Part shown: in pieces, positions 1 to 64,000 of the stretch | Numbering within the stretch: the first letter of the stretch is position 1 | How the letters are laid out: each line of letters opens with the position of its first letter | Source: a virus | Reading direction: 5' to 3' (one strand) | Virus record (IMG/VR): IMGVR_UViG_3300008107_005910 | Span: 1 to 64,000 of that record | Length of the DNA: 64,000 nt | Notes under the pieces: generated by a model | Told to the model about the DNA's origin: nothing | What the model saw: only the letters and a program-made list of their open reading frames with translations | The model's database searches: none | Position numbers and translations under genes: made by a program

Positions 1-180
1 CAATGTCGTCAATGTGGCGACATTATTGAAAGCAAACACAGACATGATTTTGTGAGTTGCAAATGTGGTGCCATTTTTACTGATGGAGGCAAGGCCTATA
101 TCCGTCGTGGTGCTAAGGATTTTAACGACATTATTGATATGTCTGAGACTTATACAGAGGAGTATGAGTCTGAATGGTAA
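1..180 (+). CDS. partial (5'-truncated) small Cys-rich zinc-ribbon-like protein
   Basis: Frame 1 reads QCRQCGDIIESKHRHDFVSCKCGAIFTDGG...ESEW* (CxxC...CxC); translated by hand, not in the ORF track. Confidence 0.7.
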   Translation, partial: QCRQCGDIIESKHRHDFVSCKCGAIFTDGGKAYIRRGAKDFNDIIDMSETYTEEYESEW

Positions 181-189
181 AGGATTTAG

Positions 190-390
190 ATGTTTATAGT
201 AGAAAGTAAAGAAGTAAGTAAAGAGTTTGTCACTCTTGATGAGGCAATGAAGTTTAGTAAAGAGCTAAACTGTTTTGTTAGCATCAAAGGCGGTGGTATG
301 GAATTGGTTGGCATATTTGGTGCTGACGAAGTTAAGGATGGTAAACTTCCTAGCGGAGTGGATTATACTTGGAAAAAACGGAGAATTTAA
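190..390 (+). CDS. hypothetical phage protein
   Basis: 66 aa ORF with AAGGA upstream, tightly packed with neighbours. Confidence 0.65.
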   Translation: MFIVESKEVSKEFVTLDEAMKFSKELNCFVSIKGGGMELVGIFGADEVKDGKLPSGVDYTWKKRRI

Positions 391-585
391 ATGGAGATAT
401 CTAGAGTTCAACAAGCACAGATTCAAAGATACAATTTAGAACAGGTTCGTTTCCAAGAAAAAAGAGACGAAGACTATCGTAAACTTGTAGAAAAAAGAAA
501 TCTTGACAGGATAGCTGAAGAACGAGTAGAACGAAATATTCGTTTGGATTTGGACAAAGGTCGCAATATTGACATAAAATGTTAA
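391..585 (+). CDS. hypothetical protein
   Basis: 64 aa ORF, GGAG RBS, abuts upstream stop. Confidence 0.6.
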   Translation: MEISRVQQAQIQRYNLEQVRFQEKRDEDYRKLVEKRNLDRIAEERVERNIRLDLDKGRNIDIKC

Positions 586-595
586 GGAGGCACGT

Positions 596-1063
596 ATGCC
601 TTGGATTGAAAACGTAGCCGCAGATGATATCCCAAAAAGATTTCATCACGAGGCCGGGGAGAACAGTATGCTGATCAGCATTGTTGATCCAGCAAGTTGG
701 CGTCCTACTCCTGCACACAAGTTCAAAGAAATTCATAACTTTGAATTTTTGGATGTAGAGGAAAAGGACGAAGTGTTGGAAGAAGCAATGAAATGCAGTC
801 AAGAGCAGGCTAACGAGCTTGTTCGTTTGCTACAACATGCAAAGGACAATCACATGAATGTTGTTGTTCATTGCTTCGCAGGCATCTGTCGTAGTGGTGC
901 AGTGTGCGAAGTCGGAGTTATGATGGGTTTTCAGGATACTGGTCGTTTCCGTAGCCCAAACTTGCTAGTTAAGCATCGTATGATGAAGGCGTTGGGTTGG
1001 ACCTATGATGAAAACGAAAAGCCCAACATTGATGATTGGAGAACTTTTAGGAGTGTTGAATGA
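596..1063 (+). CDS. protein tyrosine/dual-specificity phosphatase-like protein
   Basis: VVVHCFAGICRS = HCX5R P-loop; strong AAGGAGG RBS. Confidence 0.85.
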   Translation: MPWIENVAADDIPKRFHHEAGENSMLISIVDPASWRPTPAHKFKEIHNFEFLDVEEKDEVLEEAMKCSQEQANELVRLLQHAKDNHMNVVVHCFAGICRSGAVCEVGVMMGFQDTGRFRSPNLLVKHRMMKALGWTYDENEKPNIDDWRTFRSVE

Positions 1064-1431
1064 GTTTGTATAACACACTTTTTGGTATGAACCCAGATAC
1101 AGATAAAATTCTGGAGTTCCTTGGTAAGACTCGTGAGGACTTTGGACGTTTTCGTAATGTCTATATGGAAGATGGATACATCGTTGTCCATACTCGAAAT
1201 GGTGGCGGAAATCGAGAAGATTATGAGTATGTCTTTGATGAAATGAGTGAACACCCGTGGTACAGTCACGACGCAGATGACGATTTTGATTGTACCTACG
1301 CCAACATTTATTTCAAAGTTCCTAATGACTCTAATAAGACTCTTTTGGGACTACATACTTTCAATGAAGGCACCAATCCAAAAACAGAATGGGCAATGAT
1401 GCTTGCTCACATGGAAGCATTAAAAAAGTAA
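1060..1431 (+). CDS. hypothetical phage protein
   Basis: ATGA overlap with upstream stop; HTRNGGGNR and DDDFDCTYA motifs. Confidence 0.7.
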   Translation: MSLYNTLFGMNPDTDKILEFLGKTREDFGRFRNVYMEDGYIVVHTRNGGGNREDYEYVFDEMSEHPWYSHDADDDFDCTYANIYFKVPNDSNKTLLGLHTFNEGTNPKTEWAMMLAHMEALKK

Positions 1432-1456
1432 ATTGGTTAAATCGGCAGTCTGGAAC

Positions 1457-1485
1457 TTGACAGATAAGTAGTATGGCTATATAAT
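1457..1485 (+). promoter_or_regulatory. consensus sigma70 promoter
   Basis: TTGACA (1457-1462), 17 nt spacer, TATAAT (1480-1485); predicted start ~1492. Confidence 0.85.
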
Positions 1486-1491
1486 TATAAT

Positions 1492-1601
1492 GTGGTCGTA
1501 AGCAAATCGGGAAAGCTCCAGGCTCGCTGTGAAGCGATGCTATGGGTCGGGCAACGTCTTAGACAACGCCTATGGAGGTTCGAACCCTTCCGACCACACC
1601 A
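1492..1601 (+). tRNA. non-canonical tRNA-like RNA (110 nt, no standard anticodon loop)
   Basis: Acceptor stem GTGGTCG/CGACCAC + ACCA; D-arm AGC-AAATCGGGAAA-GCT; T-arm GGAGG-TTCGAAC-CCTTC; extended arm capped by GTGA; long variable arm. Confidence 0.8.
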
Positions 1602-1628
1602 TTTTTAACACACACACTGGAGTTTGAT

Positions 1629-1961
1629 ATGAAAAAGATTTTGTTATTTTTTGTTCTTTTTGGTTTCATTAATTACTCAGTTGCTGGCAATGATCCTTAT
1701 CTGTCTGCTACAGAAACATATGACGCCACTAAAAAATTAACAAACACTTCTAAAATAACTTGGATTACAGTTGACGAAAAAGATGTTTTAAAAACTTGCA
1801 GAGAAAAAGGTGTAGAGTTGAAGTCTAAAACAAACTTTATCGATCCTAGAGCATGTAGTTTTTGGACTAAAGATTTCTGTATTGTGATTACAAGTAAAAC
1901 CCCAATTTTGGGTTCCTTAGAACACGAAATTCGGCATTGTTTTCAGGGACACTGGCATTAA
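1629..1961 (+). CDS. secreted hypothetical protein with HExxH motif
   Basis: Start moved to MKKILLFF (GGAG RBS, signal peptide); LEHEIRHCF near the C-terminus. Confidence 0.7.
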   Translation: MKKILLFFVLFGFINYSVAGNDPYLSATETYDATKKLTNTSKITWITVDEKDVLKTCREKGVELKSKTNFIDPRACSFWTKDFCIVITSKTPILGSLEHEIRHCFQGHWH

Positions 1962-2007
1962 TTTCTGATGCTCAGTTCTCTCAAATAAATATTAATTTGA
2001 ATAGAAG

Positions 2008-2571
2008 ATGAGCAAACCTTTAGATTACACCACCGCACAAGAACGAGTAGAATCCAAACTACTTAATTCACACGTACATTTTTTGACGGGTGACATTGAT
2101 GAAGACACTATTCGATCAGCAATTCAATGGCTTGTCTATGAAAATCTCAGTAATGAATCCAAAACACTGACGTTATACGTTAATACACAAGGCGGTGATT
2201 TATATCAAGCATTTGCTTTGATTGACCTAATGCGAGTTAGTAAACATACCATTAGGACAATTGGTATTGGTAGTGTTATGAGTGCTGGATTTTTAATATT
2301 TGTTTCAGGAACTCCTGGTAATAGAATAATTGCACCAAATACTGGTATCATGTGTCATCAATATAGTGACTGTACAGAAGGCAAGCATCATGACCTAAAA
2401 GCCACTATGCAGGAAGGCGAACATTGTAATAATCGAATGTTAGAAATAATTGAAAGCGCCTGTGAATTAGATGCCAAAACTATCAAAAGAAAACTTCTTT
2501 GTCCAACTGACACTTATCTAACTGCCTCTGAATTATTAGTATTAGGTTTGGCAGATTCACTATTGACATAA
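2008..2571 (+). CDS. clpP: ClpP-like ATP-dependent protease proteolytic subunit
   Basis: LYVNTQGG, GSVMSAG (catalytic Ser), MCHQ (His), DTYLTA..GLAD motifs. Confidence 0.85.
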   Translation: MSKPLDYTTAQERVESKLLNSHVHFLTGDIDEDTIRSAIQWLVYENLSNESKTLTLYVNTQGGDLYQAFALIDLMRVSKHTIRTIGIGSVMSAGFLIFVSGTPGNRIIAPNTGIMCHQYSDCTEGKHHDLKATMQEGEHCNNRMLEIIESACELDAKTIKRKLLCPTDTYLTASELLVLGLADSLLT

Positions 2572-2591
2572 TCTTAATTAATTGTTATAAT
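2563..2591 (+). promoter_or_regulatory. consensus sigma70 promoter
   Basis: TTGACA (2563-2568), 17 nt spacer, TATAAT (2586-2591). Confidence 0.85.
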
Positions 2592-2597
2592 TGTTTT

Positions 2598-2860
2598 GTT
2601 AGTTAGGCGAAAGTCAAACTAACCGGCGATGTAAAAGGTAGACGAGGATAGGCGCTGTTATCGCTTCGTGCGATGACGAAAATTACTGGCAAGCACGCCT
2701 TGAAAACGTGCCCGTGCTTGAGTGATCCGAAATCATATACCTTTGTCATTTGTACTCGGAAATATTCAAGCCTCTGTGCATTGTATTTTGTACTTTGGCT
2801 TAGGGCTAGTCCCGTTTGCATATTGTCCGGTCTATTACTTGACCTTTTACAGGACCGTTA
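2598..2860 (+). ncRNA. putative large structured ncRNA / leader of unknown family
   Basis: Follows a perfect promoter; long-range helix TGTAAAAGGT (2630-2639)/ACCTTTTACA (2842-2851); internal hairpins; no convincing ORF. Confidence 0.6.
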
Positions 2861-2882
2861 ACTTTTTGAATAGGTAAAAAAA

Positions 2883-3122
2883 ATGGAAAAGAAATTTCAA
2901 AGTCGTGGTCCCAATCTTGATACAGATTTGTGTGTTAAAAACTTTGGCGACAATAGGTTCAGTATGGTCATTGGCGCTTCGTTAAGAGCGAAAGAAATTA
3001 AACGTAATAACAAAGAGAGTGAAAGATTTGAACACACTCATCCAGTTATGACAGCACTAATGGAAATCCAAGAAGGTAAAGTTGGGCCAGAAATACTTGA
3101 CAAATTACGTAAGAAAAAATAA
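2883..3122 (+). CDS. rpoZ: RNA polymerase omega subunit-like protein
   Basis: NRFSMVIGASLRAKEI...PVMTALMEIQEGKV matches the omega pattern NRY.LV..A..RARQL...P...AL.EI..GK. Confidence 0.75.
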   Translation: MEKKFQSRGPNLDTDLCVKNFGDNRFSMVIGASLRAKEIKRNNKESERFEHTHPVMTALMEIQEGKVGPEILDKLRKKK

Positions 3123-3148
3123 AATTAAAGAAACAAAGGGATACAGAT

Positions 3149-3724
3149 ATGAACGTTTCACTACGCAAAGCAAACGCTATTCAAAATTCAATTAATGATA
3201 TCATCAAAGGTATCAAAATCAATCTAACTGCGGAGTTCAATGAATTCCAAGATCCAGCAGTTGAGCTTCAAAGACTAAACACAGAAGTGTTTATCAATGA
3301 TCAACGTCGTAGCGATTTACTCACTGCTCAATTTAGCATTCGTGGTCTTGTTGGTGCGGCCAATGCTACCAGCGGTGTTGATGCTAAACTAACACAGGCT
3401 GCTTTCATTGACAAACGTATTGCTCAACTGGAAACATTTGCCGGTGCAGAAGTGATGACAGATATGGCTGTGATTTCTGGCAAATTAGAAAAGATTCGAA
3501 CCCGTGTAAACGACAACAGTCGTGCAAGCATTTATGGTCGCGATGATACTGTACACACTGCATTGTTGACCAAAGCGCAGATTGATACTGCAAAAAGCAT
3601 GATTCGTGATCTTAGGAATCAAAAACAAAAACTCAATGATGAAATTCTTGAGTTGAATGTGCGTACAGAAATCACATTGACCAATGATGTTGAACAAATT
3701 CTTCGTACAGAAGGTTTGGTTTGA
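3149..3724 (+). CDS. hypothetical coiled-coil phage protein
   Basis: 191 aa ORF with RBS. Confidence 0.7.
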   Translation: MNVSLRKANAIQNSINDIIKGIKINLTAEFNEFQDPAVELQRLNTEVFINDQRRSDLLTAQFSIRGLVGAANATSGVDAKLTQAAFIDKRIAQLETFAGAEVMTDMAVISGKLEKIRTRVNDNSRASIYGRDDTVHTALLTKAQIDTAKSMIRDLRNQKQKLNDEILELNVRTEITLTNDVEQILRTEGLV

Positions 3725-4251
3725 AACAAAAGTATATTGAGCTGTATATGGATTGGGCCGCTCGTTCGGCTCAATTGAGTCATGCCAAAAGACTACAAGT
3801 TGGTGCAGTCATTGTAAAAGATGACAGTGTTATTAGCTACGGCTATAACGGTATGCCTGCAGGTTGGGATAACAACTGCGAAGATAAAGAATACATGAGT
3901 CATGACGCAGGCGGATGGCTCAATCCAGATGAAATTGAAGAACGCTGGCCATTTGAAGAAGAGGAGCAGGGTCCTTACTACGAATCTAGTAGACGCTATC
4001 GACTTAAAACTAAACCAGAGGTCTTACATGCTGAGTCTAATGCAATCGCTAAATTGGCAAAAAGTTCAAGCAGTGGTAACGGCGCTAGTATTTTTATTAC
4101 TCATGCTCCATGTCACGACTGCGCGAAACTCATTTATCAGAGCGGTATCAGTAGTGTATACTATCGTAGTGCTTATCGGGATAATGCAGGGTTAGAATTT
4201 TTAGAGAAGTCTGGAATAGAAGTTAAACAAATTAATAAGGAAATAAAATGA
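3721..4251 (+). CDS. dCMP deaminase
   Basis: VGAVIV, GYNG, HAESNAI, PCHDC zinc motifs. Confidence 0.92.
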   Translation: MKQKYIELYMDWAARSAQLSHAKRLQVGAVIVKDDSVISYGYNGMPAGWDNNCEDKEYMSHDAGGWLNPDEIEERWPFEEEEQGPYYESSRRYRLKTKPEVLHAESNAIAKLAKSSSSGNGASIFITHAPCHDCAKLIYQSGISSVYYRSAYRDNAGLEFLEKSGIEVKQINKEIK

Positions 4252-4430
4252 AATCAGGTCCAAATTACAAAATGTCTAAAACACTGAAGGCAAGTCTTGC
4301 TCTTAGTTCTTTTCAAGATCCTCATAAAAAAGGACAATGGAAACGTGCAATGATTGATGCAGAGATTTCCGCGTCTTTCCAACCAAAGCGTGAAAAGGGT
4401 CGAAAAGACCAAACTGCATCGCAAGATTAA
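4248..4430 (+). CDS. small basic hypothetical protein
   Basis: AAGGA RBS, ATGA coupling to upstream stop. Confidence 0.6.
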   Translation: MKSGPNYKMSKTLKASLALSSFQDPHKKGQWKRAMIDAEISASFQPKREKGRKDQTASQD

Positions 4431-4432
4431 AT

Positions 4433-4526
4433 ACTGTGACAGTAGAACCAGACGTGTAACGTCAGAAGGAGTGCAAGTCTACCTAGTTCGGGCGGAGAAC
4501 ATATAGTCTACTGTATCCGTCACAGT
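4433..4526 (+). ncRNA. putative small structured RNA element
   Basis: ACTGTGAC/GTCACAGT and AGTAGA/TCTACT closing helices enclosing GACG-TGTAA-CGTC and GTTC...GAAC hairpins. Confidence 0.45.
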
Positions 4527-4537
4527 TAAGGAAAATA

Positions 4538-5353
4538 ATGAACATAGATTTTTCAAATCTTGAAACACAAGGTTATATAGTGATACCTAACTTTTTATCA
4601 ATTGAAGAAATTGATATGTTCATTACTGATAAAAATACCAGTACAAGATTGTTTAATAGTTTTCATAGCATACCAATGCCATCAAAAACTATTCTTGAAA
4701 AAATTTCACCTAAAGTATTAGACCTAATGAATCAGATTGGTGACAATACGTCAATTAAAACCAATGTGATATCAATGTTATCCTTATATATGGATACGTC
4801 TAATTTTCAAATGCCTTGGCATCAAGATCATGTGTCATGGTACATTGATCAACATCATGATAATTATTTAAATTTTTATATTTCAATTATTAAACCTAAT
4901 TCAAATTTATCAGGATTGAGTTTGATTCCTTACGATGTTATTGATAAAAATTTTCCTGAGTACAAAGAAAAATTTTTAGGGAAAGGGGCTAAAAGATTTT
5001 TCCCAAATAATAACAAGACAACTGTATTTGATGACGAAACTGGTGAGGAATATGATTTACCTATCAATATTGACAATGTACAAGTGTCCCCAAAAATAAA
5101 TCCTGGTGATGCTTTGATATTGAGAGGTGATGTAATTCATAAAACACAAGACACATTAACCAATCGTTTATCTGTTACAATTAGATGTTTGGATGGTAAC
5201 TTTGTTGTTAGTAAAAAGAAAATGTTAAGTACTGAATGTAAGACAAAAAGTTCAATTTTAACATCAAATTTAGATCTTTATAGAGCAGTGATAAATGCTT
5301 ATGGTGATAAAGAAACTATGACCATTTTTGAACTGTATGAAAAATGGAATTGA
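4538..5353 (+). CDS. phytanoyl-CoA dioxygenase-like 2OG-Fe(II) oxygenase
   Basis: GYIVIPNFLS, WHQD (HxD), PGDALILRGDVIH, NRLS. Confidence 0.8.
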   Translation: MNIDFSNLETQGYIVIPNFLSIEEIDMFITDKNTSTRLFNSFHSIPMPSKTILEKISPKVLDLMNQIGDNTSIKTNVISMLSLYMDTSNFQMPWHQDHVSWYIDQHHDNYLNFYISIIKPNSNLSGLSLIPYDVIDKNFPEYKEKFLGKGAKRFFPNNNKTTVFDDETGEEYDLPINIDNVQVSPKINPGDALILRGDVIHKTQDTLTNRLSVTIRCLDGNFVVSKKKMLSTECKTKSSILTSNLDLYRAVINAYGDKETMTIFELYEKWN

Positions 5354-5733
5354 GGAATTGTTGTAATCCCTTCAAAGCGAAGGCATCTTGGACGGGGGTT
5401 CGATTCCCCCCGGGTCCACCATAAGGAGATTAGTATGAACGACGATTTAACTCCCCTAGCAATAGGCGTAGTGGTTGTTTTAGTAGTTTTTGCTCTAGTC
5501 CTTTTATGATGGGCCCGACCGGTTTCGACAGGGTGAGATAGTAGAGACGGCAACACGGTAGGCGATGACCGTAAATCAAGCAAAACAAGTAAATGCAAAT
5601 GCAAAAGCAATTACAACTGAAGCAGAAGTAATGACTTTCACCTGGGATCTTCCAGCTAACGAAAGCCGTTACGCTCTAGCAGCCTAAGAAACTGCACTTC
5701 CGAGGTAGGACTTACCTTGTTATCAAAACAACC
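5354..5733 (+). ncRNA. ssrA: tmRNA, circularly permuted (two-piece) gene
   Basis: Acceptor piece ends GAC-GGGGG-TTCGATT-CCCCC-CGGGTCC-ACCA (5421) before the 5' piece GGGCCCG-ACCGGTTTCGAC (5511); G3:U70 pair; tag frame 5595-5687 ends YALAA*; outer ends approximate. Confidence 0.92.
5435..5509 (+). CDS. 24-aa hydrophobic peptide inside the tmRNA intervening segment
   Basis: AAGGAG RBS then MNDDLTPLAIGVVVVLVVFALVLL*; fills the spacer between the CCA and the tmRNA 5' end. Confidence 0.6.
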   Translation: MNDDLTPLAIGVVVVLVVFALVLL

Positions 5734-5760
5734 AAATAGCACCTTCGGGTGCTATTTTTT
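5734..5760 (+). terminator. intrinsic terminator
   Basis: AAATAGCACC-TTCG-GGTGCTATTT + T run between convergent units. Confidence 0.85.
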
Positions 5761-5762
5761 GA

Positions 5763-6227
5763 TTATCTCGGATAAACTAGTACGCTTTCCTCAGTACCAA
5801 CAATTGGATCAACAATAAGTTTGCCAAATCCCAACATTGTTTCGTTAGAGTTAATAGCAATTTCTTTATTGTTGTTACTGTTAGTTATGGCAAGATCAGT
5901 ACTTTTCCCAATACCATAAATTTGAGTAAGACTAGGTACAAGTACACTAGCCCACTTCAACGCAGTGTCGCCGACGCTGGTTGGCTGTTCAATTCTAGGA
6001 CTGTTATTAGACTGTGTTCCCTGCTGTAGTGCGATAACTGCTGCCACTCGAGCAGTAGTGTCTCCACTGTTGGCGATTGCTTGTAATGTTTTATATCGTT
6101 CAATGTCTGCTTGTGCTCGCGCAACTGCAATATTTTCTTGAGTTTGAGCATATTGTTGATAATTCCCAGATGCGCATCCGGTTAGAAAAATTAAGCCAAT
6201 TGATATGGCTAGAACAGATTTGTTCAT
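5763..6227 (-). CDS. lipoprotein
   Basis: Signal peptide with lipobox LTGC. Confidence 0.75.
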   Translation of the reverse strand: MNKSVLAISIGLIFLTGCASGNYQQYAQTQENIAVARAQADIERYKTLQAIANSGDTTARVAAVIALQQGTQSNNSPRIEQPTSVGDTALKWASVLVPSLTQIYGIGKSTDLAITNSNNNKEIAINSNETMLGFGKLIVDPIVGTEESVLVYPR

Positions 6228-6434
6228 GATGGTAGTTTCCTTATAAATGTTTTTATTTGGAAACTACTTAGATCAACTTACTCCCAATTTACATTGGCAT
6301 AAGACTTAACAGCGAAGGAATTGCTTTAAGCAGTCTCAAATGTATTTATTGCATTTAAATTCTCTAATAGTACTTTTAGGTGCTATTTTTTGGCTGAATT
6401 TTTGTAAATATCCGTATAGATTCAGGAGCGATGA

Positions 6435-7208
6435 ATGGATCCAGTAACGCTGTTTGCCCTTGCTAATGGAGCAGTCAGTGCCGTTAAAGCAGGATGTAAA
6501 CTTTATAAAGATATAAAGAGTGCGGCAGGGGACGTCAAAGATGTTCTCAAGGATCTGGACGACCAATTCCACAAACGCTGGGAAGGTAAAGCTGTACCTG
6601 TTGAAGCCAAAAATCAATACATCAAAGAAAAAAATCGTGTCATAGAGTTAAACAAAAAAGACGGCGAGACTACCAACATCTATCAAGAAATTGGAAATCA
6701 TTTGGGAGCCTATTACGACAACTACTATAAGTGTTTGGCTATCTTTGAAGAAGAGGAGCGTCGTAGTAAAACTGAAGTCTATCATGGAGATGATAGTTTG
6801 GGCAAACGTGCTCTACAACGTGTACTCATGCGTAAGCAATTAGAACAAATGAGTAGTGAACTTAGAGAGCTCATGGTCTATCAGAGCCCACCTGAATTAG
6901 GTGCTCTATATACTGAAGTAGAAGAAATGATGAAAATCATGGGCAAGGAACAAAAAGTTGCTGTTGCCAATGAAATGAGAAGAGCTGAGATAGAAAGAAA
7001 AAGAAAAAAGGCTCGTAATGATAAAATGACAGAGCAAGCTGCTCTAGGTGGTGGTGTGATTATTACCATGTTTATTGTAGCTTATATTTTTATGCTTGTG
7101 ATTGCTGGAAGGATTGAAAAACATCCAGAACTTGGAAACTGTGCAGTTCCAAAAGGTTCATACCTTTATAAAAAATGGACCAATACTGTTTGGTCTGAAT
7201 GCGAATAA
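6435..7208 (+). CDS. hypothetical coiled-coil protein with C-terminal TM helix
   Basis: AGGAG RBS; hydrophobic segment GVIITMFIVAYIFMLVIAG. Confidence 0.75.
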   Translation: MDPVTLFALANGAVSAVKAGCKLYKDIKSAAGDVKDVLKDLDDQFHKRWEGKAVPVEAKNQYIKEKNRVIELNKKDGETTNIYQEIGNHLGAYYDNYYKCLAIFEEEERRSKTEVYHGDDSLGKRALQRVLMRKQLEQMSSELRELMVYQSPPELGALYTEVEEMMKIMGKEQKVAVANEMRRAEIERKRKKARNDKMTEQAALGGGVIITMFIVAYIFMLVIAGRIEKHPELGNCAVPKGSYLYKKWTNTVWSECE

Positions 7209-7214
7209 TCTATT

Positions 7215-7301
7215 ATTGATTTCTCCTATAAGCGTCATTGAAAAATACCATAGCAAAAATCTATTAATCTGCTTGATTTATAGGTTAAATAAATGTATAA
7301 T
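7215..7301 (+). promoter_or_regulatory. OxyR-type operator and sigma70 promoter of ahpCD
   Basis: ATTG-N7-CTAT-N7-ATTG-N7-CCAT (7215-7251), ATAG-N7-CTAT (7250-7264), then TTGATT-17-TATAAT (7273-7301). Confidence 0.7.
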
Positions 7302-7356
7302 ATTATACATGGAACAATAGTTCTTAGGTTTTCAAACACACACAAAAGGAGATATT

Positions 7357-7896
7357 ATGAAAACAGTTGGACATAAATTAGAAAAATTCGCAATCACTGG
7401 TGTTAAACCAGGTCAGCCAGAAGATGCTTTCTTTGACATTACAGATGAAAGTTTTGCTGGCAAGTGGAAGGTAATCGTTTACTATCCAAAGGACTTCACA
7501 TTTGTTTGTCCTACAGAAATTGTAGCCTATGACAAACTAGCAGGCGACTTTGCTGATCGTGATGCAGTATTGCTAACAGGTAGCACAGATAATGAATTCT
7601 GTAAAGTTAGCTGGCAGAAAGCACACCCAGATCTACAAAAAATCACTCACACCCAGTTCGCTGACACACAGCGTGGTGAGTTGAGCTTGATCGAACAACT
7701 TGGTGTATTTTACGCTCCAGCAGGTGCCGCACTTCGCGCAACATTCATTGTTGACCCAGACAACGTTATCCAACACGTTACTGTCAACAACTTAAACGTT
7801 GGTCGTAGCCCAGAAGAAACATTGCGTGTACTTGACGCATTGCAAACTGGTGAACTATGTGCTTGTAACCGTACAGTAGGCGGGGAGACATTATAA
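7357..7896 (+). CDS. ahpC: peroxiredoxin (alkyl hydroperoxide reductase C)
   Basis: YPKDFTFVCPTE peroxidatic motif; RATFIVDP; GELCAC. Confidence 0.95.
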   Translation: MKTVGHKLEKFAITGVKPGQPEDAFFDITDESFAGKWKVIVYYPKDFTFVCPTEIVAYDKLAGDFADRDAVLLTGSTDNEFCKVSWQKAHPDLQKITHTQFADTQRGELSLIEQLGVFYAPAGAALRATFIVDPDNVIQHVTVNNLNVGRSPEETLRVLDALQTGELCACNRTVGGETL

Positions 7897-8402
7897 TGGC
7901 ATTCATTGACGCAATTAAAACTGCGTTGCCAGAATATGCAAAGGACACCAAGTTAAACTTAGACGCTGTCCTTTTGCGTAGCACATTGGATGCAGATGTG
8001 GCTATGGGTTGTGCTGTGGCCGCACTCGCCGCAACTGGTAACGGTAAGGTACTTGCTGTCATGTTAGCAGACGCACCTGTTCACTCAGAATCAGCAATGA
8101 CAGCCGCAAGTATTATGGCACAGAACAATGTATGGTATCCATATGTTGAGATGGCAGATGACGAACAGCTAAAAGGTTTACCAGCACAATTACGTATGAA
8201 TGCTATTGCAAGCCATGGCGGAACTACAAAAGCAAACTTTGAAGCATTTAGTTTGGCAGCTAGTATTGTTGGCAAGTGTCATTTCTGTGTTAAGGCACAC
8301 TATGACACACTCAAGAAGGAAGGCTACACAGTAGAACAACTTCGCGATATTGGACGTATTGCCAGTGTAATGAACTCAGTTGCCAAAGTTTTGAATAGTT
8401 AA
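7896..8402 (+). CDS. ahpD: alkyl hydroperoxide reductase D
   Basis: LAASIVGKCHFCVKAH CxxC motif; coupled to ahpC. Confidence 0.92.
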   Translation: MAFIDAIKTALPEYAKDTKLNLDAVLLRSTLDADVAMGCAVAALAATGNGKVLAVMLADAPVHSESAMTAASIMAQNNVWYPYVEMADDEQLKGLPAQLRMNAIASHGGTTKANFEAFSLAASIVGKCHFCVKAHYDTLKKEGYTVEQLRDIGRIASVMNSVAKVLNS

Positions 8403-8523
8403 TTCTGCGATAGTAGATTAATGATTTTCAGTATGTTTTTCGTGGTAGTTTTCATGTAATATAATGATACATACTAGTGCAATAAAAAGTATGTTTATTT
8501 TATATTAACAAAGGAGAATTACT

Positions 8524-8595
8524 ATGTGGACAAAGCCAGAAGCAACTGAAATGCGCTACGGTTTCGAAATCACAATGTATATCGCAAATCGATAA
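8524..8595 (+). CDS. pqqA: pyrroloquinoline quinone precursor peptide PqqA
   Basis: AAGGAG RBS; MWTKPEATEMRYGFEITMYIANR* with W-x-K-P and E-x-x-x-Y; own terminator. Confidence 0.92.
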   Translation: MWTKPEATEMRYGFEITMYIANR

Positions 8596-8598
8596 TAC

Positions 8599-8624
8599 AA
8601 ATGCCCCGCAAGGGGCATTTTTTT
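8599..8624 (+). terminator. intrinsic terminator after pqqA
   Basis: AAATGCCCC-GCAA-GGGGCATTT + T run. Confidence 0.85.
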
Positions 8625-8711
8625 GAGCAAATTTTCTGTCAACAAAAGTGTTAGCTAATGCGTTATATGTATAGCACATGAACAATGTGTATTTTAAAAA
8701 GGAAAATTAAA

Positions 8712-8912
8712 ATGAAATTAATCGCAACTCTAGTAGCATCTATGTTTGCAGTAACAGCTTTTGCGGCAGAACCAGCTAAGAAAGAAGAAAAGAAAGTTGA
8801 AGCCAAGCCAGCCGCAACTACACCATCTGCTCCAGCGTCCAAGCCAGCTGAAAAGAAGGCTGCTGACGCCACCAAAAGCGACGCCAAAAAAGCCGAGCCT
8901 GCTAAGAAGTAA
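8712..8912 (+). CDS. small secreted Lys/Ala/Pro-rich protein
   Basis: MKLIATLVASMFAVTAFA signal peptide, then low-complexity AEPAKK repeats. Confidence 0.75.
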   Translation: MKLIATLVASMFAVTAFAAEPAKKEEKKVEAKPAATTPSAPASKPAEKKAADATKSDAKKAEPAKK

Positions 8913-9108
8913 TCCTCATAGACTTGCTGTTCTAAATCTTGAAGATTGTGAAATTGAGTTCGTATTTGATGATGCGTTACATCGAGGATACAGTAGGCCA
9001 AGAATAGAAGAGCTAGATGAAGATGACGATCTTCCAGAATATATAAAATGGAGATTGTTTTTAGCTAGACAATTAGCATTATTGAAGTATAAAGAAAAGT
9101 GGGCTTAA
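8761..9108 (+). CDS. hypothetical protein (true start probably after 8912)
   Basis: C-terminal half is protein-like and ends at a terminator; 5' part overlaps the previous gene. Confidence 0.4.
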   Translation: MRQNQLRKKKRKLKPSQPQLHHLLQRPSQLKRRLLTPPKATPKKPSLLRSNPHRLAVLNLEDCEIEFVFDDALHRGYSRPRIEELDEDDDLPEYIKWRLFLARQLALLKYKEKWA

Positions 9109-9123
9109 TTGCCCACTTTTTTT
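9095..9123 (+). terminator. intrinsic terminator
   Basis: AAAAGTGGGC-TTAATT-GCCCACTTTT + T run. Confidence 0.8.
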
Positions 9124-9137
9124 GGTTAAATTTCTGA

Positions 9138-9166
9138 TTGACTTTTGATAAAACCTATGCTATAAT
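9138..9166 (+). promoter_or_regulatory. sigma70 promoter with extended -10
   Basis: TTGACT, 17 nt spacer, TG-C-TATAAT. Confidence 0.75.
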
Positions 9167-9188
9167 AATCACATATTAAGTTAAAAAG

Positions 9189-9617
9189 GTGCTCACAATG
9201 ACTGTGGAACAAGTTATCCAAAAAGAGCTTGATCATTTCAATATCAAAGCTGAAGTAATAACCAAACAGTTTAAATTTCACACTACCATTCCAGATAAGC
9301 ATAATGGTGTTTATATCATTTCAGAAAATGATAAAGTAGTATATGTTGGCAAGGGTTGGATTCGTGCTCGTCAAAAGAAGCACTGGGAAAAGGCTCTTCA
9401 TGAATTAAAACGCGGAACTAATGACACCAAAGGATGGGCGTGGTTGCGTGAAAATTATTCGGTGTATAACCTAAATCCAGAAAATTGGGTAGTACGTTAT
9501 ATGATCCTTCACAAGGAAACCGAACTAACTGCAATGGAGGGAGCATTGATCCACCTATTGCAACCGCTGGCAAATGATGAAACATTTGTTGATAACGCTC
9601 GTACTTTGAAAGGTTAA
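9189..9617 (+). CDS. GIY-YIG nuclease family protein
   Basis: GVYIIS...VYVGKG, R..H, E..LI..LQP..N. Confidence 0.75.
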   Translation: MLTMTVEQVIQKELDHFNIKAEVITKQFKFHTTIPDKHNGVYIISENDKVVYVGKGWIRARQKKHWEKALHELKRGTNDTKGWAWLRENYSVYNLNPENWVVRYMILHKETELTAMEGALIHLLQPLANDETFVDNARTLKG

Positions 9618-9619
9618 AA

Positions 9620-10831
9620 ATGAGCATTCAAAATTCTCTTCCTGGTTCTATTGTCAAGAAATTGACGCCTGCACAAGTTTGGAACGCACGATACAACACC
9701 AACGCCAGTGTGTTTGTTAGTGCTAAGAAACGTATTGATGAATATTGTAAGGCAGTCCCTGGTGCAATGACTGAACTGCAAAATGTTCTCAAAGATTTTA
9801 GGAAATTTAATCCTAATCTTACACGAGCTAACATGAAACTAGCCAAAGCTCATACTGCCAAACTTGGCGACATTCGCATTGACGATACAATGAATCGTCC
9901 TTTGGATTGGGAACATGTTTTAAACATCCTACGCAATTACTCTGCGACACGTGTTCTTGCTATTAATGTATATGAAGATCCTGAATTGCCTGGCTGTTTG
10001 ATTGCTTGGGACGGCCAACACACTATGATTGTGTTGTATATTATCTACACAATGGTGTTTGAAGCATCAGCCAGCGATGTTGATGTGCCTGTTGTTATCA
10101 GTCCTACTAATGATAAAGCAGAAATTCGAGAAAATTTTATTATCCTAAACACTAGCGAAAGCAAGGGTGGCGGTAAGAAAGACCTAGACCCATTGGACTT
10201 GTTTAGTCAAAAGGTTTTTGGTGTGCGTATGGATAATTCCAACAAACTGGATTGGTTGGCGGCTGAACGTAAGCAACGTCTGCTTGAAAGTGCAGACTTG
10301 TTCTTAACCAGTTCTGCATATCAGAATACCACTGATGATGGGGCTATTACTCATGTTAGTAACATCATTGATGAAGCTGAGCCAATTGTAGAACAGTTCT
10401 GCAAATATTGGAATCAACGCAAGACTTACGAAGTGCGTCATGTTGAAACTAAAGAAATCATCATGCTATGTGAATTCTTCCGTGCTTGTGCAGATGACCC
10501 CAGTGTCGTAGTTGATGACAAATTTATTGCAGACGTAACTAAAATCTTTTGGAATTCTTTTGAATGCGAGTTTACTGGTCAAAAAGGTCTTAACATTTTT
10601 TGGCGCAAACTTGATGGTGCATATCAAAATTGGTATGACGCTGTTTATAAAGAGCCAGAAATTGGACAAGATGATCTGCGTCCCACACGTTATATCATGA
10701 CCAATAACGGTAAATGGCAGAACACTTATGGTGTAACTTTCTTGATATTTTTGCTTAAGAAAAATGGCTTTAAGCAAACATTGCCTAAGCCACCTACTGA
10801 GTTTAAGCCTGCCAAAGCAGACCTTTGGTAA
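9620..10831 (+). CDS. ParB/DGQH-motif family protein
   Basis: RIDDTMNR...AWDGQHT, resembling ParB-like/DGQHR N-terminal domains. Confidence 0.55.
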   Translation: MSIQNSLPGSIVKKLTPAQVWNARYNTNASVFVSAKKRIDEYCKAVPGAMTELQNVLKDFRKFNPNLTRANMKLAKAHTAKLGDIRIDDTMNRPLDWEHVLNILRNYSATRVLAINVYEDPELPGCLIAWDGQHTMIVLYIIYTMVFEASASDVDVPVVISPTNDKAEIRENFIILNTSESKGGGKKDLDPLDLFSQKVFGVRMDNSNKLDWLAAERKQRLLESADLFLTSSAYQNTTDDGAITHVSNIIDEAEPIVEQFCKYWNQRKTYEVRHVETKEIIMLCEFFRACADDPSVVVDDKFIADVTKIFWNSFECEFTGQKGLNIFWRKLDGAYQNWYDAVYKEPEIGQDDLRPTRYIMTNNGKWQNTYGVTFLIFLLKKNGFKQTLPKPPTEFKPAKADLW

Positions 10832-11092
10832 TTAACCTGCTGTAACGTCTGTGGATGCGTTAGCAATAGCGTGTCCACAGCTTGCAACATCACCTAGTCT
10901 TGCAACTGGTATTCCTTCAGCAGTAACAGAGTTTGATCCGTTTGTTATAACATTTCCAGAGTGTGGTGATTTTCCATGAGGAGCAACTACACTGCCCAAT
11001 TGGGCTAGAGGAATTCCATTAGCTGTAACTGTACTAGCACCATTTATAATTGTGCCACCTGCTACATCTCCAATCCTGGCTACAAATGGCAT
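10832..11092 (-). CDS. PAAR-repeat spike tip protein
   Basis: VARIGD, PLAQLG, PVARLGD..SCGH. Confidence 0.9.
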   Translation of the reverse strand: MPFVARIGDVAGGTIINGASTVTANGIPLAQLGSVVAPHGKSPHSGNVITNGSNSVTAEGIPVARLGDVASCGHAIANASTDVTAG

Positions 11093-11395
11093 TTAAATTC
11101 CAGGTGGAGTTGGAGGAATTGGGAACTGGTCTTCTGCACCTGCTAAAGTGTTTCTTCTTTCCAAAACTGCTTTATTGACAGAATAATTATTTCCCGCAGT
11201 TAAACTCTTAACACCTACAGCCGTCCCCCTATTTGCTTTGAGTAATTGTAAATTGATAGCCTGAATTTGTAATGTAATGTTACCCAAAGCAGTGGCAACT
11301 GAACCTGCTTTTAATGCAACACTTGACATGGAAGTTACAAGCGTTTGTAACTCTACACTATTATCTGGACCAGTTGCAGGTGCTATTGATATCAT
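11093..11395 (-). CDS. hypothetical (probable virion) protein
   Basis: Coupled with PAAR gene; Pro-rich tail. Confidence 0.6.
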   Translation of the reverse strand: MISIAPATGPDNSVELQTLVTSMSSVALKAGSVATALGNITLQIQAINLQLLKANRGTAVGVKSLTAGNNYSVNKAVLERRNTLAGAEDQFPIPPTPPGI

Positions 11396-11739
11396 GATGT
11401 TGACTCCGGTGTAACTGGTATTGGAGGAACATTGGAAGCCAATGCAGTAGTTACTAAAGTTGTATTAGCAACATCTTCTGGACTAACTGTCCTAAAATCA
11501 CCAGTAGGACTTTGTACTGCTAGAAGAAAATTTTGTATTTTAACCAATTCAGCACTGATTAGAGTTAATTCAGCACTCATAGCGGTTAGGGCCGTTGCCA
11601 GTAATTTGATCTCAGCATCAAGTAGGCCAAGTTCTGCTTTATAATCGTATAAAGTCAAAGTCGCAGTACCTGGAACACCTGTTGCTTGTCCTGTAACTGA
11701 CGCGATTGCTTGGAAGGTAATGACTGCTGGCAAACTCAT
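11392..11739 (-). CDS. hypothetical (probable virion) protein
   Basis: AGGAG RBS, TAAATA motif upstream. Confidence 0.65.
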   Translation of the reverse strand: MSLPAVITFQAIASVTGQATGVPGTATLTLYDYKAELGLLDAEIKLLATALTAMSAELTLISAELVKIQNFLLAVQSPTGDFRTVSPEDVANTTLVTTALASNVPPIPVTPESTS

Positions 11740-11760
11740 AAATTCTCCTATGTAGAGTAT

Positions 11761-12057
11761 TTATACTACTTTAATTCCAGTGGTTCCTTGTATGTATTGA
11801 TCAGAAGCGTTTTTCATAGTAGGAGTAGTAGCCAAAACTCTACGCTTTTCGATCTCAATAGTTGCTTCTGCTTCTGAAGTGATTAACCAAGGAGTTAATC
11901 CCACTCCTTGAGCACTATAGCTCAAAGTCATTGGGCGTTCCAATTTATATAATGTATCTGTTTCCTCAACTAGCTTCGCAATAACTTCTTCAGCGGTTTC
12001 TAGTTTAAATGTAATAATATCCCCTGGTCTAGAGGGTTTTTTAATTAAAAATGTCAT
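11761..12057 (-). CDS. hypothetical phage protein (possible Sm-like fold)
   Basis: GDIITFKL...EEVIAK...Y..TTGI pattern; fold is inference. Confidence 0.6.
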   Translation of the reverse strand: MTFLIKKPSRPGDIITFKLETAEEVIAKLVEETDTLYKLERPMTLSYSAQGVGLTPWLITSEAEATIEIEKRRVLATTPTMKNASDQYIQGTTGIKVV

Positions 12058-12550
12058 CTTTTTCCCATATTTCGTATGTAGTTAAAATGTCGTTGTCTAG
12101 TATATCATCTTCAATGTAATCTAGTACAAATCGACGTGTTAAGACAGCTTCTGGGAATTTGGTGTCACAGTTGAAATCACCATCAATACGTGTGATGTAC
12201 ACACTATGGCAAAAAGGTAAGAATTGACGGTAAATGTCTGCTCCGCCTATTATCCAAATATCCTTGTCAGTCTGTTGCTTTAACTTATTAATTATCGTTT
12301 TTGGATCACCAGATAGTACAATAACGGAATCGTCATCCAGTGTTCTACTAACAACAACGTTATCTCTTCCTGGTAGTGGTCTTTTTGGTAAACTTAACCA
12401 AGTATTTTTACCCATAACTATCAAACTTCCGTCTGTTAGTTTTTTAAAACGTTTTAGATCTTCTGATAAAGTTGGCCAAGGCATTGTACCATCCTTGCCT
12501 ATGCCCCAGTGTTCGTCCACTGCTACTATTGCGTTGATTCGTCGTGTCAT
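12041..12550 (-). CDS. folA: dihydrofolate reductase
   Basis: AIVAVD..GIG.DG.MPW, VMGKNTW.SLP.RPLPGR, WIIGGA.IY, CDTKFP. Confidence 0.95.
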   Translation of the reverse strand: MTRRINAIVAVDEHWGIGKDGTMPWPTLSEDLKRFKKLTDGSLIVMGKNTWLSLPKRPLPGRDNVVVSRTLDDDSVIVLSGDPKTIINKLKQQTDKDIWIIGGADIYRQFLPFCHSVYITRIDGDFNCDTKFPEAVLTRRFVLDYIEDDILDNDILTTYEIWEKDDIFN

Positions 12551-12903
12551 TTGAGAGTGCCTTCTTCACCCCATTTTAATAGAAAGAAAGAATAATCCTT
12601 TGCTTTTAATTTTGCTGTGATAGCAAATGCGTGTCCATAACTAAACTGATCTATATGCCTATGCCACATAGGAGTCTCCATAGCATGAGACATTACCCAC
12701 TGTCCTTGTTCACTATTTTGCCATTCTAATAAAGGCTCTGCGGCATACAGTTCAGGATCTTCTACATCACCCATGTTAAATTTATGTACAATTACATTAT
12801 GTATTTCGTGTACTCTGTCTTCAATTACCATATATTTTTGAATTTTCTTTTTGGGAGCAAAGCCCAAATATCCTTCATAGTAATTATCCACTATTGACCC
12901 CAT
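12547..12903 (-). CDS. hypothetical protein, F-x-L-x-W family
   Basis: GDVEDP..YAA.P motif; ends FFLLKW. Confidence 0.7.
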   Translation of the reverse strand: MGSIVDNYYEGYLGFAPKKKIQKYMVIEDRVHEIHNVIVHKFNMGDVEDPELYAAEPLLEWQNSEQGQWVMSHAMETPMWHRHIDQFSYGHAFAITAKLKAKDYSFFLLKWGEEGTLK

Positions 12904-13079
12904 GTCATTAAAAAGAAAAAATGATCTCTTTCATTTTCAAAGTAAATGGTTTGTCCGCCGATTGTTCCTTTTATAAACCAACGTCCTTCACCAATTTTTT
13001 CATCGAGCCATTTTATAACATGTTCTGGTATAGAATAGTTTTCTACCTGTACTCCATGATATTCTTTATCTGCTATCAT
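12891..13079 (-). CDS. hypothetical protein, F-x-L-x-W family
   Basis: FENERDHFFFLMTW. Confidence 0.7.
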   Translation of the reverse strand: MIADKEYHGVQVENYSIPEHVIKWLDEKIGEGRWFIKGTIGGQTIYFENERDHFFFLMTWGQ

Positions 13080-13082
13080 TTA

Positions 13083-13409
13083 TTAATAACCATGTCCTAG
13101 AATTTCATCGTCTGCTCGTATTATCTCAAATATGTCAGCATACTGTACAATTGGTTCCATATGAAACCCTGTGCCCCAAACAGCCCAAACTTTTCTTTTA
13201 TAAATTTTTCGCCACCAAGCATAATTTCCGGTAACCGTTTTAACAGGAATCCAAGCAAATATTTCATGCCATGGATAACAGTCACAACCATTTGTAATAA
13301 TACTGGTAATTTTCATAGGACTCCATGTATCTGGGCTAAATTTTTCTACACCGTTAAGACTCATATTCCAACCTATACTTCTTCCCCACACTATTTTAAT
13401 CATCGCCAA
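13083..13409 (-). CDS. hypothetical Trp-rich protein
   Basis: FAWIPVKT.TG..AW motif, similar to 18482..18727. Confidence 0.6.
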   Translation of the reverse strand: MAMIKIVWGRSIGWNMSLNGVEKFSPDTWSPMKITSIITNGCDCYPWHEIFAWIPVKTVTGNYAWWRKIYKRKVWAVWGTGFHMEPIVQYADIFEIIRADDEILGHGY

Positions 13410-13666
13410 TACTTTATTTGAAATAGTAAGAATTTTTTACTATCTGTTACTGTATAGTTGGCAGTATAATTGCCATCTGTATCAGTCTCCATGAGAAATC
13501 CATACTTTTTCTCTGCCCAATGATGTATGCTAAGTCTTACAGTTAAGTCATGTATACCCTTAAATTCTTCCATATATTCTGGACGCATGGCATGTATTGA
13601 CTGCCAATATTGATTTCGTTTATCAATAAATGATTGATTTAAATACTCTTCATTAGTCATGACCAT
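13400..13666 (-). CDS. hypothetical protein, F-x-L-x-W-like family
   Basis: ends DSKKFLLFQIKYWR. Confidence 0.65.
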   Translation of the reverse strand: MVMTNEEYLNQSFIDKRNQYWQSIHAMRPEYMEEFKGIHDLTVRLSIHHWAEKKYGFLMETDTDGNYTANYTVTDSKKFLLFQIKYWR

Positions 13667-13917
13667 CTTAGTGCAAATAGCACTGCATCTTGTGATTTTT
13701 CAAACAGCCAAATATGTTCGTGAGCTCTATAATGTCCTGTTAAATTTTGTTCACGCCATTTGTGTAGTTCTACACCAGATACAGGTAAAAACTTATTTGG
13801 TAGTTCAATTCTTGTCCATCCTATCTCGACTAATAGATCAAATAAAATTTCTCTATCAATCTCTTCTTTTATTTGTCTACCTAAATCTTCAGCAATAGTA
13901 TCTTCTATGTAATCCAT
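13657..13917 (-). CDS. hypothetical protein, F-x-L-x-W family
   Basis: FEKSQDAVLFALRWS. Confidence 0.7.
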   Translation of the reverse strand: MDYIEDTIAEDLGRQIKEEIDREILFDLLVEIGWTRIELPNKFLPVSGVELHKWREQNLTGHYRAHEHIWLFEKSQDAVLFALRWS

Positions 13918-13918
13918 A

Positions 13919-14254
13919 TCATCTCCAACGCATTAGGAACCAAGTTCTATCTTTATCATTACGAAACCAAAAACGTCGATTGTTTTTATACCAACGCTGA
14001 TCTGGCTCTGGAGCTGTTTTTTCCTCCCACATAGGAGAACCAGCTGACCCAAACGTATCTAAACACCATTGTTCCATTTCTTTCCAATTACCACCAATAG
14101 GTTCTACGCAGTAATATCTACTACCGTAGACTTTGCCTTCACTAAGTATTAACTCTTCTATTGGACGGTTACACAAATCATCCATTAGCCGTTTGATAGC
14201 TTGATTAGTCCAATAACTTTTCCCTGCACCCCGTCCTGATAATATAACTTTCAT
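13919..14254 (-). CDS. hypothetical protein, F-x-L-x-W family
   Basis: WCLDTFG...FRNDKDRTWFLMRWR. Confidence 0.7.
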   Translation of the reverse strand: MKVILSGRGAGKSYWTNQAIKRLMDDLCNRPIEELILSEGKVYGSRYYCVEPIGGNWKEMEQWCLDTFGSAGSPMWEEKTAPEPDQRWYKNNRRFWFRNDKDRTWFLMRWR

Positions 14255-14541
14255 TAACAGTCCTCATTGTCCAATGTATCATACAGTTTAGTATGGTATT
14301 TGAGCAAAAACATAGTTTTAAATTTTTCGTCGTAGAAATCTAAATGTATAAGAGTTTTGTACCTAACCATTCCAGGTTCCCATGCAGTATGTTCTCTTGT
14401 GGTAAATCCTAATTTTCTACGCATTTTTTCTCTTATCATATAGATACTAGGTGGATGATCTCTTTTAATATTTTCTAAGATTTCATTCCATTCTTTTTTA
14501 GTATAGATAAGGGGTTTCATACTATATTGTAGCAAAAACAA
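14254..14541 (-). CDS. hypothetical protein, F-x-L-x-W-like family
   Basis: FYDEKFKTMFLLKY; start may be MKPLIY. Confidence 0.65.
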   Translation of the reverse strand: MFLLQYSMKPLIYTKKEWNEILENIKRDHPPSIYMIREKMRRKLGFTTREHTAWEPGMVRYKTLIHLDFYDEKFKTMFLLKYHTKLYDTLDNEDC

Positions 14542-14550
14542 AAAGTTAAA

Positions 14551-14757
14551 TCAAGAACTCCAACGCAATAAAAATAATGTGATTTGTTCAGGATTTACAA
14601 AGCGAAACATATCCCAACTTGTTCGTACTCCGCAATTATTGGCATTGCACCAATTTTGTATTTCAGTGATGACTTCATCTTTATAAGTTCCTCCGTCAAC
14701 GATTCGCAATGTCAACGGTTTAACTTTTTCAAATTTCAAGTCCGTTGTCTTTGGCAT
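14551..14757 (-). CDS. hypothetical protein, F-x-L-x-W family
   Basis: Start moved to MPKTT; WC...FVNPEQITLFLLRWSS. Confidence 0.65.
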   Translation of the reverse strand: MPKTTDLKFEKVKPLTLRIVDGGTYKDEVITEIQNWCNANNCGVRTSWDMFRFVNPEQITLFLLRWSS

Positions 14758-15160
14758 ATTGTGTAGCACGTTCTTCTTCATGTTTGTCACACAAAGTACG
14801 TATCCATCCTCTGCCTTGTCGAGTTCCAGGAGAGCCACAACTTTCGCAAGTTACACCACTCATAGATTCTGCCATTGCAATTAGACCATGAATATAATCG
14901 TCACCGCCAGAGATATAAAAACGAAGTGTTCCAAACTTTTCTTTAACTTGTTTGACTACGACTTGTGTGATAACTTCTTCGTTTTTATTTTTCCAATCAA
15001 TATGACTTTGAATATTAGCACATAAATTATCAATTATATTAAACCAACCATCCCCACAGGTGAAACCCCAACACATTGCAGTTTGAGACATTGGCAAGTC
15101 TCTTTCAAAAAACAGCTTTGGATACTTTTTACACAATAGTTCATCAAGCTCTTTTTTCAT
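14729..15160 (-). CDS. hypothetical phage protein with C-terminal zinc ribbon
   Basis: CGDGW, QVKEKFGTLRFY, TCESCG...TLC. Confidence 0.75.
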   Translation of the reverse strand: MKKELDELLCKKYPKLFFERDLPMSQTAMCWGFTCGDGWFNIIDNLCANIQSHIDWKNKNEEVITQVVVKQVKEKFGTLRFYISGGDDYIHGLIAMAESMSGVTCESCGSPGTRQGRGWIRTLCDKHEEERATQYAKDNGLEI

Positions 15161-15668
15161 GTTTCTTTTTTCCGTAATATCTTTTTGGTTTTTCAGATAA
15201 TGTATTCACTCTATACATTTCTTTGTTCTGCCGTATGGATCTTTCAATTGCGGCATTAACTTCTTCTGGGGTTGGGTCGTAAATGTCTAATACTTCAGTA
15301 ATCTCTGTTTTAGTTTCTTCAATGTCTACTATTGTATTTTCTGGTAAAAATTGAACTTTTTCAATTTGAGATTCTGGTGGAATTTTTATACCAACTTTTC
15401 CTAAAAACTTTTTAGTTGCAATTTCTTGTCTAATTGATCTGTATGCACCAATAGGTCCTTTAGGATCTTGGCTTATCTGTTCCCATGTTCTAACTTCTAA
15501 TAGAGGTTCAATTTCTGTTGGTATCTCAATAATATAAAATTCTATATCTTTGCTATATCCAGCGTGAGCCAAATCAAAAATATCAATTACCTTACCTTTA
15601 GACAATCTATCACCACCAAGATGTATCCACGCATCTTCATTTAATTCATATTGTTTTTTTATTTTCAT
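15144..15668 (-). CDS. hypothetical protein
   Basis: Start moved to MKIKKQ; LEVRTWEQIS motif. Confidence 0.65.
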   Translation of the reverse strand: MKIKKQYELNEDAWIHLGGDRLSKGKVIDIFDLAHAGYSKDIEFYIIEIPTEIEPLLEVRTWEQISQDPKGPIGAYRSIRQEIATKKFLGKVGIKIPPESQIEKVQFLPENTIVDIEETKTEITEVLDIYDPTPEEVNAAIERSIRQNKEMYRVNTLSEKPKRYYGKKKHEKRA

Positions 15669-15679
15669 ATCTCTCAGCA

Positions 15680-16048
15680 CTATATTGCTAGTGCTATTAA
15701 TCCTATATATGTTAAGTAGTGCATCAACTGATCTATTCCTAACCAAAACCAAAATGGTTCATCAGATGGTGTTAGGTTTCTGTTCTTGTTGATGTTCATT
15801 TTGGCCCAATCAATGTGATAGTGGACCACCCCGTCAATAAATGCCATCAATAACACTGATATAACGTCAGTAAAGACGGCATAAAAAACTAGACCAGTTA
15901 AAACAGCATGAACAAGAGAATGATATATACCCCACTTGGCTCCATAATTCCCTTTTTCCATTACCATGTTATTGGTCTGAAAAACAAAATCAGCTAGAAA
16001 ATGTTTTAATACTAGAAGAGTAAAAAGAGTTAGAATTGTAGATTCCAT
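15680..16048 (-). CDS. DUF3307-like membrane protein
   Basis: HFLADFVFQ, HSLVH, HYHIDW, DQLMH. Confidence 0.8.
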   Translation of the reverse strand: MESTILTLFTLLVLKHFLADFVFQTNNMVMEKGNYGAKWGIYHSLVHAVLTGLVFYAVFTDVISVLLMAFIDGVVHYHIDWAKMNINKNRNLTPSDEPFWFWLGIDQLMHYLTYIGLIALAI

Positions 16049-16096
16049 AGAAGCCCCTGGGTTATGCCGTAATTTTACAACAATGTCAAGTCAAAG

Positions 16097-16492
16097 TCAA
16101 CCTGGAAGCTCACCAGATTTTGCCAATTTAAGCATTAAGCTATAATGCTCGTAGGCTTTTTTGACTGCGGGGTATTTTTCCTTAAGATACTGCTCTTCTT
16201 CTTTTTGTTGCATCAAAGTTTCAAACATATTGTAATGACCCTTCTCTGCCATATTATTAAACACCTGCTGTTCAAATTTAGCAATTCTGTCTAATTCACT
16301 TTCAGCAATTTCCACTGTGTATAATGGTTCAGTTTCAAAAGTCATCCTATCAGATAGAAATTTATTGTAATCATTTGAAAAAGCAAACATTTCTATATTT
16401 GCTTTACTTAAACGATGAGCACGTTTATTGGTGTCAATAACTTTAACACCGTGCCTACCAATAAAATCCCTTACTTCTTTACTTGGATTCAT
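16097..16492 (-). CDS. hypothetical protein
   Basis: Start moved to MNPSK; C-terminal PAVKKAYEHY..MLKL. Confidence 0.7.
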   Translation of the reverse strand: MNPSKEVRDFIGRHGVKVIDTNKRAHRLSKANIEMFAFSNDYNKFLSDRMTFETEPLYTVEIAESELDRIAKFEQQVFNNMAEKGHYNMFETLMQQKEEEQYLKEKYPAVKKAYEHYSLMLKLAKSGELPG

Positions 16493-16949
16493 CTTCGTCT
16501 TTTCTTTCTTCACACAATGCTTCTAACATCTTATAATGCTTGTATGCTTTTTGTAATGCTTCATATTGTTCTAATTTTTTAGGATCTGGAACAAGTATTG
16601 CTAATCTACGTTCTAATGTTTCCATCCACTCACTTAAATCTTTGCCTTTAACTTTGATGTTGCCTTTAAATTCAGCATCACCTTCAACGCTAATACCTGG
16701 ATTGGTTGTTGTAGTAATATATGGAGTTGTGCTCCAAGTACCGTTAGAAATAGTGTAACTAGAACCTGATGTTGTACTTACTGGTAGTGAATATGTGTTG
16801 TAAGTTGAATTATAAGTTGACATGTCAATTGTACCAATTGAATCCCAACCTGTATTTAATGTTATTGTATCAACACTAGATCCGCCACTAATATGATCAC
16901 TGCCTAAATCAATTGTTATATCTTTTATATCAAGATCTTTATCATCCAT
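16479..16949 (-). CDS. hypothetical protein
   Basis: Ser/Thr-rich middle; C-terminal LQKAYKHYKMLEAL similar to the neighbour. Confidence 0.7.
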   Translation of the reverse strand: MDDKDLDIKDITIDLGSDHISGGSSVDTITLNTGWDSIGTIDMSTYNSTYNTYSLPVSTTSGSSYTISNGTWSTTPYITTTTNPGISVEGDAEFKGNIKVKGKDLSEWMETLERRLAILVPDPKKLEQYEALQKAYKHYKMLEALCEERKDEDESK

Positions 16950-17184
16950 TTAACACCTCATTGTTGGTTAGATACTGTTTTAATTCAGTAAAGCCGCCAA
17001 TGAGTTTTTCGTCTAAGAAGATTTGTGGAACCGAACGTGCTGTTGGAACTGATTCTAGTAAATCTTCCTTGGTGTAGCCATCACCAATTTTCTTTTCTGT
17101 GTATTCAATACCTTTTGATTTCAATAACGCCTTTGCTTGGTCGCAGTAAGGACAGTTATATTTGCTCCAAACGATTGCTTTCAT
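16942..17184 (-). CDS. glutaredoxin
   Basis: CPYC, SVPQIF, IGGF; next to nrdAB. Confidence 0.93.
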   Translation of the reverse strand: MKAIVWSKYNCPYCDQAKALLKSKGIEYTEKKIGDGYTKEDLLESVPTARSVPQIFLDEKLIGGFTELKQYLTNNEVLNG

Positions 17185-17186
17185 TT

Positions 17187-17372
17187 TTATACCTTTATCT
17201 CTCTCGGTGTACCCACTACAGCACCTTTGCCATACTGAGCTTGCAATAATTTTTTAGCCATAGCTGAAGTGGTAGATTGTGTGATAGTTTTTATTTGTAA
17301 CACACTACCGTTATCCTGTTTGACTCTTATTATTGCTTCAAACGATTTGATAATATCAGAGGCTCGTACCAT
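17187..17372 (-). CDS. small hypothetical protein
   Basis: AAGGA RBS; 61 aa. Confidence 0.6.
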   Translation of the reverse strand: MVRASDIIKSFEAIIRVKQDNGSVLQIKTITQSTTSAMAKKLLQAQYGKGAVVGTPREIKV

Positions 17373-17384
17373 TTGTTTTCCTTA

Positions 17385-18485
17385 TTATAACGCAGGCAAT
17401 GCGTTATAGTCAATGCCTTCACTCATAACACCAATTACATAATTGGTACTTTCACTTTCCTGTAAGGCAGTTTGTTTCTTGCTAGTGTCACTATGTTTGT
17501 TAAACCAAGGAATAGGAGTACTCTTTGGTGATGTATTCCAGTATTTAATGCCAATCTGTTTTAAAGCATCAGATGCTGTATAATCAACAAAGTCTTTTAA
17601 GATGTTAGCATTAAGACCAATCACAGGGCCCTTTTGGAAAAGGTAATCTGCCCAGGCTTTTTCTTCACGAATAACATCTCTATAAATCTGCAAAACTTGC
17701 TCTTGACATTCTTGTGCAATTTTGGAAAAACGCGGATCTTCTTTAACAACTTGATTAATCAAATAAGCAGTCCAACCTTTGTGTAATAGTTCGTCTTGCA
17801 GAATCAAGCTAATGATGTTTCCGTTACCAATAAAAATCTTATTCTCTACCATAGCAAGACTAGTAGCAAATGAAACCATAAAGCGGAATGCTTCTAATGC
17901 GTAACTCGCATGTAAAGCGAGCCAAATGGCCTTGATATGAACCTCTTCAGGTACCACTTCGCCAAGCTCTTTCCTGCTGTTGATGATATGCAACTCATCG
18001 TAATAACGTCCAATACTTGATGCCATATCGACAATTTCTTTAGTGTCATGGATTGTGTTGAATACTTCTTTGGGTACATTATATATGTTCCTAATGATGT
18101 GACTGTAACTACGACTATGAATGTTAGTTTCAAAAAATGTCCAGTTATAAACCAATGCTTCTAATTCTGGGAGAGAGACTACAGGGGCAAATACTTGGCT
18201 TGGTCCTCGACCTTGCAAACTATCTAGTGCTGTTTGACGCAAAAGGTTTGAAGTGAAGATATGCTTAACTGCTTCACTAGCATCTTTAAAATCGTTAGCA
18301 TCTTTACTCAATGTAATTTCTTCCGGGACCCAAAAGAACCCACGTGCTGTTGTTTCAAAGTCTGCAATCTTTTTATACTTTACTTCTTCAAAACGCTGAA
18401 TAGTAACTGGACCTGCTGGGTCTAGAAACATCTTGCGGTTTAGGTAGTCTGTCTTTGTGTTTAAGTTATATTGTTGTTTACTCAT
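17385..18485 (-). CDS. nrdB: ribonucleotide reductase class Ia beta subunit
   Basis: FFWVPEEI, ETNIHSRSY, LEAFRF, QDELLH, QE.E..NY. Confidence 0.95.
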   Translation of the reverse strand: MSKQQYNLNTKTDYLNRKMFLDPAGPVTIQRFEEVKYKKIADFETTARGFFWVPEEITLSKDANDFKDASEAVKHIFTSNLLRQTALDSLQGRGPSQVFAPVVSLPELEALVYNWTFFETNIHSRSYSHIIRNIYNVPKEVFNTIHDTKEIVDMASSIGRYYDELHIINSRKELGEVVPEEVHIKAIWLALHASYALEAFRFMVSFATSLAMVENKIFIGNGNIISLILQDELLHKGWTAYLINQVVKEDPRFSKIAQECQEQVLQIYRDVIREEKAWADYLFQKGPVIGLNANILKDFVDYTASDALKQIGIKYWNTSPKSTPIPWFNKHSDTSKKQTALQESESTNYVIGVMSEGIDYNALPAL

Positions 18486-18727
18486 TGTTTATCCTGTTTT
18501 GTTAGTGTTGGATCATTCCAAATATTTCTATTATATACAACTGACTCTTTTAAAAGTCTCCAAGTTTTTTCTTGCGGTGTTTCAGTCCATTCAAAAAATA
18601 AACTATTCATTGGCGGTCTACCAGTTGACTCGTCATATAAATTACGATGAAGGATATATGACTTTAGCCATATTGTTTTCCCACTGGTCATTTTAGTAGG
18701 TAACCAAGCAAACTTAATATTTTCCAC
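18482..18727 (-). CDS. hypothetical protein
   Basis: FAWLPTKMTSGK.IWL motif. Confidence 0.6.
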   Translation of the reverse strand: MENIKFAWLPTKMTSGKTIWLKSYILHRNLYDESTGRPPMNSLFFEWTETPQEKTWRLLKESVVYNRNIWNDPTLTKQDKQ

Positions 18728-19337
18728 TAGCTAATACTATTTTACAAATATGCTCTAATCTTTCAATATGCTCGTAAGCACGCCATGGACTAGTATCAAT
18801 TGCTACAACACCGTGACCTTTAATTCCTACGATATCATAGTCAATGTTGCCGTAGTGGTCTAACTTTAGATTTTCGTGGCAACGATCTGCAAGCTCTTGA
18901 CTGATAGGGGGAACATCGCCTACATTTGGCGCAACCTTAGTATAACGACTTAGTTCTGGAAAACTATCAACAATGGTGCTCAAGTCAATGCCGGCGTGCA
19001 TGGCAGCAACACAATATGTAGGATGCACATGTACAACAACCCTAACATCATTGCTGTGCTGACCCATGTTTTTTTGTAGGCCAAAGTGTAAAGGAATCTC
19101 GCCACTTGGTTTTAATGCACTACTGATTTCAGTATAAGGTTCGTCACGCCACATCAAACTACTAACAATCTTAATCTTCTTAAATTGATCAGGTTGTAGT
19201 GTTTGTTTACGTACACCGCTAGGTGTAATATAAAAGTGATCACGGTCGTGATGGCGGATACTGACATTACCATCACGACTAGTAATCCAGTTACGCTTGT
19301 AAGCGTCTACCATAATATCACATATCGTCTCTAGCAT
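18714..19337 (-). CDS. class II aldolase/adducin family protein
   Basis: GNVSIR, ITPSG, PSGEIPLH, VHVHP, GHGVV. Confidence 0.88.
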   Translation of the reverse strand: MLETICDIMVDAYKRNWITSRDGNVSIRHHDRDHFYITPSGVRKQTLQPDQFKKIKIVSSLMWRDEPYTEISSALKPSGEIPLHFGLQKNMGQHSNDVRVVVHVHPTYCVAAMHAGIDLSTIVDSFPELSRYTKVAPNVGDVPPISQELADRCHENLKLDHYGNIDYDIVGIKGHGVVAIDTSPWRAYEHIERLEHICKIVLASGKY

Positions 19338-19869
19338 TTATATGATCCCAATTAATTATTTTCCATTGATTTTCTAAATATTTCTTTTTATCTGCTTGGT
19401 AATCCAATGCCCAGGCATGTTCCCACCAGTCTATTAATAATACAATATCTTTTTTGATTTCATGATTTTTAATAGTTTTTATTTTGCCACTTTTACTAAG
19501 ATAGACCCAACCACTGCCTTGTATACTCATTGCTTCTTTTAAAAATTCATCTTTAAAATCATTAAAAGATTTAAAATGTTTGTTAATAAATTCTTCTATT
19601 TTACCAGTTGGAACATTTTTATTATTTGGTGATTGATATTGTTGAAACAATATATTGTGCAAAAATACACCAGCTTCATTAAAAAATGCATCGCCTTCTC
19701 TTTTATTATATCTTTCAGCGTAGGTCTTTGCTAATTTTTCATAATGATAATTTAACGTGTCTTCTGATATACAAGGATTTAGATCTTGTTTTTTATAAGG
19801 TAAAGGTTTAATAGATAGTTTATCACTCCTACCTTCTGTTATGAATCCTTTTATGAAGTCATAACTCAT
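19318..19869 (-). CDS. Fe/Mn superoxide dismutase-like protein
   Basis: LPY...L.P.IS, GSGWVYL, DWWEHAWALDY, IINW. Confidence 0.88.
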   Translation of the reverse strand: MSYDFIKGFITEGRSDKLSIKPLPYKKQDLNPCISEDTLNYHYEKLAKTYAERYNKREGDAFFNEAGVFLHNILFQQYQSPNNKNVPTGKIEEFINKHFKSFNDFKDEFLKEAMSIQGSGWVYLSKSGKIKTIKNHEIKKDIVLLIDWWEHAWALDYQADKKKYLENQWKIINWDHINARDDM

Positions 19870-22196
19870 AGTTTACATGCCTCACAATCTTCGTCTAATT
19901 CTTCTTGATGATAGCCGTTAACATAAGTCCCTAGTGCAGGTGCTACTTCTTCTTGCACTTTACTTCCTGCTTTATTAATTAGACTGTAGTAGAATGTTTT
20001 CAATCCCCACATGTGTGCCTGCATTAAATTCTTAGCAATCAATGTAGTTGGAACTTTTCTATCTGGAAAGTGTGCAGGATTGTAGAATGTATTTGTACTA
20101 ATACTTTGATCTACATAGGCTGCTAATACTGACGCAGTCTTTAGATAACCGTCACAGTCTTTCTGTTCCCACATTAACTGATACTTATTTTTTAATTTTT
20201 GATATTCAGGAACAACTTGTGTAAATGAGCCTGCTTTACTTTCTTTAGTTGAGATCAAGCTCATAGGCATTTCTATTCCATTAGTACTATTAATAACAAC
20301 ACTACTAGACTCAACTGGAGCAATAGCCATAAGAGTAGCATTTCGTACACCATGTTCTTTCATCTCCTTACGTAAGGTTTCCCAGTCAAGCTCAGGAGTA
20401 AAGTCTGCCAGTTCATTAACACCTTTAGAACGTGACTCCCATGGGAAAATGCCTTGGCCGTATCGGGTATGTGAGCTATGCTGACAAGCACCTCTTTCTT
20501 TGGCCAATTCAACAGTTGCTTCTGTTAGATAGAACGCTTGATGTTCCATCCAACTCTTAACTTCTTGTAGTGCATCTTTCTCACCGTACTTGTGTCCACG
20601 TTTAGCATGCCAATAGGCAAGATTAGTAACACCAATACCTAGAGGTTGGATTTCATCATTACTGAGTTTAGATTGTATTGATAAAAAGTCTTGGTAGTCC
20701 AATATATTGCAAAGGCTACGCTGAAGAATACGGCAAGCGCGACGCATGTCTTCCGGATTACGGAAAGCACCCCAGTTGATTGATCCCAACGTGCATAAAG
20801 CGATACGACCAGAATCGTCATCCAAACGTTTAAAGGGCTTAGTAGGTAGTAAAATTTCACAGCAAAGGTTACTCTGATAAATGGTATGATATTCAGGATC
20901 GAAAGGACCTTGATTCATCACGTTGTCAATAAACACTAGATAGATACGTCCAGTGTCAGTTCTTTCTTTTAGTATACCGCTTTTAAATACTTCCTCAGCA
21001 CTCATAGTCTTCTTACGAAGGCCGGCTTGCTTCTCATATTTGACATATAATTCTTCAAATAACTTAGTATCCTTGTAGAAAGCCTCGTACAAATCAGGTA
21101 CTTCATTAGGATCAAAGAAAGTAATATTTTCTTGATTTTTAAAACGACGCCAAAAGAACGCTGATAATACAACTCCGTAGTCCATGTGTCTAACGCGAGT
21201 TTCTTCAGTTCCTTGATTGTTCTTAAGGACAATAAGATCGTCAAACTGATGATGCCAAATAGGATAGAAAACTGTAGCAGATGCGTTTCTAATACCACCT
21301 TGACTGCAACTCCTTAAATCACCAAACCATTTCTTTAAAAATGGAATCATGCCAGTGTGCATGATTTCTCCACCTCTAATAGGACTACCTAGAGGACGTA
21401 AACGACCAATTTCTAAACCTATGCCAGCACGTTTACTAGCATACTTAGCCATCATTTCGCCACTAGCAAAAATGGAGTCAAGATCATCATCACTGCGAAT
21501 GAGTACACAACTACTGAACTGCTTAGTGGGAGTGCCAAGCCCAGCAAGAACAGGAGTAGCGAGAGTAAATAGACCGTCAGAAGCCGCATTGTAGTATTCC
21601 TTTATATAACGCATACGAGCACTATTAGGCTCTTCTTTATGGAACACAGTAGCAGCCGCTACCATGTAACGTATTTGTGGGGTCTCATAAATTTCTTTTG
21701 TAGCACGATTACGTACTAGATATTTTTCAATTAGTTGTTCAATAGCCGCATAAGAATATTCTTCATCCTTATCATGCTCCAACATATCATTCATTTTTTC
21801 CCAATCTTCTTCTGTGTACCACTGTAGAAGTTCTGGAGTATATAAACCAATATCTATATTTTTCTTAACTATTTCGTAGATGTGTGGGACTTGATAATCA
21901 CCATACACATCTTTACGTAACATACTTAATCTTTGTTTTCCTGCAACATATTGATAGTTGGTGTGTCCAATGTCTGGGTTGTGTTCAATGTCAATTAAAT
22001 CAACGATAGCCCTTAATGTGATCTCATCTATTTCTTTTGTTGTAATTCCGTTGTAGAAATGCGGCTGTGCTTTGATTTCAATCATTGACTGACTTACATC
22101 TGCTATCCCTGCACATACTTTAGCTACCTGTGCCTGCCACTTCTCTATCAGTAACGGTTCCTTGCTTCCATTTCTCTTTGTTACTGTGATGGTCAT
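19866..22196 (-). CDS. nrdA: ribonucleotide reductase class Ia alpha subunit
   Basis: ATP cone VTKRNG, SSCVL, QSNLCCEI, C-terminal CEACKL. Confidence 0.96.
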   Translation of the reverse strand: MTITVTKRNGSKEPLLIEKWQAQVAKVCAGIADVSQSMIEIKAQPHFYNGITTKEIDEITLRAIVDLIDIEHNPDIGHTNYQYVAGKQRLSMLRKDVYGDYQVPHIYEIVKKNIDIGLYTPELLQWYTEEDWEKMNDMLEHDKDEEYSYAAIEQLIEKYLVRNRATKEIYETPQIRYMVAAATVFHKEEPNSARMRYIKEYYNAASDGLFTLATPVLAGLGTPTKQFSSCVLIRSDDDLDSIFASGEMMAKYASKRAGIGLEIGRLRPLGSPIRGGEIMHTGMIPFLKKWFGDLRSCSQGGIRNASATVFYPIWHHQFDDLIVLKNNQGTEETRVRHMDYGVVLSAFFWRRFKNQENITFFDPNEVPDLYEAFYKDTKLFEELYVKYEKQAGLRKKTMSAEEVFKSGILKERTDTGRIYLVFIDNVMNQGPFDPEYHTIYQSNLCCEILLPTKPFKRLDDDSGRIALCTLGSINWGAFRNPEDMRRACRILQRSLCNILDYQDFLSIQSKLSNDEIQPLGIGVTNLAYWHAKRGHKYGEKDALQEVKSWMEHQAFYLTEATVELAKERGACQHSSHTRYGQGIFPWESRSKGVNELADFTPELDWETLRKEMKEHGVRNATLMAIAPVESSSVVINSTNGIEMPMSLISTKESKAGSFTQVVPEYQKLKNKYQLMWEQKDCDGYLKTASVLAAYVDQSISTNTFYNPAHFPDRKVPTTLIAKNLMQAHMWGLKTFYYSLINKAGSKVQEEVAPALGTYVNGYHQEELDEDCEACKL

Positions 22197-22261
22197 TCTA
22201 TCGCCTCTGTCTTTATTAGATTTTTTATTTATGGTAAAGAAATTTCTCTACCAAGCAATTT

Positions 22262-22687
22262 TTACTTGTAGTCTGGCAATGGTGTTGCCGTTTGTAGCAC
22301 TAACTCTTCCGGTAATTCTAACTCTTCTACCACTTCTCCGTATCGGTAGTTAAGTATTTTATTATCGATGCAACATGTATTATATACTGTTTTATTTGAT
22401 GTGTCTAGATAGGTCCGTATCTCAATTTGACTTTCATTAAAACGCTTAGTTAATTTTAGCGTGTGCCCAATCATCAAATTGATGGTTAAATCATTATATT
22501 TTCCATCTTTGATGATTTGCCAAGGGTCGGGCCAAGTATCAACTCGATATGGGTCTAGATGTTTATTTACCAAAGGAGCCATAGACCAAAACTTGATTGT
22601 ATCTTCAATTGGGCTATGGCTCTCTTCTAATTTATTTCTAAATTTTTTCCAAATGGTAAATTGTTTTTCGTAACTATTTTGAAACAC
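22262..22687 (-). CDS. hypothetical phage protein
   Basis: 141 aa, WPDPWQII motif. Confidence 0.65.
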   Translation of the reverse strand: MFQNSYEKQFTIWKKFRNKLEESHSPIEDTIKFWSMAPLVNKHLDPYRVDTWPDPWQIIKDGKYNDLTINLMIGHTLKLTKRFNESQIEIRTYLDTSNKTVYNTCCIDNKILNYRYGEVVEELELPEELVLQTATPLPDYK

Positions 22688-22697
22688 TTATTTCCTA

Positions 22698-24461
22698 TTA
22701 TACAAACGCTCGATAGCTGTTAACTATAGTAACCTTATATGTGATTGATGCTTCACCGCCTGGACCTGTAGGATTAGAATATCTAACAATCAAAGTAGGA
22801 CGATCCTCAACGCTTTCATCCAATGTTGTTGGATTTATCTTTACTGATGGAAGGTTACTCACTGTTGCATAAAATTGTACATTACCACCTATACCATTTC
22901 CAATTGTTTCTGTTATACCATAATATACAAAGTCATCATCAAGTGTTGGTTTAATTATTCCACTTGCCATGTCTGGGTGTACAGAAATAGTAAGTGTTCC
23001 TACTCTATAGAGATCGTTTGACGATTTTCTTATAACATAGTCTATGATTATTTTTGAAGATGACCAAGCAGGTGTCTTAAGTAAAATTTTTGGAGTTACA
23101 ACAGGTGTACTATCCAATAATGCCAACGATCTTGAAGGATATGAAACATTGTTTATTCCTAAAACATCTGGCAAGTAAGCGACTAATCTACTTGGTGAAC
23201 TAGTTTTGTTTGAATCAATATCAATTATAGAGATATTTCTTTGAAAATAATCACCGTTACTATAACTATTTGAAATTCCAAAATCTATAACTGGAGTAGT
23301 TGGCTGACTTTGTTCAGCACTATTATTTCCTACATCATAAAATTTATTATTCAAACTTCTATGTCCGCTACTTGAAGAATTATTGAAAACTTTAAAAGCT
23401 TCTGCATCAACTTTATCAAAAGTACAATTTTCTACAACATAGTCCTGTGGACCAAAATTTTGACCAACAGTGTTAGTACTAGTTTTTGCTAAGGTCAAGC
23501 CTCTAAATAAATTAATAAATGAGCACTGATTAAAAGTCAATTTATTTGAATCATAATCACAATAGATAGCATGAGCAATTTTTGTAAACTTACAGTCAGT
23601 GAAAAGAACATTGTCAGTGGTCACTGCGCCAAGTCCTCTTATTAGGATAGCACTACTAGAGCCAGCAATAACAGGACTTATTTCTTCTCCGTCACCATTT
23701 TCCCATGTGCCAACAAACTTACATTTGTTAAAATGACTATCTCTTAGACAATCAATAAATGCAATAGGGGTTTGATTGGATATTGCAGGATCACGTTGTA
23801 GTGTTACTCCCTCAACATATACATTGCTAGGAGCATTATCACTATTCATAAATTCAAACTTTTGATATGTACCAGGAGTACTTGATGTAGCCACAGTTTG
23901 AAATATTGGTTGAGAAGGAGCTATCTGATATATGATTGTGTTATCAGGACCATCACCAATTAAATTAAGATTAGATGGCACATAAAGAGCTGAACTAATT
24001 TTATAAATGCCTGCTGGAATTCTCAATTTAATATGACTTCTAGCTGAAGTTTTATTAATAGAATTTAGATATAACTGATCTATTGCACGTTGTAATGCGG
24101 CAGTGTCGTCAGTACCAATGCCGTTAGAAAAATCGCCTTGAGCACCAAAATCTCTAACACTTGCGATGTCATCTAGTTTTTGTTGTAGACTTCTACTATA
24201 TGGTGCATTACTATCAACACCTGTTTGAAGAACACCATCAGAATAGGTATATGCGCCTAGAAGACCAAATATATTACTGCGTTCAGTAAGTATTTCTGTA
24301 TTACCAACAAATGGAGAGCCTTCGCTAACGGAACCATTTCCAATATAAAGTTGTTGGGTATCTACAGCCCAACCAAATTCTCCACCACTTAACTGCGGTA
24401 AATTAGTTTGATTCTTTCTGCCCCTACGGACTTGAATTTTTGATATTTGCACAACGGCCAT
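22698..24461 (-). CDS. tail/baseplate protein with beta-helix (pectate-lyase-like) domain
   Basis: IQVRRG..LSGGEFGWAVDT..LYIG N-terminus; SVRDFGAQGD..TDDTAALQRAI. Confidence 0.75.
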   Translation of the reverse strand: MAVVQISKIQVRRGRKNQTNLPQLSGGEFGWAVDTQQLYIGNGSVSEGSPFVGNTEILTERSNIFGLLGAYTYSDGVLQTGVDSNAPYSRSLQQKLDDIASVRDFGAQGDFSNGIGTDDTAALQRAIDQLYLNSINKTSARSHIKLRIPAGIYKISSALYVPSNLNLIGDGPDNTIIYQIAPSQPIFQTVATSSTPGTYQKFEFMNSDNAPSNVYVEGVTLQRDPAISNQTPIAFIDCLRDSHFNKCKFVGTWENGDGEEISPVIAGSSSAILIRGLGAVTTDNVLFTDCKFTKIAHAIYCDYDSNKLTFNQCSFINLFRGLTLAKTSTNTVGQNFGPQDYVVENCTFDKVDAEAFKVFNNSSSSGHRSLNNKFYDVGNNSAEQSQPTTPVIDFGISNSYSNGDYFQRNISIIDIDSNKTSSPSRLVAYLPDVLGINNVSYPSRSLALLDSTPVVTPKILLKTPAWSSSKIIIDYVIRKSSNDLYRVGTLTISVHPDMASGIIKPTLDDDFVYYGITETIGNGIGGNVQFYATVSNLPSVKINPTTLDESVEDRPTLIVRYSNPTGPGGEASITYKVTIVNSYRAFV

Positions 24462-24496
24462 AGTAAGATATCCTTTAATTAAAGATATTTATCTGC

Positions 24497-25228
24497 TTAG
24501 CCTTGATGATAGTTCTTGTAGTAGTCCTCAACTTTATTAAGCCAAAGATCTTCATATCTTGCAAAATCTTGGGGCAAAAGATCAAATTGTTGATAGGTTT
24601 CTCCGCCTATTTTAACAGGATCATCACCTCTACTGCACATGAATACTACACCCCTACGAATGTTAGTTCCATATACTTCGTTGTGTGCCAATATATATGC
24701 TGTTAATTGTAAAAAATAATCTTCTACCCATTCGCGCTTTTTGGGTTTATTAGTTTGCTTATGATCCATTACAGCTGGTTCACCATCGTAAACACCAACT
24801 AAGTCTGTAGTTCCAGAATACAACCCTGGAAAATAAAGACTTTGTTCCATAGCCCAAACTTCATTTACTTTGCTCAAACCATTGTTAATGATTTGATCCG
24901 CCATGGCATTTGCTTTAACATGTACTGGATTATTGCCGGGCATACGTTCAACACCAGCTAAAAATCTTTCAATGTTAGAGTGCATGGCAGTACCAACACC
25001 ACTAGCTTCTTTAGTTATTTGTTTTGCATTTTCTTCACCAACACGTTTACGCCATTCATTCAAATGCGTCATATCCTTGGTAGCTCCAAGAATTGTTGTT
25101 ACGCTTGGTGTAGTATCTCCGTCTGGAGTTTGATATACTCTTTTTCCATTTAAATTAATTTGAACACAATTTTTATACTGTATTCTTTCAATAAAAGGTG
25201 GAGGCTGTATTATTGTTATATTATCCAT
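24497..25228 (-). CDS. PD-(D/E)XK exonuclease
   Basis: PSVTTIL, GTAMH, YSGTTDLV, DHKQT, YFLQL.AY. Confidence 0.85.
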   Translation of the reverse strand: MDNITIIQPPPFIERIQYKNCVQINLNGKRVYQTPDGDTTPSVTTILGATKDMTHLNEWRKRVGEENAKQITKEASGVGTAMHSNIERFLAGVERMPGNNPVHVKANAMADQIINNGLSKVNEVWAMEQSLYFPGLYSGTTDLVGVYDGEPAVMDHKQTNKPKKREWVEDYFLQLTAYILAHNEVYGTNIRRGVVFMCSRGDDPVKIGGETYQQFDLLPQDFARYEDLWLNKVEDYYKNYHQG

Positions 25229-25251
25229 ATAACCATTATAAATGATTTAGG

Positions 25252-25629
25252 TTAATTTGTCAAGCCAGCTTGAGCGGCTGAGCTTGCGGCTTGTTGTGTT
25301 GTTTTGGATATACCTTGATCAGTCTTTTCAAGGTCTGGTTGGTCTGGTAAAGTTTCTTTTGGAGGTTCTTTACTGGTGTTTAGAGTAACACTACTACCAT
25401 CATAATTTCTAATTAGCTGCCTTAGAGCTGGACTTTTTTCAACTGCCTGATCAATGATGTTACGATTCACAGAACCGTAACTACCAGATCTTTGTAATAA
25501 TTGACTTAGTGCTTCATAACTGATTTTTGCTACACTATCTTCTTTGTCGTACTTGTTTAAAGATAGTTGTAGCAAATTTTCTAAATCACCAATGAAGTCT
25601 TCGCCTTGATCAAATTCACGTAATAGCAT
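25252..25629 (-). CDS. hypothetical (probable head-associated) protein
   Basis: MLLREF N-terminus; coupled to upstream gene. Confidence 0.65.
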   Translation of the reverse strand: MLLREFDQGEDFIGDLENLLQLSLNKYDKEDSVAKISYEALSQLLQRSGSYGSVNRNIIDQAVEKSPALRQLIRNYDGSSVTLNTSKEPPKETLPDQPDLEKTDQGISKTTQQAASSAAQAGLTN

Positions 25630-26381
25630 TAGCGAGACAATTTAAACATTAAACTATTGCCTTCTGTGATAGATGGCATACGGAACTGACGGCTTTCACG
25701 CTTTTCACGGCCAGCAACTTCATCACCACCTGCGGCTGCATCACTTGCTCCAAATTCATCAGCACCAACGTCTGCTTCTAAATCATTTGCAAATTCGTCA
25801 CCTGTAGGTTCTGCCATATCTGCGGCAGGCTCTGCACCAATTGTTTCTGGATTACCTTCACCAGTTAAAACATTAACACCTGCTTCAACGGCTGAACGTG
25901 TAGTTTGTAAATGATCCATTGCGGCCTGTAGTGCAGGAGTAACAATAGCGCCAAACTCCTCAGCGGCTTGATCACCTAATGTATCTTTAATATCATCAGC
26001 AAGTGCAACCATTGTTTTAGTCATCATAGAACCAACATCTTCTAACATGTTCTTGATTTTGTTCTGCATGTCAATTGCGGCTTGCACCACACCTGCTTGC
26101 TTTGGATCAACTGCTTCAGCAATAGCAGATGCACGTTCTTCTAAATGTTGATTGATAACATCTAAAATCATTCGATCACGATTGTAGTTTTCGTTTTCAA
26201 CGTTTTCGTTGAAACGTCCTGTACTTTCCTGCTGACTTAGTTTAGTACGAATCTTGTTACGGAAATCCTCTAACTGCTCAGTAGTGTATTTGTCCAAATT
26301 GATCTTGGATCCATATCTTTTAGTGAAGCTTTCGCTTAAAAACTTAGCTGTCACTGGCTTGTTAAAATCTGTAGTTTTCAT
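25629..26381 (-). CDS. hypothetical protein (acidic C-terminus, possible head assembly)
   Basis: 250 aa; TAAATA upstream; function is inference. Confidence 0.65.
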   Translation of the reverse strand: MKTTDFNKPVTAKFLSESFTKRYGSKINLDKYTTEQLEDFRNKIRTKLSQQESTGRFNENVENENYNRDRMILDVINQHLEERASAIAEAVDPKQAGVVQAAIDMQNKIKNMLEDVGSMMTKTMVALADDIKDTLGDQAAEEFGAIVTPALQAAMDHLQTTRSAVEAGVNVLTGEGNPETIGAEPAADMAEPTGDEFANDLEADVGADEFGASDAAAGGDEVAGREKRESRQFRMPSITEGNSLMFKLSR

Positions 26382-26399
26382 AGGGGTGTCCTAAATTTA

Positions 26400-26894
26400 T
26401 TATGAGTATTTATTAGATTTCTCAATGCTTCTTAGGGAGTTGAGTAACCTTGAATACGAAATGTTCAAAGAATCCATGTGGTTTTTATGTTTAAGTCTAG
26501 ATTCTGTTAGTCTTATGTGATAGTGCTGTATACCAAACAAGTCTTTCTTTTTCAAAGAACTAGTAAAACGCTGTTCAAACAATGTTTTATCAAAGTCTGC
26601 AACGCCTGCATATCTGTCATCAGATAGCCATTCGTTCTTAACAGTTCTTCCAGAAGCCAGTGCATTAGCTATAAGCACGGCTGTTTGCAAATAATACAAA
26701 TTAGAGTATACTTTTTCCTCAAACTTATTATACACTGTATAACCAGTATTTTCAAGTACAATTTCGTAATTCTCTAATTTAATTCCACGATCAGTTTTCA
26801 TTGGAACAATGATTCCTTGAGAACGTAGGTTTTCTTTAACTTTATTTTTTAAAGTTTGAAGTTTTTGTATTAGAGCACGTTCTTCTTTAATCAT
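26400..26894 (-). CDS. hypothetical protein
   Basis: 164 aa ORF in co-directional block. Confidence 0.65.
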   Translation of the reverse strand: MIKEERALIQKLQTLKNKVKENLRSQGIIVPMKTDRGIKLENYEIVLENTGYTVYNKFEEKVYSNLYYLQTAVLIANALASGRTVKNEWLSDDRYAGVADFDKTLFEQRFTSSLKKKDLFGIQHYHIRLTESRLKHKNHMDSLNISYSRLLNSLRSIEKSNKYS

Positions 26895-27178
26895 TGCTGT
26901 TTCTTTGCTTGTTCGTATTGTTGTACTGCTAGAGCTGCCTGAGCTTGTTGCTCTTCAGCATCATCCATTGCAACGGCTGTTTGTGCTGCCTGCTGACTTG
27001 CCCCTGCTACGGCCTGTGCTATTTGAGGAAGAGCCATAGCAATGGCTGTTCCTGGATCTGGTGGCGGAGCAACTCCTGGAACCAACGGCAAAGCCTTTTT
27101 AATCTTAGTTCCAATAGGCCTGTCCGCTAAACGATTAGCATGTACTAGTTTTTCTGATATTATTTCGTGCCAACGCAT
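26891..27178 (-). CDS. hypothetical protein
   Basis: MRWHEIISE start; Ala/Gln-rich. Confidence 0.6.
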   Translation of the reverse strand: MRWHEIISEKLVHANRLADRPIGTKIKKALPLVPGVAPPPDPGTAIAMALPQIAQAVAGASQQAAQTAVAMDDAEEQQAQAALAVQQYEQAKKQQ

Positions 27179-27180
27179 AT

Positions 27181-27411
27181 TTAAAACTTCATTAAAATTA
27201 CGATAATAGTACTTATGACACCAGCAACAACTGTACCTGCTGTGCCAATCATAACTTTAGTCATGCTATGCTGGCTATCCTGTATAGTTTGAGCTAAACT
27301 GCTTACCTTGGTTTCGATACTACTTAGACGCTTTTCTAGCGAATCGTATCGAGATGCACATAATTCTACATGCAACTCTAAATTATCCTTCTCCAGCTCT
27401 TTTGTAGACAT
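27181..27411 (-). CDS. small coiled-coil protein with C-terminal TM helix
   Basis: LELHVELCASRY; hydrophobic C-terminus. Confidence 0.7.
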   Translation of the reverse strand: MSTKELEKDNLELHVELCASRYDSLEKRLSSIETKVSSLAQTIQDSQHSMTKVMIGTAGTVVAGVISTIIVILMKF

Positions 27412-27438
27412 CGACGCTCTCCAAATTATTAGTATTAT

Positions 27439-27804
27439 TTATTTGACAATGCTCACAAAAGTATTGGGGTGATTGCCTTTTGTTGTAATAATTGCCTGTT
27501 TTTGCTGTTTTACTTCATCTAAACCAGTCAAAATAGGCACTTGATGCAGGTCTTCTTTGAGTAATCCCAAAGGATCAACATCTGTAGCATACACAGCATC
27601 TCTATCTGTTTCCACCACCATGGTCCAACGATCTTTATCAAATTTTGGGGGATCTACTATTGTAAAGTTTGATCTCAGTCCTAAGACTTGATGAAACGTC
27701 ATGTAATTTTTAAATTGATTAAACTGTTTTTCTGTACCGTGCTCTTGACGTTTTACACCTGTATCAGTTATGTCAATTGTCGTGCTAATCTGAATTCTTT
27801 CCAT
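27439..27804 (-). CDS. hypothetical phage protein
   Basis: TTIDITDTG; DLHQVPILTGLDE; TAAATA just upstream. Confidence 0.65.
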   Translation of the reverse strand: MERIQISTTIDITDTGVKRQEHGTEKQFNQFKNYMTFHQVLGLRSNFTIVDPPKFDKDRWTMVVETDRDAVYATDVDPLGLLKEDLHQVPILTGLDEVKQQKQAIITTKGNHPNTFVSIVK

Positions 27805-27821
27805 GTGTATATTTAACGGCC

Positions 27822-27853
27822 AAAAAGAAAGGGCCCTTATAAAAAGAGCCCTT
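27822..27853 (-). terminator. probable intrinsic terminator
   Basis: AAGGGC..TT / AA..GCCCTT stem followed by T-rich run on the - strand. Confidence 0.55.
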
Positions 27854-27872
27854 CTATTAGCTTACGTTAAAA

Positions 27873-28196
27873 TTAAGCTGGGTTCTGATCAAAATCAGCT
27901 ACTAGTGCCATTGTTGTATTAGCTTGACCGCGATATGTAGCACCTGGTGTTAATACACCAGTACCTTGTACAGCGACATAAACTGTGTCAGTTACACCAG
28001 CTTCAAAAGCTGTGATACCTGCTACTGTCACTGCGTCATCTACTCCTTTTGTGCCACCTGCTGTTAACAATTGAATCATTTCGTTCAATTCAGCTTGTGT
28101 CATATCTGTGTTTGCTAAACTAATGATGCGAGTACGTGGGCCTAGACCGTTACCTGCTTTAACTGCGTAATTAACTGCTGTAATTCCTGCTGACAT
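27873..28196 (-). CDS. probable virion structural protein
   Basis: Start moved to MSAGIT (AAGGAG RBS); small-residue-rich; own terminator. Confidence 0.65.
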   Translation of the reverse strand: MSAGITAVNYAVKAGNGLGPRTRIISLANTDMTQAELNEMIQLLTAGGTKGVDDAVTVAGITAFEAGVTDTVYVAVQGTGVLTPGATYRGQANTTMALVADFDQNPA

Positions 28197-28287
28197 AATT
28201 TTTCTCCTTAATCGTATGTCACATACCACGCTCCGTGGTTTGTTACTATTATTTATAAAGCTAAGGAAAAATCAGGGGAAATAGGGA

Positions 28288-28587
28288 TTATTTGGGATCT
28301 TTTGCATTGCCCTCAATAATTTTGAGAGTTCTAGCGGTTTCTTTACTGTCGCGAATTTTACGTATACCACGTGTGAACTTGCTGGGGTCAGCACTGCGTA
28401 TACTATTAATAAAACGCTTTTCTAATTCAAATGCAGTTTCAGGATCAAACTGCTCTTTAATTAGAGATATTAAATTTACTGCTGAGTCAATTATATGGTT
28501 TGCACGACTCTCAATGACACTTTCTGTATGTTTCTTAGCGGCAAACTCATTTAATTCTTCTAGCAGACTCTTCGTCGAACGTTTCAT
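28288..28587 (-). CDS. hypothetical phage protein
   Basis: SLLEEL..IESRA.HII.SA.NL..INSIR..DPSKF.RG. Confidence 0.7.
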   Translation of the reverse strand: MKRSTKSLLEELNEFAAKKHTESVIESRANHIIDSAVNLISLIKEQFDPETAFELEKRFINSIRSADPSKFTRGIRKIRDSKETARTLKIIEGNAKDPK

Positions 28588-28748
28588 TAATTATTTCCCT
28601 TTAAAATATTTAACCGTTTTTGTAGTATAGCAGTTTTTTTGTAAGAAATCTAGCCAGTACCTTATTGTGCGATGCCACATGTACTTTACTAAATACTCAG
28701 TAGAAACACTGAGTTACTACACACATTATATACACACGGAGAATAATA

Positions 28749-28928
28749 ATGAAAACAGTATCACAAAAGATGCTAGTCATCTTAGAACGTTTGGCAGAAA
28801 TGTTTCCAGACAGCTCATATCAATCACGCTTGGATTATTATCTAAGTACTAAAGGCATTACCGATGCCGCACAACTCGAAAAATACATCAACGAGTTTAA
28901 CTATTCTCACAAGGAACAATATCTATGA
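28749..28928 (+). CDS. small hypothetical protein (59 aa)
   Basis: GGAG RBS; MKTVSQKMLVILERLAEMFPDSSYQSRLDYYLSTKGITDAAQLEKYINEFNYSHKEQYL*; below ORF-track cutoff. Confidence 0.7.
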   Translation: MKTVSQKMLVILERLAEMFPDSSYQSRLDYYLSTKGITDAAQLEKYINEFNYSHKEQYL

Positions 28929-29044
28929 AAATGATCATTAATTATATTTGGTCCGTAATGGATTCATTTGGTCGAGCTCGTGCCGCTAGTTACTTTGCTC
29001 GTATTGGCGATTACGAATCAGCTAGACGTGTAATGGCCGAATAA
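28925..29044 (+). CDS. small hypothetical protein (39 aa)
   Basis: AAGGA RBS, ATGA coupling; MKMIINYIWSVMDSFGRARAASYFARIGDYESARRVMAE*. Confidence 0.6.
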   Translation: MKMIINYIWSVMDSFGRARAASYFARIGDYESARRVMAE

Positions 29045-29063
29045 GTTTTAAAGTAAATAAGCC

Positions 29064-29639
29064 ATGCAGTTGGTTTATATACATGGTGCTAATGCTACCA
29101 GTGAAAGTTTTAATTACATCAAAAGTAAGTTGGGCTCTGGCATCAATATAGATTATGACAGTCGAAATGGATTTGAAAATAATCTAAATGATATGATTAA
29201 ACAGCTATCTGGTGTCAAGGACATAGCATTTGTAGCACACAGTTTGGGCGGTATCTATAGTTTACACATTGCCAATACTTTGCCAAAACAAGTATTGGGT
29301 GCAGTAACATTAAGCACTCCTTACGGTGGGGCTGAAGTAGCTGATTATGCTCAATACTTTTTACCGTTTAGTAGATTGATGCGTGATATTGGTCCCAGCA
29401 GTTGGGCTATGAAACAGGCTAATAAAATTAAAATACAACATCCATGGACTAATATTGTTACCGTAAAGGGGCAGAGTCCATTTATGTTGGCGCATAACGA
29501 CGGTGTTGTAACCATTGCCAGTCAAAAATATCATGAAGATATGGAATTAGTAGAAGTAGGGTATAATCACTACGAAGTAGTTCTTAGTGATGAAGTGGTA
29601 GAGATTATTAAGGAACGAGTAAAAAAGTTCAAGAAATAA
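29064..29639 (+). CDS. alpha/beta hydrolase
   Basis: YIHG, AHSLGG nucleophile elbow, NDGVV, NHY. Confidence 0.85.
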   Translation: MQLVYIHGANATSESFNYIKSKLGSGINIDYDSRNGFENNLNDMIKQLSGVKDIAFVAHSLGGIYSLHIANTLPKQVLGAVTLSTPYGGAEVADYAQYFLPFSRLMRDIGPSSWAMKQANKIKIQHPWTNIVTVKGQSPFMLAHNDGVVTIASQKYHEDMELVEVGYNHYEVVLSDEVVEIIKERVKKFKK

Positions 29640-29640
29640 G

Positions 29641-29669
29641 TTGCTTTTAAGTAACTAGGCATATATAAT
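29641..29669 (+). promoter_or_regulatory. sigma70 promoter
   Basis: TTGCTT, 17 nt spacer, TATAAT. Confidence 0.65.
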
Positions 29670-29692
29670 AGTACACATACACGGGAGACACT

Positions 29693-29899
29693 ATGTTTAT
29701 CACACCAGAACAAGTAATCAAAACAATTCAAGACGCCAAGCGCACCGCTGTCAACACAGTTGTGTTTAACGACACTGTCAAACAAAGCCTACATGCTTAT
29801 ATTGACGCACAAGAACAATACGCCAAAGAAATAACAAAATTATCTTTTGACATTACTACTGCGATGTTGAAAGTTCCGTTTGCATTTGCAAACAAATAA
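29693..29899 (+). CDS. small amphipathic helical protein (phasin-like?)
   Basis: GGGAG RBS; helical pattern; phasin similarity is inference. Confidence 0.6.
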   Translation: MFITPEQVIKTIQDAKRTAVNTVVFNDTVKQSLHAYIDAQEQYAKEITKLSFDITTAMLKVPFAFANK

Positions 29900-29933
29900 G
29901 CAGTAAAGACATACACACATAAAGGAGAAAAAT

Positions 29934-30200
29934 ATGTCAGATTTTACACCAAAACTACCAGAAGTTAAATTTAACAAGAACGGTTATGAAATCCGTACAG
30001 ACATCCTAAAGATGGCTAAGGATCTAATCAGCGATGACTTCCATGTCAAATTTTCAGGTTGGGAAATGACTGCGAAACGTGACGAGAAGACTGGTCAGAT
30101 TGTAACCACAGTTGGCATGCCAGAGCATCCAGGCCTTGAAAAAGTTCTTGAGACTGCTGAAAAAATGTACGCATTTGTTAACAGCGGCGCAAAGAAATAA
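29934..30200 (+). CDS. hypothetical phage protein
   Basis: AAGGAG RBS; NGYEIRTDIL.MAK..AEKMYAFV. Confidence 0.75.
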   Translation: MSDFTPKLPEVKFNKNGYEIRTDILKMAKDLISDDFHVKFSGWEMTAKRDEKTGQIVTTVGMPEHPGLEKVLETAEKMYAFVNSGAKK

Positions 30201-30246
30201 TTAAAAACTAGCATAGCTATCAAGTAGGTTGATACTATAAAAACAC

Positions 30247-30271
30247 AAAAGCCACCCTAGGGTGGCTTTTT
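30247..30271. terminator. bidirectional intrinsic terminator
   Basis: AAAAGCCACC-CTAG-GGTGGCTTTTT between convergent genes. Confidence 0.85.
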
Positions 30272-30289
30272 GTTTGAATACTAAATTAA

Positions 30290-31006
30290 TTATTGGTTGT
30301 CAAGTGTAACTGTAGTATTCAATACGGCTGATCCAAATGTCCACTTAGCAGTTGCGCCACTAGCGAACTGTGCGCCAGCAGAACTGGTACCACCCCAAAC
30401 GTTTGCGGCTGGAACCAATGTACACTTACGATTACTAATCTTTGTAACAAAATATGTACCGCCTGCGCTGTCAGTTGCTCTAATGCTCATTTGTCCATCA
30501 GCTAGATTTTCAGTAGCAACAAGTTTTAAAATTGCTGTGCCATCTGCTGTCTGTACTTTGAAACGACGTGAGCCTACTTGCTTAATAACATCTCCAGCTG
30601 TGTTATCACTACCGCCAGGAATTTGTGCTTCACACATCAACCCATTTTGACGAGCAGTACCACTAGATGTTAAAGTAGCAACAGGGGTAGCACTTCCAGA
30701 TCCTCCTGCAACACTACCGTTGAAAGTAATAGTTGGAGCACTTGTGTAACCAGAACCTGCTGATACAACTTCCACTGTATAAGCAGTTGCGCCAGTAACT
30801 ATAACTCTTAGTACTGGTTTAGCTCCGCCTGCAACGTTAGGAGCACCAATTTGTGCCGCTGGAATTGGATATGTACCGTTTACTAGATCAGCCAATGTGC
30901 CAGCTGGAGCTGTTACGCTGGCGATGCTTTCTCCGCCTACGTTTGCTGTGCCAAAATCTTGATAGTTAGTATTGGCAAAATATTTTTTGTTTAATGGACG
31001 TCCCAT
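30290..31006 (-). CDS. probable virion structural protein
   Basis: MGRPLNKKYF start; GSGYTSAPTITF beta motif; Gly/Ala/Thr-rich. Confidence 0.7.
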   Translation of the reverse strand: MGRPLNKKYFANTNYQDFGTANVGGESIASVTAPAGTLADLVNGTYPIPAAQIGAPNVAGGAKPVLRVIVTGATAYTVEVVSAGSGYTSAPTITFNGSVAGGSGSATPVATLTSSGTARQNGLMCEAQIPGGSDNTAGDVIKQVGSRRFKVQTADGTAILKLVATENLADGQMSIRATDSAGGTYFVTKISNRKCTLVPAANVWGGTSSAGAQFASGATAKWTFGSAVLNTTVTLDNQ

Positions 31007-31087
31007 TTGTTTTCTCCTTATGTTGACGTTCTAGGTCATACGCTGTGGGTACAGCATAAACTTGCCCTATGCAAGCTGACTGTATAT

Positions 31088-31789
31088 TTACCTAACTTTG
31101 GCTAATTTTAAAAAGGATAATATGCGTATATAAATCCAACCTATATCTAGCTCAAACCAACGTTGTTTGAACTTGGCATTGGCACCATCTGCGTGATGAT
31201 TATTATGTAGTTCTTCTCCGCCAATCCAAATAGCCCAAGGTATTAAATTGCGACTAGTATCTTTAGTATCAGTGTTACGATACCCAACCCAGTGTGCTAG
31301 ACCGTTAATAACGCCTGCGGCCCAAAATGGAATCCATAACATCTGAATACCCCAAATGACTAGTCCCCACCCACCAAAAAGAACAAGGTTTATAACCAAA
31401 AGTATCATTATGCCTAAACGACTATGTGGGGTATATATGGCTTTTTCAATCCAATCATTTGGGGTTCCAACTCCTAGCTTTTCCACCATCTCTACATCTT
31501 TACTGGCTTTGTGATACAATCCTGCGCCACCAAATAATACACGCCAAATACCGTATACTTGTGGACTATGTGGATCTAATTCAGTATCACTGGCTTGATG
31601 ATGTTTTCGGTGAATAGCAACCCATTGCTTAGTAACCATACCTGTTGTTAGCCATAACCAAAAACGCATGAAATGGTTAACTGCTGGATGGAATGTTACT
31701 GCTTTGTGTGTTTGTCCTCTATGCAAATATAGGGTAACACACGCTATAGTGATTTGTACCATCACCAAGGTATAGATAATTTCTAACAT
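31088..31789 (-). CDS. acyl-CoA (delta-9) fatty acid desaturase
   Basis: His boxes HRGQTH, HRKHH, HNNHH; TM segments. Confidence 0.92.
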   Translation of the reverse strand: MLEIIYTLVMVQITIACVTLYLHRGQTHKAVTFHPAVNHFMRFWLWLTTGMVTKQWVAIHRKHHQASDTELDPHSPQVYGIWRVLFGGAGLYHKASKDVEMVEKLGVGTPNDWIEKAIYTPHSRLGIMILLVINLVLFGGWGLVIWGIQMLWIPFWAAGVINGLAHWVGYRNTDTKDTSRNLIPWAIWIGGEELHNNHHADGANAKFKQRWFELDIGWIYIRILSFLKLAKVR

Positions 31790-31797
31790 AGAAGTAT

Positions 31798-32442
31798 TTA
31801 CTTCTGAGTTAGCTGATTAACAAATTCTAATAAGAGCTCGTGATGACGTTTTTCGTGCCAATGCTTGGGCATCCAGGAATGATAATCATACCAAAACTTC
31901 TCACTTTCTGGATGGCATCCTATTAAACCTATACGATTTTGTATAATTGCCATGGGATCACCGTTAGCATAGGTAGCAATAGTTTCAAATTTATTGTTAT
32001 TACCAACTAAGGCGCAACCATCATAAAAAAACATCCTTTCAGGATGCCCGTTCCATACAACATCTATTGCTTTAGCATGTGGACGACGTGTATCTGTATT
32101 TGGTCTAGTAATGTATTGTACAGCATCCACTTCATCTAAAATATCAAAGTAATAACTACCAGCCCAGTAAGCACCCATACAAATTCCAAGATAGTATCCG
32201 CCCCTACCAACAAAATTTAATATCTTTTGTTTGTTGGCTTTTAAAAGTCTATGCCAAGTTTCGCTATCGCCTTCACCTCCAGGAAAAGCTACTATATCTA
32301 CATCATCAAAAAATACGTCCTCAACTTCTCTGAATCCAAAGATTTTAAAGTTGTAGTGTTGACCCAACGCCTGTATTATACCATTGCCACATTGTACTGA
32401 GCATTTGGGGTCATGCAAAAATAATGCGATTGTAGGTTTCAT
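31798..32442 (-). CDS. class I glutamine-amidotransferase-like (BPL_N-like) protein
   Basis: FPGG, YLGICMGAY, GCHPE. Confidence 0.75.
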   Translation of the reverse strand: MKPTIALFLHDPKCSVQCGNGIIQALGQHYNFKIFGFREVEDVFFDDVDIVAFPGGEGDSETWHRLLKANKQKILNFVGRGGYYLGICMGAYWAGSYYFDILDEVDAVQYITRPNTDTRRPHAKAIDVVWNGHPERMFFYDGCALVGNNNKFETIATYANGDPMAIIQNRIGLIGCHPESEKFWYDYHSWMPKHWHEKRHHELLLEFVNQLTQK

Positions 32443-32450
32443 TTTAATTA

Positions 32451-32550
32451 AAAATGCTCACTTAGAACGCCATTCCGGGGCACGACTCCCATAACGTTCT
32501 GCCCAGCAGCCGGGCACACCTATGTAACGATAACGTCCTAAGGTAGGTGT
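32451..32550 (-). ncRNA. putative structured RNA element
   Basis: - strand helices ACACCTA/TAGGTGT, GCCC-GGCTGCT-GGGC, AGAACGTTAT/ATGGCGTTCT; GC-rich among AT-rich DNA. Confidence 0.55.
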
Positions 32551-32877
32551 TTATACGCTAAAACTACTTCCACATCCACAAGTAGTTTGTGCGTTTGGAT
32601 TCCTTATTACAAATTGACTTCCGTCTAGGTCATCTTTGTAATCAATTTCAGCGCCTTGAAGATATTGCATACTCATACTGTCAATTAACAATTTATAGTT
32701 GTTATTCAACGGAATTTCAAAATCGTCTTCGTTTTGTTCCTCATCAAACGTAAAACCATAACTAAAACCACTGCAACCCCCGCCTTGTACAAATGTACGT
32801 AATGCTAGGTTGGGATTATTTTCTTCTGCTAGTAAATCTAAAACTTTTGTTTTTGCTGACTCTGTAATGTTAATCAT
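32551..32877 (-). CDS. erpA: A-type Fe-S cluster carrier (ErpA/IscA family)
   Basis: [24 protein letters not shown]. Confidence 0.92.
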
Positions 32878-32965
32878 AATATATTCCTGCTAGTCCGCAG
32901 CCAAATCTTGCCAAACCTTCAATCAAATCTTCAATGAGGACTGTAAGGATTTCGCGGGCGGTCAT
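32870..32965 (-). CDS. 31-aa small protein
   Basis: GAGGAGG RBS; [31 protein letters not shown]; overlaps erpA start. Confidence 0.45.
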
Positions 32966-33008
32966 AACCATCCTCCTCTGGGTAAACTGGATATTCGTTT
33001 GGGTTCAT
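32931..33008 (-). CDS. 25-aa Pro/Tyr-rich peptide
   Basis: TAATG coupling to nuclease stop; [25 protein letters not shown]. Confidence 0.45.
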   Translation of the reverse strand: MNPNEYPVYPEEDGYDRPRNPYSPH

Positions 33009-33442
33009 TAATTACACCAACTTTGTTTTGCTTCACCAAAGTATTCTCGAGCAAAGCCGTTACGTATTAGTTCTGCACGTAGACTTTGACCGTCTAAAAT
33101 CATATCACCTAGTACACGACCGCCAAATTTATCCCATCCATAAAGAACAACTTGACGTTTGAGTGATTTAGCCACAGCATTTTTAGTAAAAGCAGTTGCG
33201 GCCTGTCCTCGCTGATCTTCACTGGGACACTGTGCTCTATGTCCTTTTTCAGGCGTATCTACCCCGTAGACTCTAACTGCTAATTCTGGTTTAAGTGGGG
33301 CGGGAAGAAATGGCGCACTAATTACCACAGTGTCTCCGTCATTAACACGTATGATTTGTGCATCGTATATGACCCCTTGTGGGGTTTTTTGTGCCAGTGC
33401 CAAAGTTGGCACTAATAATAATATTGCTAACAATTTTTTCAT
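33008..33442 (-). CDS. secreted thermonuclease (SNase-like)
   Basis: Signal peptide; RVNDGDT, GVDTPE, DKFGGRVLG. Confidence 0.88.
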   Translation of the reverse strand: MKKLLAILLLVPTLALAQKTPQGVIYDAQIIRVNDGDTVVISAPFLPAPLKPELAVRVYGVDTPEKGHRAQCPSEDQRGQAATAFTKNAVAKSLKRQVVLYGWDKFGGRVLGDMILDGQSLRAELIRNGFAREYFGEAKQSWCN

Positions 33443-33469
33443 AATTGACCCTAAAATTAACTCTTGTAT

Positions 33470-34093
33470 TTATATTGTCTTTTCTGTGTATTCTGCTCTT
33501 TGCCAATTTAACAAATACTGTGCTTTCCAGTGATTCTGATCAAATCCTTTTAAATTCTCCCATTGATCTCGTTGTTGCCAAATCCTTTTGGCTGCATCAA
33601 TCCAATCAGTGTGTCTTACAGTCCATTCAAAATCCACCATACGATTTTTGAAATATTCATAATCACAATGATCATACTCTATATGTAGCACTTCATAGAC
33701 TGTGCCGTCTTCTGCGACAGAATCTAGCGCAAAATCAAAACCCCATTTGCGTTTTGTTTTTAATAACAAGTCAACTTGTGGAAAATGGGGTTTCAGTTCA
33801 AATAATTGCTTGGCAGCATCCTGATCATAGTCACACCTGCATAAAAATATACTGTGATCTAAAATTAAGGGAATATTTGAATATTCTAATTCAAACCAAG
33901 GTTCCTGCCAACAGTGATGATTTAATATAGGATAGTTGATGGGATAGTCCATAGCTGAATAAAACTTTTGTTCAGCTAAATTTAATTCAAATCCGTCCTT
34001 GTCATAATATTGAAAATCTAATGGTTCTAATATTTCAACACTCTTTGTACAACTTGGATTTGACATCAGTGATACATCAAATCTACGAAACAT
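33470..34093 (-). CDS. hypothetical phage protein
   Basis: 207 aa; KWGFDFALD motif. Confidence 0.7.
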   Translation of the reverse strand: MFRRFDVSLMSNPSCTKSVEILEPLDFQYYDKDGFELNLAEQKFYSAMDYPINYPILNHHCWQEPWFELEYSNIPLILDHSIFLCRCDYDQDAAKQLFELKPHFPQVDLLLKTKRKWGFDFALDSVAEDGTVYEVLHIEYDHCDYEYFKNRMVDFEWTVRHTDWIDAAKRIWQQRDQWENLKGFDQNHWKAQYLLNWQRAEYTEKTI

Positions 34094-34114
34094 TATGGCG
34101 TCTAACTTTCTATT

Positions 34115-34498
34115 TTAATCAAAGTTTCCTAACATGCGTTTTTGTTCAATGTCATTTTTTCTAGCGTAATCATCAATGGCCAATGCTAATTGAAAATCTA
34201 ATATGGTCAAACCTTCGACATCAAATGTAGTTGTTTCTACAGTGACCTCAGCAACATCTTGTGTGACTTTGGCAAAATGATCTAATTTTTCAGATAGGTC
34301 ATTAATATGTTCAATGAACTCTTCAGCTTGTCTATGATCCTGTGCCACATATTGAGCTTTAAGTATGCGATGATCTAACATTTCCCAATCAGGTAAAAAT
34401 TTAGACTTTAAATCGTTCAATGATTCCTTATTAGGGATGAACTCTTCTAGACTATTAGATCTAAATTTACCTTCTATAATATCAATCCATTGTCTCAT
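34115..34498 (-). CDS. pterin-4-alpha-carbinolamine dehydratase-like protein
   Basis: SEKLDHF...TTFDVEGLTILDFQLA..ID; catalytic His set partly diverged. Confidence 0.65.
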   Translation of the reverse strand: MRQWIDIIEGKFRSNSLEEFIPNKESLNDLKSKFLPDWEMLDHRILKAQYVAQDHRQAEEFIEHINDLSEKLDHFAKVTQDVAEVTVETTTFDVEGLTILDFQLALAIDDYARKNDIEQKRMLGNFD

Positions 34499-34917
34499 TG
34501 TGTTCTGTCCTTGTTGTCTATGGCCCCACCTGTAACCCAGGCTGTACAGCTACGATCACCAGCACATTTAAAATGTAAAAAGTTACAGTAGCCTAGATCA
34601 GCTTTATGTATCGTTGCCATAGCGTCTGTTTCTTTACTGTCACCTTTGATTCCATCTTCAATACACTGCCACATCTTATCACTGACATCAAAAGCCGCAC
34701 AGTTGCCACACTTCATTGTACGAGCAGTTTTTTCTGTAATACCCCAACGTTTGGCAGCATCCTTCCAATATGACTCTGATTCGTCTGGATTAGCAGGCCC
34801 ATAGTAATATTCGTCTATGGCTTTCTGACGATTCTTTAAGTTGACATCTAGATCATGTGTAGCAATAGGACAGCCTTTGTTGGCCGCTTCTAAAATAGTT
34901 ATATATTTTCTCATCAT
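34495..34917 (-). CDS. Cys-containing hypothetical protein
   Basis: CP.AT, YGP.NP, CGNCAAF, GYC..HFKCA..RSC.AW. Confidence 0.7.
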   Translation of the reverse strand: MMRKYITILEAANKGCPIATHDLDVNLKNRQKAIDEYYYGPANPDESESYWKDAAKRWGITEKTARTMKCGNCAAFDVSDKMWQCIEDGIKGDSKETDAMATIHKADLGYCNFLHFKCAGDRSCTAWVTGGAIDNKDRTQ

Positions 34918-36227
34918 AGTTCATCCCATCCTATAGCCCAGCATTGTTGAGTTGAGTTAGTAGTTGTAGTTACAGCAATAAGAAACTCGTAATTTACACC
35001 TGTGAATGTGTTACGTTCTAACTGAAACTTAAAAGGAAATCCAGCCAGTGATGGTGCTATACTAGCCTGATTAGTGGCTATAACATACCCTTCATCAATC
35101 AGCCTACCGTTAGTATAACTAGTGGGTGTTAGGTTGTATTCTACTGAAGATGTTGTGCCAGTGTCTTGCCATTCGCCGCCAGTGGTGATAGCCTGCTGTA
35201 TAATAAAATATTGATAATTGGCTCCAGTTAATGGAGCAAAACTAAAATTAGTAGGCACTACTATAGCGTTATTTCTTCCTGCTTTGAGTCTTATACTGAT
35301 CATAGGGACAGCAGTGTTGACCTGTGCTTGGTTAGTAGTTCTTGGTGCGGTTATGTTATGGCCAATAACTCTGGGGCGACCTATGAGTTCATAGCCGCCT
35401 TCTGATATCACAGATTGGCAGATAAATTTTAGTGTGTCGCTGACGCCTGTAGCACTGGTATTTTCTATCTCATAGCGAATGGGCAGTCGTGCTGTACCCA
35501 TATAGGTTGTAGTTATGCCAGCGTTGTTAGCATGATCCCATCTATGGCAGGGTATAAACTGTCCGTTTATTACAAAGCCCATAGTCACTGATCCTACACC
35601 TAACCATTCTAAGTTGATATAAAGTATCTGTGATGTGGCTAGATCTAATACAATCTTATCTGCATCTGTGCCGTCTAATTTACTGATGTTCCAATCTTCT
35701 TTGGCAATGCGTGTGGTTTGTAAACTACCGCTAGAACTACTTCTTCGTACAAAGTAAACATTTGTGCCATCTTGTTCTAGATAGAAACCATTTTCAGTAT
35801 CAAAGTATCCCACACGCTGTCTCAGTCCTGCGCGGGACTGTGCCATACAGAATGTTTCTAATACTAATAAACTCTTACCTGGTTGGTAAGCAAACGCTCT
35901 TGTACTTTCTCTATAGACCTTGCTTCCATTAGAACCATCCACAGTCATTGCTAACGCACTCGAGTCAGAGTTGTGTTGTGTAGTTCCGCCACTGGCTGTA
36001 AAATTAACAAAACCGTCGACGTTGTCATAGTACTTGCTGGAGTTGTCAAATAAGGTAAACGGTTCGCTGGTACGAAAGCGACCAAATGCATCAGTGGCTG
36101 TAGGACCTAAAGTGGTTCTAAGTATTGGTCTGCCTAAAACATCATACTGCATAGCATGATGCAAGTCGCTTAGGTTAGGTTCCCAAGGATGTACATAATT
36201 GGTACTATTAGGATGTAATATTGGCAT
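34914..36227 (-). CDS. probable virion protein (beta-rich)
   Basis: DAFGRFRTSEP.TLF, YQPGKS, EWLGVG motifs. Confidence 0.65.
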   Translation of the reverse strand: MPILHPNSTNYVHPWEPNLSDLHHAMQYDVLGRPILRTTLGPTATDAFGRFRTSEPFTLFDNSSKYYDNVDGFVNFTASGGTTQHNSDSSALAMTVDGSNGSKVYRESTRAFAYQPGKSLLVLETFCMAQSRAGLRQRVGYFDTENGFYLEQDGTNVYFVRRSSSSGSLQTTRIAKEDWNISKLDGTDADKIVLDLATSQILYINLEWLGVGSVTMGFVINGQFIPCHRWDHANNAGITTTYMGTARLPIRYEIENTSATGVSDTLKFICQSVISEGGYELIGRPRVIGHNITAPRTTNQAQVNTAVPMISIRLKAGRNNAIVVPTNFSFAPLTGANYQYFIIQQAITTGGEWQDTGTTSSVEYNLTPTSYTNGRLIDEGYVIATNQASIAPSLAGFPFKFQLERNTFTGVNYEFLIAVTTTTNSTQQCWAIGWDEL

Positions 36228-36228
36228 A

Positions 36229-36441
36229 TTAAGGAGTTGTGTTCCAAGGACGACCTGGTTGTAAACCGCCTACGTTAGGATTATCAACTACAGCGTTATC
36301 ATCGTATTGTGTTGGCAACTCCGTTATATCATAAGTTGCTCTAGGGTTTCCATCTGCGGCTCTATCTATTGCCGCTTGATCCAATTTAGCTTTTTGTCGC
36401 AACTCTCTAGTTGCTAATTGTGCAATTCCATTAGCTGACAT
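36229..36441 (-). CDS. hypothetical protein
   Basis: Start moved to MSANGIA; ELPTQY..N..GL.PGRPW. Confidence 0.65.
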   Translation of the reverse strand: MSANGIAQLATRELRQKAKLDQAAIDRAADGNPRATYDITELPTQYDDNAVVDNPNVGGLQPGRPWNTTP

Positions 36442-36733
36442 GTTGTGTTCCTGGATACATTGAAATACTATCTGTCCTAATATCTGCAGGATGCTTTGGG
36501 GCATTAGTTCCGCCACCTGCTTTAATAGTAACAGTTTCTATACTGGCAATAGCATCTGCTGGACTGTTATCGTAGGTGCCTGATTTAGCATCTACTAGAT
36601 CAGAAATCTGATCAAATCTACGTGTTTCGTCATCATAGAACTCTTCAGCTGAAGGATTCTCTTTGCCAATTTCTTGTGTTTCGACTTGATCTATCAAATC
36701 TAAAACACCCCTAATAATTTCTGTTGCTCGCAT
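36431..36733 (-). CDS. hypothetical protein
   Basis: Start moved to MRATEII; AGGG.N.PKHPADIR; TAAATA upstream. Confidence 0.65.
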   Translation of the reverse strand: MRATEIIRGVLDLIDQVETQEIGKENPSAEEFYDDETRRFDQISDLVDAKSGTYDNSPADAIASIETVTIKAGGGTNAPKHPADIRTDSISMYPGTQHVS

Positions 36734-36776
36734 ATTCTTACCCCTAGACATCGTATTTAGCGTAAATATTAACACT

Positions 36777-37325
36777 ATGAAACCAGTGTTGATGATACAC
36801 GAAATCAAAGAAGAATTCTTTGATTTACCCTTAGAAAACTACATTCTAACATTTGATGACGGGCTTTACAGCCAGTATCACTACTACCCACGCTTCAAAG
36901 AAATACCCACTGAAAAGATATATTTCATCAGTTCAGGAATAATTTGTAATGGATCACAAAGTACAGAATTCCCTGCTTGTCACATCGCCCACGATAAAGC
37001 ATTTCAAGGAAACTTTGAAGATTACATGACTTTAGATCAAATTAAAGAATTAATGAAGGATCCATTAGTTAGTATTGGTGGGCATAGTCATGTACATAAA
37101 AATCTAAAAGAACTAACAAAAGTAACGCATAGAGCCATGCACGTTATGAACGACACTAAACTCATGATGAATTGGTTCAAAGAAAATTTAAACTTTACTC
37201 CAACTAAATTTTGTTTCCCTTACAATGATGACAACGATGGTTTTTACGTGCCTGTTTTAAAGTCAGTGGGCTTTACAGAATTTTACGGCAAAGAACGATT
37301 GGCTATTGAAAACGTTGCCAATTAA
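36777..37325 (+). CDS. polysaccharide deacetylase (CE4/NodB-like)
   Basis: LTFDDG, GGHSHVH, FCFPY. Confidence 0.85.
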   Translation: MKPVLMIHEIKEEFFDLPLENYILTFDDGLYSQYHYYPRFKEIPTEKIYFISSGIICNGSQSTEFPACHIAHDKAFQGNFEDYMTLDQIKELMKDPLVSIGGHSHVHKNLKELTKVTHRAMHVMNDTKLMMNWFKENLNFTPTKFCFPYNDDNDGFYVPVLKSVGFTEFYGKERLAIENVAN

Positions 37326-37539
37326 TCTTATTCCAAAGTCTTTCATGTAGATAATACAAAATAGTATTTGCTATCAGTTGTATTACTGCGATAGTACCTG
37401 CTATAGTTAAGTCACTGGATATAAGCCAGCTGATTAAAAAAGTAGAACCACTTCCAGTTAATCGCCAGCTTATTGTTTTAACTATACTACGACGTGGACT
37501 TTCATTCAAGTCCCATCTCCTTACGAATCTTTGTAGCAC
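37303..37539 (-). CDS. DUF2061-like small membrane protein
   Basis: ES..RSIVKTISWR...YYLHERLW. Confidence 0.75.
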   Translation of the reverse strand: MLQRFVRRWDLNESPRRSIVKTISWRLTGSGSTFLISWLISSDLTIAGTIAVIQLIANTILYYLHERLWNKINWQRFQ

Positions 37540-38293
37540 TTATGTTAGTGATACTTTCATCAAATGTTTCTTGTTCTATTTTATACCCAACGTCTCTACC
37601 ATACGTGATGTTAGTAATATTAGGAACTAACATAACTTGAAACTGTCCTTGATAAATTGGTTCAAGGTCACGTTTAATATTACGCACAACTTGGAAAAAG
37701 TCAAACGGATTGCTTCCTTGCCATCCTTGGCAATCCCTCACCATGATACACACTTGACCAGTCTTAGCGATAGCACGTTCAAATAAGGCGCGATGTCCTT
37801 TATGCCATGGTTGCCAACGTCCTAACATTTGTACAGTTTCTTTCTTGTTGTCCCAACGTGGACGTCTACGATTGTCAATTATGTGTTCAGCAATAAAGTC
37901 TACCCATTTTTCTGCCCACTGCTCTGTAATACGAAAATCATAAATCTCAGGTTCTACGAACATCTTGTTAGTGTCTTCGTAACGTCCTTCATCTATAGTG
38001 TCTACCCATATAGTCCAGTCAGCTTTAAAGTTATTACGCATTTCGACCAATGGAGCAACAAAGTCTACAATACAATAATCTGTGTTACTTGTGTCGGCCA
38101 ATTCACGCATGCGGTGACTTTGTCTAATACGACCTTCACGACTAAAATCCCAATCGTCAAAATGTCTACGAACTTCATCAGCGTTAAGCCATCCCACAGT
38201 TTTTTCGTATCCTTCTAAACGTTTTTTCAAACGTTCTGCTAGATATGTTTTTCCAGCTCCTGGCAATCCCATAATTAAAATTCTTTGTGTCAT
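37502..38293 (-). CDS. adenylylsulfate kinase-like domain fused to an HxGH nucleotidyltransferase-like domain
   Basis: MGLPGAGKT P-loop, NADEVR, DFSREGR; GRWQPWHKGH, ISATKIR. Confidence 0.8.
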   Translation of the reverse strand: MTQRILIMGLPGAGKTYLAERLKKRLEGYEKTVGWLNADEVRRHFDDWDFSREGRIRQSHRMRELADTSNTDYCIVDFVAPLVEMRNNFKADWTIWVDTIDEGRYEDTNKMFVEPEIYDFRITEQWAEKWVDFIAEHIIDNRRRPRWDNKKETVQMLGRWQPWHKGHRALFERAIAKTGQVCIMVRDCQGWQGSNPFDFFQVVRNIKRDLEPIYQGQFQVMLVPNITNITYGRDVGYKIEQETFDESITNISATKIRKEMGLE

Positions 38294-38349
38294 AATAGAT
38301 GCATCCTTTGATTTATTTATTGGTGATAACTGCGTACATAAATATTTCC

Positions 38350-39870
38350 ATGAATCATTGTTTAATTTTTGGTGTTACCAACGGCGGAATTTTTAGAGCT
38401 ACTGGTGCTCATAGAATCGCTAATCATCTTAGACTTCAGGGTTGGGACTGTGAAGTTGTAGATTTTATTGAATATTGGTCGTTTGATCAAATAAAAGAAC
38501 TATTATTATCTAGGGTTAATGAGAATACAAAGTTCTTTGGTTTCTCTATTACATTTAATCTAACAAAAAATGAACAATTATTGTTAAATTTGGTTAATTG
38601 GGCAAAGGAAAAATGGCCTAATCTGAAATTTATTTCAGGCGGTCATAGCGTTCCTTTTTTCCCTGCACCATTTGATTATCACATAATGAGTTATGCTGAA
38701 TTTGCACTAGATGAATTATTAAAATGGTTATTTTCAAATGGTGTAACTCCGGTATTTGATCCATTGCTTAAGAAAGGCAACATGGAGGTTATTAATGCTA
38801 CAGTACACCTTCCTTCTCATCCATTTCCTGAAGCAGTTATAAAATATGAGCCAAGAGATTTTATGACTCCTACAGATCATGGAGTTATAGAATTCAGCAG
38901 GGGTTGTATTTTCCAATGTAAATTTTGTAACTTTCCTGTCTTAGGCGTTAGAGGAGATTATACCAGATCAGCAGAAAGTGTCTATGAACAAATGATGTTT
39001 AATTATGACAATTATGGCGTACAAGATTACGGAGTAAGCGACGAGACATTCAATGACCGTACTGAGAAAATTGCAAAATTTGCAGATGTAGTTGAAAAAC
39101 TACCTTGGAAACCATATTTTAGTGCATTTATTCGTGCTGACTTGTTGATATCAAGACCTAGAGATAGAGAAGAACTTTTAAGACTTGGGTTACACGCACA
39201 CCTGTATGGTATAGAGTCGTTTAACGCACAATCTTTAAAATACATTGGAAAAGGTATGGCTCCAGATAGGCTTAAAGAAGGTCTTATCGATGTAAGAAAC
39301 TATTTTAAAAAACATATTGGACATAGATTTCGAGCATCAATTAATTTGATAGCTGGGTTACCTCATGAAACACTTGAAACTATGGAAGAAACTTGTCAGT
39401 GGATACACAAAAATTGGTTAGATCAAACTGTTACTTGCCAGCCTTTACGAATTAATAAAGACGACGAGCCGCGACCATCGATCGTTGATGAATCATATGA
39501 TACATTAGGGTATATTGAAATGACACCTGAAGAGCAATATGCGGCAATCAATTCTAGAGACGGAGAAGCATGGGTTCATTTAGAATATGGTCATTTTGAA
39601 CTTCTTGAAAGAAATCGCATATGGAAAAATGAACATATGAATTGGTATCAAGCTGTGTCATATTCTGCTAAAATTAATGGGGGTGGAAAGAAATTTGGAA
39701 ACATTGAAAAAGTTTATCCATTACACATGCCTCTAGTTTATTCAGATAAGTTTGGTAATATATTGACCACAGATGAAAAATTAAAACTATATGGAAAGAA
39801 AACTAGGGAAGCTGAAGAAGGCGCAAGGGTATACATACAAAATTATATATCTAAAAAATTAAGTCTTTAA
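38350..39870 (+). CDS. B12-binding-domain radical SAM protein
   Basis: Start moved to MNHCL; SRGCIFQCKFC, DETFN, GIESF, IAGLPHET. Confidence 0.85.
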   Translation: MNHCLIFGVTNGGIFRATGAHRIANHLRLQGWDCEVVDFIEYWSFDQIKELLLSRVNENTKFFGFSITFNLTKNEQLLLNLVNWAKEKWPNLKFISGGHSVPFFPAPFDYHIMSYAEFALDELLKWLFSNGVTPVFDPLLKKGNMEVINATVHLPSHPFPEAVIKYEPRDFMTPTDHGVIEFSRGCIFQCKFCNFPVLGVRGDYTRSAESVYEQMMFNYDNYGVQDYGVSDETFNDRTEKIAKFADVVEKLPWKPYFSAFIRADLLISRPRDREELLRLGLHAHLYGIESFNAQSLKYIGKGMAPDRLKEGLIDVRNYFKKHIGHRFRASINLIAGLPHETLETMEETCQWIHKNWLDQTVTCQPLRINKDDEPRPSIVDESYDTLGYIEMTPEEQYAAINSRDGEAWVHLEYGHFELLERNRIWKNEHMNWYQAVSYSAKINGGGKKFGNIEKVYPLHMPLVYSDKFGNILTTDEKLKLYGKKTREAEEGARVYIQNYISKKLSL

Positions 39871-39871
39871 T

Positions 39872-40555
39872 ATGTCTATACATTTTCCCTACGTTCCAGC
39901 AACTTATCGTAATATACCTAAAACGGGAACTACCAGCTTTAAATGGTGGTCTAGAGACAATATAAAAAATTGTGAAATATTAGAAGACCCTTCTAGGATT
40001 TATAATATGCAACATTTGTCTTTAGAAGAGATTCAACAAAAGTGGCCAAACTACGGAACAACTTTTACATTTGTACGAAATCCATTTGATAGAATGGTCA
40101 GTATATTTCATCACGTAGGCCAAGATGCCGAGGCACGAATTAAACAGCGTCCACTAGGCGGTACAAAAGAACAGTACGGAGTCAAACAAGAAGAACTAGA
40201 CTCTATACCAATTGAAATTGATATTAAAGTTTTACAAGTTTATAGGAAGGGATTTGATCACTGGGTACATTCAGACTTTGTACCAAATTACAATGATTCT
40301 CTAAATTCTTTGCTACATCAAAAAGAAAGTCAGATGTATTGGCTTAATAATGTAGTGCCTGATATTGTTATTAAAATTGAAGAAGTTAATCAAAAGTTTA
40401 ATCTATTACAAGACTTACTTGAATGCCATGTTCCTTTCATACATATAAACAAAAGTGAACACAAGCCTTACAAAGAGTATTATAACGAGTCAACTAAAAA
40501 GATAGTAAGAGATCTATTTAAAGATGACCTTGACGCTTTCAACTACGATTTTTAA
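39872..40555 (+). CDS. sulfotransferase (Sulfotransfer_2-like)
   Basis: IPKTGTTS, FVRNPFDRMVS, D...FNY.F. Confidence 0.85.
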   Translation: MSIHFPYVPATYRNIPKTGTTSFKWWSRDNIKNCEILEDPSRIYNMQHLSLEEIQQKWPNYGTTFTFVRNPFDRMVSIFHHVGQDAEARIKQRPLGGTKEQYGVKQEELDSIPIEIDIKVLQVYRKGFDHWVHSDFVPNYNDSLNSLLHQKESQMYWLNNVVPDIVIKIEEVNQKFNLLQDLLECHVPFIHINKSEHKPYKEYYNESTKKIVRDLFKDDLDAFNYDF

Positions 40556-41196
40556 CGTCTAGAAAAAACAAGTTGGAAAGCTTCTGCATAGTTAACACCA
40601 ATTTGTGTTCCCCTAAACTTTGCTCTAGTTTCCATTGATTCAATACTACGTGCATCAGGGTATTGATAAGTTTCAGTTTGATACAAGTCCAATGCTTGCT
40701 TCTTTATATTAATAAAATCCCCAACATCAACAAAGATGTTTGGTTCAAATGTAGGTTGTACTTTATAGAAAGACCAATCTGAGCTGGCTGGTATTTCACA
40801 GAAGTACAATTCTTTAATAGTGGATTGTGGTTTGGGTCTACAAGCAACCATTGTTGCTTCTGCTACTACCCTGTGATCTTGATGTATGTCTGAAATACTG
40901 TGTGTATATACTACATCAGGTTTCATTTGGGCAATGATACTTTCAAGTTTATGAATAGTGGGTTGAGCAGTTAAAGCCAAATCAGGAACATTGTGGATTG
41001 TCCCTGTCGCACCAAATAGTTTACAGGCTTCATAAAACGATTTAACTCGTTGACTTGATACATTTTCATTGCCTGGACGTGCTCCATTGCACAATGAAAA
41101 GACATGCACATCATTGTCTAAAGAAAGTTTAGCAATAGTCCCACCTGGACCAAAACTCTCATCGTCGGGGTGTGCAAAAATAAACATTATTTTCAT
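40552..41196 (-). CDS. PIG-L/LmbE family N-deacetylase
   Basis: AHPDDE, D.HQDH, YAEAF. Confidence 0.9.
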   Translation of the reverse strand: MKIMFIFAHPDDESFGPGGTIAKLSLDNDVHVFSLCNGARPGNENVSSQRVKSFYEACKLFGATGTIHNVPDLALTAQPTIHKLESIIAQMKPDVVYTHSISDIHQDHRVVAEATMVACRPKPQSTIKELYFCEIPASSDWSFYKVQPTFEPNIFVDVGDFINIKKQALDLYQTETYQYPDARSIESMETRAKFRGTQIGVNYAEAFQLVFSRR

Positions 41197-42116
41197 AACA
41201 TATCCTTGATAATATCATCAAGATTATTAATAGGAAGATATTTAATATGCTGTTTAATTTTTGATAAATCTGGTATGCGAACGTTAATATCACCGTGATT
41301 AGATGAGAAAGCTTCTTCATAAGGAACACGAGTAATTTTACTTGATGAGTTACTCAGTGCTATGACACGCTCTGCTAGATCATTGATTGTTATAGGACTA
41401 TCATTACCAATATTAAACAACTCGCCATTAATAGTTGATACTTTGACCAGTGCGTCTACTGCATCATTAACGTGACAGAAACAACGTATTTGTTGGCCGC
41501 TTCCGTATACAACAAGGTCTTTTCCTTCCTTTGCGGCTTGCACAAATCTTGGCAGTACCATTCCGTAATCACCAAGTTGGCCAGGCCCAACTACATTAAA
41601 AAATCTAACTATTGTAAATGGACATCCGCTTGCTCTAAGCATGAACTCCATCATTAACTTACTGGTAGCATAACCCCAACGAAGTTTACTACTTGGGCCT
41701 ATGCTGGCATTTGCTTCTTCGTAAAATGGTCCGTCACCATATACTTCACTGGTGCTTGAAAAAACTACATGTTTTTTTGCACGTTGAAATAATGGCAACA
41801 ATTTGTTGTTCAAAGCAACATTGTTAAACAGTGTTTCACTAGGATGTTTATCTATATATTCAACACCAACGCTTCCTGCAAGATGGAATATCCTATGATT
41901 TTTACTGAATAATTTTAAAAGTTCATTGTCTTCCATTGTGGTAATGTCAGCTTCAATAAAATCAAATAAATTTTTATATTCAGAAAAATCATCTACATTA
42001 ATTTTAGAAGTTTTTAAATTATCAATAATGGTTACACGTTCTTGTCTTGTTTTAAGAAGTCTGTGTGCTAGGTGCTGGCCTATGAAGCCCGCGCCTCCCA
42101 GTAGTAAATTGTTCAT
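41193..42116 (-). CDS. NAD-dependent nucleotide-sugar epimerase/dehydratase
   Basis: GGAGFIG, SSTSEVYG, YATSK, RFFNVVGP. Confidence 0.9.
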   Translation of the reverse strand: MNNLLLGGAGFIGQHLAHRLLKTRQERVTIIDNLKTSKINVDDFSEYKNLFDFIEADITTMEDNELLKLFSKNHRIFHLAGSVGVEYIDKHPSETLFNNVALNNKLLPLFQRAKKHVVFSSTSEVYGDGPFYEEANASIGPSSKLRWGYATSKLMMEFMLRASGCPFTIVRFFNVVGPGQLGDYGMVLPRFVQAAKEGKDLVVYGSGQQIRCFCHVNDAVDALVKVSTINGELFNIGNDSPITINDLAERVIALSNSSSKITRVPYEEAFSSNHGDINVRIPDLSKIKQHIKYLPINNLDDIIKDML

Positions 42117-42669
42117 AAATATCACCTAAAGTAATAATTTCCGTGTTAAATTGATCTAATCTAGACATTGCTTCAACCACATCACTGATGTGAGCAATGT
42201 AATGCAACTTGTTTGGTTGAGCAGGTTTGTATGCAGTACCTTTAATACAGCGCATAATAAATGCATCATCGTGCATACCTTCTCCGTATACAGATGGTAA
42301 TCTATAATTGATGCAGTCAATATCGCTATGTAAAAGATAAATTTCCATACACCGCTTTGCTACATTATACGCTCCTTGGGCAGTATCTGCAATATCAAAT
42401 ACGCCAAAAGTTGAAGCATTAATAAATGTTGCGGAAGGACAAATCATCATGGCTTTACGTGTACTATCTAAAATAGTATCCATAACGCCTATGGTATTAT
42501 CAGTAATAGTCTTAGTTGTGCTAGGACATGCTAAGTGATAAATCCTGTCACAATTTACTTGCTCAAAGTTCTTGGATATTTGAATTACTTCAAAGCCATC
42601 TAATTCTAACTGTTTAATAAGGTGCTTACCAATAAATCCTGTTGATCCCGTGATGGCAACTTTTTGCAT
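42052..42669 (-). CDS. NAD-dependent epimerase/dehydratase (short)
   Basis: ITGSTGFIG, YHLACP, YNVAK, RLPSVYG. Confidence 0.82.
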   Translation of the reverse strand: MQKVAITGSTGFIGKHLIKQLELDGFEVIQISKNFEQVNCDRIYHLACPSTTKTITDNTIGVMDTILDSTRKAMMICPSATFINASTFGVFDIADTAQGAYNVAKRCMEIYLLHSDIDCINYRLPSVYGEGMHDDAFIMRCIKGTAYKPAQPNKLHYIAHISDVVEAMSRLDQFNTEIITLGDIYEQFTTGRRGLHRPAPSTQTS

Positions 42670-43472
42670 ATGATCCTTTCTATATCTTTTAAATTCTGTG
42701 CGAAATTTTCTGCGTTCTTGTAAATTTGATCAGCATAGTGCTCTGTTCTACTCTTGTGAACTTCTATTGATACTAATAGTGTTTGTAATTCATTTTCATT
42801 AAAAAGCTCTAACTTTGTCTCTTTTTCTTTATATGTATCTGATAACATAGACATCATCAAAATTACACTAACATTAAAATTTTTATAGTAGAACAAAAAT
42901 GCTTGGTACCCTGTAAATTTAAAACCTGTATCTGTTTTTTTAATTCGATTACAGTCAAAACAACGAAAAATATCCCCATACTCAAATAAAATATCATCAG
43001 TTGATGGCATCATATAACTTGGGGTGTAATCAAAAATAATCTTATTATAACTCAGTTGTTCTTCTTTAGTTAACTGTTGTTTAAAAGGAAGTATATGTGC
43101 ATTGAGTTCCTTAATTTGTTGATCCATTAATAAACAATCATCATAAGACAATTTCCCTAAATCAGGATAGTAAGGCATGTTTTCATAAAACCAAAGTTGG
43201 TCATCAACTTCAATAATTTTTACAATTGATTTCTCAAAAACATCAATTGGATTTTCCTCTAACCACTTGTCTAATTTATCTAATACAATATATCTAGCTT
43301 GATTGTTTTCAGTTATAGCACAAAAATTTATAAATCTATCTTTTACTTTTATAATGTAATCGTAAAATAATGGATCTTCATAGACGTAATAATATTCAAC
43401 ATCAATTGATGGAATATCAACAGCTTTTAACAATTTAAAGAACTTTAACTTTTCCAAGGCGCAGTATCCCAA
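42606..43472 (-). CDS. hypothetical protein
   Basis: 288 aa ORF coupled within the island. Confidence 0.6.
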   Translation of the reverse strand: MGYCALEKLKFFKLLKAVDIPSIDVEYYYVYEDPLFYDYIIKVKDRFINFCAITENNQARYIVLDKLDKWLEENPIDVFEKSIVKIIEVDDQLWFYENMPYYPDLGKLSYDDCLLMDQQIKELNAHILPFKQQLTKEEQLSYNKIIFDYTPSYMMPSTDDILFEYGDIFRCFDCNRIKKTDTGFKFTGYQAFLFYYKNFNVSVILMMSMLSDTYKEKETKLELFNENELQTLLVSIEVHKSRTEHYADQIYKNAENFAQNLKDIERIICKKLPSRDQQDLLVSTLLNS

Positions 43473-43921
43473 CCCAGTCTAATATAACGAACTCCTTTTT
43501 GTTGTAGTCCTTCTTTGACTGTTCTAATGAATGTGGATGTATCAATTGGGTCATACAACGGTATCCCCAATGCTTCCATTAGTTTGCTGTCGTCATCCAA
43601 TAAATGCCCTCTCCCGCAGATACTGTAACATCCGTTTGCGCCCGCATTAACAAAAAGTATGCTTCCATAATTTTCTGCCCATCCTTTGATGTTAAGTTTA
43701 ATTTGTTCGTATGCTTTGTATATTACAAATCCAGCAACTCCGTATATAATAACACGTTTACCTTGACTGGCAAGACCTGCGGCAATATTGACCATGTTAG
43801 GCTCTTGAACACCACAATTAATAATGTTATAATTGCTGTCAGTCCACTTCCACATGTCGCAATGAAGAAAATATACTTCTCCTGGATAGCGATTTAAAAA
43901 TTTATGTAAGGTTTCTCTCAT
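43445..43921 (-). CDS. transketolase-like, pyrimidine-binding (C-terminal) subunit
   Basis: NCGVQEPNMVNIAAGLA, AYEQIK, YIRLG. Confidence 0.85.
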   Translation of the reverse strand: MRETLHKFLNRYPGEVYFLHCDMWKWTDSNYNIINCGVQEPNMVNIAAGLASQGKRVIIYGVAGFVIYKAYEQIKLNIKGWAENYGSILFVNAGANGCYSICGRGHLLDDDSKLMEALGIPLYDPIDTSTFIRTVKEGLQQKGVRYIRLGWDTAPWKS

Positions 43922-45179
43922 CTTCTAACCATTTGTAAAATTCTTTTCCTCGCTGGATATCAATTAACTCTTGTGGATTGACTGCATCCTTGGGTCTAGT
44001 AACGTCACTTCTAAATCCTGATAATACATAGTCCCAAGCTTCAGCTGGGAAAATATCTATCTCTTTCCAATCCTCTACTGGCGCATTTTTATACAAGTCC
44101 CAATACTCGTTTGATCTCTTTGAATATTTGTAGTGAGCAATAATAAAATTCATAACACCATCAAACTCATCATTGGTTTGTTGATTATATTCTTGTTCAG
44201 TTAAGTTGCCATCAATGTAACTTGTTATTCTTTTTAATGCAGAAGTTGTCAAATATAATCCAGTTGATTCAATTGGTTCAATAAATGCTGAGCATAATCC
44301 AATTGCTACAACATTATCTTTCATGTGTACTTTGTTGCGCCCAGTACGCATACGAACAGTACCAATTTTGTTTCTATCAACTATTAAATGAAACTTATGT
44401 TGTATGTACTCAATAAACTCGTCCATGACATCAAACTTGTCACAATGCACGTAACCAACTGCCAGCTGATCGCCTAGTGGAATATTCCAAATCCATCCGC
44501 TATTTGCGGCTTTGAATATCGAATATGGTACACATTGATTCTGTTTGTCAGTATAAGGATGTCTAAAAACCAACGCTTTATTATTAGGAACTTTGTCTGA
44601 TATCTCAACAAAGTTGTCGTCCCAATTAGTCAACAGCTTTTTAAATCCTGTTGAGTCAATAACTAAATCAAAGCCTGTGACATCATCAACTGTTGCATCT
44701 TTACGTATGATGGTTAAATTTTTAAATTGTCCAACAAGTGTGTCCATGTACTTTAATATATCAGATGCTCTAAAGTGTACGGAGATATCTTTATATTCAT
44801 AAATGTTATCTGGAACTTTATTAATGGACATCATTCTATCAAGGCTACTGCTATTGTATTTGTCAGTTTGTCCAATACCAAATGGGAAAGTAAACTTTTC
44901 ACCTTCTTGATTAAAACCGTCAAATACAATACCTAACTTCAAAGTACCGTTGCAATGCTTAATGATATCTGCATGACTTATTCCTAAGTCATTTAAAAAA
45001 TGCGACACATCAGGTATCAGTGCTTCGCCAACTCCAATTGGACTATTCTCTTCTGGATATGTCCAAACGATCTCCTTATCTGGATATTGTTTGGCTAGAT
45101 AAAAAGCGGTTAGATATCCTGAAGTTCCTGCACCAACGATTGCAATTCTTCTAATGTTTCTATTTTCCTGTAGTGCCAT
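43902..45179 (-). CDS. flavin-dependent (tryptophan halogenase-like) enzyme
   Basis: IVGAGTSG, IGVGE, IDSTGF, GWIWNIPL (WxWxIP), FIEPIESTG. Confidence 0.88.
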   Translation of the reverse strand: MALQENRNIRRIAIVGAGTSGYLTAFYLAKQYPDKEIVWTYPEENSPIGVGEALIPDVSHFLNDLGISHADIIKHCNGTLKLGIVFDGFNQEGEKFTFPFGIGQTDKYNSSSLDRMMSINKVPDNIYEYKDISVHFRASDILKYMDTLVGQFKNLTIIRKDATVDDVTGFDLVIDSTGFKKLLTNWDDNFVEISDKVPNNKALVFRHPYTDKQNQCVPYSIFKAANSGWIWNIPLGDQLAVGYVHCDKFDVMDEFIEYIQHKFHLIVDRNKIGTVRMRTGRNKVHMKDNVVAIGLCSAFIEPIESTGLYLTTSALKRITSYIDGNLTEQEYNQQTNDEFDGVMNFIIAHYKYSKRSNEYWDLYKNAPVEDWKEIDIFPAEAWDYVLSGFRSDVTRPKDAVNPQELIDIQRGKEFYKWLEDERNLT

Positions 45180-45826
45180 TTTTTGTTATTCTCTTCCATT
45201 TGCTTTACACCCTTACCTTTTACTGTCTTACAAAAAACAATATTAGGAAGTGCATCAGTTTTGTTTACAAATACTTTTTCTAACTCGTCTCTATTGTGTC
45301 CGTCAACTATTTGCGTCCACCAACCATAATGTCTACACAAGTTAATAACAGGTTCAATTTTTAATATAGTATCTATATTACCAGTTACTTGTGAATTATT
45401 GTAATCAACAGTTACAAATACATTTTTAATTTGATTGTGTCCAATGAATTGTAATGCTTCTAATGTATTTCCCATTTGCAAACAAGCATCACTTAGATTT
45501 ACCCAAACTTGTTTACTAGTGGACATTGCAATACCAATTGCTACTCCAAGAGCATTGCCCATTGTTTCTTCGCCGTAGTCCACAAACGAAACTTCATCGT
45601 GTTTAACTCCAACACTGAGTTGCTCAATATTTGTTACATACTGTAAGTCTTGCCAAACAAGATAGTATGCTTGTGCTCCAAAGGGTTTACCAATTACAAT
45701 GTAATCGTCAATACTAACAATACCTTTTGAAAATAGTATGTCAACATAGTCAAGCATACTTAATGCACTTGCTATGTGGCTTAGTTTATTTTCAAATGAG
45801 TATTCTAGTAAACGTTTTCGATTCAT
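45110..45826 (-). CDS. transketolase-like, TPP-binding (N-terminal) subunit
   Basis: SHIASALS, MGNALGVAIG, SDACLQMG..D.N, VDGHN, TVKGKGV..ME...WH. Confidence 0.85.
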   Translation of the reverse strand: MNRKRLLEYSFENKLSHIASALSMLDYVDILFSKGIVSIDDYIVIGKPFGAQAYYLVWQDLQYVTNIEQLSVGVKHDEVSFVDYGEETMGNALGVAIGIAMSTSKQVWVNLSDACLQMGNTLEALQFIGHNQIKNVFVTVDYNNSQVTGNIDTILKIEPVINLCRHYGWWTQIVDGHNRDELEKVFVNKTDALPNIVFCKTVKGKGVKQMEENNKKWHYRKIETLEELQSLVQELQDI

Positions 45827-46851
45827 TTAAACGGCTTCCTTGGCAAATAAAAATCACCGCCGCAGTAATCCCAACGACATTTAGTTCCAGAATTAAACAG
45901 TACATTCATTTTGGTAACAGCCAATCTATCATTCACTAAATTAGTATATGGTGTTTCAGGTATACATTCTCTTAGATAATTGGTCATGTGTATGCCGCAG
46001 TTAAAAACATTACCATCACCATTAATGGTAATGCTACGTGTTCCAGCGGCACAGTGCCAACCTCTATTATCAACACCTTTTTTAAATAAATCATTAGTGT
46101 TGTACATTACACCGTCAATACAATAAAGTTGTTCAGTCTTATTGTATTTGTTGTAAAATTCAATATGACGTTTTGATGTTTCTTCATTATATGCGTAATG
46201 ACAAAACCCATAAATCATTTCACTATTAATAATCTTATCATAGGTTAAACACTCTTTAACGTAATCATAAAATTCGTCAATATGCTCTTCTGGAATATTT
46301 TCTAACATAACATCAAAGTTATGTATGGCAACGCCTAACTCTTTAATTCTATTAAAATTTTGTTTGAATGAGGACAGTTTGTTAGTTCGATCTTTTAATT
46401 CTAAATAGTGTAGAGATACATTGAACTGTTCACATAGTGGTAGCAACTCTTCTAACAGCTCTGTTTTAAATGTTAGATTAGTTTGCATTTCATTATATGC
46501 TGTTATACCTGTCTCAGAACTCTTTTTCTTCACATATTTTAATATATCAATTACTTTGGGATGTCTAGTTGCCTCACCGCCGTGATAGTAAAACATCACA
46601 CTATTAAATTTGTTCTTTTGAAAAAATTCAAAAAGTTTGTCAATACTAGTAATAATGTCTTCGTACTTGTAATGTCGTCCTGAATGCCAATGGCAATAAT
46701 TACAATGCAAGTCGCAAGCTTCTGTAATTCTAAATGTTACATTGTACTCAGCATTGTACCCACCATGGTCATTTACCTGTACTATTTTATATGATTCTAT
46801 TGGCTTTATCTCGCCAACTTTCATTTCTTCTTTAGTTGTTATTTTTGTCAT
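45823..46851 (-). CDS. radical SAM protein with C-terminal Cys cluster
   Basis: CDLHCNYC, HGGEAT, C.AG...GNVFNC, CRWDYC. Confidence 0.9.
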   Translation of the reverse strand: MTKITTKEEMKVGEIKPIESYKIVQVNDHGGYNAEYNVTFRITEACDLHCNYCHWHSGRHYKYEDIITSIDKLFEFFQKNKFNSVMFYYHGGEATRHPKVIDILKYVKKKSSETGITAYNEMQTNLTFKTELLEELLPLCEQFNVSLHYLELKDRTNKLSSFKQNFNRIKELGVAIHNFDVMLENIPEEHIDEFYDYVKECLTYDKIINSEMIYGFCHYAYNEETSKRHIEFYNKYNKTEQLYCIDGVMYNTNDLFKKGVDNRGWHCAAGTRSITINGDGNVFNCGIHMTNYLRECIPETPYTNLVNDRLAVTKMNVLFNSGTKCRWDYCGGDFYLPRKPFK

Positions 46852-47438
46852 TATATGACCATCCTAGTACCAGTTACATCTAACTCAATGTAGCTTAAAC
46901 CTTTTATGGTTGGTACATTTATAATTTGTTTTGCGGCAATTAATGGATCTACTGCTTGATCAATATGACTTAGGTTACCTGTAAGTTTTGTTCTAACAAA
47001 CCCAGGATGAACCAATTGCCAATTAATGTGTTCAAATTGTTTTGACAGTTCCATCACTCCCATGTTTAATGCCGCCTTGCTCATTCGATAATATATAGAA
47101 GCAGTATCAGCTGAGATTACATTGCCTTTAGTCAATGCACCAAGTATACTTGTTAATACAACAATCTTGTCGTTAACATGCGGAGCAATATACTGTAAAA
47201 ACTCAATGCTTCGCGTTGCATTAACTTCCATTGTTTCATCTGCTTCAGTTGATATACCAATACAATAATATACTTTTGAAAACTTGTTTTGGAATACGGG
47301 CCAACTACTCTTATCTTTAATATCTAACTGTATAAATTTAGAATCAGTCCTTCTACTCGTACCAAGTGCATCAGGCAATAATTCATGTATTGCTTTGCCA
47401 ATGCCGCTGTCAACACCAATAACAATATCCTTAATCAT
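46851..47438 (-). CDS. short-chain dehydrogenase/reductase
   Basis: GVDSGIG, YRMSKAALN, VHPGFVRT. Confidence 0.88.
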   Translation of the reverse strand: MIKDIVIGVDSGIGKAIHELLPDALGTSRRTDSKFIQLDIKDKSSWPVFQNKFSKVYYCIGISTEADETMEVNATRSIEFLQYIAPHVNDKIVVLTSILGALTKGNVISADTASIYYRMSKAALNMGVMELSKQFEHINWQLVHPGFVRTKLTGNLSHIDQAVDPLIAAKQIINVPTIKGLSYIELDVTGTRMVI

Positions 47439-48069
47439 TTTTCTTCTGCAATTTCATAAGTACATCCATACCTCGATAGCTTACATCAAAAGCCAATGAC
47501 AAACGAGGGACTTCTGTTTTATTTGGACGAACACCATGTTTGAGCCAACTAGGGAATAGTATCAATTCTCCTGTTCGTGTTGATATCTCTTGGCAATTTT
47601 GTGATAACTTATGTTCATCGTCTTGTGGCAAAGTAGATGCTAATGCTTCGTTAGGATCTTGAAAGTATATGTTTCCTTGCTCATCGGATTCTTTATACAC
47701 ATAAAAACAACCTGATATAAAATAAGGGCTATGGTTGTGCATAATTGCATGACCACCATTATTATATTTGTTTGCCCAAGAGTAGTGTATGCCAGGACTT
47801 TGTACCAATCCCAATTCTTTCCAATATACTTCAATGTGTTGATTAATAAAATCCCAAACGTCAGATAATATTTTTTCTTTGTGCAAGAACAACATTCCAT
47901 TGGTACTTGTGCTTATTTCCTTACCTGTGCCTGAAAGCTCTGCGTAGGTAGCCGTATCTTTATCAAACTGATGAAAGAATGGTTCAAGCCTGCGCATAAA
48001 ATCCACATGATCATAATCAGGCATTGTTGCTCTATATATTCGTGTAGGAAATAAATTCACTATGGACAT
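47431..48069 (-). CDS. 2OG-Fe(II) oxygenase (phage type)
   Basis: SWAN, HNH..ISGCFY, LFPSWLKHGV.PN..RLSLAF. Confidence 0.85.
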   Translation of the reverse strand: MSIVNLFPTRIYRATMPDYDHVDFMRRLEPFFHQFDKDTATYAELSGTGKEISTSTNGMLFLHKEKILSDVWDFINQHIEVYWKELGLVQSPGIHYSWANKYNNGGHAIMHNHSPYFISGCFYVYKESDEQGNIYFQDPNEALASTLPQDDEHKLSQNCQEISTRTGELILFPSWLKHGVRPNKTEVPRLSLAFDVSYRGMDVLMKLQKKND

Positions 48070-48075
48070 GATACA

Positions 48076-49032
48076 TTATAACACATTTGGGTTATAAAAC
48101 ACAAGAAATTGTGGAACAAACCAAACTTGCTTGGCAAACTTATGGAACATCCAGAATCCCTCAAATGTGCCTTCTGGATAATCTGATGGAACAAACAGTA
48201 TCCTAGATTTCAATGTTTGTAGAGTTGGCCTTAATTTATTAAAAGTTCCTCGAATATGTATTTCATCTAGTTTGGAGATTTTACCACTATAGAACTTATC
48301 CTTAGAATCTGTTTCAGCTTCGTTGAACTCTGCACCCTTGTACACATGATACAAATCGTCTTGTTTGCCTAACCATATGCCAACCTCAACCAATTGGTCA
48401 AACAACTCTCTAACCTGTTCTACTGTAGTAAACTTATAGTCGTCATTATAAACAAAATTTTGATGGTAATCTAATAAGTTATTAGCATTATCAAACTCCA
48501 TATCAGACTGCGCTTTTAACTTATCAAACTCGCCATCACGTTGCTTTTCAACCCAATCATTCCAAATAAAGAACATAAAGCCGTCAGACTTATGTCCGTT
48601 ATAAATGCTCCATTTCATTCTATGAAATATAGTTTTACAAAAACAATTTAATTGATAGGTAAACTCTACTACATCAATGTATCCATTGCCATCCTTGTGT
48701 AGCATTGTTTCCATAACAATACCATCATAAAAAGGAATATTCCATTCCTGTAAATGTTTAAAACTTTCTCTGTCGTAAGGATTATCAGTTACAGGCGGAT
48801 TGCCAAAGTCTTGACGTTTGCCTTCTTCAGCTAATGTTCTGTCAATTACTTTGTTTACTTCTGCTATCTTCTTAGGGTTAGCAACATATACTCTAGGTCT
48901 TATTTGATACCCTGGATACTTTGCAGATAGTGTTTCAGACCTATTGCTTCTTCTTTCAACTAAGAAATCAATAATGCTTCCAAACTCTCCGCCTCTTAGA
49001 TATTCATCACTATCTACATCATATACTTTCAT
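48076..49032 (-). CDS. hypothetical protein
   Basis: 318 aa ORF in the island. Confidence 0.65.
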   Translation of the reverse strand: MKVYDVDSDEYLRGGEFGSIIDFLVERRSNRSETLSAKYPGYQIRPRVYVANPKKIAEVNKVIDRTLAEEGKRQDFGNPPVTDNPYDRESFKHLQEWNIPFYDGIVMETMLHKDGNGYIDVVEFTYQLNCFCKTIFHRMKWSIYNGHKSDGFMFFIWNDWVEKQRDGEFDKLKAQSDMEFDNANNLLDYHQNFVYNDDYKFTTVEQVRELFDQLVEVGIWLGKQDDLYHVYKGAEFNEAETDSKDKFYSGKISKLDEIHIRGTFNKLRPTLQTLKSRILFVPSDYPEGTFEGFWMFHKFAKQVWFVPQFLVFYNPNVL

Positions 49033-49708
49033 TTAATATCTCCTGTAAGGACAAAGGCTGATAGCCTAACTCCTTAAATACATTTCCTGGTAGCCTTGGA
49101 TCATTGTGGCAGTTAATAAAACTTGTATTTAGACTACTAAAAATATTGTTAAATTGATCTACCATTTCTGCTGTAATACTACTGCGTTTAAGGACTACAG
49201 ATTCATAGCGTGTAATCAAATTATTGTAGTTGTTATGTACAGTTGGACAATTAAATTTTTGCCCCATAAATTCAAACTTGCCATTTTTGATTATGTCCTC
49301 AAACTTTAAAGTCGTTACATAATCTAATTTAGACAACGTAATACTATCAATAACTGATGAAGTTGTTACTGGTGTTACATAATCTAATCCAACTGGTAAC
49401 TCGTCATCTTCAAACAAATCATCAATCCCAGTCAAATAAGACACTGTTGGGTGTCTAATTATATTCAATATTTGAACATCATAATCTTTACGTAGTTGAT
49501 CTAAGAACACGCGACTAAATGTTCCACCAATTGCTTGACATTGTTCTAAAGTATCATAGTCTTGTTTATACTCAACTTCCGTTAACATTCCTAAGTCAAC
49601 TCTAGGCAAAGAAAAGTTATTATAGCAATGCAAGTAAGACGCAACTGGACTAATTTCTTTTGCAAAGAACTTGTGTTTGATCCCAGGAAGACCACTCACT
49701 ACAATCAC
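49019..49708 (-). CDS. hypothetical protein (sulfotransferase-like motifs; paralog of 54796..55797)
   Basis: VSGL, NIIRHP, KFEDII. Confidence 0.6.
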   Translation of the reverse strand: MIVVSGLPGIKHKFFAKEISPVASYLHCYNNFSLPRVDLGMLTEVEYKQDYDTLEQCQAIGGTFSRVFLDQLRKDYDVQILNIIRHPTVSYLTGIDDLFEDDELPVGLDYVTPVTTSSVIDSITLSKLDYVTTLKFEDIIKNGKFEFMGQKFNCPTVHNNYNNLITRYESVVLKRSSITAEMVDQFNNIFSSLNTSFINCHNDPRLPGNVFKELGYQPLSLQEILNESI

Positions 49709-50520
49709 TCTAAACTCCTTTGTACAAATTTCATTAGCTCACCATAATACTCATCGTCTTTCATTTCTCTACCAGTAATTTTAAAACTACGAACTCCCAT
49801 CTCTTTTAGTCTACGCATTGCTGGTGGCTCTATATCCATTTCTTCATACTTGCTGTCCTTATCTGGATTAAACTTAGGCAACCAACATTCTTCTACTTCA
49901 CGACTGTATGGACGTCTTGCTGTGTTCTCATCAGCAATGGCTTTGAAGTGTTCATCAAAATATTTACAGCCCCAGACGCAGGTGTCGTTCAACATTACTT
50001 CCCATTTGGTTTTATCAAGCTCATTGGATCTAGGATCAAAGATATGTTCAAAACGTGGGACTATCCAGTCGTACTTAGTTTCTAGTTCCTTGTACCAGGA
50101 AATGTCTGAATCCTGTAATGGAATGTTTAGTCTGCCCATTCCAGTTATACTGTATATTAAATCATACTTGGGAAAATTATCACGCACATATTGACGTAGA
50201 CTGTCATTAACAATAATAAGGGCATTGCCTTCCCTGTGAAACTTTTCTAGTAATTCATTACCTAATGGATCAGTTAAATCAATATTATGATTACTAAAAG
50301 TTAGAGCTATGCTTACACCTTTACTGTAGTAATAATTGATAAGAGCATCACTATAATAAACATCTCTATTGATTCTTCCGCCGTTCCAATCACATTTGTT
50401 AATACCATCGTAGACAACTAACTCGTTAGTATCAACTAAGTTGTGACTTAGGAACTTAACAAGTGGAATTGATTTACTGAATGCGCCTGCTAATAGATAT
50501 CTCATTACATTAAAAAGCAT
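49705..50520 (-). CDS. U32-peptidase-like (Fe-S) protein
   Basis: WNGGR, EVMLNDTC..GC..H, C, FKITGR; family is inference. Confidence 0.6.
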   Translation of the reverse strand: MLFNVMRYLLAGAFSKSIPLVKFLSHNLVDTNELVVYDGINKCDWNGGRINRDVYYSDALINYYYSKGVSIALTFSNHNIDLTDPLGNELLEKFHREGNALIIVNDSLRQYVRDNFPKYDLIYSITGMGRLNIPLQDSDISWYKELETKYDWIVPRFEHIFDPRSNELDKTKWEVMLNDTCVWGCKYFDEHFKAIADENTARRPYSREVEECWLPKFNPDKDSKYEEMDIEPPAMRRLKEMGVRSFKITGREMKDDEYYGELMKFVQRSLE

Positions 50521-51254
50521 TTGTCTTTAGGACAAATACCATCCGTTTTAATTCTGTAGCAACAATTATATAGTTGCAAGTTTGGTCCATACAAAAAGTA
50601 TTTGTCTTTGTATAAACAAGTTTTGCCTTTAGTTGTGAAGTTAGGATTAGCCCACAACTCTGAGCGTGACTCACCTAAACGTTTCTCGTCTTCAAATTGT
50701 ATTATGTTTTTAAGTTTACTATCGTTTTTGAGTTGATTGAACTTGTCTAATATTGTATTGCTCACTCCATCACCAAAATCTGTAATGGGAGTCAAATACA
50801 CTTCTGAAGTTTGTGCAAGCTCTTTAACTTTGAAGTAATAGATTAAAGCATTCTCTTGGCTGTACATGATATCGTATCTACGTACATTATGCTGTGACTG
50901 CATTACTTCGTACAGTTCTTCAATGGACATTTCACTAGGATGTATACTTGCCTGCATTGTGAATGGCTGTTGAATTCCTTTAATTACTTTAACACTATAC
51001 GGACTTAGATTAGTTTGTATTACGAATGGAACGTTCAACTCGTTAAAGCATTGTATAATATATTCAATGTCAGGATGCACAAACGGCTCTCCACCAAATA
51101 CAAACACTTCCACGTTAGGATATGTTTCCCCTAACATCTTAACAAAGTTACGTATAGTTTCTCTATCTAAGTTGGGATAGATGCTTTTGTCCAAGTTGGT
51201 ACAATAAAAACAACCGTAGTTGCATTTCATTGTAATTTCCCATTCAACTTGCAT
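50505..51254 (-). CDS. radical SAM protein
   Basis: CNYGCFYC, GGEPF, QTN; C-terminal Cys cluster. Confidence 0.9.
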   Translation of the reverse strand: MQVEWEITMKCNYGCFYCTNLDKSIYPNLDRETIRNFVKMLGETYPNVEVFVFGGEPFVHPDIEYIIQCFNELNVPFVIQTNLSPYSVKVIKGIQQPFTMQASIHPSEMSIEELYEVMQSQHNVRRYDIMYSQENALIYYFKVKELAQTSEVYLTPITDFGDGVSNTILDKFNQLKNDSKLKNIIQFEDEKRLGESRSELWANPNFTTKGKTCLYKDKYFLYGPNLQLYNCCYRIKTDGICPKDKCFLM

Positions 51255-52146
51255 TTTTCACCTTTAGTTGTTTTAACAATCCATCACAATTACATGCCTT
51301 GTGTGGGCATATCATTGGTACAGTTTTTGTTATATTCTTAAAGTAGTCTGGGTTATCTATCAAACTTGTACGTTTGCCATCCAAACAAAACTTAATAACT
51401 CCTCCGTATACATCTACTTCGTAATTATTGTTGTAGCAACTCCAACCTTGAAAATTAGTTAAACCTTGATTGAAGACTTGATAATCATTAAACACATCAT
51501 CGTCATATACTAAATCTTTTTCAAAATCTTCTAAGAATTTGAAGTACTCCCAAAAGTCTTCTCTGTAATGAAACAATGTGTGTACATCCTTTCCGTATAT
51601 AAAATGTGGGTGTATTTTCAATCCTTCAATGCCTGCACAAATCTCAAACATCTCTTTGATAAGCGGCCACAATTTCTTGTCGTGATGTAACATTATATTG
51701 ACTTTACATTTATATCCACGACTCAACATTAATTTCATATTAGCAATGAATCTATCCCTGTTGGTACAATCAGCAGGATGATAACTGAACAAAAATGCTA
51801 TCTTGTCATATTGTGGATGACTAGTAAAATCTCTCTCAGCATTGGTTACTACGTATACCCATTTGAACTTGTCAATTGCATGTAGTCTGTCCATTATGTA
51901 ATAGTAATGAGGACTTAGTGTTGGCTCTCCGCCCAACAATCCTAAATTGAAATTCAAACTGCTACGACTTAAAGAATCAATGACAGCATCAACAACTTCA
52001 CGCTTGCCCATTTGTCCCCATTTTTCTGCATACTCATTACGAGCGTAACAGTAAGAACAGTTTAATTGGCATATGGTTAAGACATCCCAATGCACATTAA
52101 TGTGATCAGGATCTTGATCTATGTGATGTTGCTTTGAATACTTCAC
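51244..52146 (-). CDS. radical SAM protein
   Basis: CQLNCSYC, GGEPT; CPHKACNCD tail. Confidence 0.9.
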   Translation of the reverse strand: MKYSKQHHIDQDPDHINVHWDVLTICQLNCSYCYARNEYAEKWGQMGKREVVDAVIDSLSRSSLNFNLGLLGGEPTLSPHYYYIMDRLHAIDKFKWVYVVTNAERDFTSHPQYDKIAFLFSYHPADCTNRDRFIANMKLMLSRGYKCKVNIMLHHDKKLWPLIKEMFEICAGIEGLKIHPHFIYGKDVHTLFHYREDFWEYFKFLEDFEKDLVYDDDVFNDYQVFNQGLTNFQGWSCYNNNYEVDVYGGVIKFCLDGKRTSLIDNPDYFKNITKTVPMICPHKACNCDGLLKQLKVKNAS

Positions 52147-52802
52147 TGATACTCCTTTAAGAAATCCATAGATACAATAACATCTAATTCTTTCTTTGTT
52201 CCTTCAAACGAAATATTGTCGCCACCATCTATTGTTTGATAAAATAATACTTTGTTTAATGTAAGAACTTGTTTTGAATGTTTGGCTGCAAACATTACTA
52301 AATTAATGTCGTTGTGTACATTATTATCCATTGGGAATGGAAAATGTTCAATTACTTTACGTTTAAAAATAAACTGTGATAATTGCAAGTGCTCTAAATT
52401 AAGATTAGATACAAATTCCTCTGGTGTAAGTAGCGCATCATTAAACAAGCGCATGAATGTTAGCTTGTCGTCTGTATTATATGTTGGACAGTAGTTACCA
52501 GCAATGATATCTGCAACTAAGGGGACTTCAAAGTTCTTTACTAGATAGTCATCATCTTCTAAAAAGTATACATACTCGCCTGAAGCTTTTGATAAAAGGA
52601 ATTGATAGACTTTAGATAGATTATCAAACTTATTAAAATAATAAGTTATGTTAGGATGGTAGTCTTCTGGAATCACATCATCACTATCATTATTGACTAT
52701 GATCTCTACGTTGTTATTGTCAAGCAATAGACGTGCAGATTTCAAACAGCGTTTGAATAACTCTGGACGTTTATGTGTAGGTATCAATATGCTTAGTTTC
52801 AT
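52143..52802 (-). CDS. glycosyltransferase family 2
   Basis: LSILIPT..RP, A.GEYVYFLEDDD. Confidence 0.88.
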   Translation of the reverse strand: MKLSILIPTHKRPELFKRCLKSARLLLDNNNVEIIVNNDSDDVIPEDYHPNITYYFNKFDNLSKVYQFLLSKASGEYVYFLEDDDYLVKNFEVPLVADIIAGNYCPTYNTDDKLTFMRLFNDALLTPEEFVSNLNLEHLQLSQFIFKRKVIEHFPFPMDNNVHNDINLVMFAAKHSKQVLTLNKVLFYQTIDGGDNISFEGTKKELDVIVSMDFLKEYQ

Positions 52803-53866
52803 TTTTTTAAATAAAAGTTTACTTCTTTAATTTTTTCACCTGGTTCTGGATAAAATTCTTCATCCATTTCCTTTTTAATTCCATCACAAATATAAAAATG
52901 TTTACAAGTTACACAACTTAAATCTTTACGATAAAATCTTTCTCTATGACTGGCGGCTTCTTTATACGCCATTTTAACTTTCTCTTCCTCAGTATATGGT
53001 CTGCTTACATCCATTTCTTGATTGTAGGTTTCGCGATTCCAATCTCTAACATCATATATGTGTTGAAATATATTATACTGATATTGTTCATAACCCTTCA
53101 TATAGCAGTACGGAGTATATCGAACAATTATTTCAATTTCCTTATCTAATTTATCAATACATTTTTTAATACCGTCAGTTAAATCAGATAGACTTAAATT
53201 GCTAAAGTCTTCTTCATTGTTCTCAAGCCAATAATTTAATGTAATAAAATTAACAGCTACTGGCTTAATTGAATTAATTAGGTCTGCATAAACATTTTCA
53301 AGTTGATGATAATTTCTAGAATAAACTGTACAATTGATTCTAACAATCATTCCCAATTCTTGTGCGTTTTTTATTCCTTGTAATATTTTTTCATATGATC
53401 CTGGACGATTAGTAATTGCCTCATGTGTTTCTTTGGTAGGCCCATGTAAGCTGAACAATATCTCTTTTAATCCATGTTCCTTACTCTTACGTAAGTGATT
53501 CATATTGGCAAAAGTTCCGCCATGGCTTAGACAACTAATACTGGTAAATCTTTCATTACAGTAATCTAAAATTTTAAACCAATCAGGACTCATGGAACTT
53601 TCGCCGCCGCTTAAATCAACTTCAGTAATGCCGTAATCATACAAATAGTCAATCCTCTTTTTGACCACTTCCCATGGAGTTTTTTGATCTAGTATATCCC
53701 TATAATAACAAAATTCACAATCATAATTACATAACGGACCAGTGTCTAATCTAGACCTATTACATCTAGTAGATTTAAAATCATAATTTAATCCAGACAC
53801 ACTCAACTGTTGTAAGTCGTGTTGTACAGGAGATTGTTTTGTAAAAGATATTTTACTTTCTTTCAT
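52799..53866 (-). CDS. radical SAM protein with C-terminal CxxCx5C motif
   Basis: CNYDCEFC, SGGES, PYC, CVTCKHFYICDG. Confidence 0.9.
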   Translation of the reverse strand: MKESKISFTKQSPVQHDLQQLSVSGLNYDFKSTRCNRSRLDTGPLCNYDCEFCYYRDILDQKTPWEVVKKRIDYLYDYGITEVDLSGGESSMSPDWFKILDYCNERFTSISCLSHGGTFANMNHLRKSKEHGLKEILFSLHGPTKETHEAITNRPGSYEKILQGIKNAQELGMIVRINCTVYSRNYHQLENVYADLINSIKPVAVNFITLNYWLENNEEDFSNLSLSDLTDGIKKCIDKLDKEIEIIVRYTPYCYMKGYEQYQYNIFQHIYDVRDWNRETYNQEMDVSRPYTEEEKVKMAYKEAASHRERFYRKDLSCVTCKHFYICDGIKKEMDEEFYPEPGEKIKEVNFYLKK

Positions 53867-54792
53867 GTTATGAACTCTTTAACATATTTGATAAAATCAT
53901 CGTTATCTGTCAATAATAATGAATTAATGTCTTTTGAAATATCTTCTCGCCTTCTTTCAACGCCACCGCAGACATAATCAATATCATATATCACTTCCTT
54001 ACCATAAACTGCACACTCAACAATAAACCTTGGGCTACAATCTCCTTTATCTGGTGTAGCAGTATATATGTAGGTATCAAAGTTTTCAAATATATTTTTG
54101 ATTGGCGCTTGAGCAACAATCACATTGTCGCTTGCTATCGTTTTGTAGATGTGAGGTTCATTAGTAAGTACTAGATATTTGTCAAATTGATATTTAGATA
54201 AAACATTTTTCAAATCATTAATTGATAATGCTCTACAGTTAGTAGTTAGGTAGAGAAGTGCTGTATTAGTTTTTATTAGTTGTGGATGATGATATTTTGA
54301 CCAAAGTATCTTTTTGACATAGTCTATTACTTTGATATTAATGTTATCATATCTCTCAGGATATAACTTAAAATCCTGCATGACATGAGCATGTTTGATT
54401 GTTTTGTGATTATGGAAGCTACTGAAGTCGTCTTCACTACACCTTAGTAAAAACATATTTTCAGTATAGAAGACACAACTTAAGAATCGCCAACTGCCAT
54501 CAACAACACAGACATTGTTTGCCATAACAATTTTAGGCACAGCACACTCAAACGTGTCTTCTTGTATTTTTACAAATTCGTCTTCTGTGAAACTATATTT
54601 GTCTTTGACCGCAGTTAAAAATAAATCTTTGCTAGTACGGTCAGTTAACAAAATGCAGGAATTAATTCCATTGATAGAACTTATGTAATAATAGTCGATG
54701 AGTTCATACAAGTGGCCACTGACACCATGCTGGCATTCAAAAGAAGTGGTGAAGACGAGATCGTACTTCTTTAGATCGACTATTTTGGACAT
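53863..54792 (-). CDS. hypothetical protein (possible GT-B glycosyltransferase)
   Basis: HGVSGH; DCSPRFIVEC..YGK resembles the GT-B E-x7-E region. Confidence 0.55.
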   Translation of the reverse strand: MSKIVDLKKYDLVFTTSFECQHGVSGHLYELIDYYYISSINGINSCILLTDRTSKDLFLTAVKDKYSFTEDEFVKIQEDTFECAVPKIVMANNVCVVDGSWRFLSCVFYTENMFLLRCSEDDFSSFHNHKTIKHAHVMQDFKLYPERYDNINIKVIDYVKKILWSKYHHPQLIKTNTALLYLTTNCRALSINDLKNVLSKYQFDKYLVLTNEPHIYKTIASDNVIVAQAPIKNIFENFDTYIYTATPDKGDCSPRFIVECAVYGKEVIYDIDYVCGGVERRREDISKDINSLLLTDNDDFIKYVKEFIT

Positions 54793-54795
54793 CTG

Positions 54796-55797
54796 TCACT
54801 CCTTTGGAGCGAAGATTTGTTCAAGAGTGATTGGGGTGTAACCTAAAGAAACAAGCAAAGAATCTGAAAGATGTGGGAGTGGACGATTGTATTCTTTTTC
54901 TAATTCTTCTCTAAATCTAGAATATGCTGAACATATTCCTTCAACTGCGTCAACATCCACGTAGTCTAAATTTAAATTTTCTTTTTCCCACACAGATATT
55001 ATTCCGTTGTAATCTGCATATCCTTCAGGCATCTGAATTTTGTGATTTTCAATCTCAACGTAACCACTCTTTAATATATCTTCAAATTTAATAGATGTTA
55101 CGTCAGTGAGTTGGTTTAGTGTATATGCGTTAACTGCTGACCTAATTGCTCTTATTCGATTTCTCTCTGGAGACATTGTAGGATTTTTTTCATAATACGA
55201 AGGTTTATTTTCGTTGAAGTATGTAACTACGGAAGGGTGTCTTATGATATTGTACACCTTTACATTTTGCTCACCTATGTCTCTTTTTATTAAATCAATA
55301 AATGCTTTTGAAAAAGAACCATTTACAACATGTACATTAGATGGTCTATTTCTATAGTAATTTAAAAAGTCTTGATAACCGTGTGCAAAACTATGATACT
55401 GTATTGGAGTATCCCATTCATAGGCGCTAGTATCTATACCAAGATCATATTCTATATCAACAAAAATAGTTTCAAAACTTGAAGGATTATTTGTCATGTC
55501 TAAAAATAATCTATCATACAAGTCGTCAGCTTCTGTAAAAATAGACAACCCGTCCTCGCCGCTAAGAAGTGTTGTTAGTTCTCGATTTTTTGTATCATAA
55601 ACAACTTCATTTTGTGCATTGAATATTTGAAAAGGATGAGCTATATATGACTTACCATCGTCAGATTCTGCAAATTCTGCATCAAACGTAACAGTGTGTC
55701 CATTTTTCAAATTAAAGACTGGATTCATAGCGCAAAAAACTTTTTTTGCGATATAATTTTTATTAATTGATTCTAGACCACTAATAATGACTAACAT
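54796..55797 (-). CDS. hypothetical protein (paralog of 49019..49708)
   Basis: ISGL, GSFS..F.D.IK.D, NIIRHP, KFEDIL, LGY.P. Confidence 0.6.
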   Translation of the reverse strand: MLVIISGLESINKNYIAKKVFCAMNPVFNLKNGHTVTFDAEFAESDDGKSYIAHPFQIFNAQNEVVYDTKNRELTTLLSGEDGLSIFTEADDLYDRLFLDMTNNPSSFETIFVDIEYDLGIDTSAYEWDTPIQYHSFAHGYQDFLNYYRNRPSNVHVVNGSFSKAFIDLIKRDIGEQNVKVYNIIRHPSVVTYFNENKPSYYEKNPTMSPERNRIRAIRSAVNAYTLNQLTDVTSIKFEDILKSGYVEIENHKIQMPEGYADYNGIISVWEKENLNLDYVDVDAVEGICSAYSRFREELEKEYNRPLPHLSDSLLVSLGYTPITLEQIFAPKE

Positions 55798-55801
55798 CCA
55801 A

Positions 55802-56209
55802 TTATTTCCTTAGATAAGACTCAACAATCAAATTAACTGCGTCCTCATCATTTTGATTTGGCAGTCTTTTTAATTTGTTTATAATATCAAAATACTGTTC
55901 TTTTTTATCTTCTAAAATTTTAATTTCGTCTTTTAAAGTGATGTATTTTTCTAAATCTGCAATCAATGACTCGTCATTAAGTTCAATGATTTTAATATAA
56001 CATTCTTCTTTATTATCATCTGTGATTGCAATGCCTTTACTTAAAAATTTATTGTTTAACATCATTAAAGACACGAAGTCAATTAATTTAAAAGTTAAAA
56101 GGTCATCACCAAAATAACCACGGGCCTTAGTTTTAACTGCCCATGCCGCTTTTCCTGCATAAGTTGATCTGTCAATACCTTCTATTTCTTTTTTATTACT
56201 GTCATCCAT
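55802..56209 (-). CDS. hypothetical protein
   Basis: Start moved to MDDSNKK (GAGG RBS, right after the S74-frame stop). Confidence 0.65.
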   Translation of the reverse strand: MDDSNKKEIEGIDRSTYAGKAAWAVKTKARGYFGDDLLTFKLIDFVSLMMLNNKFLSKGIAITDDNKEECYIKIIELNDESLIADLEKYITLKDEIKILEDKKEQYFDIINKLKRLPNQNDEDAVNLIVESYLRK

Positions 56210-56210
56210 C

Positions 56211-56429
56211 TTAAGCCTCAATCATTTTTACTGGTAATTTTGAATAGTTTACTTGATAATAACCGTTTGAATCTTTACTTAGTGCATCTTCATATTTGGT
56301 GCCTAAAAGTTCTTGAGCCATAACACCAATATAAGTCTTAGCAGTGTTCCAAACGTAAGAGAAGGAATAAACATTTAAGCCTTCAACAATGTCAACAAGT
56401 TTGATAGATGTCTTTAATCTAATATCACT
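56211..56429 (-). pseudogene. orphan peptidase S74 / intramolecular chaperone domain, out of frame with 56428..56643
   Basis: Hand translation SDIRLKTSIKLVDIVEGLNVYSFSYVWNTAKTYIGVMAQELLGTKYEDALSKDSNGYYQVNYSKL...EA*; SD-x-RLK, G-x-MAQE, V-x-Y motifs; no start codon of its own. Confidence 0.8.
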
Positions 56430-56643
56430 AATTTAAATCGGCAGCTTCAATCAAACCAGTAAATCTAGCTTGAACTACAGGTGCGGCGGTGCTTCCTCGT
56501 CTAACACGTTCTAAATTGACTGCGGTTTCAATTTCTCTAAATTTGGTAGTTGTAACTTGTACTCCGGCTGCAACTGCTGGCAAAAAATAAATTACAGCAT
56601 CTGATCCAGGATTGGTACCAAATGTATTAATGACTTTTGGCAT
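56428..56643 (-). CDS. N-terminal part of candidate substrate/precursor protein
   Basis: GAGGAG RBS; stops at AAT TAG exactly where the S74 frame begins (+1). Confidence 0.7.
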   Translation of the reverse strand: MPKVINTFGTNPGSDAVIYFLPAVAAGVQVTTTKFREIETAVNLERVRRGSTAAPVVQARFTGLIEAADLN

Positions 56644-56656
56644 TACGTTGCTCCTC

Positions 56657-57046
56657 TTATATCTCTTTGTTCAAGAACTCTAAGTTCTGTTTAGCACTAT
56701 TTTGAGCAACAAACTTTTCATAATCGTCTAAATCAGAAGAGGCAGTTATAAAATCGAGAGTCTCTTCGTCTGGTGCTTTAGTAAAATTCATGTTTCCGTT
56801 TTCTACGGCTTGTTTTTCCAAAATGCTCAAAACTAATTCTTCCAATGAAAAACCCAAAATGCCTGTAACAATTTGGATTTTTTCGCTTACATCCATATTT
56901 TTTGTTTCAGCAACATGTTTGGCTGCTTTGATAATGTTTATTGACATACCAAAGCCTTCCATGAAGACGTATCCAACATCTTGATTCTCTTTCTCGATTT
57001 CCTTAATCAAATCATAAATTTGACCCATTTTTTCTTCAATCGCCAT
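56657..57046 (-). CDS. hypothetical protein
   Basis: AAGGA RBS; 129 aa. Confidence 0.65.
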   Translation of the reverse strand: MAIEEKMGQIYDLIKEIEKENQDVGYVFMEGFGMSINIIKAAKHVAETKNMDVSEKIQIVTGILGFSLEELVLSILEKQAVENGNMNFTKAPDEETLDFITASSDLDDYEKFVAQNSAKQNLEFLNKEI

Positions 57047-57926
57047 TTTTTAATTCCTTGTCTTTAAAATCGTGAAAACGCGGCGCATTTTCGTAATTAC
57101 CATATGTTGTGACGTTGCCTTCATCAGTGAAATACGTTTTTAACTGCTTTCGCTCCCCGCATCCGTTGCACATATCGCAAAATAGTTCACAAATAGGGGT
57201 TTTTATGCTGTTATTTATCCAATCATCTCTGAGCTGATTTTTAATCCTATCTAGGGTTTTCACATCGTTTTCGTCAATTTGTTCCCAAACTACAGATGTT
57301 ATCAATCTAACTGGCTTGAAGGTTTTAATGATTCTTGTCATATCTTCATAAAGATGATTGATATTAAGTTTGTGTATGGTATATCTTATTCTAAATTTCA
57401 CCCTATTTTGATTTAATTTAGATAAAACTTTAATTATGGTTGTAGTACTATCCATACCATTGTGGAAAATCCTATCGCCATTTCCCACACCGTCAAAGCT
57501 CACGTCTATGCTCAACTGTCCGCTCTTATAAAAGAAATTATTTTTAACCCTGTTAATAAATCTTTGACTTAAAAATCTTAAACCATTTGTGGTTAAATTA
57601 AAATGTACATTCTTTTTCTTAAGATATGCGTATGACATAGCGTAACAGACATTGTCCCATTCTAAAGTGGCCTCTCCACCAAATAGTACTATTAATGTTT
57701 GTCTGTCTGGATCCAATTCTCTTTCCAAGATAGCATCAATGCTTTTTTCAATATCTTCCTTAGTCATGATCTGTGGAGGACGACCTGGCAGATCTTCGTA
57801 ACAATAGGTGCAGGCTAAATTACACTTATTTGTAAAATATAAAACATTAACTGCTGAACCTTCAAAAGTAGGTTTCTCTGTTTTATCACCTACATAAAAT
57901 TCATAAGGAAAGGCCGTATCTGTCAT
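57036..57926 (-). CDS. radical SAM protein (anaerobic sulfatase-maturase-like core)
   Basis: CNLACTYC, FGGEAT, TTNG, SFDG; CELFCDMCNGC. Confidence 0.9.
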   Translation of the reverse strand: MTDTAFPYEFYVGDKTEKPTFEGSAVNVLYFTNKCNLACTYCYEDLPGRPPQIMTKEDIEKSIDAILERELDPDRQTLIVLFGGEATLEWDNVCYAMSYAYLKKKNVHFNLTTNGLRFLSQRFINRVKNNFFYKSGQLSIDVSFDGVGNGDRIFHNGMDSTTTIIKVLSKLNQNRVKFRIRYTIHKLNINHLYEDMTRIIKTFKPVRLITSVVWEQIDENDVKTLDRIKNQLRDDWINNSIKTPICELFCDMCNGCGERKQLKTYFTDEGNVTTYGNYENAPRFHDFKDKELKNGD

Positions 57927-58192
57927 TGTCTAGCCTTTGCTTCTTTTACAATGTGAGCAACATTATCTAAGAATTTTACGTAATCAAATTTATATTCAAA
58001 CAAGTGGCCTGCTTCATTCCTGTAATCAACATAATGATTGTCTACTTTTGCCTTGCCTTTTTTTGCTTCTTCAATTTGTTGTTGTAAATTATCAATAGTT
58101 AAAACAGTATCGCTCTTATGCTCAACTGGCTGCATTTCTACTTTAACAGGAATGGCAGCTATGCTTTTATAAGTTTTTTTTAATTCTTGCAT
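57923..58192 (-). CDS. small hypothetical protein
   Basis: 89 aa coupled between two radical SAM genes. Confidence 0.6.
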   Translation of the reverse strand: MQELKKTYKSIAAIPVKVEMQPVEHKSDTVLTIDNLQQQIEEAKKGKAKVDNHYVDYRNEAGHLFEYKFDYVKFLDNVAHIVKEAKARQ

Positions 58193-59307
58193 TTTTGCAC
58201 ATCCTTTGAATCAGAAGCACCTTCACTGAGCCAATGAACAATGAGGTCTTGAAATACTGGCTCATCTCGACATTCATCTACTACACGCATTGCTTGTTCG
58301 TAAGTGATGTGGAAAATTTCACAAATACTATCTAAAGGTTTGTTGTCGTTCATTATTTGACTGTAAGTACAACCTGCATTACATACTTGTTTTAGATCAC
58401 AAGGTTGGCACTTGTCAAAAGTTTTTGGATTAAACTTGTCTTGATAATATTTGAAATTATAATTGTCGTCCATGAGCATGATTTTCTTACTAGCAAATCT
58501 AGCACATGGATAAAACTCGCCGCTACTCATCAAAACACCACCGTGTGTTCCTGCAAAACAACCAAATGGTCTTTTACCTTTTACTAGTCCGTATATAGAA
58601 TCTAATATTGCCAGTCTAAGGAAACCAACACTACATGATACACCTTGTTTTAACTTTTCAATATAACAGTCAGTTAGTCTAACTAATTCAGTTTTGAAAA
58701 ATCTAATATCATCAGCAGTCCAAACATCGTCTCTAACAATACTAAAGTCTGGATGTGGGATACCCCAATCTAAAAGAAACTCAAAATTTTCTTTCATGTC
58801 TTTGGTATTGCCTGGCCAAATCATAACCTTACATCCATTTGCTAGATCTTTTATTAGATGTTTTTTGTGCTCGTATAAGTCTAAGATTCCATTAAACAAC
58901 TCTCCAGTTTCTGGATTAGTGTTTTCAAGTAAGGGAAGTAATGGTCTGCTTTCGTTTGAACTCATTCCATCAAAGCTCCAACTTATTCCTATTCCAGATT
59001 CTTTGATAAATTTAAACTTATCATCATCTATCATAGTTAAATTAGAGATAATGTTTATTCCTTTACATCTAGGATCTTTGGTTAATATTGGAGTTGCATG
59101 TTTGATCAATTCCCAATTTAATAAAGGCTCTCCTCCAAAAAAACTAACAAAGAAATCCTTTTGTCCAGAACGATCCATTAATTCAAATAGTTTTGGTAAA
59201 GATTCATCAAATGTTTCTTTGGTCATCCAAGTAGGACGATTTGCCACATAACAATAAGGACATCCCAAATTACATTTTTCAGTAACGCTAATTTCTAATA
59301 CAAACAT
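58180..59307 (-). CDS. radical SAM/SPASM maturase
   Basis: CNLGCPYC, FFGGEPLL, CFAG..G..YPC, C.PC...VCNAGC, C. Confidence 0.92.
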   Translation of the reverse strand: MFVLEISVTEKCNLGCPYCYVANRPTWMTKETFDESLPKLFELMDRSGQKDFFVSFFGGEPLLNWELIKHATPILTKDPRCKGINIISNLTMIDDDKFKFIKESGIGISWSFDGMSSNESRPLLPLLENTNPETGELFNGILDLYEHKKHLIKDLANGCKVMIWPGNTKDMKENFEFLLDWGIPHPDFSIVRDDVWTADDIRFFKTELVRLTDCYIEKLKQGVSCSVGFLRLAILDSIYGLVKGKRPFGCFAGTHGGVLMSSGEFYPCARFASKKIMLMDDNYNFKYYQDKFNPKTFDKCQPCDLKQVCNAGCTYSQIMNDNKPLDSICEIFHITYEQAMRVVDECRDEPVFQDLIVHWLSEGASDSKDVQKCKN

Positions 59308-59316
59308 ATCGTCTCC

Positions 59317-60423
59317 TTATGCTGTACATTGTTCAGCGTGAATCTTAATAACAGGCTTTTTGTATGTGTTCATTGCAGTTCTTAGAGCATGATGAACTAC
59401 TTCGTTTGTCTTAAAAACTTTACATACTTGCCAATTAGAAGTATGATCACTCCACTTTTCTAAATAAGTTTCTTTCTCTGATTTTTCAAACGTGGCTGCA
59501 TTACACTTCATGCAAAATTGGCTATCGCAACTCATACAATCCAAAGGTTGATTTTTTAGTGCATCTTTATACATTGCACTTCGTTCTTGTATAAGTTCAT
59601 CTATGTTAGGTGTTGTATTAATATTACCCATAACATGTGCATGTGATTCTTTATACATACAACCATGGCAAGGACTAATATCTCCGTTTAGGTCAACACT
59701 AACATATTTGATTCCAGCTGAACATAGCGGTCTACTCTGTTGGAACCAAGCAAAAACTTCTGGTTTTAGTTTATTGGTGTAAATGTATTTTGCAATTTTT
59801 GCCAATCCCTGTTTGAGCACTTCAAGTTTTGGATAAAATTCTTCTTCAGTTAATTGGCTGTAAAGGTCTGGAGTGGGGAAATATGAACCTGTAAGTTCAT
59901 ATACATCTAGGAATGCTTCATATATCAAGTGAAAGTTTTCAGCAGTTAAAACAGATTTCATTCTAACATTCAATCCATTTTCTCTAGCAGCCAAGAAATT
60001 AGCCTTTACTAGTTCAGAGCTTACGTTTCCTGATTTGTCTACTCTAGTTCTATCATTGACGGCCTTACCATCATAAGATATTTGGAACTGTAGTCTTTCA
60101 CCTAATTCTTTTGTTAGAGCAACTAGTTCTTTCATATACTTTCTTAAATATACACCATTGGTATAAAAGAAGAAACTATAATTAGAATCATGTTTATATT
60201 TTTCTATGACGCCTTTACAAAATTCCCAATTAATAAAAGGTTCACCGCCCCAAAAATAAATTTCTCTTTTTGGGTCTGAGAGTTTACTCATAAACTCTTC
60301 AATGTTGTCTAGGGTTACGGAAGTGTTTTCTTCATATGCTGTTGATAGGCCGCATTCATAGCCTTCAGAACAGTAAGTACAAGCCAGATTGCACGTACTG
60401 GTTACGTTGATGTCAATTATCAT
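59317..60423 (-). CDS. radical SAM/SPASM maturase
   Basis: CNLACTYC, WGGEP, CSAG..GDISPCHGC, CMSC...CMKC, C. Confidence 0.92.
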   Translation of the reverse strand: MIIDINVTSTCNLACTYCSEGYECGLSTAYEENTSVTLDNIEEFMSKLSDPKREIYFWGGEPFINWEFCKGVIEKYKHDSNYSFFFYTNGVYLRKYMKELVALTKELGERLQFQISYDGKAVNDRTRVDKSGNVSSELVKANFLAARENGLNVRMKSVLTAENFHLIYEAFLDVYELTGSYFPTPDLYSQLTEEEFYPKLEVLKQGLAKIAKYIYTNKLKPEVFAWFQQSRPLCSAGIKYVSVDLNGDISPCHGCMYKESHAHVMGNINTTPNIDELIQERSAMYKDALKNQPLDCMSCDSQFCMKCNAATFEKSEKETYLEKWSDHTSNWQVCKVFKTNEVVHHALRTAMNTYKKPVIKIHAEQCTA

Positions 60424-60470
60424 ATTTTTCCTTAGTATTTTTTAAACGCCCACCGCTGGGCTAATGTTAT

Positions 60471-61211
60471 TTAGCTTCTATATTTTTGGTTTATTTCGAG
60501 TACGGATTTAAGCAATTCTACGTCAAATTCTTTAACTAATGCTTCTGTATCTTTAGGTAAGCAAGGTCCACCAAAACCACGCTCACCATCGGGGCCTGGG
60601 ACTTGAAAGTGGTGTGTACCCATCCAAGGGTGATTTGCAAGTATGGATGTTACATGTGGCCACTTGACTCCTAACTGTTGGGCAACATCATACATCTGAT
60701 TCATAAAGGTCACTTTGGTAGCATAAAAACTGTTCATGCAATACTTGGCCATTGCCGCAGTTTTGACATCAGTGAAGATTACTTTGTCCATATTGACAAT
60801 GGACTGTGTTCTATAAATGTCGGCTAACTTGAAACCCTGTCTGTCATCATTGCAGCCAATTAAAACAAATGGAGGATCAGTGAAATCAGTATTGGCAGTT
60901 GCCCTAGATAAAAACTCAGGATTGTAAACTATATTATACGGTACCAAGTAATCTGGAAGTATGGTACTCTTGACAACCACTATCCCAATGTATCCTGTAG
61001 ATTCTATTCTATCTAAAACACTGGTCAAGATGCTATAATTGGTATCATTGGTTGGGGTGGGCACACAAACAAAAATGGCGTCAGGTGCCTGTTTGCAAAT
61101 ATCTTCTACAGATATATCATTGTACTCTGGGTCTGAGCAGATGACTTGTGTTTTGGAGAATCCAAACTCCACAGCCTTCCCCACCATACCATAACCAATA
61201 ATACCAATCAT
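60471..61211 (-). CDS. ugd: UDP-glucose/GDP-mannose 6-dehydrogenase (no C-terminal domain)
   Basis: IIGYGMVG, CVPTP, KST, NPEFL, GFGGPCLPKD. Confidence 0.88.
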   Translation of the reverse strand: MIGIIGYGMVGKAVEFGFSKTQVICSDPEYNDISVEDICKQAPDAIFVCVPTPTNDTNYSILTSVLDRIESTGYIGIVVVKSTILPDYLVPYNIVYNPEFLSRATANTDFTDPPFVLIGCNDDRQGFKLADIYRTQSIVNMDKVIFTDVKTAAMAKYCMNSFYATKVTFMNQMYDVAQQLGVKWPHVTSILANHPWMGTHHFQVPGPDGERGFGGPCLPKDTEALVKEFDVELLKSVLEINQKYRS

Positions 61212-61228
61212 ATTTTCCCTTTATTATA

Positions 61229-61257
61229 ATAATAAACTCTTATTCAAACTCTGTCAA
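61229..61257 (-). promoter_or_regulatory. sigma70-like promoter upstream of the - strand island
   Basis: TTGACA, 17 nt spacer, TATTAT on the - strand. Confidence 0.55.
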
Positions 61258-61289
61258 TAGACTTTATTTAAACAAGTAAATAACTGACT

Positions 61290-62480
61290 ATGATTAATAA
61301 AGAACCATTTGAAAAACTAATAGCGGATTTAAAAGACAGTGGCAAATATCGAGTTTTTAACGACATTGTACGTGAAAACGGCAAGTTTCCAAATGCCATT
61401 TGGTACGGTCCTTATAACATTAAAAACATCGTAAATTGGTGCTCAAACGATTACCTAGGCATGGGTCAGCACAAAGTTGTTATTGACGCAATGCACACTG
61501 CGTTGGATCAAACAGGGTCTGGTTCTGGAGGTACTCGAAACATTGGTGGGACTAGTCACTATCACGTAGCATTAGAACACGAGATTGCCACGTTACATAA
61601 AAAACAAAAAGCAGTTCTTTTTTCAAGCGCCTATGTAGCCAACGAATGGACTCTAATCGCACTTGCTAAAATTATTCCAAATATTGAATACATCAGCGAC
61701 GAAAACAATCACAACAGTATGATTGTAGGTATTAGTCATAGTAAAGCCAAAAAAGTTATTTTCAAACACAACGATATGGATGACTTAGAGCAGAAGCTAA
61801 AAATTAGTTTTGCTCAGGGTAACGTGCCTTGTGTTGTTTTTGAAAGCGTCTATAGTATGGACGGTGATGTTGGTCACATAAAAGATATTTGTAAATTAGC
61901 TAAAAAATACAAAGCTATTACCTATATTGATGAAGTACACGCAGTAGGGCTATATGGACAACGTGGCGCAGGCAAAGTAGAAGAGCTTGGACTAGAGTCA
62001 GAGATAGACATTATAAATGGAACATTAGGTAAAGCATTTGGGGTGCAGGGAGGTTACATTGCCTGCGATAGTATTGTTGCTGACGCAATACGTAGTATAG
62101 CCGCAGGCTTTATTTTTACAACAAGTATGAGTCCAGTTACATGTGCGGGTGCTTTGGCTGCAATCAAATATTTAAAAGAGCACAATGAAATTAGAGACCG
62201 TCATCAAGAAAGAGCACAAAAATTGAAATTAGAATTAGTAAAAGCAGGACTTCCTCTTATGAGTTGTTCTACTACACACATTGTTCCTGTTCTAGTTGGG
62301 GAAGCTAAAAAGTGTAAAGCAATGAGTGATGCATTATTAAATGATCACAACATATATGTTCAGCCAATTAATTATCCTACTGTCAACGTTGGCACTGAGA
62401 GGTTGCGATTTGCTCCTACTCCGTTTCATGACGACGGGATGATTGAGGACTTGGTCAAAGCCCTCAAAACATTATTTTAA
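61290..62480 (+). CDS. hemA: 5-aminolevulinate synthase
   Basis: [60 protein letters not shown]. Confidence 0.93.
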
Positions 62481-62896
62481 ATATAGTTGTTGAACCAACC
62501 TATCTTCTTACCTTCAGCGATTCTGCGATCATGTTCCTCAACTGAACTAGGGTAACGCCAAGCCCAAATAGCTACAAGGGCCATAAAGATCGCAGTACTA
62601 ATAACGCCAATTAGTTTTACTCCGCTTGTGTACATTAAGACCAAACTTAGACTCATCATGGCAAGCATGAAGTATTTCATTTTTTGTGGGAACACTCGCT
62701 TCTCTCCCCAGTTAGTTAGGAACGGTCCAAACAGTTTGTGATTATACAGCCAGGCGTGCATCTTAGGACTGCCTTTGGCAAAGCAGTAAGCAGAAAATAC
62801 TACAAACGGACTGTAAGGTATACCAGGAGTAATGACTCCAATATAAGCCATACCTAGACTCAAAAATCCCAATAGTTTCCAAAATAATTTTTTCAT
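62477..62896 (-). CDS. YbaN/DUF454 inner-membrane protein
   Basis: G.IGV..PGIP..PF....YCF..SP....WL.NH.LFGP. Confidence 0.85.
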
Positions 62897-62991
62897 AATC
62901 TTAGTTATTATTTAGGTAATCTTTTACCTTGCTCTTTTGATAAATTTCTGTTAAAATTATCAAGGTAAATACGTTTTTAAATGAGGTTTTA

Positions 62992-63504
62992 ATGTCCGAT
63001 TGTTTAATCCTAAATGCAGACTGCCAACCAGTTAGTCTACTCCCTGTGAGTACTATAACTTGGCAAGATGCTATTACCTATCTAGTTTTAGATAAGGCTG
63101 TTCCTTTGGAATGGCACGAAGACTGGGTAGTTCGTAGCTCAACCTGGGAAACTAAGGTTCCTGCCGTTATGGTATTAAGAGATTACCAAAAGAGTAAAAG
63201 TTATGTTCGTTACAGTAAGTTTAACGTATTCCTACGTGACGATTATACTTGTCAATACTGCGGAACTGAAGTTAATAAGAAAACAGCGACATTGGATCAC
63301 GTTTTACCAATCTCTCACGGTGGTAAGAGCGTTTGGGAAAATGCCACCTGTGCCTGTTCAAGGTGCAATGCTAACAAAGGTAATGACAAACGAATTAAGC
63401 CAAAGCGTAAGCCTTACAAGCCTTCCTATTGGGAACTTGTAGAAAAGCGTAAGAAGTTGCCTTTCCATATATCACATCCAAGTTGGGAGATGTATTTGGT
63501 ATGA
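62992..63504 (+). CDS. HNH endonuclease
   Basis: RDDYTCQYCG, TLDHVLP.S.GG..W.N...C..CN..K. Confidence 0.9.
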   Translation: MSDCLILNADCQPVSLLPVSTITWQDAITYLVLDKAVPLEWHEDWVVRSSTWETKVPAVMVLRDYQKSKSYVRYSKFNVFLRDDYTCQYCGTEVNKKTATLDHVLPISHGGKSVWENATCACSRCNANKGNDKRIKPKRKPYKPSYWELVEKRKKLPFHISHPSWEMYLV

Positions 63505-63788
63505 AGATGAAGTTATTGAATAATAATCCAATATTTGAACGACATAAAAAACAAATATTAGATATCATTGACAGTAAGTCTGGAATGGTGGCAGCTAATG
63601 GCAAAGGCCTTTATCGGGAAATGCTATTAGCCGCTGAAGATTTGGATGGACTATTGGACCCTGCAAAAGGCGCAAGGCCTGATCCACACCTAGTTACTAT
63701 CAAACGTGATGAGTTTCATAAAAGGTGTAGAGATATGGGTGTTTGGTTGGAAGAACACGCACCCAATTTAAAACTAACTTGGGATTAA
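63501..63788 (+). CDS. hypothetical protein
   Basis: ATGA coupling to the HNH stop. Confidence 0.5.
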
Positions 63789-64000
63789 AGTCTTCGGCTT
63801 ACCCGGCCCTTTGTTAAATCATAAGGGCTCATTTCAACTTGGACTCGGTCGCCTAGCAACACTTGAATTTTGTGTTGGCGCATTTTACCAGAGGTATATG
63901 CGTTGATGACCATTTTGTTTTCTAGTGCAACTTTAAAGGTTGCATTTGGAAGTAGTTCAACTACTTCGCCTTCAAGGACAATGACGTCTTCTTTTGCCAC
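63785..64000 (-). CDS. infA: translation initiation factor IF-1
   Basis: GTG start; AKEDVI.LEG.V.E.LPNA.F.V.LEN, SGKMR..I..L.GD.V.VE.SPYDL.KGR. Confidence 0.95.

Follow-up and report, generated by a model that had tools for sequence, protein, structure and literature searches.

The gene at positions 1492–1601 of the window, the 64,000-nt stretch of phage DNA analysed here, very probably encodes a selected, non-decoding RNA derived from tRNA-Leu. Its product has the acceptor stem, D arm, T arm and CCA end of a leucine tRNA, with a closed, capped helix where the anticodon arm belongs. At least 76 members of the same family occur in phage contigs, every one of them directly at a promoter and none with a 7-nt loop at the anticodon position.

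The window comprises positions 1–64,000 of the 76.8-kb IMG/VR virus record IMGVR_UViG_3300008107_005910. CheckV put the completeness of this record at 22%, so that it represents a fragment of a giant phage; the closest complete relative, G001, has a genome of 364 kb. Window DNA was also present in DNA sequencing runs from lakes, ponds and other freshwater, which belong to 13 studies. ARAGORN counted no canonical tRNA in the record. The host is probably a betaproteobacterium, because the phage tmRNA is of the betaproteobacterial type (Table 1). The tag that ARAGORN reads from this tmRNA has 30 residues and ends in YALAA, and a ClpP gene lies 2.7 kb upstream of it.

Architecture of the RNA

The initial annotation described this RNA as a 110-nt tRNA mimic without an anticodon loop, and checking base by base verified the acceptor, D and T arms and the CCA end (Table 1). 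The D arm proper (1501–1517) has a 3-bp AGC/GCT stem and an 11-nt loop with GG, and the third acceptor pair is G3:C70. The bulged, GNRA-capped helix of ~11 bp that had been proposed at the anticodon position was likewise present, with 11 pairs, two bulges and a GTGA cap, as was the symmetric AAC/AAC internal loop of the variable arm. The proposal that T1491:A1598 extends the acceptor stem did not hold up: at position −1 the 76 members have U (64), A (10) or C (2), while A73 is unchanging. A tRNA-His type was rejected for want of a conserved −1:73 pair (G−1:C73).

A tRNA finder had been suggested as a check. ARAGORN made no tRNA call at 1492–1601, and the Rfam tRNA model RF00005 passed its cut-off of 29 bits only by aligning over 1–71 around a 43-nt insertion at the site of the 17-nt anticodon arm. 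RF00005 was the only Rfam model to match at 1400–1700 at E-values up to 10, with no match to a tmRNA or intron model. Single-sequence minimum free energy folding was uninformative (z = −1.8), with the D/T region misfolded. In the structure read from the sequence and its relatives, the anticodon position is sealed: codon reading is impossible, and anticodon nucleases are offered no loop.

Table 1. Positions of the RNA, its parts and other features in the window
Feature	Position	Strand	Remarks
Sigma-70 promoter: TTGACA (1457–1462), 17-nt spacer, TATAAT (1480–1485)	1457–1485	+	12/12 consensus match
Anticodon-less tRNA-Leu mimic, 110 nt, G1 to encoded CCA	1492–1601	+	RF00005 30.0 bits; R1 95.6 bits
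Acceptor stem, 7 bp (GTGGTCG with CGACCAC)	1492–1498 with 1591–1597	+	Pairs checked base by base
U8, A9 and leucine-type D arm (AGC / AAATCGGGAAA / GCT)	1499–1517	+	A14, A15, G18, G19, A20a
Anticodon-arm replacement helix, 11 bp (3 + 3 + 5)	1518–1545	+	Bulges A1542 and T1538; GUGA tetraloop 1529–1532
Long variable arm: GGC/GCC, AAC/AAC 3×3 internal loop, GUC/GAC, UUA triloop	1549–1571	+	Read directly
U48 and T arm (GGAGG / TTCGAAC / CCTTC)	1573–1590	+	T arm 1574–1590
Discriminator A73; CCA	1598; 1599–1601	+	Read directly
Cysteine phosphatase, HCX5R loop	596–1063	+	80–95% identical in thousands of environmental proteins
Downstream ORF, 110 aa, signal peptide, C-terminal HEIRH (HExxH) motif	1629–1961	+	Several Cys; no family match
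Permuted two-piece tmRNA, betaproteobacterial type	5304–5759	+	tmRNA_permuted 137 bits; beta_tmRNA 119 bits
Rfam freshwater-2 cis-regulatory motif	31004–31076	−	65.8 bits, cut-off 49.9; ends in RBS and ATG

Conservation and covariation in the family

The 123-aa gene upstream of the RNA led to 39 related loci, in 14 of which the RNA was located with nhmmer; further members were collected from IMG/VR with a 3′ pattern and then with an independent 5′ pattern. The distinct members, at least 76 in number, are 100–116 nt long. A covariance model built from 51 of them, R1, gave the members scores of 76–127 bits and every canonical tRNA 44 bits or less.

In the 51-member R1 alignment 95.4% of cells are base paired and 19 of the 31 pairs have compensatory changes, the alignment being fitted to the structure and hence favouring these figures. 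In the controls, none of 500 shuffles matched the observed values, and slid partners were only 24–46% paired. The seven acceptor pairs are 100% paired in these 51 members, with compensatory changes at 4:69 and 5:68. Pairing reaches 92–97% in the replacement-arm helices (helices 3 and 4), where 8 of 9 pairs have compensatory changes, and 97–99% in the variable-arm helices (5 and 6), where all seven do. Exchanges in the variable arm can be followed by eye, from GUC-UUA-GAC to GAC-UUA-GUC and GCU-GUA-AGC.

Comparison with the nearest relative, L003, points the same way. The two RNAs are identical at 110 of 111 positions (99.1%), and the sole change leaves a G-U pair. Identity falls to 74.8% in the upstream gene and to 78% in the promoter region, and the DNA downstream is too different for alignment. 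On this evidence the RNA is extremely unlikely to be a tRNA pseudogene in decay or a functionless, selfish remnant of a promoter and tRNA. Nothing beyond the missing anticodon speaks for such a reading, and against it stand the compensatory changes in every helix, an RNA that is 99% identical where its neighbouring gene is 75%, and its presence in giant phages and ~20–70 kb contigs alike. Decay, the outcome that the initial annotation had set against its own reading, is not what the homologues display, since they keep the structure.

Constant throughout the family are the acceptor stem, the leucine-type D arm, U48, the T arm, A73 and CCA, together with the first two C:G pairs in the replacement arm. 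Neither U48 nor G49 changes anywhere in the alignment of 51 members. Most members share one layout of the variable arm, with an NUA triloop as its loop in 64 of 76; one subfamily has a 2-nt bulge and a hexaloop in place of the 3×3 loop. Within the D stem, the majority subfamily has a U·C mismatch or a bulged U.

The replacement arm is far more variable. Its length ranges from ~4 to 12 bp across the family, and its cap, a GNRA loop in the majority, is elsewhere CAU, UUAG or a larger insert. Because the apical arm varies while a 7-nt loop at the anticodon position was found in 0 of the 76 collected members, closure of the arm appears to be what is selected, rather than any one motif. A closed but variable arm argues both against this arm as the business end of the molecule and against splicing to a normal tRNA.

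It is accordingly very improbable that the RNA is the precursor of a decoding tRNA-Leu, with the hairpin as an intron or an editing substrate. That reading can draw on the general likeness to tRNA-Leu and on the forced label 'tRNA-Pro(ggg)' that ARAGORN gives to four short members. Yet the insert is at most 28 nt and without the hallmarks of bacterial tRNA introns; group I introns are typically well over 150 nt, and a bulge-helix-bulge was not seen. The arm is a plain covarying helix with loops of 3–4 nt, in which there is no conserved triplet or U33-like context, and nothing in it could give a standard anticodon loop. The core of the initial annotation, a non-decoding tRNA-like RNA transcribed almost leaderless, thus gains the strong backing of covariation, of 76 members without an anticodon loop and of the fixed promoter register described below.

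Leucine identity

Among the 349 tRNAs that ARAGORN called in the fetched loci, those for leucine were closest to the 5′ part of the family. The D arm alone, compared in loci that had not been fetched by a tRNA-like pattern, scored on average 10.1 against tRNA-Leu and at most 6.4 against the other 19 isotypes, and its nine best matches were all tRNA-Leu. Similarly, the best canonical match of R1 in phages T4 and T5 was the T4 tRNA-Leu. A15, G18, G19, A20a and U48 are invariant in the 51-member alignment, and A73 is present in 76 of 76 members. A73 and CCA also occur in all of the ~25 members found by the 5′ pattern alone, and are therefore no artefact of the search.

Escherichia coli leucyl-tRNA synthetase (LeuRS) has A73, A15-U48, G18G19, A20a and the D/T-loop contacts as its determinants and relies on neither the anticodon nor the variable arm; tRNA-Leu variants without both arms are still charged (PMC9976931). 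Every one of these listed determinants is kept by the mimic, although the rules are those of E. coli and may not be those of the host. None of the alanine (G3:U70), histidine (G−1:C73) or serine (G73) signatures was found in the mimic or its family. At the level of sequence, then, the mimic retains the known LeuRS recognition set. Since the enzyme ignores the anticodon and its determinants are kept, recognition would be expected, and the host LeuRS probably binds the mimic and charges it with leucine.

Leucine identity also bears on the idea that the tRNA body is a scaffold, displaying a functional arm (the variable arm or the GNRA-capped helix) to a protein or another RNA. The variable arm has the same order of base helix, 3×3 loop, 3-bp helix and NUA triloop in most members and is longer than normal tRNA-Leu arms, and GNRA loops are classic docking modules. 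Such a constant and unusually long variable arm suggests a specific partner. On the other hand, the arm at the anticodon position changes both its length (4 to ~12 bp) and its loop type between subfamilies, one subfamily swaps the 3×3 loop for a 2-nt bulge and hexaloop, and the retained LeuRS determinants are left unexplained. We consider a scaffold decidedly unlikely.

Promoter and predicted transcription start

The initial annotation placed the transcription start at the 5′ end of the RNA, behind a perfect promoter. The match is indeed 12/12, and G1492, the G1 of the mimic, falls at +7 relative to the −10 box. The −10 hexamer stops exactly 5 nt short of position −1 in 71 of the 76 collected members, and this fixed register makes G1 the predicted start. 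All 76 members lie directly at a promoter. The gene therewith has what can be read as a fixed leaderless promoter, and a start at +1 is an unusual design among bacterial-type tRNA genes. Two metatranscriptome runs contain the RNA region alone from relatives, but as assembled contigs (some with the promoter, one beginning at 1490) which indicate neither transcription nor RNA ends.

In the window the −10 box is part of a tandem duplicate (TATAAT TATAAT, 1480–1491) immediately 5′ of G1492. A second perfect TTGACA-17-TATAAT promoter lies at 2563–2591 and overlaps the end of the ClpP gene.

Genomic context

What follows the mimic differs among phages: three unrelated kinds of gene, and in L003 a terminator-like site. 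In 58 of the 76 members, including G001, an Hc1-type gene starts ~45 nt downstream with no terminator between. This gene encodes a histone H1-like protein of 63 aa (for example L043:5847–6080 and L219:1268–1500, both on the minus strand). Between mimic and Hc1 lies a small hairpin with a UNAUAAG-like loop and a covarying stem (UACUA/UAGUA, UUCUA/UAGAA), which may be the 5′ end of a released Hc1 mRNA. Seven members are followed by a tRNA-Arg(CCU) operon.

In the window itself the next gene is the ORF at 1629–1961. It is probably co-transcribed with the mimic, because the sequence after the CCA has five T in a row but lacks a canonical terminator. Homologues of this ORF (28–36% identity) begin 27–28 nt after the mimic in L110 and L116, and a search for relatives starting from the ORF found none. 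In L003 the ORF is missing and the mimic is followed by a hairpin with a T-rich tail and then by ClpP; ClpP lies just downstream of the mimic in both the window phage and L003.

This arrangement invites a reading in cis, with the mimic as the 5′ module of early transcripts and the released tRNA-like piece as a by-product. In one variant, the paired 5′ triphosphate end would resist 5′-end-dependent decay and cleavage after the CCA would free the downstream mRNA or tRNAs; in the other, the promoter-proximal RNA would act on the transcribing polymerase. The position at a promoter in 76/76 members, 71 of them in the same register, fits such a role. So does the want of a terminator at most loci, with Hc1 ~45 nt downstream behind its covarying hairpin, and in the window the RNA runs into ORF 1629–1961. 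Hc1 genes unlinked to the mimic come with a consensus promoter and leader hairpin of their own, so that the mimic looks inserted between strong early promoters and genes. A processing handle, however, needs no A73, A15/U48, G18G19 or A20a, yet all are invariant. The downstream partner varies by clade (Hc1, the tRNA-Arg operon, a secreted protein or the terminator-like hairpin of L003), and the RNA is much better conserved than its flanks. We regard a cis-acting module as unlikely, although it is the chief rival of the reading favoured below.

None of the neighbouring genes emerged as a partner. Hc1 was rejected because it lies 20–80 kb from the mimic in G003, G004 and G005, and because G002 has Hc1 behind its own promoter and no mimic. 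The Radical SAM neighbours of the majority clade gave generic family matches only. The phosphatase is on the same strand as the mimic and 0.2–4.2 kb from it in 28 of 132 loci, and in the giant-phage clade this well-conserved gene is a neighbour of the mimic. Its confident structural model (pLDDT 88) has a generic dual-specificity fold for which the baculovirus RNA phosphatase ranked only 46th; as the fold match does not discriminate, an RNA 5′-triphosphatase that trims the leaderless 5′ end is a bare idea, and this candidate was set aside.

Searches of five phage records, including the complete G001, found no L/F-transferase, Pth, Pth2 or class Ia synthetase. The mimic is also independent of other tRNA genes, 65 of 75 family-bearing loci being without an ARAGORN tRNA.

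Distribution

The family occurs in giant phages and in contigs of ~20–70 kb. The complete genome G001 has a single copy, and another complete relative is without the mimic. [quoted passage not shown]

Two pattern scans of 185,579 cellular species genomes returned one true member. It occupies positions 5799–5911 of L231, a 6.1-kb contig binned to a Crocinitomicaceae MAG. This member is probably phage DNA rather than a Bacteroidota gene, because the promoters of the family are of the sigma-70 type. The mimic family is essentially viral.

Comparison with known tRNA-like RNAs

The family is absent from Rfam 15, and no description of it was found in the literature searched. The nearest kind is formed by the known, unexplained tRNA-like stable RNAs of T4 and T5.

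With class II tRNA-Leu, as modelled in RF00005, the mimic shares the 7-bp acceptor stem, U8, A14, A15, G18G19, A20a, U48, the T arm, A73, CCA and a long variable arm with a UUA-type loop; its D arm resembles tRNA-Leu more than any other isotype. It differs in having a capped helix of 4–12 bp instead of the 5-bp anticodon stem and 7-nt loop, a longer variable arm with an internal loop, and its own promoter with a start at +1. It is also often the sole tRNA-like gene of its neighbourhood.

T5 RNA1 and RNA2 and the T4 species 1 RNA (rnaC) are likewise phage-encoded stable RNAs of tRNA shape, with acceptor and T arm, no usable anticodon arm and the annotation 'unknown function'. The D arm of T5 RNA1 is leucine-like (GAATTGGTAGA), as in the mimic, and the acceptor and T arm of T4 rnaC resemble those of a tRNA. 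These RNAs nevertheless score 13.8–18.7 bits with R1, against at least 76 for members, and are therefore analogues rather than demonstrable relatives. They are 125–144 nt long, belong to tRNA clusters and arise by processing of polycistronic precursors. The annotation shows no promoter next to their 5′ ends, and in the sequences of T5 RNA1 and T4 rnaC the 3′ strand of the acceptor is not followed by CCA.

The tRNA-like domain of tmRNA is another tRNA mimic without an anticodon, and aminoacylation of tmRNA is independent of one. It has, however, the alanine identity pair G3:U70, a D arm of reduced size and an mRNA-like domain, and works with SmpB; in the mimic the pair is G3:C70, the D arm is complete and there is no coding part. 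Among other bacterial tRNA mimics, YrlA, skipping-rope, DUF2693-FD and salivarius-1 gave no Rfam match at 1400–1700, though not all of these need have Rfam models.

Among cellular genes, the Staphylococcus tRNA-Gly used in cell-wall synthesis and the Bacillus cereus tRNA-Other are tRNA genes kept beyond normal decoding. Both retain the anticodon loop, and they are cellular, not viral. The bacterial tRNA mimics of a 2026 preprint have a connectivity that differs from that of the phage mimic.

The closest experimental parallel comes from the laboratory. Minimal tRNA-Leu constructs without anticodon and variable arms are leucylated if A73 and the D/T-loop contacts, which the mimic has in common with them, are intact (Larkin et al. 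2002, cited through PMC9976931). The anticodon arm does matter for editing by LeuRS (PMC9976931). The mimic may therefore be charged and yet be treated differently.

Proposed function

The usual explanations for tRNA genes in phages are a supply of codons' tRNAs and the replacement of those that host defences cut. Both explanations fail here because the mimic cannot decode. The features of a tRNA that enzymes grip are kept, and the one used by the ribosome and by anticodon nucleases is lost, which would point to a non-translational viral use of the tRNA shape.

With moderate confidence, we take the RNA to be a non-decoding mimic of tRNA-Leu that is made early, acts in trans, can probably be leucylated and engages host factors gripping the acceptor and elbow. 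Points against this reading are the run without a terminator into Hc1 or, in the window, into the ORF, the lack of any partner enzyme in the phage genomes searched, LeuRS rules taken from E. coli, the D-stem irregularity of the majority subfamily, and the long variable arm with the specific partner that it suggests. Judging from the promoter spacing, host RNA polymerase would initiate at G1 from the consensus early promoter. Given a start at G1, the 5′ end would be mature at birth and an RNase P cut unneeded. The 3′ side would be cut back to the encoded CCA, or freed from the downstream sequence, and a separate RNA of ~110 nt would presumably accumulate. This RNA would adopt the tRNA L-shape with the acceptor stem, elbow and discriminator of a class II tRNA-Leu, the long capped helix taking the place of the anticodon arm, and would be recognised, and probably leucylated, by host LeuRS. 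Acting in trans early in infection, it could compete, as decoy or sponge, for a host factor that binds tRNA by its acceptor/elbow half or its CCA end; LeuRS and tRNA-directed defence enzymes are examples. A second possibility in trans is that it serves as a leucine donor to a non-ribosomal transferase.

The initial annotation had offered a decoy for anticodon nucleases and an aminoacyl donor as candidate roles. The former now seems the least likely: the mimic lacks the anticodon loop that would have to be the bait, and immunity to such nucleases would be automatic. The latter becomes somewhat more plausible, as the mimic keeps the whole identity set of bacterial LeuRS.

More tentatively, the mimic may be a leucine-chargeable, ribosome-blind tRNA that freshwater phages express from their strongest early promoters as a counter-defence or metabolic tool. 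As a counter-defence, it would titrate LeuRS or a host enzyme whose target for attack or modification is the acceptor/CCA half of tRNAs. Attackers of the acceptor end exist, reportedly among them MenT toxins, which lengthen acceptor stems, and Cas12a3, a nuclease acting on tRNA tails. The Schlafen nucleases of bacteria act on anticodon arms, those of several class I tRNAs, without specificity for leucine. As a metabolic tool, the mimic would feed leucine to a non-ribosomal transferase, for example in the Leu/N-degron pathway.

If this more tentative reading is correct, this family and the stable RNAs of T4 and T5 would form a general class of viral tRNA mimics with a sealed anticodon. A non-translational use of the tRNA shape may also explain T4 species 1 and T5 RNA1 and RNA2. 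With its length of 110 nt, a promoter of the E. coli consensus type and a predicted recognition by LeuRS, the RNA makes a compact testable system.

Other tRNA-like genes in related phages

Further tRNA-like RNAs of 117–124 nt sit within the tRNA arrays of related giant phages, at L021:7445–7561 and 7568–7690 and at L010:1004–1127 and 1132–1254, and score 34–44 bits with R1. The one at L021:7568–7690 has a leucine-type D arm, A73 and CCA, with a second T-arm-like hairpin at the site of the anticodon arm. Two tRNA genes, L006:1885–1985 and L010:900–992, combine a UAU (Ile) anticodon loop with a long, class II-like variable arm; ARAGORN labels them 'tRNA-???' or a 92-nt tRNA-Ile.

Follow-up and report, generated by a model that had tools for sequence, protein, structure and literature searches.

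The window analysed here is a stretch of 64,000 nucleotides, the first 64 kb of a 76.8-kb virus record from IMG/VR (IMGVR_UViG_3300008107_005910). The CheckV completeness of this record is 22%, which implies that only part of a jumbo phage is covered. The locus under study is a gap of 311 nt, bounded by a ClpP-like protease gene (2008-2571; PF00574, E 9e-33) on one side and by an ORF of 79 amino acids (2883-3122, + strand) on the other. This ORF had been said to resemble rpoZ in the initial annotation, and it is indeed a homologue of the omega subunit of RNA polymerase (RpoZ/Rpb6), as it passes both curated cut-offs: 36.4 bits for PF01192 (cut-off 26) and 24.3 bits for TIGR00690 rpoZ (cut-off 23.6). 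It is followed by a gene for a protein of 191 amino acids (3149-3724, + strand), which belongs to a large uncharacterised phage family and will be called the 'helical protein' after its predicted structure. Auxiliary genes are found around this module: besides the ClpP-like protease, they encode a dual-specificity phosphatase-like protein (596-1063), a dCMP deaminase (3721-4251) and a PhyH-type dioxygenase (4538-5353).

A sigma-70 promoter on the + strand (2563-2591) leads into the gap. It had been described as perfect, and this description stands: the match is 12/12 and includes an extended -10, with TTGACA at 2563-2568, a 17-nt spacer, TG at 2583-2584 and TATAAT at 2586-2591. From the spacing, the RNA is predicted to start near G2598, 7 bases past the -10 element, and this is also where the first hairpin of the fold described below begins. 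A promoter of the TTGACA-17-TGnTATAAT type, followed by a short conserved leader and a hairpin, was found in all full-length copies of the upstream type. A second sigma-70-like promoter (11/12; 3097-3125, + strand) is situated in the final codons of omega, 5' of the helical protein gene, and its letters are kept identical in two related loci (L002 and L006). No terminator-like site was found between 1400 and 4400, so that the 3' end of the RNA is undefined; as, in addition, the copy of another locus (L090) is placed between two ORFs of one operon, the RNA is only a candidate for a discrete species.

On the + strand, the stretch 2598-2882 folds with a free energy of -87.1 kcal/mol (z -3.6), and none of 200 shuffled sequences folded as well. 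The same stretch read on the - strand gave a z of -1.9 and did not surpass its shuffles as the + strand does. A total of 36 distinct homologues of the RNA were recovered. One IMG/VR relative was reached through its omega protein, and a pattern made of an 18-nt invariant core returned two more genuine homologues from IMG/VR, of which one is full-length and the other truncated on the 5' side, together with one chance match. A metagenome scan with the core and the start of the closing rod gave 42 loci, of which about 29 were true, in freshwater samples. Genome contigs scanned with the core pattern produced only five chance matches, none of them with the partner gene. Full-length homologues of the upstream type score 84 to 277 bits with our model of the RNA, R1. 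In a 353-kb relative that is 98% complete, the RNA is present as a single copy. Its nucleotide identity among loci (61-88%) is close to that of the flanking genes (60-92%), meaning that RNA and genes diverge at approximately the same rate.

The alignment of homologues gave strong covariation. For 22 distinct sequences aligned with MAFFT, RNAalifold predicted 52 pairs, with 98.2% of cells paired and 26 pairs showing compensatory changes, compared to 14.3 +/- 1.4 when columns were shuffled and 5 to 8 when registers were slid; the covariation score was 0.375, versus 0.18 in shuffles. With all 36 sequences aligned to R1, 99.1% of cells were paired, compensatory changes were seen at 34 of the 52 pairs, and the score was 0.44 compared to 0.185 in shuffles; this second alignment is fitted to R1 and so leans to the structure, a bias of which the 22-sequence MAFFT alignment is free.

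The consensus is a closed multi-branch fold with five hairpins, namely a 5' hairpin and a rod of about 23 bp that encloses the other four. The 5' terminal hairpin (2598-2623), proposed initially as GTTAGTT/AACTAAC, is present; it has a GAAA-capped tip in this phage, six of its seven pairs covary, and it forms in every homologue although the sequences differ. The 5' strand of the closing rod (2624-2653; helices 2-4) pairs with 2830-2857, through 2624-2626/2855-2857, 2631-2639/2842-2850, 2643-2646/2838-2841 and 2647-2653/2830-2836. Compensatory changes affect 12 of these 23 pairs, and 99-100% of cells are paired. Within the rod, all five modelled pairs of hairpin H2 (2657-2677) covary. Hairpin H3 (2693-2711), a 5-bp stem with a conserved CUUGAAAA-type loop, folds in 22 of 22 sequences with differing stems, and its column pair 149:159 covaries. 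Hairpin H4 (2714-2772; helices 6-7) is composed of an outer stem (2714-2724/2763-2772), an inner stem (2727-2730/2756-2759) and a 25-nt loop, with compensatory changes at 8 of its 14 pairs. Hairpin H5 (2803-2813; helix 8) covaries as well; it is a variable and dispensable insert, missing in five of the related loci (L062, L066, L070, L088 and L090) and in Caulobacter phage CcrColossus. A short long-range helix also covaries, from GGC/GCC to UAC/GUA.

A long closing rod and two enclosed hairpins had been proposed from the window alone, and this proposal holds in part. The outer rod (2631-2639/2842-2850) covaries, whereas the inner register, TAGAC/GTCTA with GGATA/TGTCC, was wrong: it shows no compensatory change and does no better than shuffles, and the conserved pairings at this place are 2647-2653/2830-2836 and 2643-2646/2838-2841. 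Among the enclosed hairpins, GTTATCGC..GCGATGAC corresponds to H2 and covaries, whereas CAAGCACG/CGTGCTTG is not conserved, again with no compensatory change and no advantage over shuffles. It is replaced by H4: its 3' half pairs instead with the 2763-2772 side of this hairpin, and 2693-2711 is taken by a smaller one. The non-covarying register of the inner rod still pairs in 93% of cells, and two similar 5' segments, GGUAGAC and GAUAGGC (within 2639-2653), can each pair with one 3' strand (2823-2836). An alternative conformer, or a conformational switch at the inner rod, is possible.

Three ORFs lie inside the RNA (62, 51 and 72 amino acids). They contain stops or frame-shifting indels in most homologues and were rejected as genes, as they are not conserved. 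With this loss of the ORFs and the strong covariation, the outcome is the opposite of what the initial annotation had named as grounds for refutation. A search of Rfam found no family at gathering scores over the whole window, none at E<=10 over 2400-3200, and none on the RNA in seven other loci. Among GenBank phages, blastn found nothing similar to 2000-3800, and query P0301 returned neither a viral locus nor a GenBank phage match. We conclude that the segment 2598-2860 (+ strand, approximately 263 nt) is a real, non-coding, structured RNA, under selection and of an uncatalogued family. The initial annotation had announced a promoter-driven structured RNA of about 260 nt, either 6S-like or of a new class, and on size, structure and the second of these options it was right.

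The most regular feature of the RNA lies in its unpaired parts. Eight UUG or CUG triplets are found in groups of 2, 4 and 2, at 2743 and 2750, at 2774, 2781, 2788 and 2795, and at 2816 and 2823, with a spacing of exactly 7 nt within each group. All eight are unpaired in the consensus, where they occupy three single-stranded stretches: the loop of H4, the linker between H4 and H5, and the linker between H5 and the rod. The H4 loop holds two UUG. The central tract (2774-2797), kept in 34 to 36 of the 36 sequences, contains one CUG (2774) and three UUG. The 3' pair (2816-2828), two UUG kept in 33 of 36 and 36 of 36 sequences, ends in the signature UUGUCC beside the 3' strand of the rod, and forms the invariant core that was used for the homologue search. 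Scoring in the alignment was possible for seven of the eight, which are retained in 33 to 36 of the 36 sequences. For the RNA of the window, four UUG pairs are found at distance 7, and the other distances between 3 and 12 have none, a pattern not reached in any of 1,000 shuffles. H5 is inserted between heptads 4 and 5; in CcrColossus and the five loci that do without this hairpin, six heptads form one unbroken run, and in L062, L066 and L070 these are the last six triplets.

The omega gene was the obvious candidate for a functional partner, and the initial annotation had tied the RNA to it, as a 6S-like decoy or other polymerase-directed RNA that would remodel the host RNA polymerase together with the phage omega. 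In favour of this idea, the homology of omega is genuine, and in most loci of this clade omega is found no further than about 1.2 kb from the RNA. Moreover, no polymerase beta or beta-prime subunit was recognised in the 98%-complete, 353-kb relative (very divergent phage polymerases could escape the models), which would leave the host enzyme as the one for a phage omega to act on. However, the position of omega varies. The order is RNA, omega, 191-amino-acid gene in the window, and RNA, 191-amino-acid gene, omega in L011, L038 and L040, while in L009 omega is about 1.1 kb upstream. Among 22 loci retrieved through the helical protein (see below), omega is placed between the RNA and the protein gene in 18 and is missing in 4. 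No match to PF01192 was found in a 128-kb relative that has the RNA, nor in the complete genomes of CcrColossus and Domovoi, which keep the helical protein with a similar element, and no omega is present within 11-13 kb of the RNA homologues of L088 and L090. Omega is thus a frequent but dispensable, facultative neighbour of the RNA. The slot between the RNA and the helical protein gene (L007, L012, L023, L062) is occupied by omega of at least three sequence types (MEKKF..., MARITS/MARYTS... and MKEAKQ/MNKQLSS...), which suggests repeated replacement or fast divergence of omega.

With 6S RNA (RF00013 and relatives) the present RNA has in common that it is a non-coding RNA of a few hundred nucleotides, driven by a host-type promoter and paired at its ends, and that it stands beside a polymerase subunit gene. 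The differences lie in the fold, a rod around four hairpins and single-stranded tracts rather than a rod with a central bubble resembling an open promoter, and in the dispensable character of the link to the polymerase gene. The 6S covariance models had no match at E<=10 in 2400-3200, at gathering score in the window, or at E<=1 in seven other loci. Given the loci and whole genomes in which omega is absent, we consider a polymerase-directed role, 6S-like or other, very improbable. In this clade, omega is best taken as an optional passenger that shares a strong early promoter and would act on the host core enzyme.

The constant partner of the RNA is the helical protein gene, on which the initial annotation had been silent. 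Linkage was examined in 22 IMG/VR loci fetched solely through a family member of 32% identity; in 22 of 22, the RNA was found on the same strand, at most 250 nt upstream of the gene, with R1 scores of 84 to 252 bits. Conversely, all RNA-anchored loci with enough sequence carry the helical protein gene. When viral DNA was scanned with a generic six-heptad pattern, 27 stretches matched. Five are situated directly downstream of a gene of the helical protein family, and two of these five are clear R1 homologues: L090 (64 bits, E 2e-19), where a promoter precedes the protein gene and the RNA begins 2 nt past its stop, and L088 (53 bits, E 6e-16). As these two RNAs are downstream of the gene, the RNA-protein pair survives a swap of gene order. 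RNA and helical protein gene are therefore strictly linked, in either order, and it is this protein, not omega, that constantly accompanies the RNA.

The helical protein family counts 1243 representatives at 50% identity (E<=1e-3). For the 191-amino-acid protein, AF2 predicts a bundle of helices and two short strands (pLDDT 83), and the structural relatives of this model are only uncharacterised phage proteins, including those of CcrColossus, a Vibrio phage and an Erwinia jumbo phage. The protein matched no Pfam, PHROG or NCBIfam family. A cluster of neighbours in the ESM Atlas (score 0.92) has PF20935 (DIP1984/DUF6847) on 19% of its members, which is a lead only. The PF20935 HMM matched neither the protein nor 13 close and 48 diverse relatives, nothing at E<=10 came out when the window's record and five records related to it were searched in six frames, and the profile-versus-PDB, Foldseek and VIA-align lists for the protein contain no DIP1984/DUF6847 entry. 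With a pI of about 6, the protein is not basic, and it has no recognised RNA-binding domain, both of which count against its being the protein of a ribonucleoprotein.

Distant homologues of the helical protein (24-27% identity) are encoded by cultured phages, namely CcrColossus (gp272) and Brevundimonas jumbo phages. Behind each of them lies a gap of 285-313 nt without annotation, which in CcrColossus corresponds to L049 3095-3378 (JX100810.1, approximately 201,299-201,582) and in Domovoi to L050 3098-3410 (ON529855.1). These gaps fold strongly, with z values of -6.2 and -4.0. Both present a 5' hairpin as well as a closing rod, in which the two phages differ by compensatory changes. Six consecutive UUG heptads are found in the CcrColossus gap, while in Domovoi the UUG spacings are 11, 11, 15 and 14 rather than 7. 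The CcrColossus element is the best R1 match in its locus, and a weak one (6 bits, E 0.23), so that homology at this distance rests on architecture. A genome search with R1 retained no candidate in CcrColossus or Domovoi at the first filter; the link to these two phages therefore relies on the neighbouring homologous gene, a common layout and the weak 6-bit alignment. The two gaps look like divergent versions of the RNA. In neither phage do the small ORFs behind the element encode omega.

Other RNA genes are present near the module. A tRNA-like sequence ending in CCA is found at 1457-1601, behind a second 12/12 sigma-70 promoter (1457-1485), and in L002 the 3' part of a similar tRNA-like sequence precedes the ClpP gene, at about 2000-2052. 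A permuted, two-piece tmRNA lies at 5304-5759 (Rfam tmRNA_permuted 137 bits, beta_tmRNA 119 bits), for which ARAGORN predicts a 30-residue tag ending in ANESRYALAA. A tmRNA gene is also found in L047 (2500-2918), so that it travels with the module of RNA, omega and helical protein, and tRNAs flank this module in L007, L010 and L033. Elsewhere in the window, the freshwater-2 motif of Rfam was identified at 31004-31076 on the - strand (65.8 bits for a gathering score of 49.9).

ROOL and GOLLD have been reported in similar clusters of phage RNA genes (tRNAs, tmRNA), and by analogy with these multimeric ornate RNAs the present RNA might act alone, as a scaffold or a ribozyme, the helical protein being a syntenic neighbour or a chaperone. 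The many invariant unpaired nucleotides and the closed multi-branch fold agree with such a role. Yet whichever of the two was used for the search, RNA and protein gene proved strictly linked, also where their order had changed, and periodic single-stranded triplets are typical of protein recognition, not of RNA-only folds. We therefore hold an RNA acting on its own to be quite improbable.

Probably, the RNA makes up one half of a hitherto undescribed RNA-protein pair of phages. The linkage of the genes, taken by itself, fits a ribonucleoprotein as well as a cis-acting element that responds to the protein. Under the latter hypothesis, the helical protein or another factor would bind the heptad tract of its own operon transcript and control translation, stability or read-through of the neighbours, as do HutP, TRAP and T4 gp32. 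Indeed, the RNA is always in one transcription unit with the protein gene, the next ribosome binding site follows 12-25 nt on, no terminator separates the RNA from the genes, and the gene-RNA-gene order of L090 mirrors that of hutP-terminator-hutH (PMC2425495). On the other hand, neither a terminator/antiterminator alternative nor sequestration of the ribosome binding site is visible in the fold, and in the window the helical protein gene has its own promoter beyond omega. The genes that flank the RNA also vary by lineage (omega, helical protein gene, unrelated ORFs), and with 263 nt and some 55 conserved pairs the RNA is far more elaborate than known protein-binding operators. A cis role thus appears rather unlikely. 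The strict linkage to the helical protein, combined with periodic unpaired triplets of the HutP kind, favours a ribonucleoprotein.

According to this ribonucleoprotein reading, the host sigma-70 RNA polymerase would transcribe the RNA early and strongly from the consensus promoter. The RNA would be a stand-alone species, acting in trans, and the rod and hairpins would hold the heptad tract in shape, so that protomers of the helical protein could bind the triplets, putatively one per 7 nt. By analogy with HutP, we give an even chance to this core proposal, a trans-acting early RNA whose heptad triplets are bound by the protomers. The outcome would be a phage ribonucleoprotein, which may have a cellular target. 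The complete picture is put forward more tentatively, as having somewhat less than an even chance of being correct: a novel ribonucleoprotein, with protomers on UUG triplets spaced by 7 nt and held by an RNA scaffold, that would occur widely among large phages of freshwater, including jumbo phages of Caulobacter and Brevundimonas in culture, would serve host takeover at the level of RNA or transcription biology, and would have recruited omega in one clade.

Few structured RNAs of phages are known to have a dedicated protein partner. The present pair is shared by many uncultured phages from freshwater (more than 1,200 clusters at 50% identity in the protein family), and its likely counterparts in cultured Caulobacter and Brevundimonas jumbo phages make it genetically testable. 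If the proposal is true, a periodic single-stranded recognition tract set in a conserved scaffold would represent a new way to build an RNA-protein particle, and it would offer a handle on the clusters of RNA genes (tRNAs, tmRNA, tRNA-like genes) that surround the module in large phages. A caution for annotation also follows: omega, although the most conspicuous neighbour, turns out not to be the functional partner, and readings based on guilt by association are at risk.

Several known RNA classes invite comparison. Like ROOL and GOLLD, which are structured RNAs of phages and prophages, of unknown function and often beside tRNA genes, the RNA was found by comparative genomics; those are RNA-only multimers of 500-800 nt (PMC5737381; bioRxiv 10.1101/2024.12.08.627333), whereas here approximately 263 nt come with a dedicated protein gene, and no similarity to ROOL or GOLLD was detected in the RNA, by sequence or by Rfam model. 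With the Y RNAs of the Ro60/Rsr system (YrlA, RF02553) it shares a closing stem and genetic pairing with one protein. The partner here is a predicted helical bundle, as opposed to the TROVE ring; the YrlA model had no match on the RNA, and RtcB was absent from four phage records of this clade, including the 98%-complete genome.

The closest parallel is with HutP and the hut terminator RNA of Bacillus subtilis. The hexameric HutP reads, on single-stranded RNA, a triplet repeated with 4-nt spacers, its target being UAG-N4-UAG-N4-UAG (PMC2425495). Both systems thus display a trinucleotide with 4-nt spacers, hence a 7-nt period, on unpaired RNA and in at least two blocks, and in both the protein gene adjoins the RNA; HutP is an oligomeric reader, while for the helical protein binding is only putative. 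They differ in the triplet, UUG/CUG here in place of UAG, and in the partner, which has neither a HutP domain nor a Pfam family. They differ finally in the RNA itself, which in the phages is a closed multi-branch fold of 263 nt instead of a terminator/antiterminator switch.

Follow-up and report, generated by a model that had tools for sequence, protein, structure and literature searches.

A probable peptide gene in the intervening segment of a two-piece phage tmRNA

Abstract

We describe a 24-codon open reading frame (ORF) with its own Shine-Dalgarno (SD) sequence inside the 89-nt intervening segment (spacer) of a two-piece tmRNA gene of a large phage. The best explanation, to which we assign a probability of roughly 0.8, is that a genuine passenger gene lies in the spacer and encodes a membrane peptide of 24 residues and a single helix. 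This reading builds on what was observed of the form of the tmRNA gene, the anatomy of the ORF, selection on the encoded peptide, covariation of the closing stem across the family, and the behavior of the spacer as a slot. The spacer, thought to be discarded, very probably also serves as a messenger.

Background

Phage copies of the two-piece tmRNA are known in aquatic phages (PMC9004378; PMC11915505). In a 2025 tmRNA database paper the spacer is absent from the mature RNA, and the only contents noted inside spacers are a tRNA-Ala gene and a repetitive element (PMC11915505). Full-text searches of the literature found no published description of coding spacers in tmRNA genes, in keeping with a preliminary description of this DNA, made from its sequence, which had not recognized the arrangement as one already described.

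The window analyzed here is a stretch of 64,000 nt (positions 1 to 64,000 of IMG/VR record IMGVR_UViG_3300008107_005910). It forms part of a 76.8-kb viral contig with an estimated completeness of 22% (CheckV), which indicates that the source is a large phage.

Methods

Phage permuted tmRNAs were gathered using sequence patterns that required neither an ATG nor an open frame. These were T arm plus CCA; T arm plus CCA plus NAAGG; and CCA followed by the 12 bases that open the spacer in the window family, the last being searched in both viral contigs and metagenome contigs. Applied to genome contigs, the T arm, CCA and NAAGG pattern returned mainly bacterial tRNA-Ala genes and the ends of standard tmRNAs, with two permuted ARAGORN calls among 120 loci. 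An ATG-led ORF was defined by an ATG at spacer positions 8-18 and a frame of at least 10 codons. Stem pairing was scored over unique phage spacers of at least 40 nt (n = 113), with spacer position k set against position -(k+4) from the 3' end for k = 1-11. Values of pN/pS were computed on codons 2-19, which lie outside the stem.

Results

A permuted tmRNA gene in a freshwater phage

Genes for a ribonucleotide reductase, a virion structural protein and radical-SAM enzymes are among the phage genes of the window, and DNA near-identical to it is held by freshwater, lake and river metagenomes from 12 studies. The single ARAGORN call in the window is a permuted tmRNA at 5329-5778 on the plus strand, which scored 137.2 bits with Rfam model RF04321 (cut-off 47) and 119.2 bits with RF01850, the betaproteobacterial two-piece model (cut-off 84). 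The permuted order was confirmed by the upstream CGGGTCC-A-CCA (5411-5421), which pairs with GGGCCCG (5511-5517) downstream, and the alanine identity pair G3:U70 is present as G5513:T5415. Neither Rfam model includes the spacer, which aligns as an insertion. The parts of the gene are as follows.

5359-5421, plus strand: tmRNA acceptor piece, comprising T arm, 3' acceptor strand, discriminator and encoded CCA (RF04321 alignment start at 5359; ARAGORN)
5383-5421, plus strand: 3' tRNA domain (ARAGORN)
5411-5417, plus strand: 3' acceptor strand CGGGTCC, followed by discriminator A5418
5419-5421, plus strand: encoded CCA of the acceptor piece
5422-5510, plus strand: intervening segment (spacer), 89 nt, between the ARAGORN 3' and 5' tRNA domains
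5511-5760, plus strand: tmRNA coding piece (ARAGORN, Rfam, terminator scan)
5511-5517, plus strand: 5' acceptor strand GGGCCCG, with which the coding piece starts at G5511
5511-5536, plus strand: 5' tRNA domain (ARAGORN)
5595-5687, plus strand: tmRNA tag ORF, 30 residues, ending in YALAA (ARAGORN)
5734-5757, plus strand: terminator hairpin (terminator scan)

At 30 residues (...TTEAEVMTFTWDLPANESRYALAA), the tag is unusually long. Long tags of 24-31 residues are common to related phages (loci L251, L247, L239 and L140), and ordinary 10-residue tags occur in other phages with the same spacer family as the window. Recombination seems to affect the tag region and the spacer independently of each other. 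Directly 5' of the tmRNA lies a PhyH-type dioxygenase gene (4538-5353, plus strand; PF05721, E = 1.3e-6), and a promoter scan of the interval between the two found no convincing promoter. Because the dioxygenase stop codon (5351-5353) is only 5 nt ahead of the Rfam tmRNA start, the tmRNA may be co-transcribed with this gene.

Two further features were seen elsewhere in the window. A freshwater-2 RNA motif at 31004-31076 on the minus strand (Rfam 65.8 bits, cut-off 49.9) ends in AAGGAGAAAACAAATG, which places it directly ahead of a gene start on that strand. A tryptophan-halogenase-like gene and three radical-SAM genes, two of them adjacent, at 43905-45179 and 52802-60423 (both minus strand), may form a peptide- or nucleotide-modification cluster.

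A 24-codon ORF fills the spacer

The preliminary description had reported an AAGGAG and a hydrophobic ORF within an 89-nt spacer, and this proved correct in every detail when checked against the sequence, ARAGORN and Rfam.

5423-5428, plus strand: SD AAGGAG, with a 6-nt gap to the ATG (read from the sequence)
5435-5509, plus strand: 24-codon ORF encoding MNDDLTPLAIGVVVVLVVFALVLL (24 residues) followed by a stop; ATG at 5435-5437, TGA at 5507-5509

The SD begins 2 nt past the CCA, and the ATG is immediately outside the helix that closes the spacer. At the other end, the stop codon does fall 1 nt ahead of the mature 5' end as first noticed, with T5510 as the one base between the TGA and G5511. 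The predicted peptide has an acidic N-terminus, MNDD, and then 17 hydrophobic residues, and contains no basic residues. It is strongly hydrophobic, with a mean Kyte-Doolittle hydropathy of 3.5 over residues 8-24 and 3.55 in the best 15-residue window, which agrees with its earlier characterization as a hydrophobic peptide resembling a single transmembrane segment.

The ORF is conserved and under purifying selection

In 39/39 unique spacers homologous to that of the window (20 from viral contigs, 39 once metagenome contigs were added), the ATG-to-TGA(T) frame is intact, with 22-26 codons, and the SD is present as well, although these counts of unique spacers overstate independence because the spacers derive from related phages and from overlapping sample sets. 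The preliminary description had named absence of the ORF or of its ribosome-binding site (RBS) from related spacers as evidence against its proposal; both are kept throughout. Spacer lengths are 83, 86, 89 or 92 nt, multiples of 3 apart, in 38 of the 39, and the remaining one is a divergent spacer of 94 nt in which the ATG is shifted by 1 nt. Within the 89-nt group, the variable columns number 13, 4 and 20 at codon positions 1, 2 and 3, respectively.

Substitution patterns agree with these observations. In the ORF frame, pN/pS was 0.22 over all pairs and 0.23 over 11 phylogenetically independent nearest pairs, a set that addresses kinship in part (50.8 synonymous changes at 154 sites vs 33.2 non-synonymous changes at 440 sites; Fisher 2e-13). 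The remaining two frames gave values of 1.07 and 2.71 and contained many stops. Comparison of the window with the homolog at locus L137 over codons 2-19 shows 10 synonymous changes and no non-synonymous one. The pN/pS values, the intact frames and the lengths in multiples of three are the signature of a translated, selected peptide, and on this comparative evidence the spacer ORF is very probably a real gene.

Over the wider set of phage spacers, 78 have an AAGG at spacer positions 2-5, and 64 of these also have an ATG-led ORF, vs 3 of 35 spacers that lack AAGG (Fisher 6e-14), and the whole spacer interior was open in 62 of the 63 ORFs of this SD+ATG class, vs 9.5 expected from shuffles. The competing explanation is that of a chance ORF, in which a T-rich loop and a stem happen to hold AAGGAG and TGA and nothing is translated. 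The AAGG(G/C) stem motif and the TGAT box are indeed present independently of ORFs, and the folding z-scores given below are unremarkable. However, chance would have to account for 39 intact homologs out of 39, for length differences restricted to multiples of three in 38 of them, for substitutions strongly biased toward synonymous changes in this frame and no other, and for open interiors at more than the expected rate across the class, and we regard it as very improbable indeed.

SD and stop codon lie in a general closing stem

The ends of the spacer pair with each other in the following elements.

5420-5433, plus strand: 5' arm of the closing stem, CATAAGGAGATTAG, which holds the SD (13/14 pairs, minimum free energy (MFE) fold, covariation)
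5495-5508, plus strand: 3' arm of the closing stem, CTAGTCCTTTTATG, which encodes the C-terminal residues LVLL and takes in part of the stop
5507-5510, plus strand: TGAT box before the mature 5' end, which pairs with ACCA and whose TGA is the ORF stop

Checked by hand, 5420-5433 and 5495-5508 form the 13 of 14 pairs counted originally, three of which are G:U, with one mismatch (A5427 x C5501). The MFE fold of 5359-5560 draws the helix as a prolongation of the acceptor stem, as had been suggested, and in this predicted precursor fold the SD is base-paired. Folding energy was not significantly different from chance for the spacer hairpin alone (z = -1.44) or for the precursor (z = -1.49), and support for the stem therefore comes from comparison. 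Among the 113 unique phage spacers, 88% were paired in the stem register vs 41-56% in shifted registers, and most stem positions displayed two to six canonical pair types. This covariation is the compensatory pairing that the preliminary description had proposed to look for in related spacers. The stem consensus is (A/T)AAG(C/G)AYAYT ... ARTRTGCTTTTGAT, and the Rfam beta-type consensus spacer likewise opens with AAGgg. The TGAT, which faces ACCA, closes nearly all of the phage spacers listed, including those without an ORF. The helix is thus the general closing stem of permuted-tmRNA spacers.

Since the stem and the TGAT box are present in most ORF-less spacers, neither evolved to hide this RBS or to place this stop. 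Both are older than the ORF, which borrows them: the SD is a sharpened form of the AAGG motif of the stem, and the stop results when one of the three reading frames runs through the TGAT box. When the 36 spacer ORF families are sorted by their stops, 16 end at TGAT, 11 end about 12 nt earlier, short of the stem, and nine read into the mature tmRNA, so that use of TGAT shows no departure from one third (binomial p = 0.11). With the box found family-wide and used by 16 of 36 families, the idea of a stop placed by design at the RNase P site had to be given up.

ORF-bearing stems are also weaker. Median stem energy is -6.3 kcal/mol in SD+ATG spacers vs -12.1 kcal/mol in others (p = 2.5e-5), the number of G:U pairs per stem is three vs one (p = 2e-11), and the stem of the window itself has an energy of -6.3 kcal/mol in the family register. 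This points to selection for access rather than sequestration, and the RBS would accordingly be only loosely masked in ORF-bearing spacers. The proposal that the stem sequesters the RBS therefore survives in so far as the SD does lie within the closing stem, but not as an account of the stem, which is shared with ORF-less spacers and is weaker where an ORF is present. We read the stem as a compromise, maintained because processing needs it but relaxed to let ribosomes in.

The spacer behaves as an exchangeable slot

At least 36 unrelated families of spacer ORFs were found, with lengths of 10-73 codons. SD and ORF occurred together in 6 of 41 unique spacers (about 15%) in the sample gathered with the T arm plus CCA pattern, which is unselected for spacer content. 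In 53 tmRNA pairs the spacers are unrelated and yet the flanks (142 flanking bases) are 93-100% identical, and no ORF is present in the spacers (59 and 72 nt) of the two tmRNAs closest to that of the window (L058 and L112; 94%). Because near-identical tmRNAs carry unrelated ORFs or none, the ORF is dispensable for the tmRNA and swapped as a cassette between constant stems. The spacer is an exchangeable and dispensable slot.

A membrane-like hydrophobic stretch was predicted in 30 of 63 spacer peptides of at least 15 residues, a proportion inflated by the targeted search for the window family, and about half of the other spacer ORFs encode soluble small proteins. The nine families that read through (L067, L131, L153, L132, L136, L139, L105, L128 and L172, among others) extend 27-90 nt into the coding piece; RNase P cleavage would turn these ORFs into stop-less messages, which are natural substrates of tmRNA. 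At locus L142, a 73-codon spacer ORF (329-547, plus strand) is a PGDYG domain (PF14083, 27.8 bits, a score that exceeds the gathering threshold; phrog_419, 1e-11), which indicates that bona fide proteins are encoded in tmRNA spacers. It was the only match, and the seven or nine other spacer peptides compared with Pfam and PHROGs gave nothing significant. The spacers of L060 (237 nt) and L006 (95 nt) contain T-arm-like and CCA-like fragments (GGTTCGAATCCACCA... and GGGTTCGATTCCCACC), which suggests that they hold nested or duplicated tRNA-like pieces.

RNA from the spacer region

A 169-nt contig from a river metatranscriptome matches 5361-5529 with 0 mismatches, running from the acceptor piece through the entire spacer into the beginning of the coding piece. 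Its first base is 2 nt away from where the Rfam model starts; in the same run, the flanking protein genes are without cover. The contig could represent an unprocessed precursor, though DNA carry-over may also explain it, as the RNA data consist of assembled contigs at low depth and the library may contain DNA. Metatranscriptome records of close relatives show adapters and A-tails attached immediately behind position 5421, which fits the predicted mature 3' end. Most of the metatranscriptome cover falls on conserved parts of other tmRNAs at 90-95% identity, and gaps in cover are uninformative. One X16 contig, in which 5427 is joined to 5521, was considered as a spliced form and rejected, because 231 other letters lie between the two positions and mark it as a relative with a different, longer spacer.

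Function of the peptide

Searches of the window peptide against Pfam and PHROGs returned nothing better than E = 0.04, with all hits far below cut-offs, and toxin families gave no match. Blastn searches of 50,697 phage records with the tmRNA and its spacer, and with another ORF-bearing locus, matched only the T-arm/CCA part of unrelated phages and yielded no cultured relative. Our working guess is a small membrane-active peptide that serves in host takeover or in the timing of lysis.

The peptide might instead belong to a module resembling a type I toxin, with a membrane-damaging product and an SD hidden by a 5'-3' fold-back that is opened by tmRNA processing or 3' trimming. It is small enough (24 aa, i.e. 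less than 60 aa), very hydrophobic and devoid of basic residues, and an SD inside a 5'-3' closing helix resembles the fold-back inhibition of the hok and AapA1 toxin mRNAs. That helix, however, is the one found family-wide in tmRNA spacers with and without ORFs, and it is weaker, not stronger, when an ORF is present. Since both of its arms lie within the excised segment, cuts at CCA and G5511 alone would leave the SD paired, which weakens the idea of activation by processing. No known toxin family was matched, and a consensus scan, a weak test that a phage-type promoter could escape, showed no sigma-70-like minus-strand site within or beside the spacer from which an antisense RNA might start. 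With about half of the other spacer ORFs soluble, the slot is not specific to toxins either. What continues to speak for a toxin is the size and hydrophobicity of the peptide, and we consider this reading improbable.

A cis-acting leader ORF would work differently. Here a translating ribosome would melt the stem and cover the CCA and RNase P sites, and so tie tmRNA maturation to translation capacity. The geometry lends itself to this, as a ribosome at either end of an ORF whose SD starts 2 nt after the CCA and whose stop lies 1 nt before the RNase P site would be expected to clash with processing, and the 3' stem arm consists of the last codons. A pure leader would nevertheless have no need of an amino-acid sequence under purifying selection (pN/pS 0.23), closely related tmRNAs manage without any ORF, and the 36 unrelated families range from 10 to 73 codons, with nine that enter the mature tmRNA and 11 that stop short of the stem. 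A leader function is thus highly improbable as the explanation of the ORF, although it is compatible with a passenger gene and could accompany one as a side effect.

Discussion

In the most probable reading, the passenger gene was written into a pre-existing spacer architecture, in which the AAGG(G/C) of the 5' stem arm was strengthened into an SD and the 3' stem arm and conserved TGAT box supply the last codons and the stop. The tmRNA promoter would drive the peptide gene, which would then need no transcription signals of its own. We infer translation from the pattern of selection; the translated RNA species could be the tmRNA precursor or the excised, stem-closed spacer, and the hydrophobic segment would be expected to act at the membrane. 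The stem would be retained for tmRNA maturation and loosened for ribosomes (three G:U pairs, one mismatch, about -6 kcal/mol).

Given how close the SD is to the CCA (2 nt) and the stop to the RNase P site (1 nt), a molecule that is being translated should not be able to mature at the same time, and vice versa. The coupling of translation to processing put forward in the preliminary description is therefore plausible on steric grounds. The time available for translation may be short if 3' maturation proceeds by endonuclease cuts and exonuclease trimming, which would destroy the message.

A broader conjecture is that two-piece tmRNAs of phages are general bifunctional units. The same cuts would release or destroy the spacer message, and translation would compete with tmRNA production; a membrane peptide would aid tmRNA in host takeover, for example through membrane proteases that handle tagged proteins; and ORFs of the sister class that run across the RNase P site would supply stop-less messages for tmRNA. 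We think this unlikely and offer it as speculation.

With tmRNA spacers regarded as waste, and with gene callers that pass over the RNA gene as well as ORFs of less than 30 codons, a set of phage small proteins stays invisible in annotations. The proteins missed in this way amount to at least 36 families here and are encoded in about 15% of phage permuted tmRNAs in the unbiased sample. The passenger gene would add a case in which one precursor gives both a stable RNA and a protein. An SD and a stop codon superimposed on a processing helix would make a compact natural system for the study of competition between ribosomes and RNA-processing enzymes. The arrangement would also exemplify exaptation, in which an ancestral stem motif (AAGG...TGAT) became a pair of translation signals and G:U pairs then relaxed the stem.

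Comparison with known systems

Type I toxin mRNAs with a 5'-3' fold-back include hok/sok and AapA1/IsoA1, and peptides are encoded by dual-function small RNAs such as SgrS/SgrT and RNAIII/hld. The window shares with the former a small hydrophobic peptide and an SD in a helix that joins the RNA ends, and with the latter a peptide-coding RNA that has a second, non-coding job, here as a precursor. Unlike the type I toxins, no antitoxin RNA and no homology to toxin families was found for the window, and its helix belongs to tmRNA maturation.

Permuted tmRNAs of the betaproteobacterial type (RF01850; general model RF04321) have the same form, in which an acceptor piece with CCA lies upstream and a coding piece lies downstream; their spacer is removed by tRNA-processing enzymes, as is predicted for the window. 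No coding role is reported for the spacers of described permuted tmRNAs, whereas that of the window appears to hold a selected peptide gene with its own SD. The tRNA-like fragments of L060 and L006 recall the tRNA-Ala gene reported inside a spacer (PMC11915505). Group I introns with homing-endonuclease ORFs also place protein-coding sequence within a removed part of the tmRNA gene, where they sit in the T loop (PMC11915505). Such introns are self-splicing and mobile, and their ORFs serve mobility; the spacer of the window, in contrast, is neither an intron nor a ribozyme, and spacers of its kind encode small non-nuclease peptides.

The nearest analogue is the intervening sequence (IVS) of the 23S rRNA of Coxiella burnetii, with its S23p ORF, an excised segment that is likewise closed by a stem, belongs to a stable-RNA precursor and contains an ORF (PMC4990558). 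The IVS is reported to be excised by RNase III, and its ORF to have no working RBS, to be seemingly untranslated in vivo and to be decaying (PMC4990558). The spacer of the window differs in its strong SD, an ORF under purifying selection, tmRNA as the host RNA, and tRNA-type processing sites at its ends. The spacer ORF is not in 23S rRNA, is not homologous to S23p and has no sequence homology to the Coxiella IVS. The present finding is thus related to two known kinds of element, namely ORF-bearing intervening sequences and dual-function RNA precursors.

Follow-up and report, generated by a model that had tools for sequence, protein, structure and literature searches.

What does a large, uncultured phage do with eight radical SAM enzymes? 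The question arises from a stretch of 64,000 nt (the window), which is the first 64 kb of an IMG/VR viral contig of ~76.8 kb, ~22% complete according to CheckV. A 24-kb island in it (36777-61211) encodes the eight enzymes, two sugar transferases and sugar-tailoring functions around the gene for a small fibre-type protein. A preliminary description had proposed a multi-step pathway acting on a virion protein or on a surface glycan, and what it observed is confirmed as a whole. Each of the eight proteins that it called radical SAM has one canonical CX3CX2C motif and exceeds the Pfam PF04055 (radical SAM) threshold; of the further families named there, most are borne out. Our own answer is narrower: the phage probably installs cross-links and decorations on a protein of its own particle. 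More specifically, we lean towards an expanded form of a cassette peculiar to phages, whose enzymes would mature one small fibre-type phage protein after translation. We found no paper in the literature describing such a phage system.

Features are on the minus strand unless the plus strand is named, and genes without a name are called by their start coordinate. From 61211 to 40552 the genes form a single gap-free, translationally coupled minus-strand run, as had been claimed; neighbours overlap or lie no more than 47 nt apart. A candidate sigma-70-like promoter (61229-61257; TTGACA-17-TATTAT, 11 of 12) lies ahead of the first island gene, in the 78 bp that separate it from a divergent neighbour. 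Such sites are no more numerous in the region than in shuffles, and it is the position alone that is suggestive. We divide the island into module A (60471-55802) and module B (54796-36777). Across two complete phages, G001 (214 kb) and G002 (202 kb), and dozens of further viral contigs, the genes of about 19 kb of it stand in the same order; cellular genomes hardly ever carry this block. The conserved order starts with the Ugd-like gene, 59317, 58180, 57923, 57036, 56657, substrate, 55802, 54796, GT-B, 52799 and GT2; it continues with 51244, 50505, the U32-like gene, 45823, the N and C halves of a transketolase (TK-N, TK-C), SDRs, PIG-L and a deacetylase. This full order is kept in G001, G002 and 12 or more further contigs. 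Outside the island, the window barely matches G001. The preliminary description had made its proposal depend on co-conservation across related phages; the genes are co-conserved, with their order kept in many jumbo-phage contigs.

What, then, is the target? Between the radical SAM triad of module A and the glycosyltransferases of module B, relatives encode a fibre-type protein of 200-300 aa with four C-T-C-N-C-N-Y repeats and then a C-terminal S74 chaperone. In the substrate, a variable N-terminal region containing E-R-x-R-R-G precedes four C-x-C-x-C-N-Y heptads and a terminal Peptidase_S74. Its family counts at least 484 clusters; in some relatives S74 is missing and the protein ends exactly in ...C-N-Y(-S). 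In phage fibres Peptidase_S74 helps the trimer to fold and then releases itself by cleavage at the Ser of S-D-x-R-L-K. The substrate resembles endosialidase-type tailspikes and fibres in having this C-terminal S-D-x-R-L-K domain (PF13884) above the Pfam threshold, so that trimer folding and self-cleavage would be expected. It differs from known S74 fibres in its very small size and in the array of cysteine heptads that precedes the domain. In G001 the island comes after a baseplate-wedge gene and two giant ORFs at 4-nt spacing, and it lies among baseplate and fibre genes. The S74 domain and this gene neighbourhood suggest that the substrate is incorporated into virions.

An intact substrate gene of 238 aa (L119:4404-5117) is found on contig L119, ~99% identical to the window (98.8-99.3% nt identity), and again on L120; an intact form that is 97% identical occurs on 9 contigs. 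In the window this gene is broken. Blastn aligns L119 1-4617 with window 61046-56430 and L119 4902-8387 with window 56429-52944, which places a deletion junction at 56429-56430. The 284 bp that the window lacks (94 codons plus 2 nt) include all four Cys heptads, and the deletion is out of frame. An N-terminal remnant of 71 aa (56431-56643) is identical to residues 1-71 of L119:4404-5117; it keeps the conserved ERVRRG motif, contains no cysteine and stops at a TAG that the deletion created. The S74 intramolecular-chaperone domain (56214-56432; PF13884, 31.2 bits, cut-off 22) begins S-D-I-R-L-K and is in the +1 frame relative to the remnant, while in L119, L120, L003, L010 and L031 it is in frame with the substrate. 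There is no other Cys-repeat gene in the ~76.7 kb of the window's contig. The preliminary description missed both the target protein and its broken copy. That the window's own substrate is broken and cysteine-free speaks against our best reading.

Three radical SAM enzymes of module A form the triad. The first (59317-60423) is a radical SAM/SPASM enzyme (PF04055 64 bits, SPASM 24.5 bits), 75-78% identical in relatives, with PapB/QhpD/SCIFF-like NCBIfam matches that are all below cut-offs. The second (58180-59307; PF04055) has a C-terminal Cys cluster, scores 122 bits against the PapB model NF047865 (cut-off 340), and has CteB (5WGG, E 1.5e-12) as its nearest solved chain. The third (57036-57926; PF04055 46.6 bits) has PapB (91 bits), CefB and SCIFF-like matches and a second CX3CX2C-type cluster at residues 246-256. 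PapB-type matches top the NCBIfam list for all three, and none has an N-terminal RRE domain, as they begin at the radical SAM motif. NCBIfam matches of the island's radical SAM proteins are all far below family cut-offs, and hence the reaction type cannot be read from them. Small conserved proteins accompany the triad: a candidate helper of 89 aa (57923-58192; syntenic, 63-72% identity, no Pfam or PHROG match), a 129-aa protein directly upstream of the substrate gene (56657-57046; syntenic, 40-46% identity, 100% identical in L119), and a 139-aa partner (55802-56221; phrog_25260) whose homologue always comes after the substrate gene (63-74% identity in relatives). We suggest that the three CteB/PapB-like enzymes would use the heptad cysteines to form thioether-type cross-links, within one chain or between chains, and that the small proteins might help them to bind the substrate.

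Two known systems can be compared. The ranthipeptide and SCIFF maturase systems PapB/PapA and CteB/CteA (NF047865, TIGR03974; 5WGG) are the best family and structure-database matches of 58180, 59317 and 57036, and like PapA and CteA the substrate is Cys-rich with Asx/Thr partners. However, the triad scores 74-122 bits against the 340-bit cut-off, and the substrate is a 238-aa fibre-type protein, with no leader peptide, RRE architecture or exporter. In Methanococcus voltae the SPASM radical SAM enzyme CrpC installs ranthionine cross-links on the cysteine-rich protein CrpA, as was shown biochemically (PMC13692751). There, as here, a radical SAM/SPASM gene adjoins a gene for a cysteine-rich protein, not a short peptide, and thioether chemistry is expected. 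The phage differs in devoting three enzymes to the task, in the strict seven-residue repeat and self-cleaving S74 chaperone of its substrate, in carrying as many as five further radical SAM proteins together with a glycosylation module, and in lacking an N-terminal RRE; the likeness lies in the arrangement.

The cysteines could serve another purpose. If the heptads are a metal or iron-sulfur scaffold along a trimeric fibre, for which the His-x-His iron sites of T4 gp37 are an analogue, the radical SAM enzymes might carry out epimerisation, methylation, C-C linkage or sugar-only work. The C-x-C-x-C spacing is strict and is repeated 4 to more than 30 times across heptad genes, and the sub-cut-off scores leave the reaction type unread. 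An A-type Fe-S carrier is also encoded nearby in the window (32551-32877), its homologue coming directly after the island in G001. This is the gene proposed earlier as ErpA supporting the Fe-S load; the carrier is real, and that idea gains a little. Yet the nearest characterised relatives of the triad form thioethers on Cys-rich peptides, and we consider the scaffold improbable.

Cross-linking would be only part of the maturation that we favour. The first cassette gene (60471-61211) encodes a nucleotide-sugar dehydrogenase-like protein (Pfam UDPG_MGDP_dh central and N domains; NCBIfam NDP-sugDHase 127 bits, below cut-off), conserved in all relatives. It had been called Ugd: the catalytic GGxCxPKD motif is indeed kept (GGPCLPKD), but this is a truncated 246-aa form without the C-terminal UDP-binding domain. 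Both suspected glycosyltransferases are supported. For 53863-54792 an AlphaFold model (pLDDT 92.5; phrog_24441) predicts a GT-B fold, and its top Foldseek matches are all GT-B, including the protein glycosyltransferases HMW1C/NGT, SPY, OGT and EarP. A GT2 (GT-A) enzyme is at 52143-52802 (PF00535 43.5 bits; syntenic, 53-63% identity). Between them, a radical SAM protein with a CxxCx5C tail (52799-53866; PF04055 74 bits) has NirJ/AhbD/MoaA/BlsE-like NCBIfam matches, all below cut-offs. Its best PDB match, and nearest solved relative, is the cytosylglucuronate decarboxylase BlsE of the blasticidin S pathway (7VOB, E 3.5e-9), which acts on a glucuronyl sugar and is of similar length; SkfB is next. 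The match to BlsE covers the radical SAM core only, with an NCBIfam BlsE score of 52 bits against a cut-off of 400. Still, this likeness suggests radical chemistry on a uronic-acid sugar, which would fit the Ugd-like and UXS/ArnA-like genes.

Further radical SAM proteins are at 51244-52146 (300 aa; PF04055 38 bits, Fer4_12; 69-81% identity in relatives, where it is often duplicated), 50505-51254 (249 aa; PF04055 41.8 bits; 58-84% identity in relatives) and 45823-46851 (342 aa, 12 Cys; PF04055 44 bits; TIGR04084/PapB-like matches below cut-off; best in PDB SkfB, E 3e-5; 54-64% identity in G001/G002). The U32-like claim is borne out by the predicted TIM barrel of 49705-50520 (model pLDDT 84, weak PF01136 match), which gives a VIA Z of 15.2 to the U32 peptidase Mk0906 (5d88), the next barrel reaching 11.6; its four conserved cysteines, C43, C181, C185 and C212, are invariant in an alignment. 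Some homologues bear the JGI label 'collagenase-like PrtC'. A split transketolase (N half 45110-45826, C half 43445-43921; Pfam/NCBIfam) precedes an unknown 288-aa insert without conservation in G001/G002 (42606-43472). Three genes then follow with 50-68% identity in G001/G002: a truncated SDR (42052-42669), a UDP-xylose-synthase/ArnA/GalE-like SDR epimerase/dehydratase (41193-42125) and a BshB/PIG-L-type GlcNAc deacetylase (40552-41196). The SDR and epimerase claims are thus confirmed for 41193-42125 and for the truncated SDR at 42052-42669; another SDR-like fragment (46851-47438) is below the Pfam threshold. The conserved end of the island is a polysaccharide deacetylase family protein (36777-37325, plus strand; PF01522 25 bits), terminal also in G001/G002 at 49-55% identity and present in L090, L091, L094-L097 and L101. 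No sugar-activation nucleotidyltransferase is clearly present in the conserved core. A 333-aa conserved protein (54796-55797) has a paralogue at 49019-49708 (E 3e-19); its ESM atlas neighbours (0.94, 141-150 shared features) are a weak lead that it possibly has a sulfotransferase fold, for which there is no Pfam, PDB or hhalign support.

Taken together, module B may make and remodel a nucleotide sugar, possibly via a glucuronate or 4-keto-pentose intermediate. Candidates for these steps are the Ugd-like protein, the split transketolase, both deacetylases, the UXS/ArnA-like SDR, the U32-like Fe-S barrel and several radical SAM proteins, the BlsE-like one among them. The GT-B and GT2 enzymes would then attach this unusual sugar to the same fibre-type protein. 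But do the two modules belong together? Module A might mature the heptad protein while module B, with four radical SAM proteins besides its glycosyltransferases and sugar enzymes, is an unrelated auxiliary sugar island, acting on host envelope glycans or on another phage protein, much like the LPS-type gene clusters of marine cyanophages. The SDR epimerase/dehydratase, split transketolase, GT2, deacetylases and Ugd-like protein are typical of polysaccharide loci, and accessory content is shuffled between phages. On contig G011 module B has no module A within 13 kb, and hence the two may be separable. The linkage is nevertheless close. Cys-heptad genes occur in 35 viral loci, nearly all directly after triad homologues where the upstream flank is present. 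A Cys-rich substrate gene is adjacent in 25 of 29 viral module B loci; three end at the contig edge and one has none within 13 kb, so that the figure is 25 of 26 for informative loci. The genes of the whole run overlap as a single operon, in which no flippase, polymerase or initiating transferase occurs. In 185,579 prokaryote species genomes the U32-like family is almost never present. Among cultured phages, GT-B and the heptad protein are confined to the same 15 Campylobacter Firehammervirus records, co-occurring exactly although the genes are dispersed; these records also hold homologues of 58180, 59317, the Ugd-like gene, 55802 and TK-C. We therefore regard unrelated modules as rather unlikely. 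Of the two targets proposed earlier, a virion-type protein fits and a surface glycan is disfavoured, because the Cys-heptad/S74 gene lies inside the island of relatives and because no island protein has a clear membrane segment or matches a transporter or lipid-carrier family.

Other genes are variable accessories rather than core. One block of four (46851-49708; Pfam/NCBIfam) comprises the paralogue of 54796, an unknown 318-aa protein (48076-49032), a 2OG-Fe(II) oxygenase (TIGR02466, 47431-48069) and the SDR-like fragment; it is absent at the corresponding position in G001 and G002, and its homologues recur elsewhere in L031, L036, L037 and L077. A flavin-dependent halogenase (43902-45179; 227 bits; GxGxxG, Lys81, W-I-W-N-I-P and the Glu motif IEPIESTG) is inserted between the transketolase halves, an order that recurs in L077, L090, L091 and L100; it is at another position in G001 and absent from G002. 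The accessory genes of 37502-40555 are absent from G001/G002: a Sulfotransfer_2 protein (Pfam; 39872-40555, plus strand), a B12-binding radical SAM protein (PF04055; 38299-39870, plus strand, where position 38350 of the preliminary description falls) and an APS-kinase-like/nucleotidyltransferase-like protein (37502-38293). Homologues of the first two are in the L051 and L077 cassettes. The halogenase, 2OG oxygenase, GT2, deacetylases, sulfotransferase and split transketolase were thus assigned correctly from the start; of the 'APS kinase fusion', only ~90 residues match APS kinase, and the tail is faintly nucleotidyltransferase-like. We suggest that the halogenase, the sulfotransferases with the APS-kinase-like protein, the B12 radical SAM methylase type and the 2OG oxygenase add lineage-specific extras. 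From the enzyme families we infer cross-linking, glycosylation, halogenation and sulfation, and the expected product would be a covalently stapled, decorated rod or tip on the virion fibre.

B12 and BlsE-like radical SAM proteins, halogenase, transketolase and sulfotransferase are also common in secondary-metabolite clusters. Could the island make a diffusible small molecule, an aminoglycoside-, nucleoside- or glycosylated-RiPP-like antibiotic or signal freed at lysis? No scaffold synthase, leader protease, exporter or immunity gene is found in the island, and the tight linkage to a 200-300 aa fibre-type S74 protein, with the G001 copy among baseplate and fibre genes, makes this very improbable. 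Virion glycosylation by virus-encoded enzymes has precedents. Chloroviruses and mimivirus have glycan clusters for it. Mycobacteriophage capsids and tails are reported to be glycosylated as well (Freeman et al. 2023, PMC10527164). As in those viruses, glycosyltransferases and sugar-tailoring genes are encoded by the phage itself, and a particle protein is the presumed target; unlike there, they are coupled to seven or eight radical SAM proteins, a U32-like barrel, a halogenase, sulfotransferases and a Cys-repeat acceptor.

One might also think of hypermodified phage DNA, its bases being glycosylated, for example, or carrying another decoration. The DNA of Campylobacter phages that encode related radical SAM proteins is modified. 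Phage-encoded DNA glycosyltransferases are known (Pyle et al. 2024, as cited in PMC12619734). The island, however, has no base-modifying enzyme, as noted earlier, neither the window's contig nor the complete G001 has a thymidylate-synthase-type hydroxymethylase, and the island encodes its own protein substrate; we find DNA as the target hardly credible. The Campylobacter phages CP220 and CPt10 share homologues of 58180 (CP220 gp023, 35% identity, full length), 59317, the Ugd-like gene (gp019), 55802 (gp015), TK-C, GT-B and the heptad protein. There the genes are scattered over the genome, in contrast to one operon with a central substrate here, though in phage CP21 the TK-C homologue adjoins the heptad gene, CP21_105. 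Timms et al. 2010 (PMC2853527) interpreted the radical SAM genes of CP220 and CPt10 as boosters of host metabolism; in that paper the heptad protein appears as CPT_0180, a coding '21 bp repeat' gene.

Most of the island (36777-61211) is a single operon. From 61211 down to 40552 its genes overlap or are spaced by at most 47 nt, and a promoter-like site of good match lies immediately 5' of the first gene; the region has no excess of such sites. G+C content is 31-35% in the island versus 37-41% in much of the remaining window. The window makes up the first 64 kb of its source contig (76,770 bp, IMG/VR virus, about 22% complete according to CheckV). Among the contig's other genes are those for a class Ia ribonucleotide reductase, for an exonuclease and for virion structural proteins, one of which is 43-47% identical to those of T4-like cyanophages and Puniceispirillum phage HMO-2011. 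No DNA-level match between the window and cultured phages was found with megablast.

The first part of the operon, module A (60471-55802), contains a triad of radical SAM proteins, 59317, 58180 and 57036 (named, like other genes here, by coordinate). In related phages, a gene located between the homologues of 56657 and 55802 encodes a protein of 199-308 aa that we regard as the substrate. Its N-terminal part is variable, with an E-R-x-R-R-G motif and repeated segments of the type I-T-A-x-x-I-N-x-L. Four invariant C-T-C-N-C-N-Y heptads follow, after which there is either an in-frame S74 domain or the end of the protein, exactly at ...C-N-Y(-S). An alignment-based pattern search revealed heptad genes at 35 viral loci, including those of Campylobacter phages CP21 and CPt10. 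The smallest arrays have 4 units of the form C-x-C-[ND]-C-N-[YF] and the largest over 30, with three or four gene copies sometimes in tandem, and the repeat is matched by no Pfam family and no named PHROG. In nearly all loci where the upstream flank is present, the heptad gene comes directly after the homologues of 58180, 57036 and 59317, and many of these loci run on into module B (54796-36777 in the window).

Tandem paralogues are seen in L036 (9413-11467) and L042 (9962-12523), two viral loci with three or four Cys-heptad genes that differ in their N-terminal parts; only some have a full S74 domain, and the rest end in a short S-D-E-[QR]-[LV]-K...Y-[MI] tail. Divergent substrates with hexads (C-x-C-N-x-x) or irregular Cys-rich tails occur at L067 (9386-9838, - strand), L100 (808), L115 (12378) and L116 (474-1106). 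Since these still adjoin radical SAM genes and module B, the family as a whole has no fixed repeat register.

In the window itself the substrate gene is broken. It consists of a 71-aa cysteine-free ORF and, after its TAG, an S74 domain in the +1 frame (56214-56432; PF13884, 31.2 bits, cut-off 22) that starts with S-D-I-R-L-K, and the 76.7 kb of the contig contain no Cys-repeat gene. A search of metagenomes with the 56657 protein found contig JACCDY011229061.1 (L119), which is 98.8-99.3% identical to window positions 52944-61046, and a contig of about 90% identity (L120). Both carry an intact 238-aa substrate, encoded at 4404-5117 in L119 and consisting of the same 71 residues, 94 more, and the same S74 domain; the heptads in the 94-residue stretch are C-V-C-N-C-N-Y, C-T-C-N-C-N-Y, C-T-C-D-C-N-Y and C-T-C-Q-C-N-Y. 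The in-frame fusion to S74 is likewise seen in L003, L010 and L031, and the Cys-rich gene next to the triad is intact in all relatives. Compared with L119, the window lacks exactly 284 bp between 56430 and 56429, and because 284 is not a multiple of three, a stop codon and a frame shift result. A 97%-identical intact form is present on nine contigs, hence in this lineage the gene is usually intact. The exact deletion junction occurs on no other IMG/VR contig; the deletion is either a strain variant or an assembly error.

Two other interpretations of the broken copy were considered and abandoned. Programmed +1 frameshifting at A-A-T-T-A-G was rejected because the near-identical contig shows the 284-bp deletion at precisely that point, and an orphan enzyme set with no substrate was rejected once the intact gene had been found in L119 and L120. 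Timms et al. (PMC2853527) noted that repeat regions of phage CP220 vary in length and that CPT_0180 contains a 21-bp repeat. CPT_0180 is the heptad gene.

The preliminary description listed eight CxxxCxxC proteins as radical SAM enzymes, and all eight (the triad together with 52799, 51244, 50505, 45823 and 38299) score above the PF04055 threshold (38-74 bits, cut-off 29.5), each having exactly one canonical CX3CX2C motif. PapB heads the list of NCBIfam matches for all three triad enzymes, the closest solved chain to 58180 is CteB, and 59317 has a Pfam SPASM match (24.5 bits, cut-off 21.5). C-terminal cysteines of the auxiliary-cluster kind are arranged as CxxCx5C plus further Cys in 58180 and as a CX3CX2CX2C tail in 57036. 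Scores against PapB NF047865 and SCIFF TIGR03974 stay far below the cut-offs (at most 122 bits, for 58180, versus 340). Moreover, there is no fused N-terminal RiPP recognition element (RRE): the radical SAM motif begins at residues 11-35, and alignments with CteB start at CteB residue 101. For both reasons we do not file the triad enzymes as members of the PapB or SCIFF type. The small separate proteins 57923, 56657 and 55802 could substitute for the fused RRE. An atlas search with 55802 was uninformative, and 57923 and 56657, like 42606 and 48076 in module B, match no family.

Most of the tailoring enzymes that had been named from the sequence also stand. The flavin halogenase (43902-45179) matches PF04820 with 227 bits. 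Halogenases of this class are recognized by GxGxxG, WxWxIP and catalytic Lys and Glu motifs, and all four signatures are present, as GAGTSG (GxGxxG), T-L-K-L-G-I (Lys81), W-I-W-N-I-P and I-E-P-I-E-S-T-G. Family matches were obtained as well for the 2OG oxygenase, GT2, an SDR epimerase/dehydratase, a truncated SDR, a Sulfotransfer_2 protein, the PIG-L and polysaccharide deacetylases and both halves of the split transketolase (45110-45826 and 43445-43921); 41193 is UDP-xylose-synthase/ArnA/GalE-like and 40552 is BshB/PIG-L-like. Other assignments have to be weakened. The protein called Ugd keeps the catalytic Cys motif but has only the N-terminal and central domains in its 246 aa, the C-terminal UDP-binding domain being missing, and its 127 bits are below the UDP-glucose 6-dehydrogenase cut-off of 189.8; we refer to it as Ugd-like. 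In the supposed APS kinase fusion the kinase match spans only about 90 residues, and what was taken for an SDR at 46851 scores below the Pfam threshold.

Searching PDB sequences with profiles of the 53863, 49705 and 54796 families gave nothing usable, so predicted folds were needed for the first two, both of which had been only tentatively classified. The model of 53863-54792 (pLDDT 92.5) is that of a GT-B glycosyltransferase. Its top Foldseek matches are exclusively GT-B enzymes (probability 0.94-1.0), several of them protein-glycosylating; the modest TM-scores (0.31-0.45) are what one would expect when two domains are joined by a hinge. The 49705-50520 protein is modelled as a TIM barrel (pLDDT 84), and the U32 peptidase Mk0906 clearly leads its matches (VIA Z 15.2 against 5d88, rmsd 3.5 over 218 residues; other barrels at most 11.6). 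By sequence it does not reach the PF01136 threshold (16.8 bits, cut-off 22.4); one homologue has a precomputed PF01136 match, and four cysteines are conserved throughout the family. A U32-like barrel with four conserved cysteines presumably resembles the oxygen-independent Fe-S hydroxylases (UbiU/UbiV type) of the peptidase U32 family. For 54796, ESM features and an R-x-P-S-like motif provide a weak lead towards a sulfotransferase; neither hhalign against the Sulfotransfer_2 protein of the window nor Pfam scanning of ten members of the family gave a positive result.

Co-conservation across related phages, on which the idea of one multi-step pathway depended, is indeed observed. The 58180 protein has homologues of about 76% identity on 12 viral contigs, and the gene order from the Ugd-like to the U32-like gene is kept in 12 of 12. 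In the complete relatives G001 (214 kb) and G002 (202 kb, compared in part), both with terminal repeats, the common order continues through radical SAM 45823, both transketolase halves, SDRs and the PIG-L and polysaccharide deacetylases, at identities of 50-83%. Only about sixteen other window ORFs have any match in G001, at scattered positions, meaning that conservation of the island far exceeds that of the genome backbone. Three blocks are either specific to the window or variable in position or presence: 46851-49708 (a 54796 paralogue, an unknown protein, the 2OG oxygenase and an SDR fragment), 42606-43472, and 37502-40555 (the APS-kinase-like protein, a B12 radical SAM protein and the sulfotransferase). 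The halogenase gene, which in the window and four other contigs sits between the transketolase halves, is found at another position in G001 and is absent from G002; homologues of the 2OG oxygenase, sulfotransferase and B12 radical SAM protein occupy different positions in other cassettes. Such mix-and-match accessory content is familiar from biosynthetic gene clusters. In G001 a baseplate-wedge gene and two giant ORFs, with 4-nt spacing, directly precede the island, and a 1482-aa ORF with weak tail-fibre similarity lies about 0.6 kb 3' of it. One group of relatives (L003-L013) has about 850 bp of extra sequence between the 58180 and 57923 homologues.

The main alternative to a common function is that module B is a separate glycan island that acts on host surfaces. 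Its linkage to the substrate gene weakens this alternative. A search with the U32-like family identified module B at 29 viral loci, and at 25 of them a Cys-rich substrate gene is adjacent (in some cases with hexad or irregular Cys tails); three more are cut by contig ends, and a single one, G011, has no substrate gene within 13 kb. A host-directed glycan island is also weakened by the lack of membrane and export machinery. The island contains no Pfam family for a membrane-bound initiating transferase, flippase/polymerase or ABC exporter and no transporter family, and none of its proteins has a clear 19-residue hydrophobic segment, with 56657 borderline at 1.62. The exceptional G011 (loci L097, L114 and L117) is a 147-kb viral contig, 65% complete, with module B and neither the triad nor a Cys-rich gene within 13 kb on either side; the heptad pattern occurs nowhere in this 65%-complete record.

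The family is almost confined to phages. Among 185,579 prokaryote species genomes, the U32-like family occurs on four MAG contigs only; one of them has a divergent Cys-repeat gene after radical SAM genes, and a second MAG has a heptad gene on another contig. Public metagenomes contain at least 278 clusters of the U32-like family and at least 484 of the substrate family, almost all unnamed. Out of 50,697 cultured-phage records, the GT-B and heptad proteins are found in the same 15 Firehammervirus records and in no others. In CP220 the GT-B gene again adjoins a radical SAM gene (gp185, GT-B gp184, radical SAM gp183). The cassette genes of this phage are split over at least three loci (L001, at 13-17.5 kb, and L118, at 120.8-123.3 kb, among them), the remaining groups being a QueE-like radical SAM gene with Ugd-like gp019 and radical SAM gp023, and CPT_0180; IS200/IS605 elements are nearby.

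What we observe, namely the gene content, a single operon, linked genes for the substrate, the triad and module B, and the family and fold assignments, leads us to a tentative suggestion, which we consider possible rather than probable. Large aquatic phages and Campylobacter Firehammerviruses may rebuild the tip of a virion fibre. The S74 domain would trimerise the protein and remove itself, and a phage-encoded set of seven or eight radical SAM enzymes and two glycosyltransferases, with a variable complement of halogenating and sulfating enzymes, would turn the Cys-x-Cys-x-Cys-Asn-Tyr array into a covalently cross-linked, glycosylated rod, either a viral structural material or a receptor-binding element, produced by chemistry of the natural-product type. 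Shuffling of the tailoring set between phages would vary this surface.

The role of module A would be cross-linking of the heptad cysteines by the triad, as suggested by the best matches of these enzymes, which are thioether-forming maturases (PapB in the match lists, CteB among solved chains). The SPASM enzyme CrpC installs ranthionine links on the Cys-rich protein CrpA (PMC13692751). In that system the action of a SPASM radical SAM enzyme on a Cys-rich protein has been demonstrated, whereas for the phage triad we infer it. In each heptad Cys1 and Cys3 are three residues ahead of Asn or Asp, and one may speculate from this spacing that two overlapping Cys-x-x-Asx rings are formed. The same regularly spaced cysteines might bind metal instead, which seems to us quite improbable. 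Module B would be a sugar pathway that supplies the two glycosyltransferases, and the Ugd-like protein and split transketolase would fit a uronate or keto-sugar branch of it. We assume that the heptad protein is the glycosylation acceptor on the grounds of synteny and of its exact co-occurrence with GT-B in cultured phages. The tailoring enzymes could also be thought to make a small-molecule product or to hypermodify DNA. Both seem unlikely: for the former there is no scaffold synthase, exporter or immunity gene, and for the latter the window's contig and the complete relative G001 yielded no enzyme of the ThyA type.

Literature searches found no paper on this phage system, whether with the repeat motif or for radical SAM enzymes in phages; a cyanophage S-SCSM2R paper mentions one radical SAM gene, which is unrelated. 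Protein cross-linking by radical SAM enzymes, S74 chaperones and virus-encoded glycosylation are each known separately. Their combination is new, as is its proposed application to a viral structural protein. To our knowledge, radical SAM cross-linking is known only for small secreted peptides and very few cellular proteins. Also new are the finding that the triad and substrate head a much larger conserved operon (four to five further radical SAM genes, two glycosyltransferases, the U32-like barrel and a sugar-tailoring set), the predicted GT-B and U32-like folds, the 284-bp deletion in a gene normally intact in the lineage, and a putative link of 52799 to BlsE. BlsE, its closest solved relative, is a radical SAM enzyme that decarboxylates a glucuronyl nucleoside.

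If correct, our proposal would give radical SAM chemistry a new role, in which a virus cross-links its own structural protein in conjunction with a dedicated sugar pathway. It would add a new layer of virion diversification, with possible effects on stability, on binding to receptors or on escape from defences at the host surface. It also offers a concrete reason why Campylobacter phages have many radical SAM genes, a puzzle since 2010, and as these phages are cultured, bench tests of the hypothesis are feasible. In addition, the enzymes form a reservoir of radical SAM, U32-like and glycosyltransferase activities that await exploration.

Several other genes of the window deserve mention. Divergent from the island is a 5-aminolevulinate synthase gene (61290-62480, + strand; TIGR01821, 565 bits, cut-off 339), which adjoins the island in L031, L036 and L042 as well, at 78-79% identity. 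As a C4 haem pathway gene it hints at an alphaproteobacterial host. It is followed by genes for a DUF454 membrane protein (62477-62896) and an HNH endonuclease (62992-63504). On the other side is an A-type iron-sulfur carrier (32551-32877, - strand; PF01521, 70 bits), and the location of its G001 homologue, 40 bp beyond the island end, suggests that it is functionally connected with the radical SAM load. Between the island and a nucleotide-metabolism block, also on the - strand, are further genes of auxiliary type, for a fatty-acid desaturase family protein, a pterin-4a-carbinolamine dehydratase and a staphylococcal-nuclease-like protein (31088-31789, 34115-34498 and 33008-33442, respectively). 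Finally, ARAGORN identifies a permuted tmRNA gene (tmRNA*) at 5329-5778 (+ strand), which specifies a 30-residue tag ending in ...YALAA.
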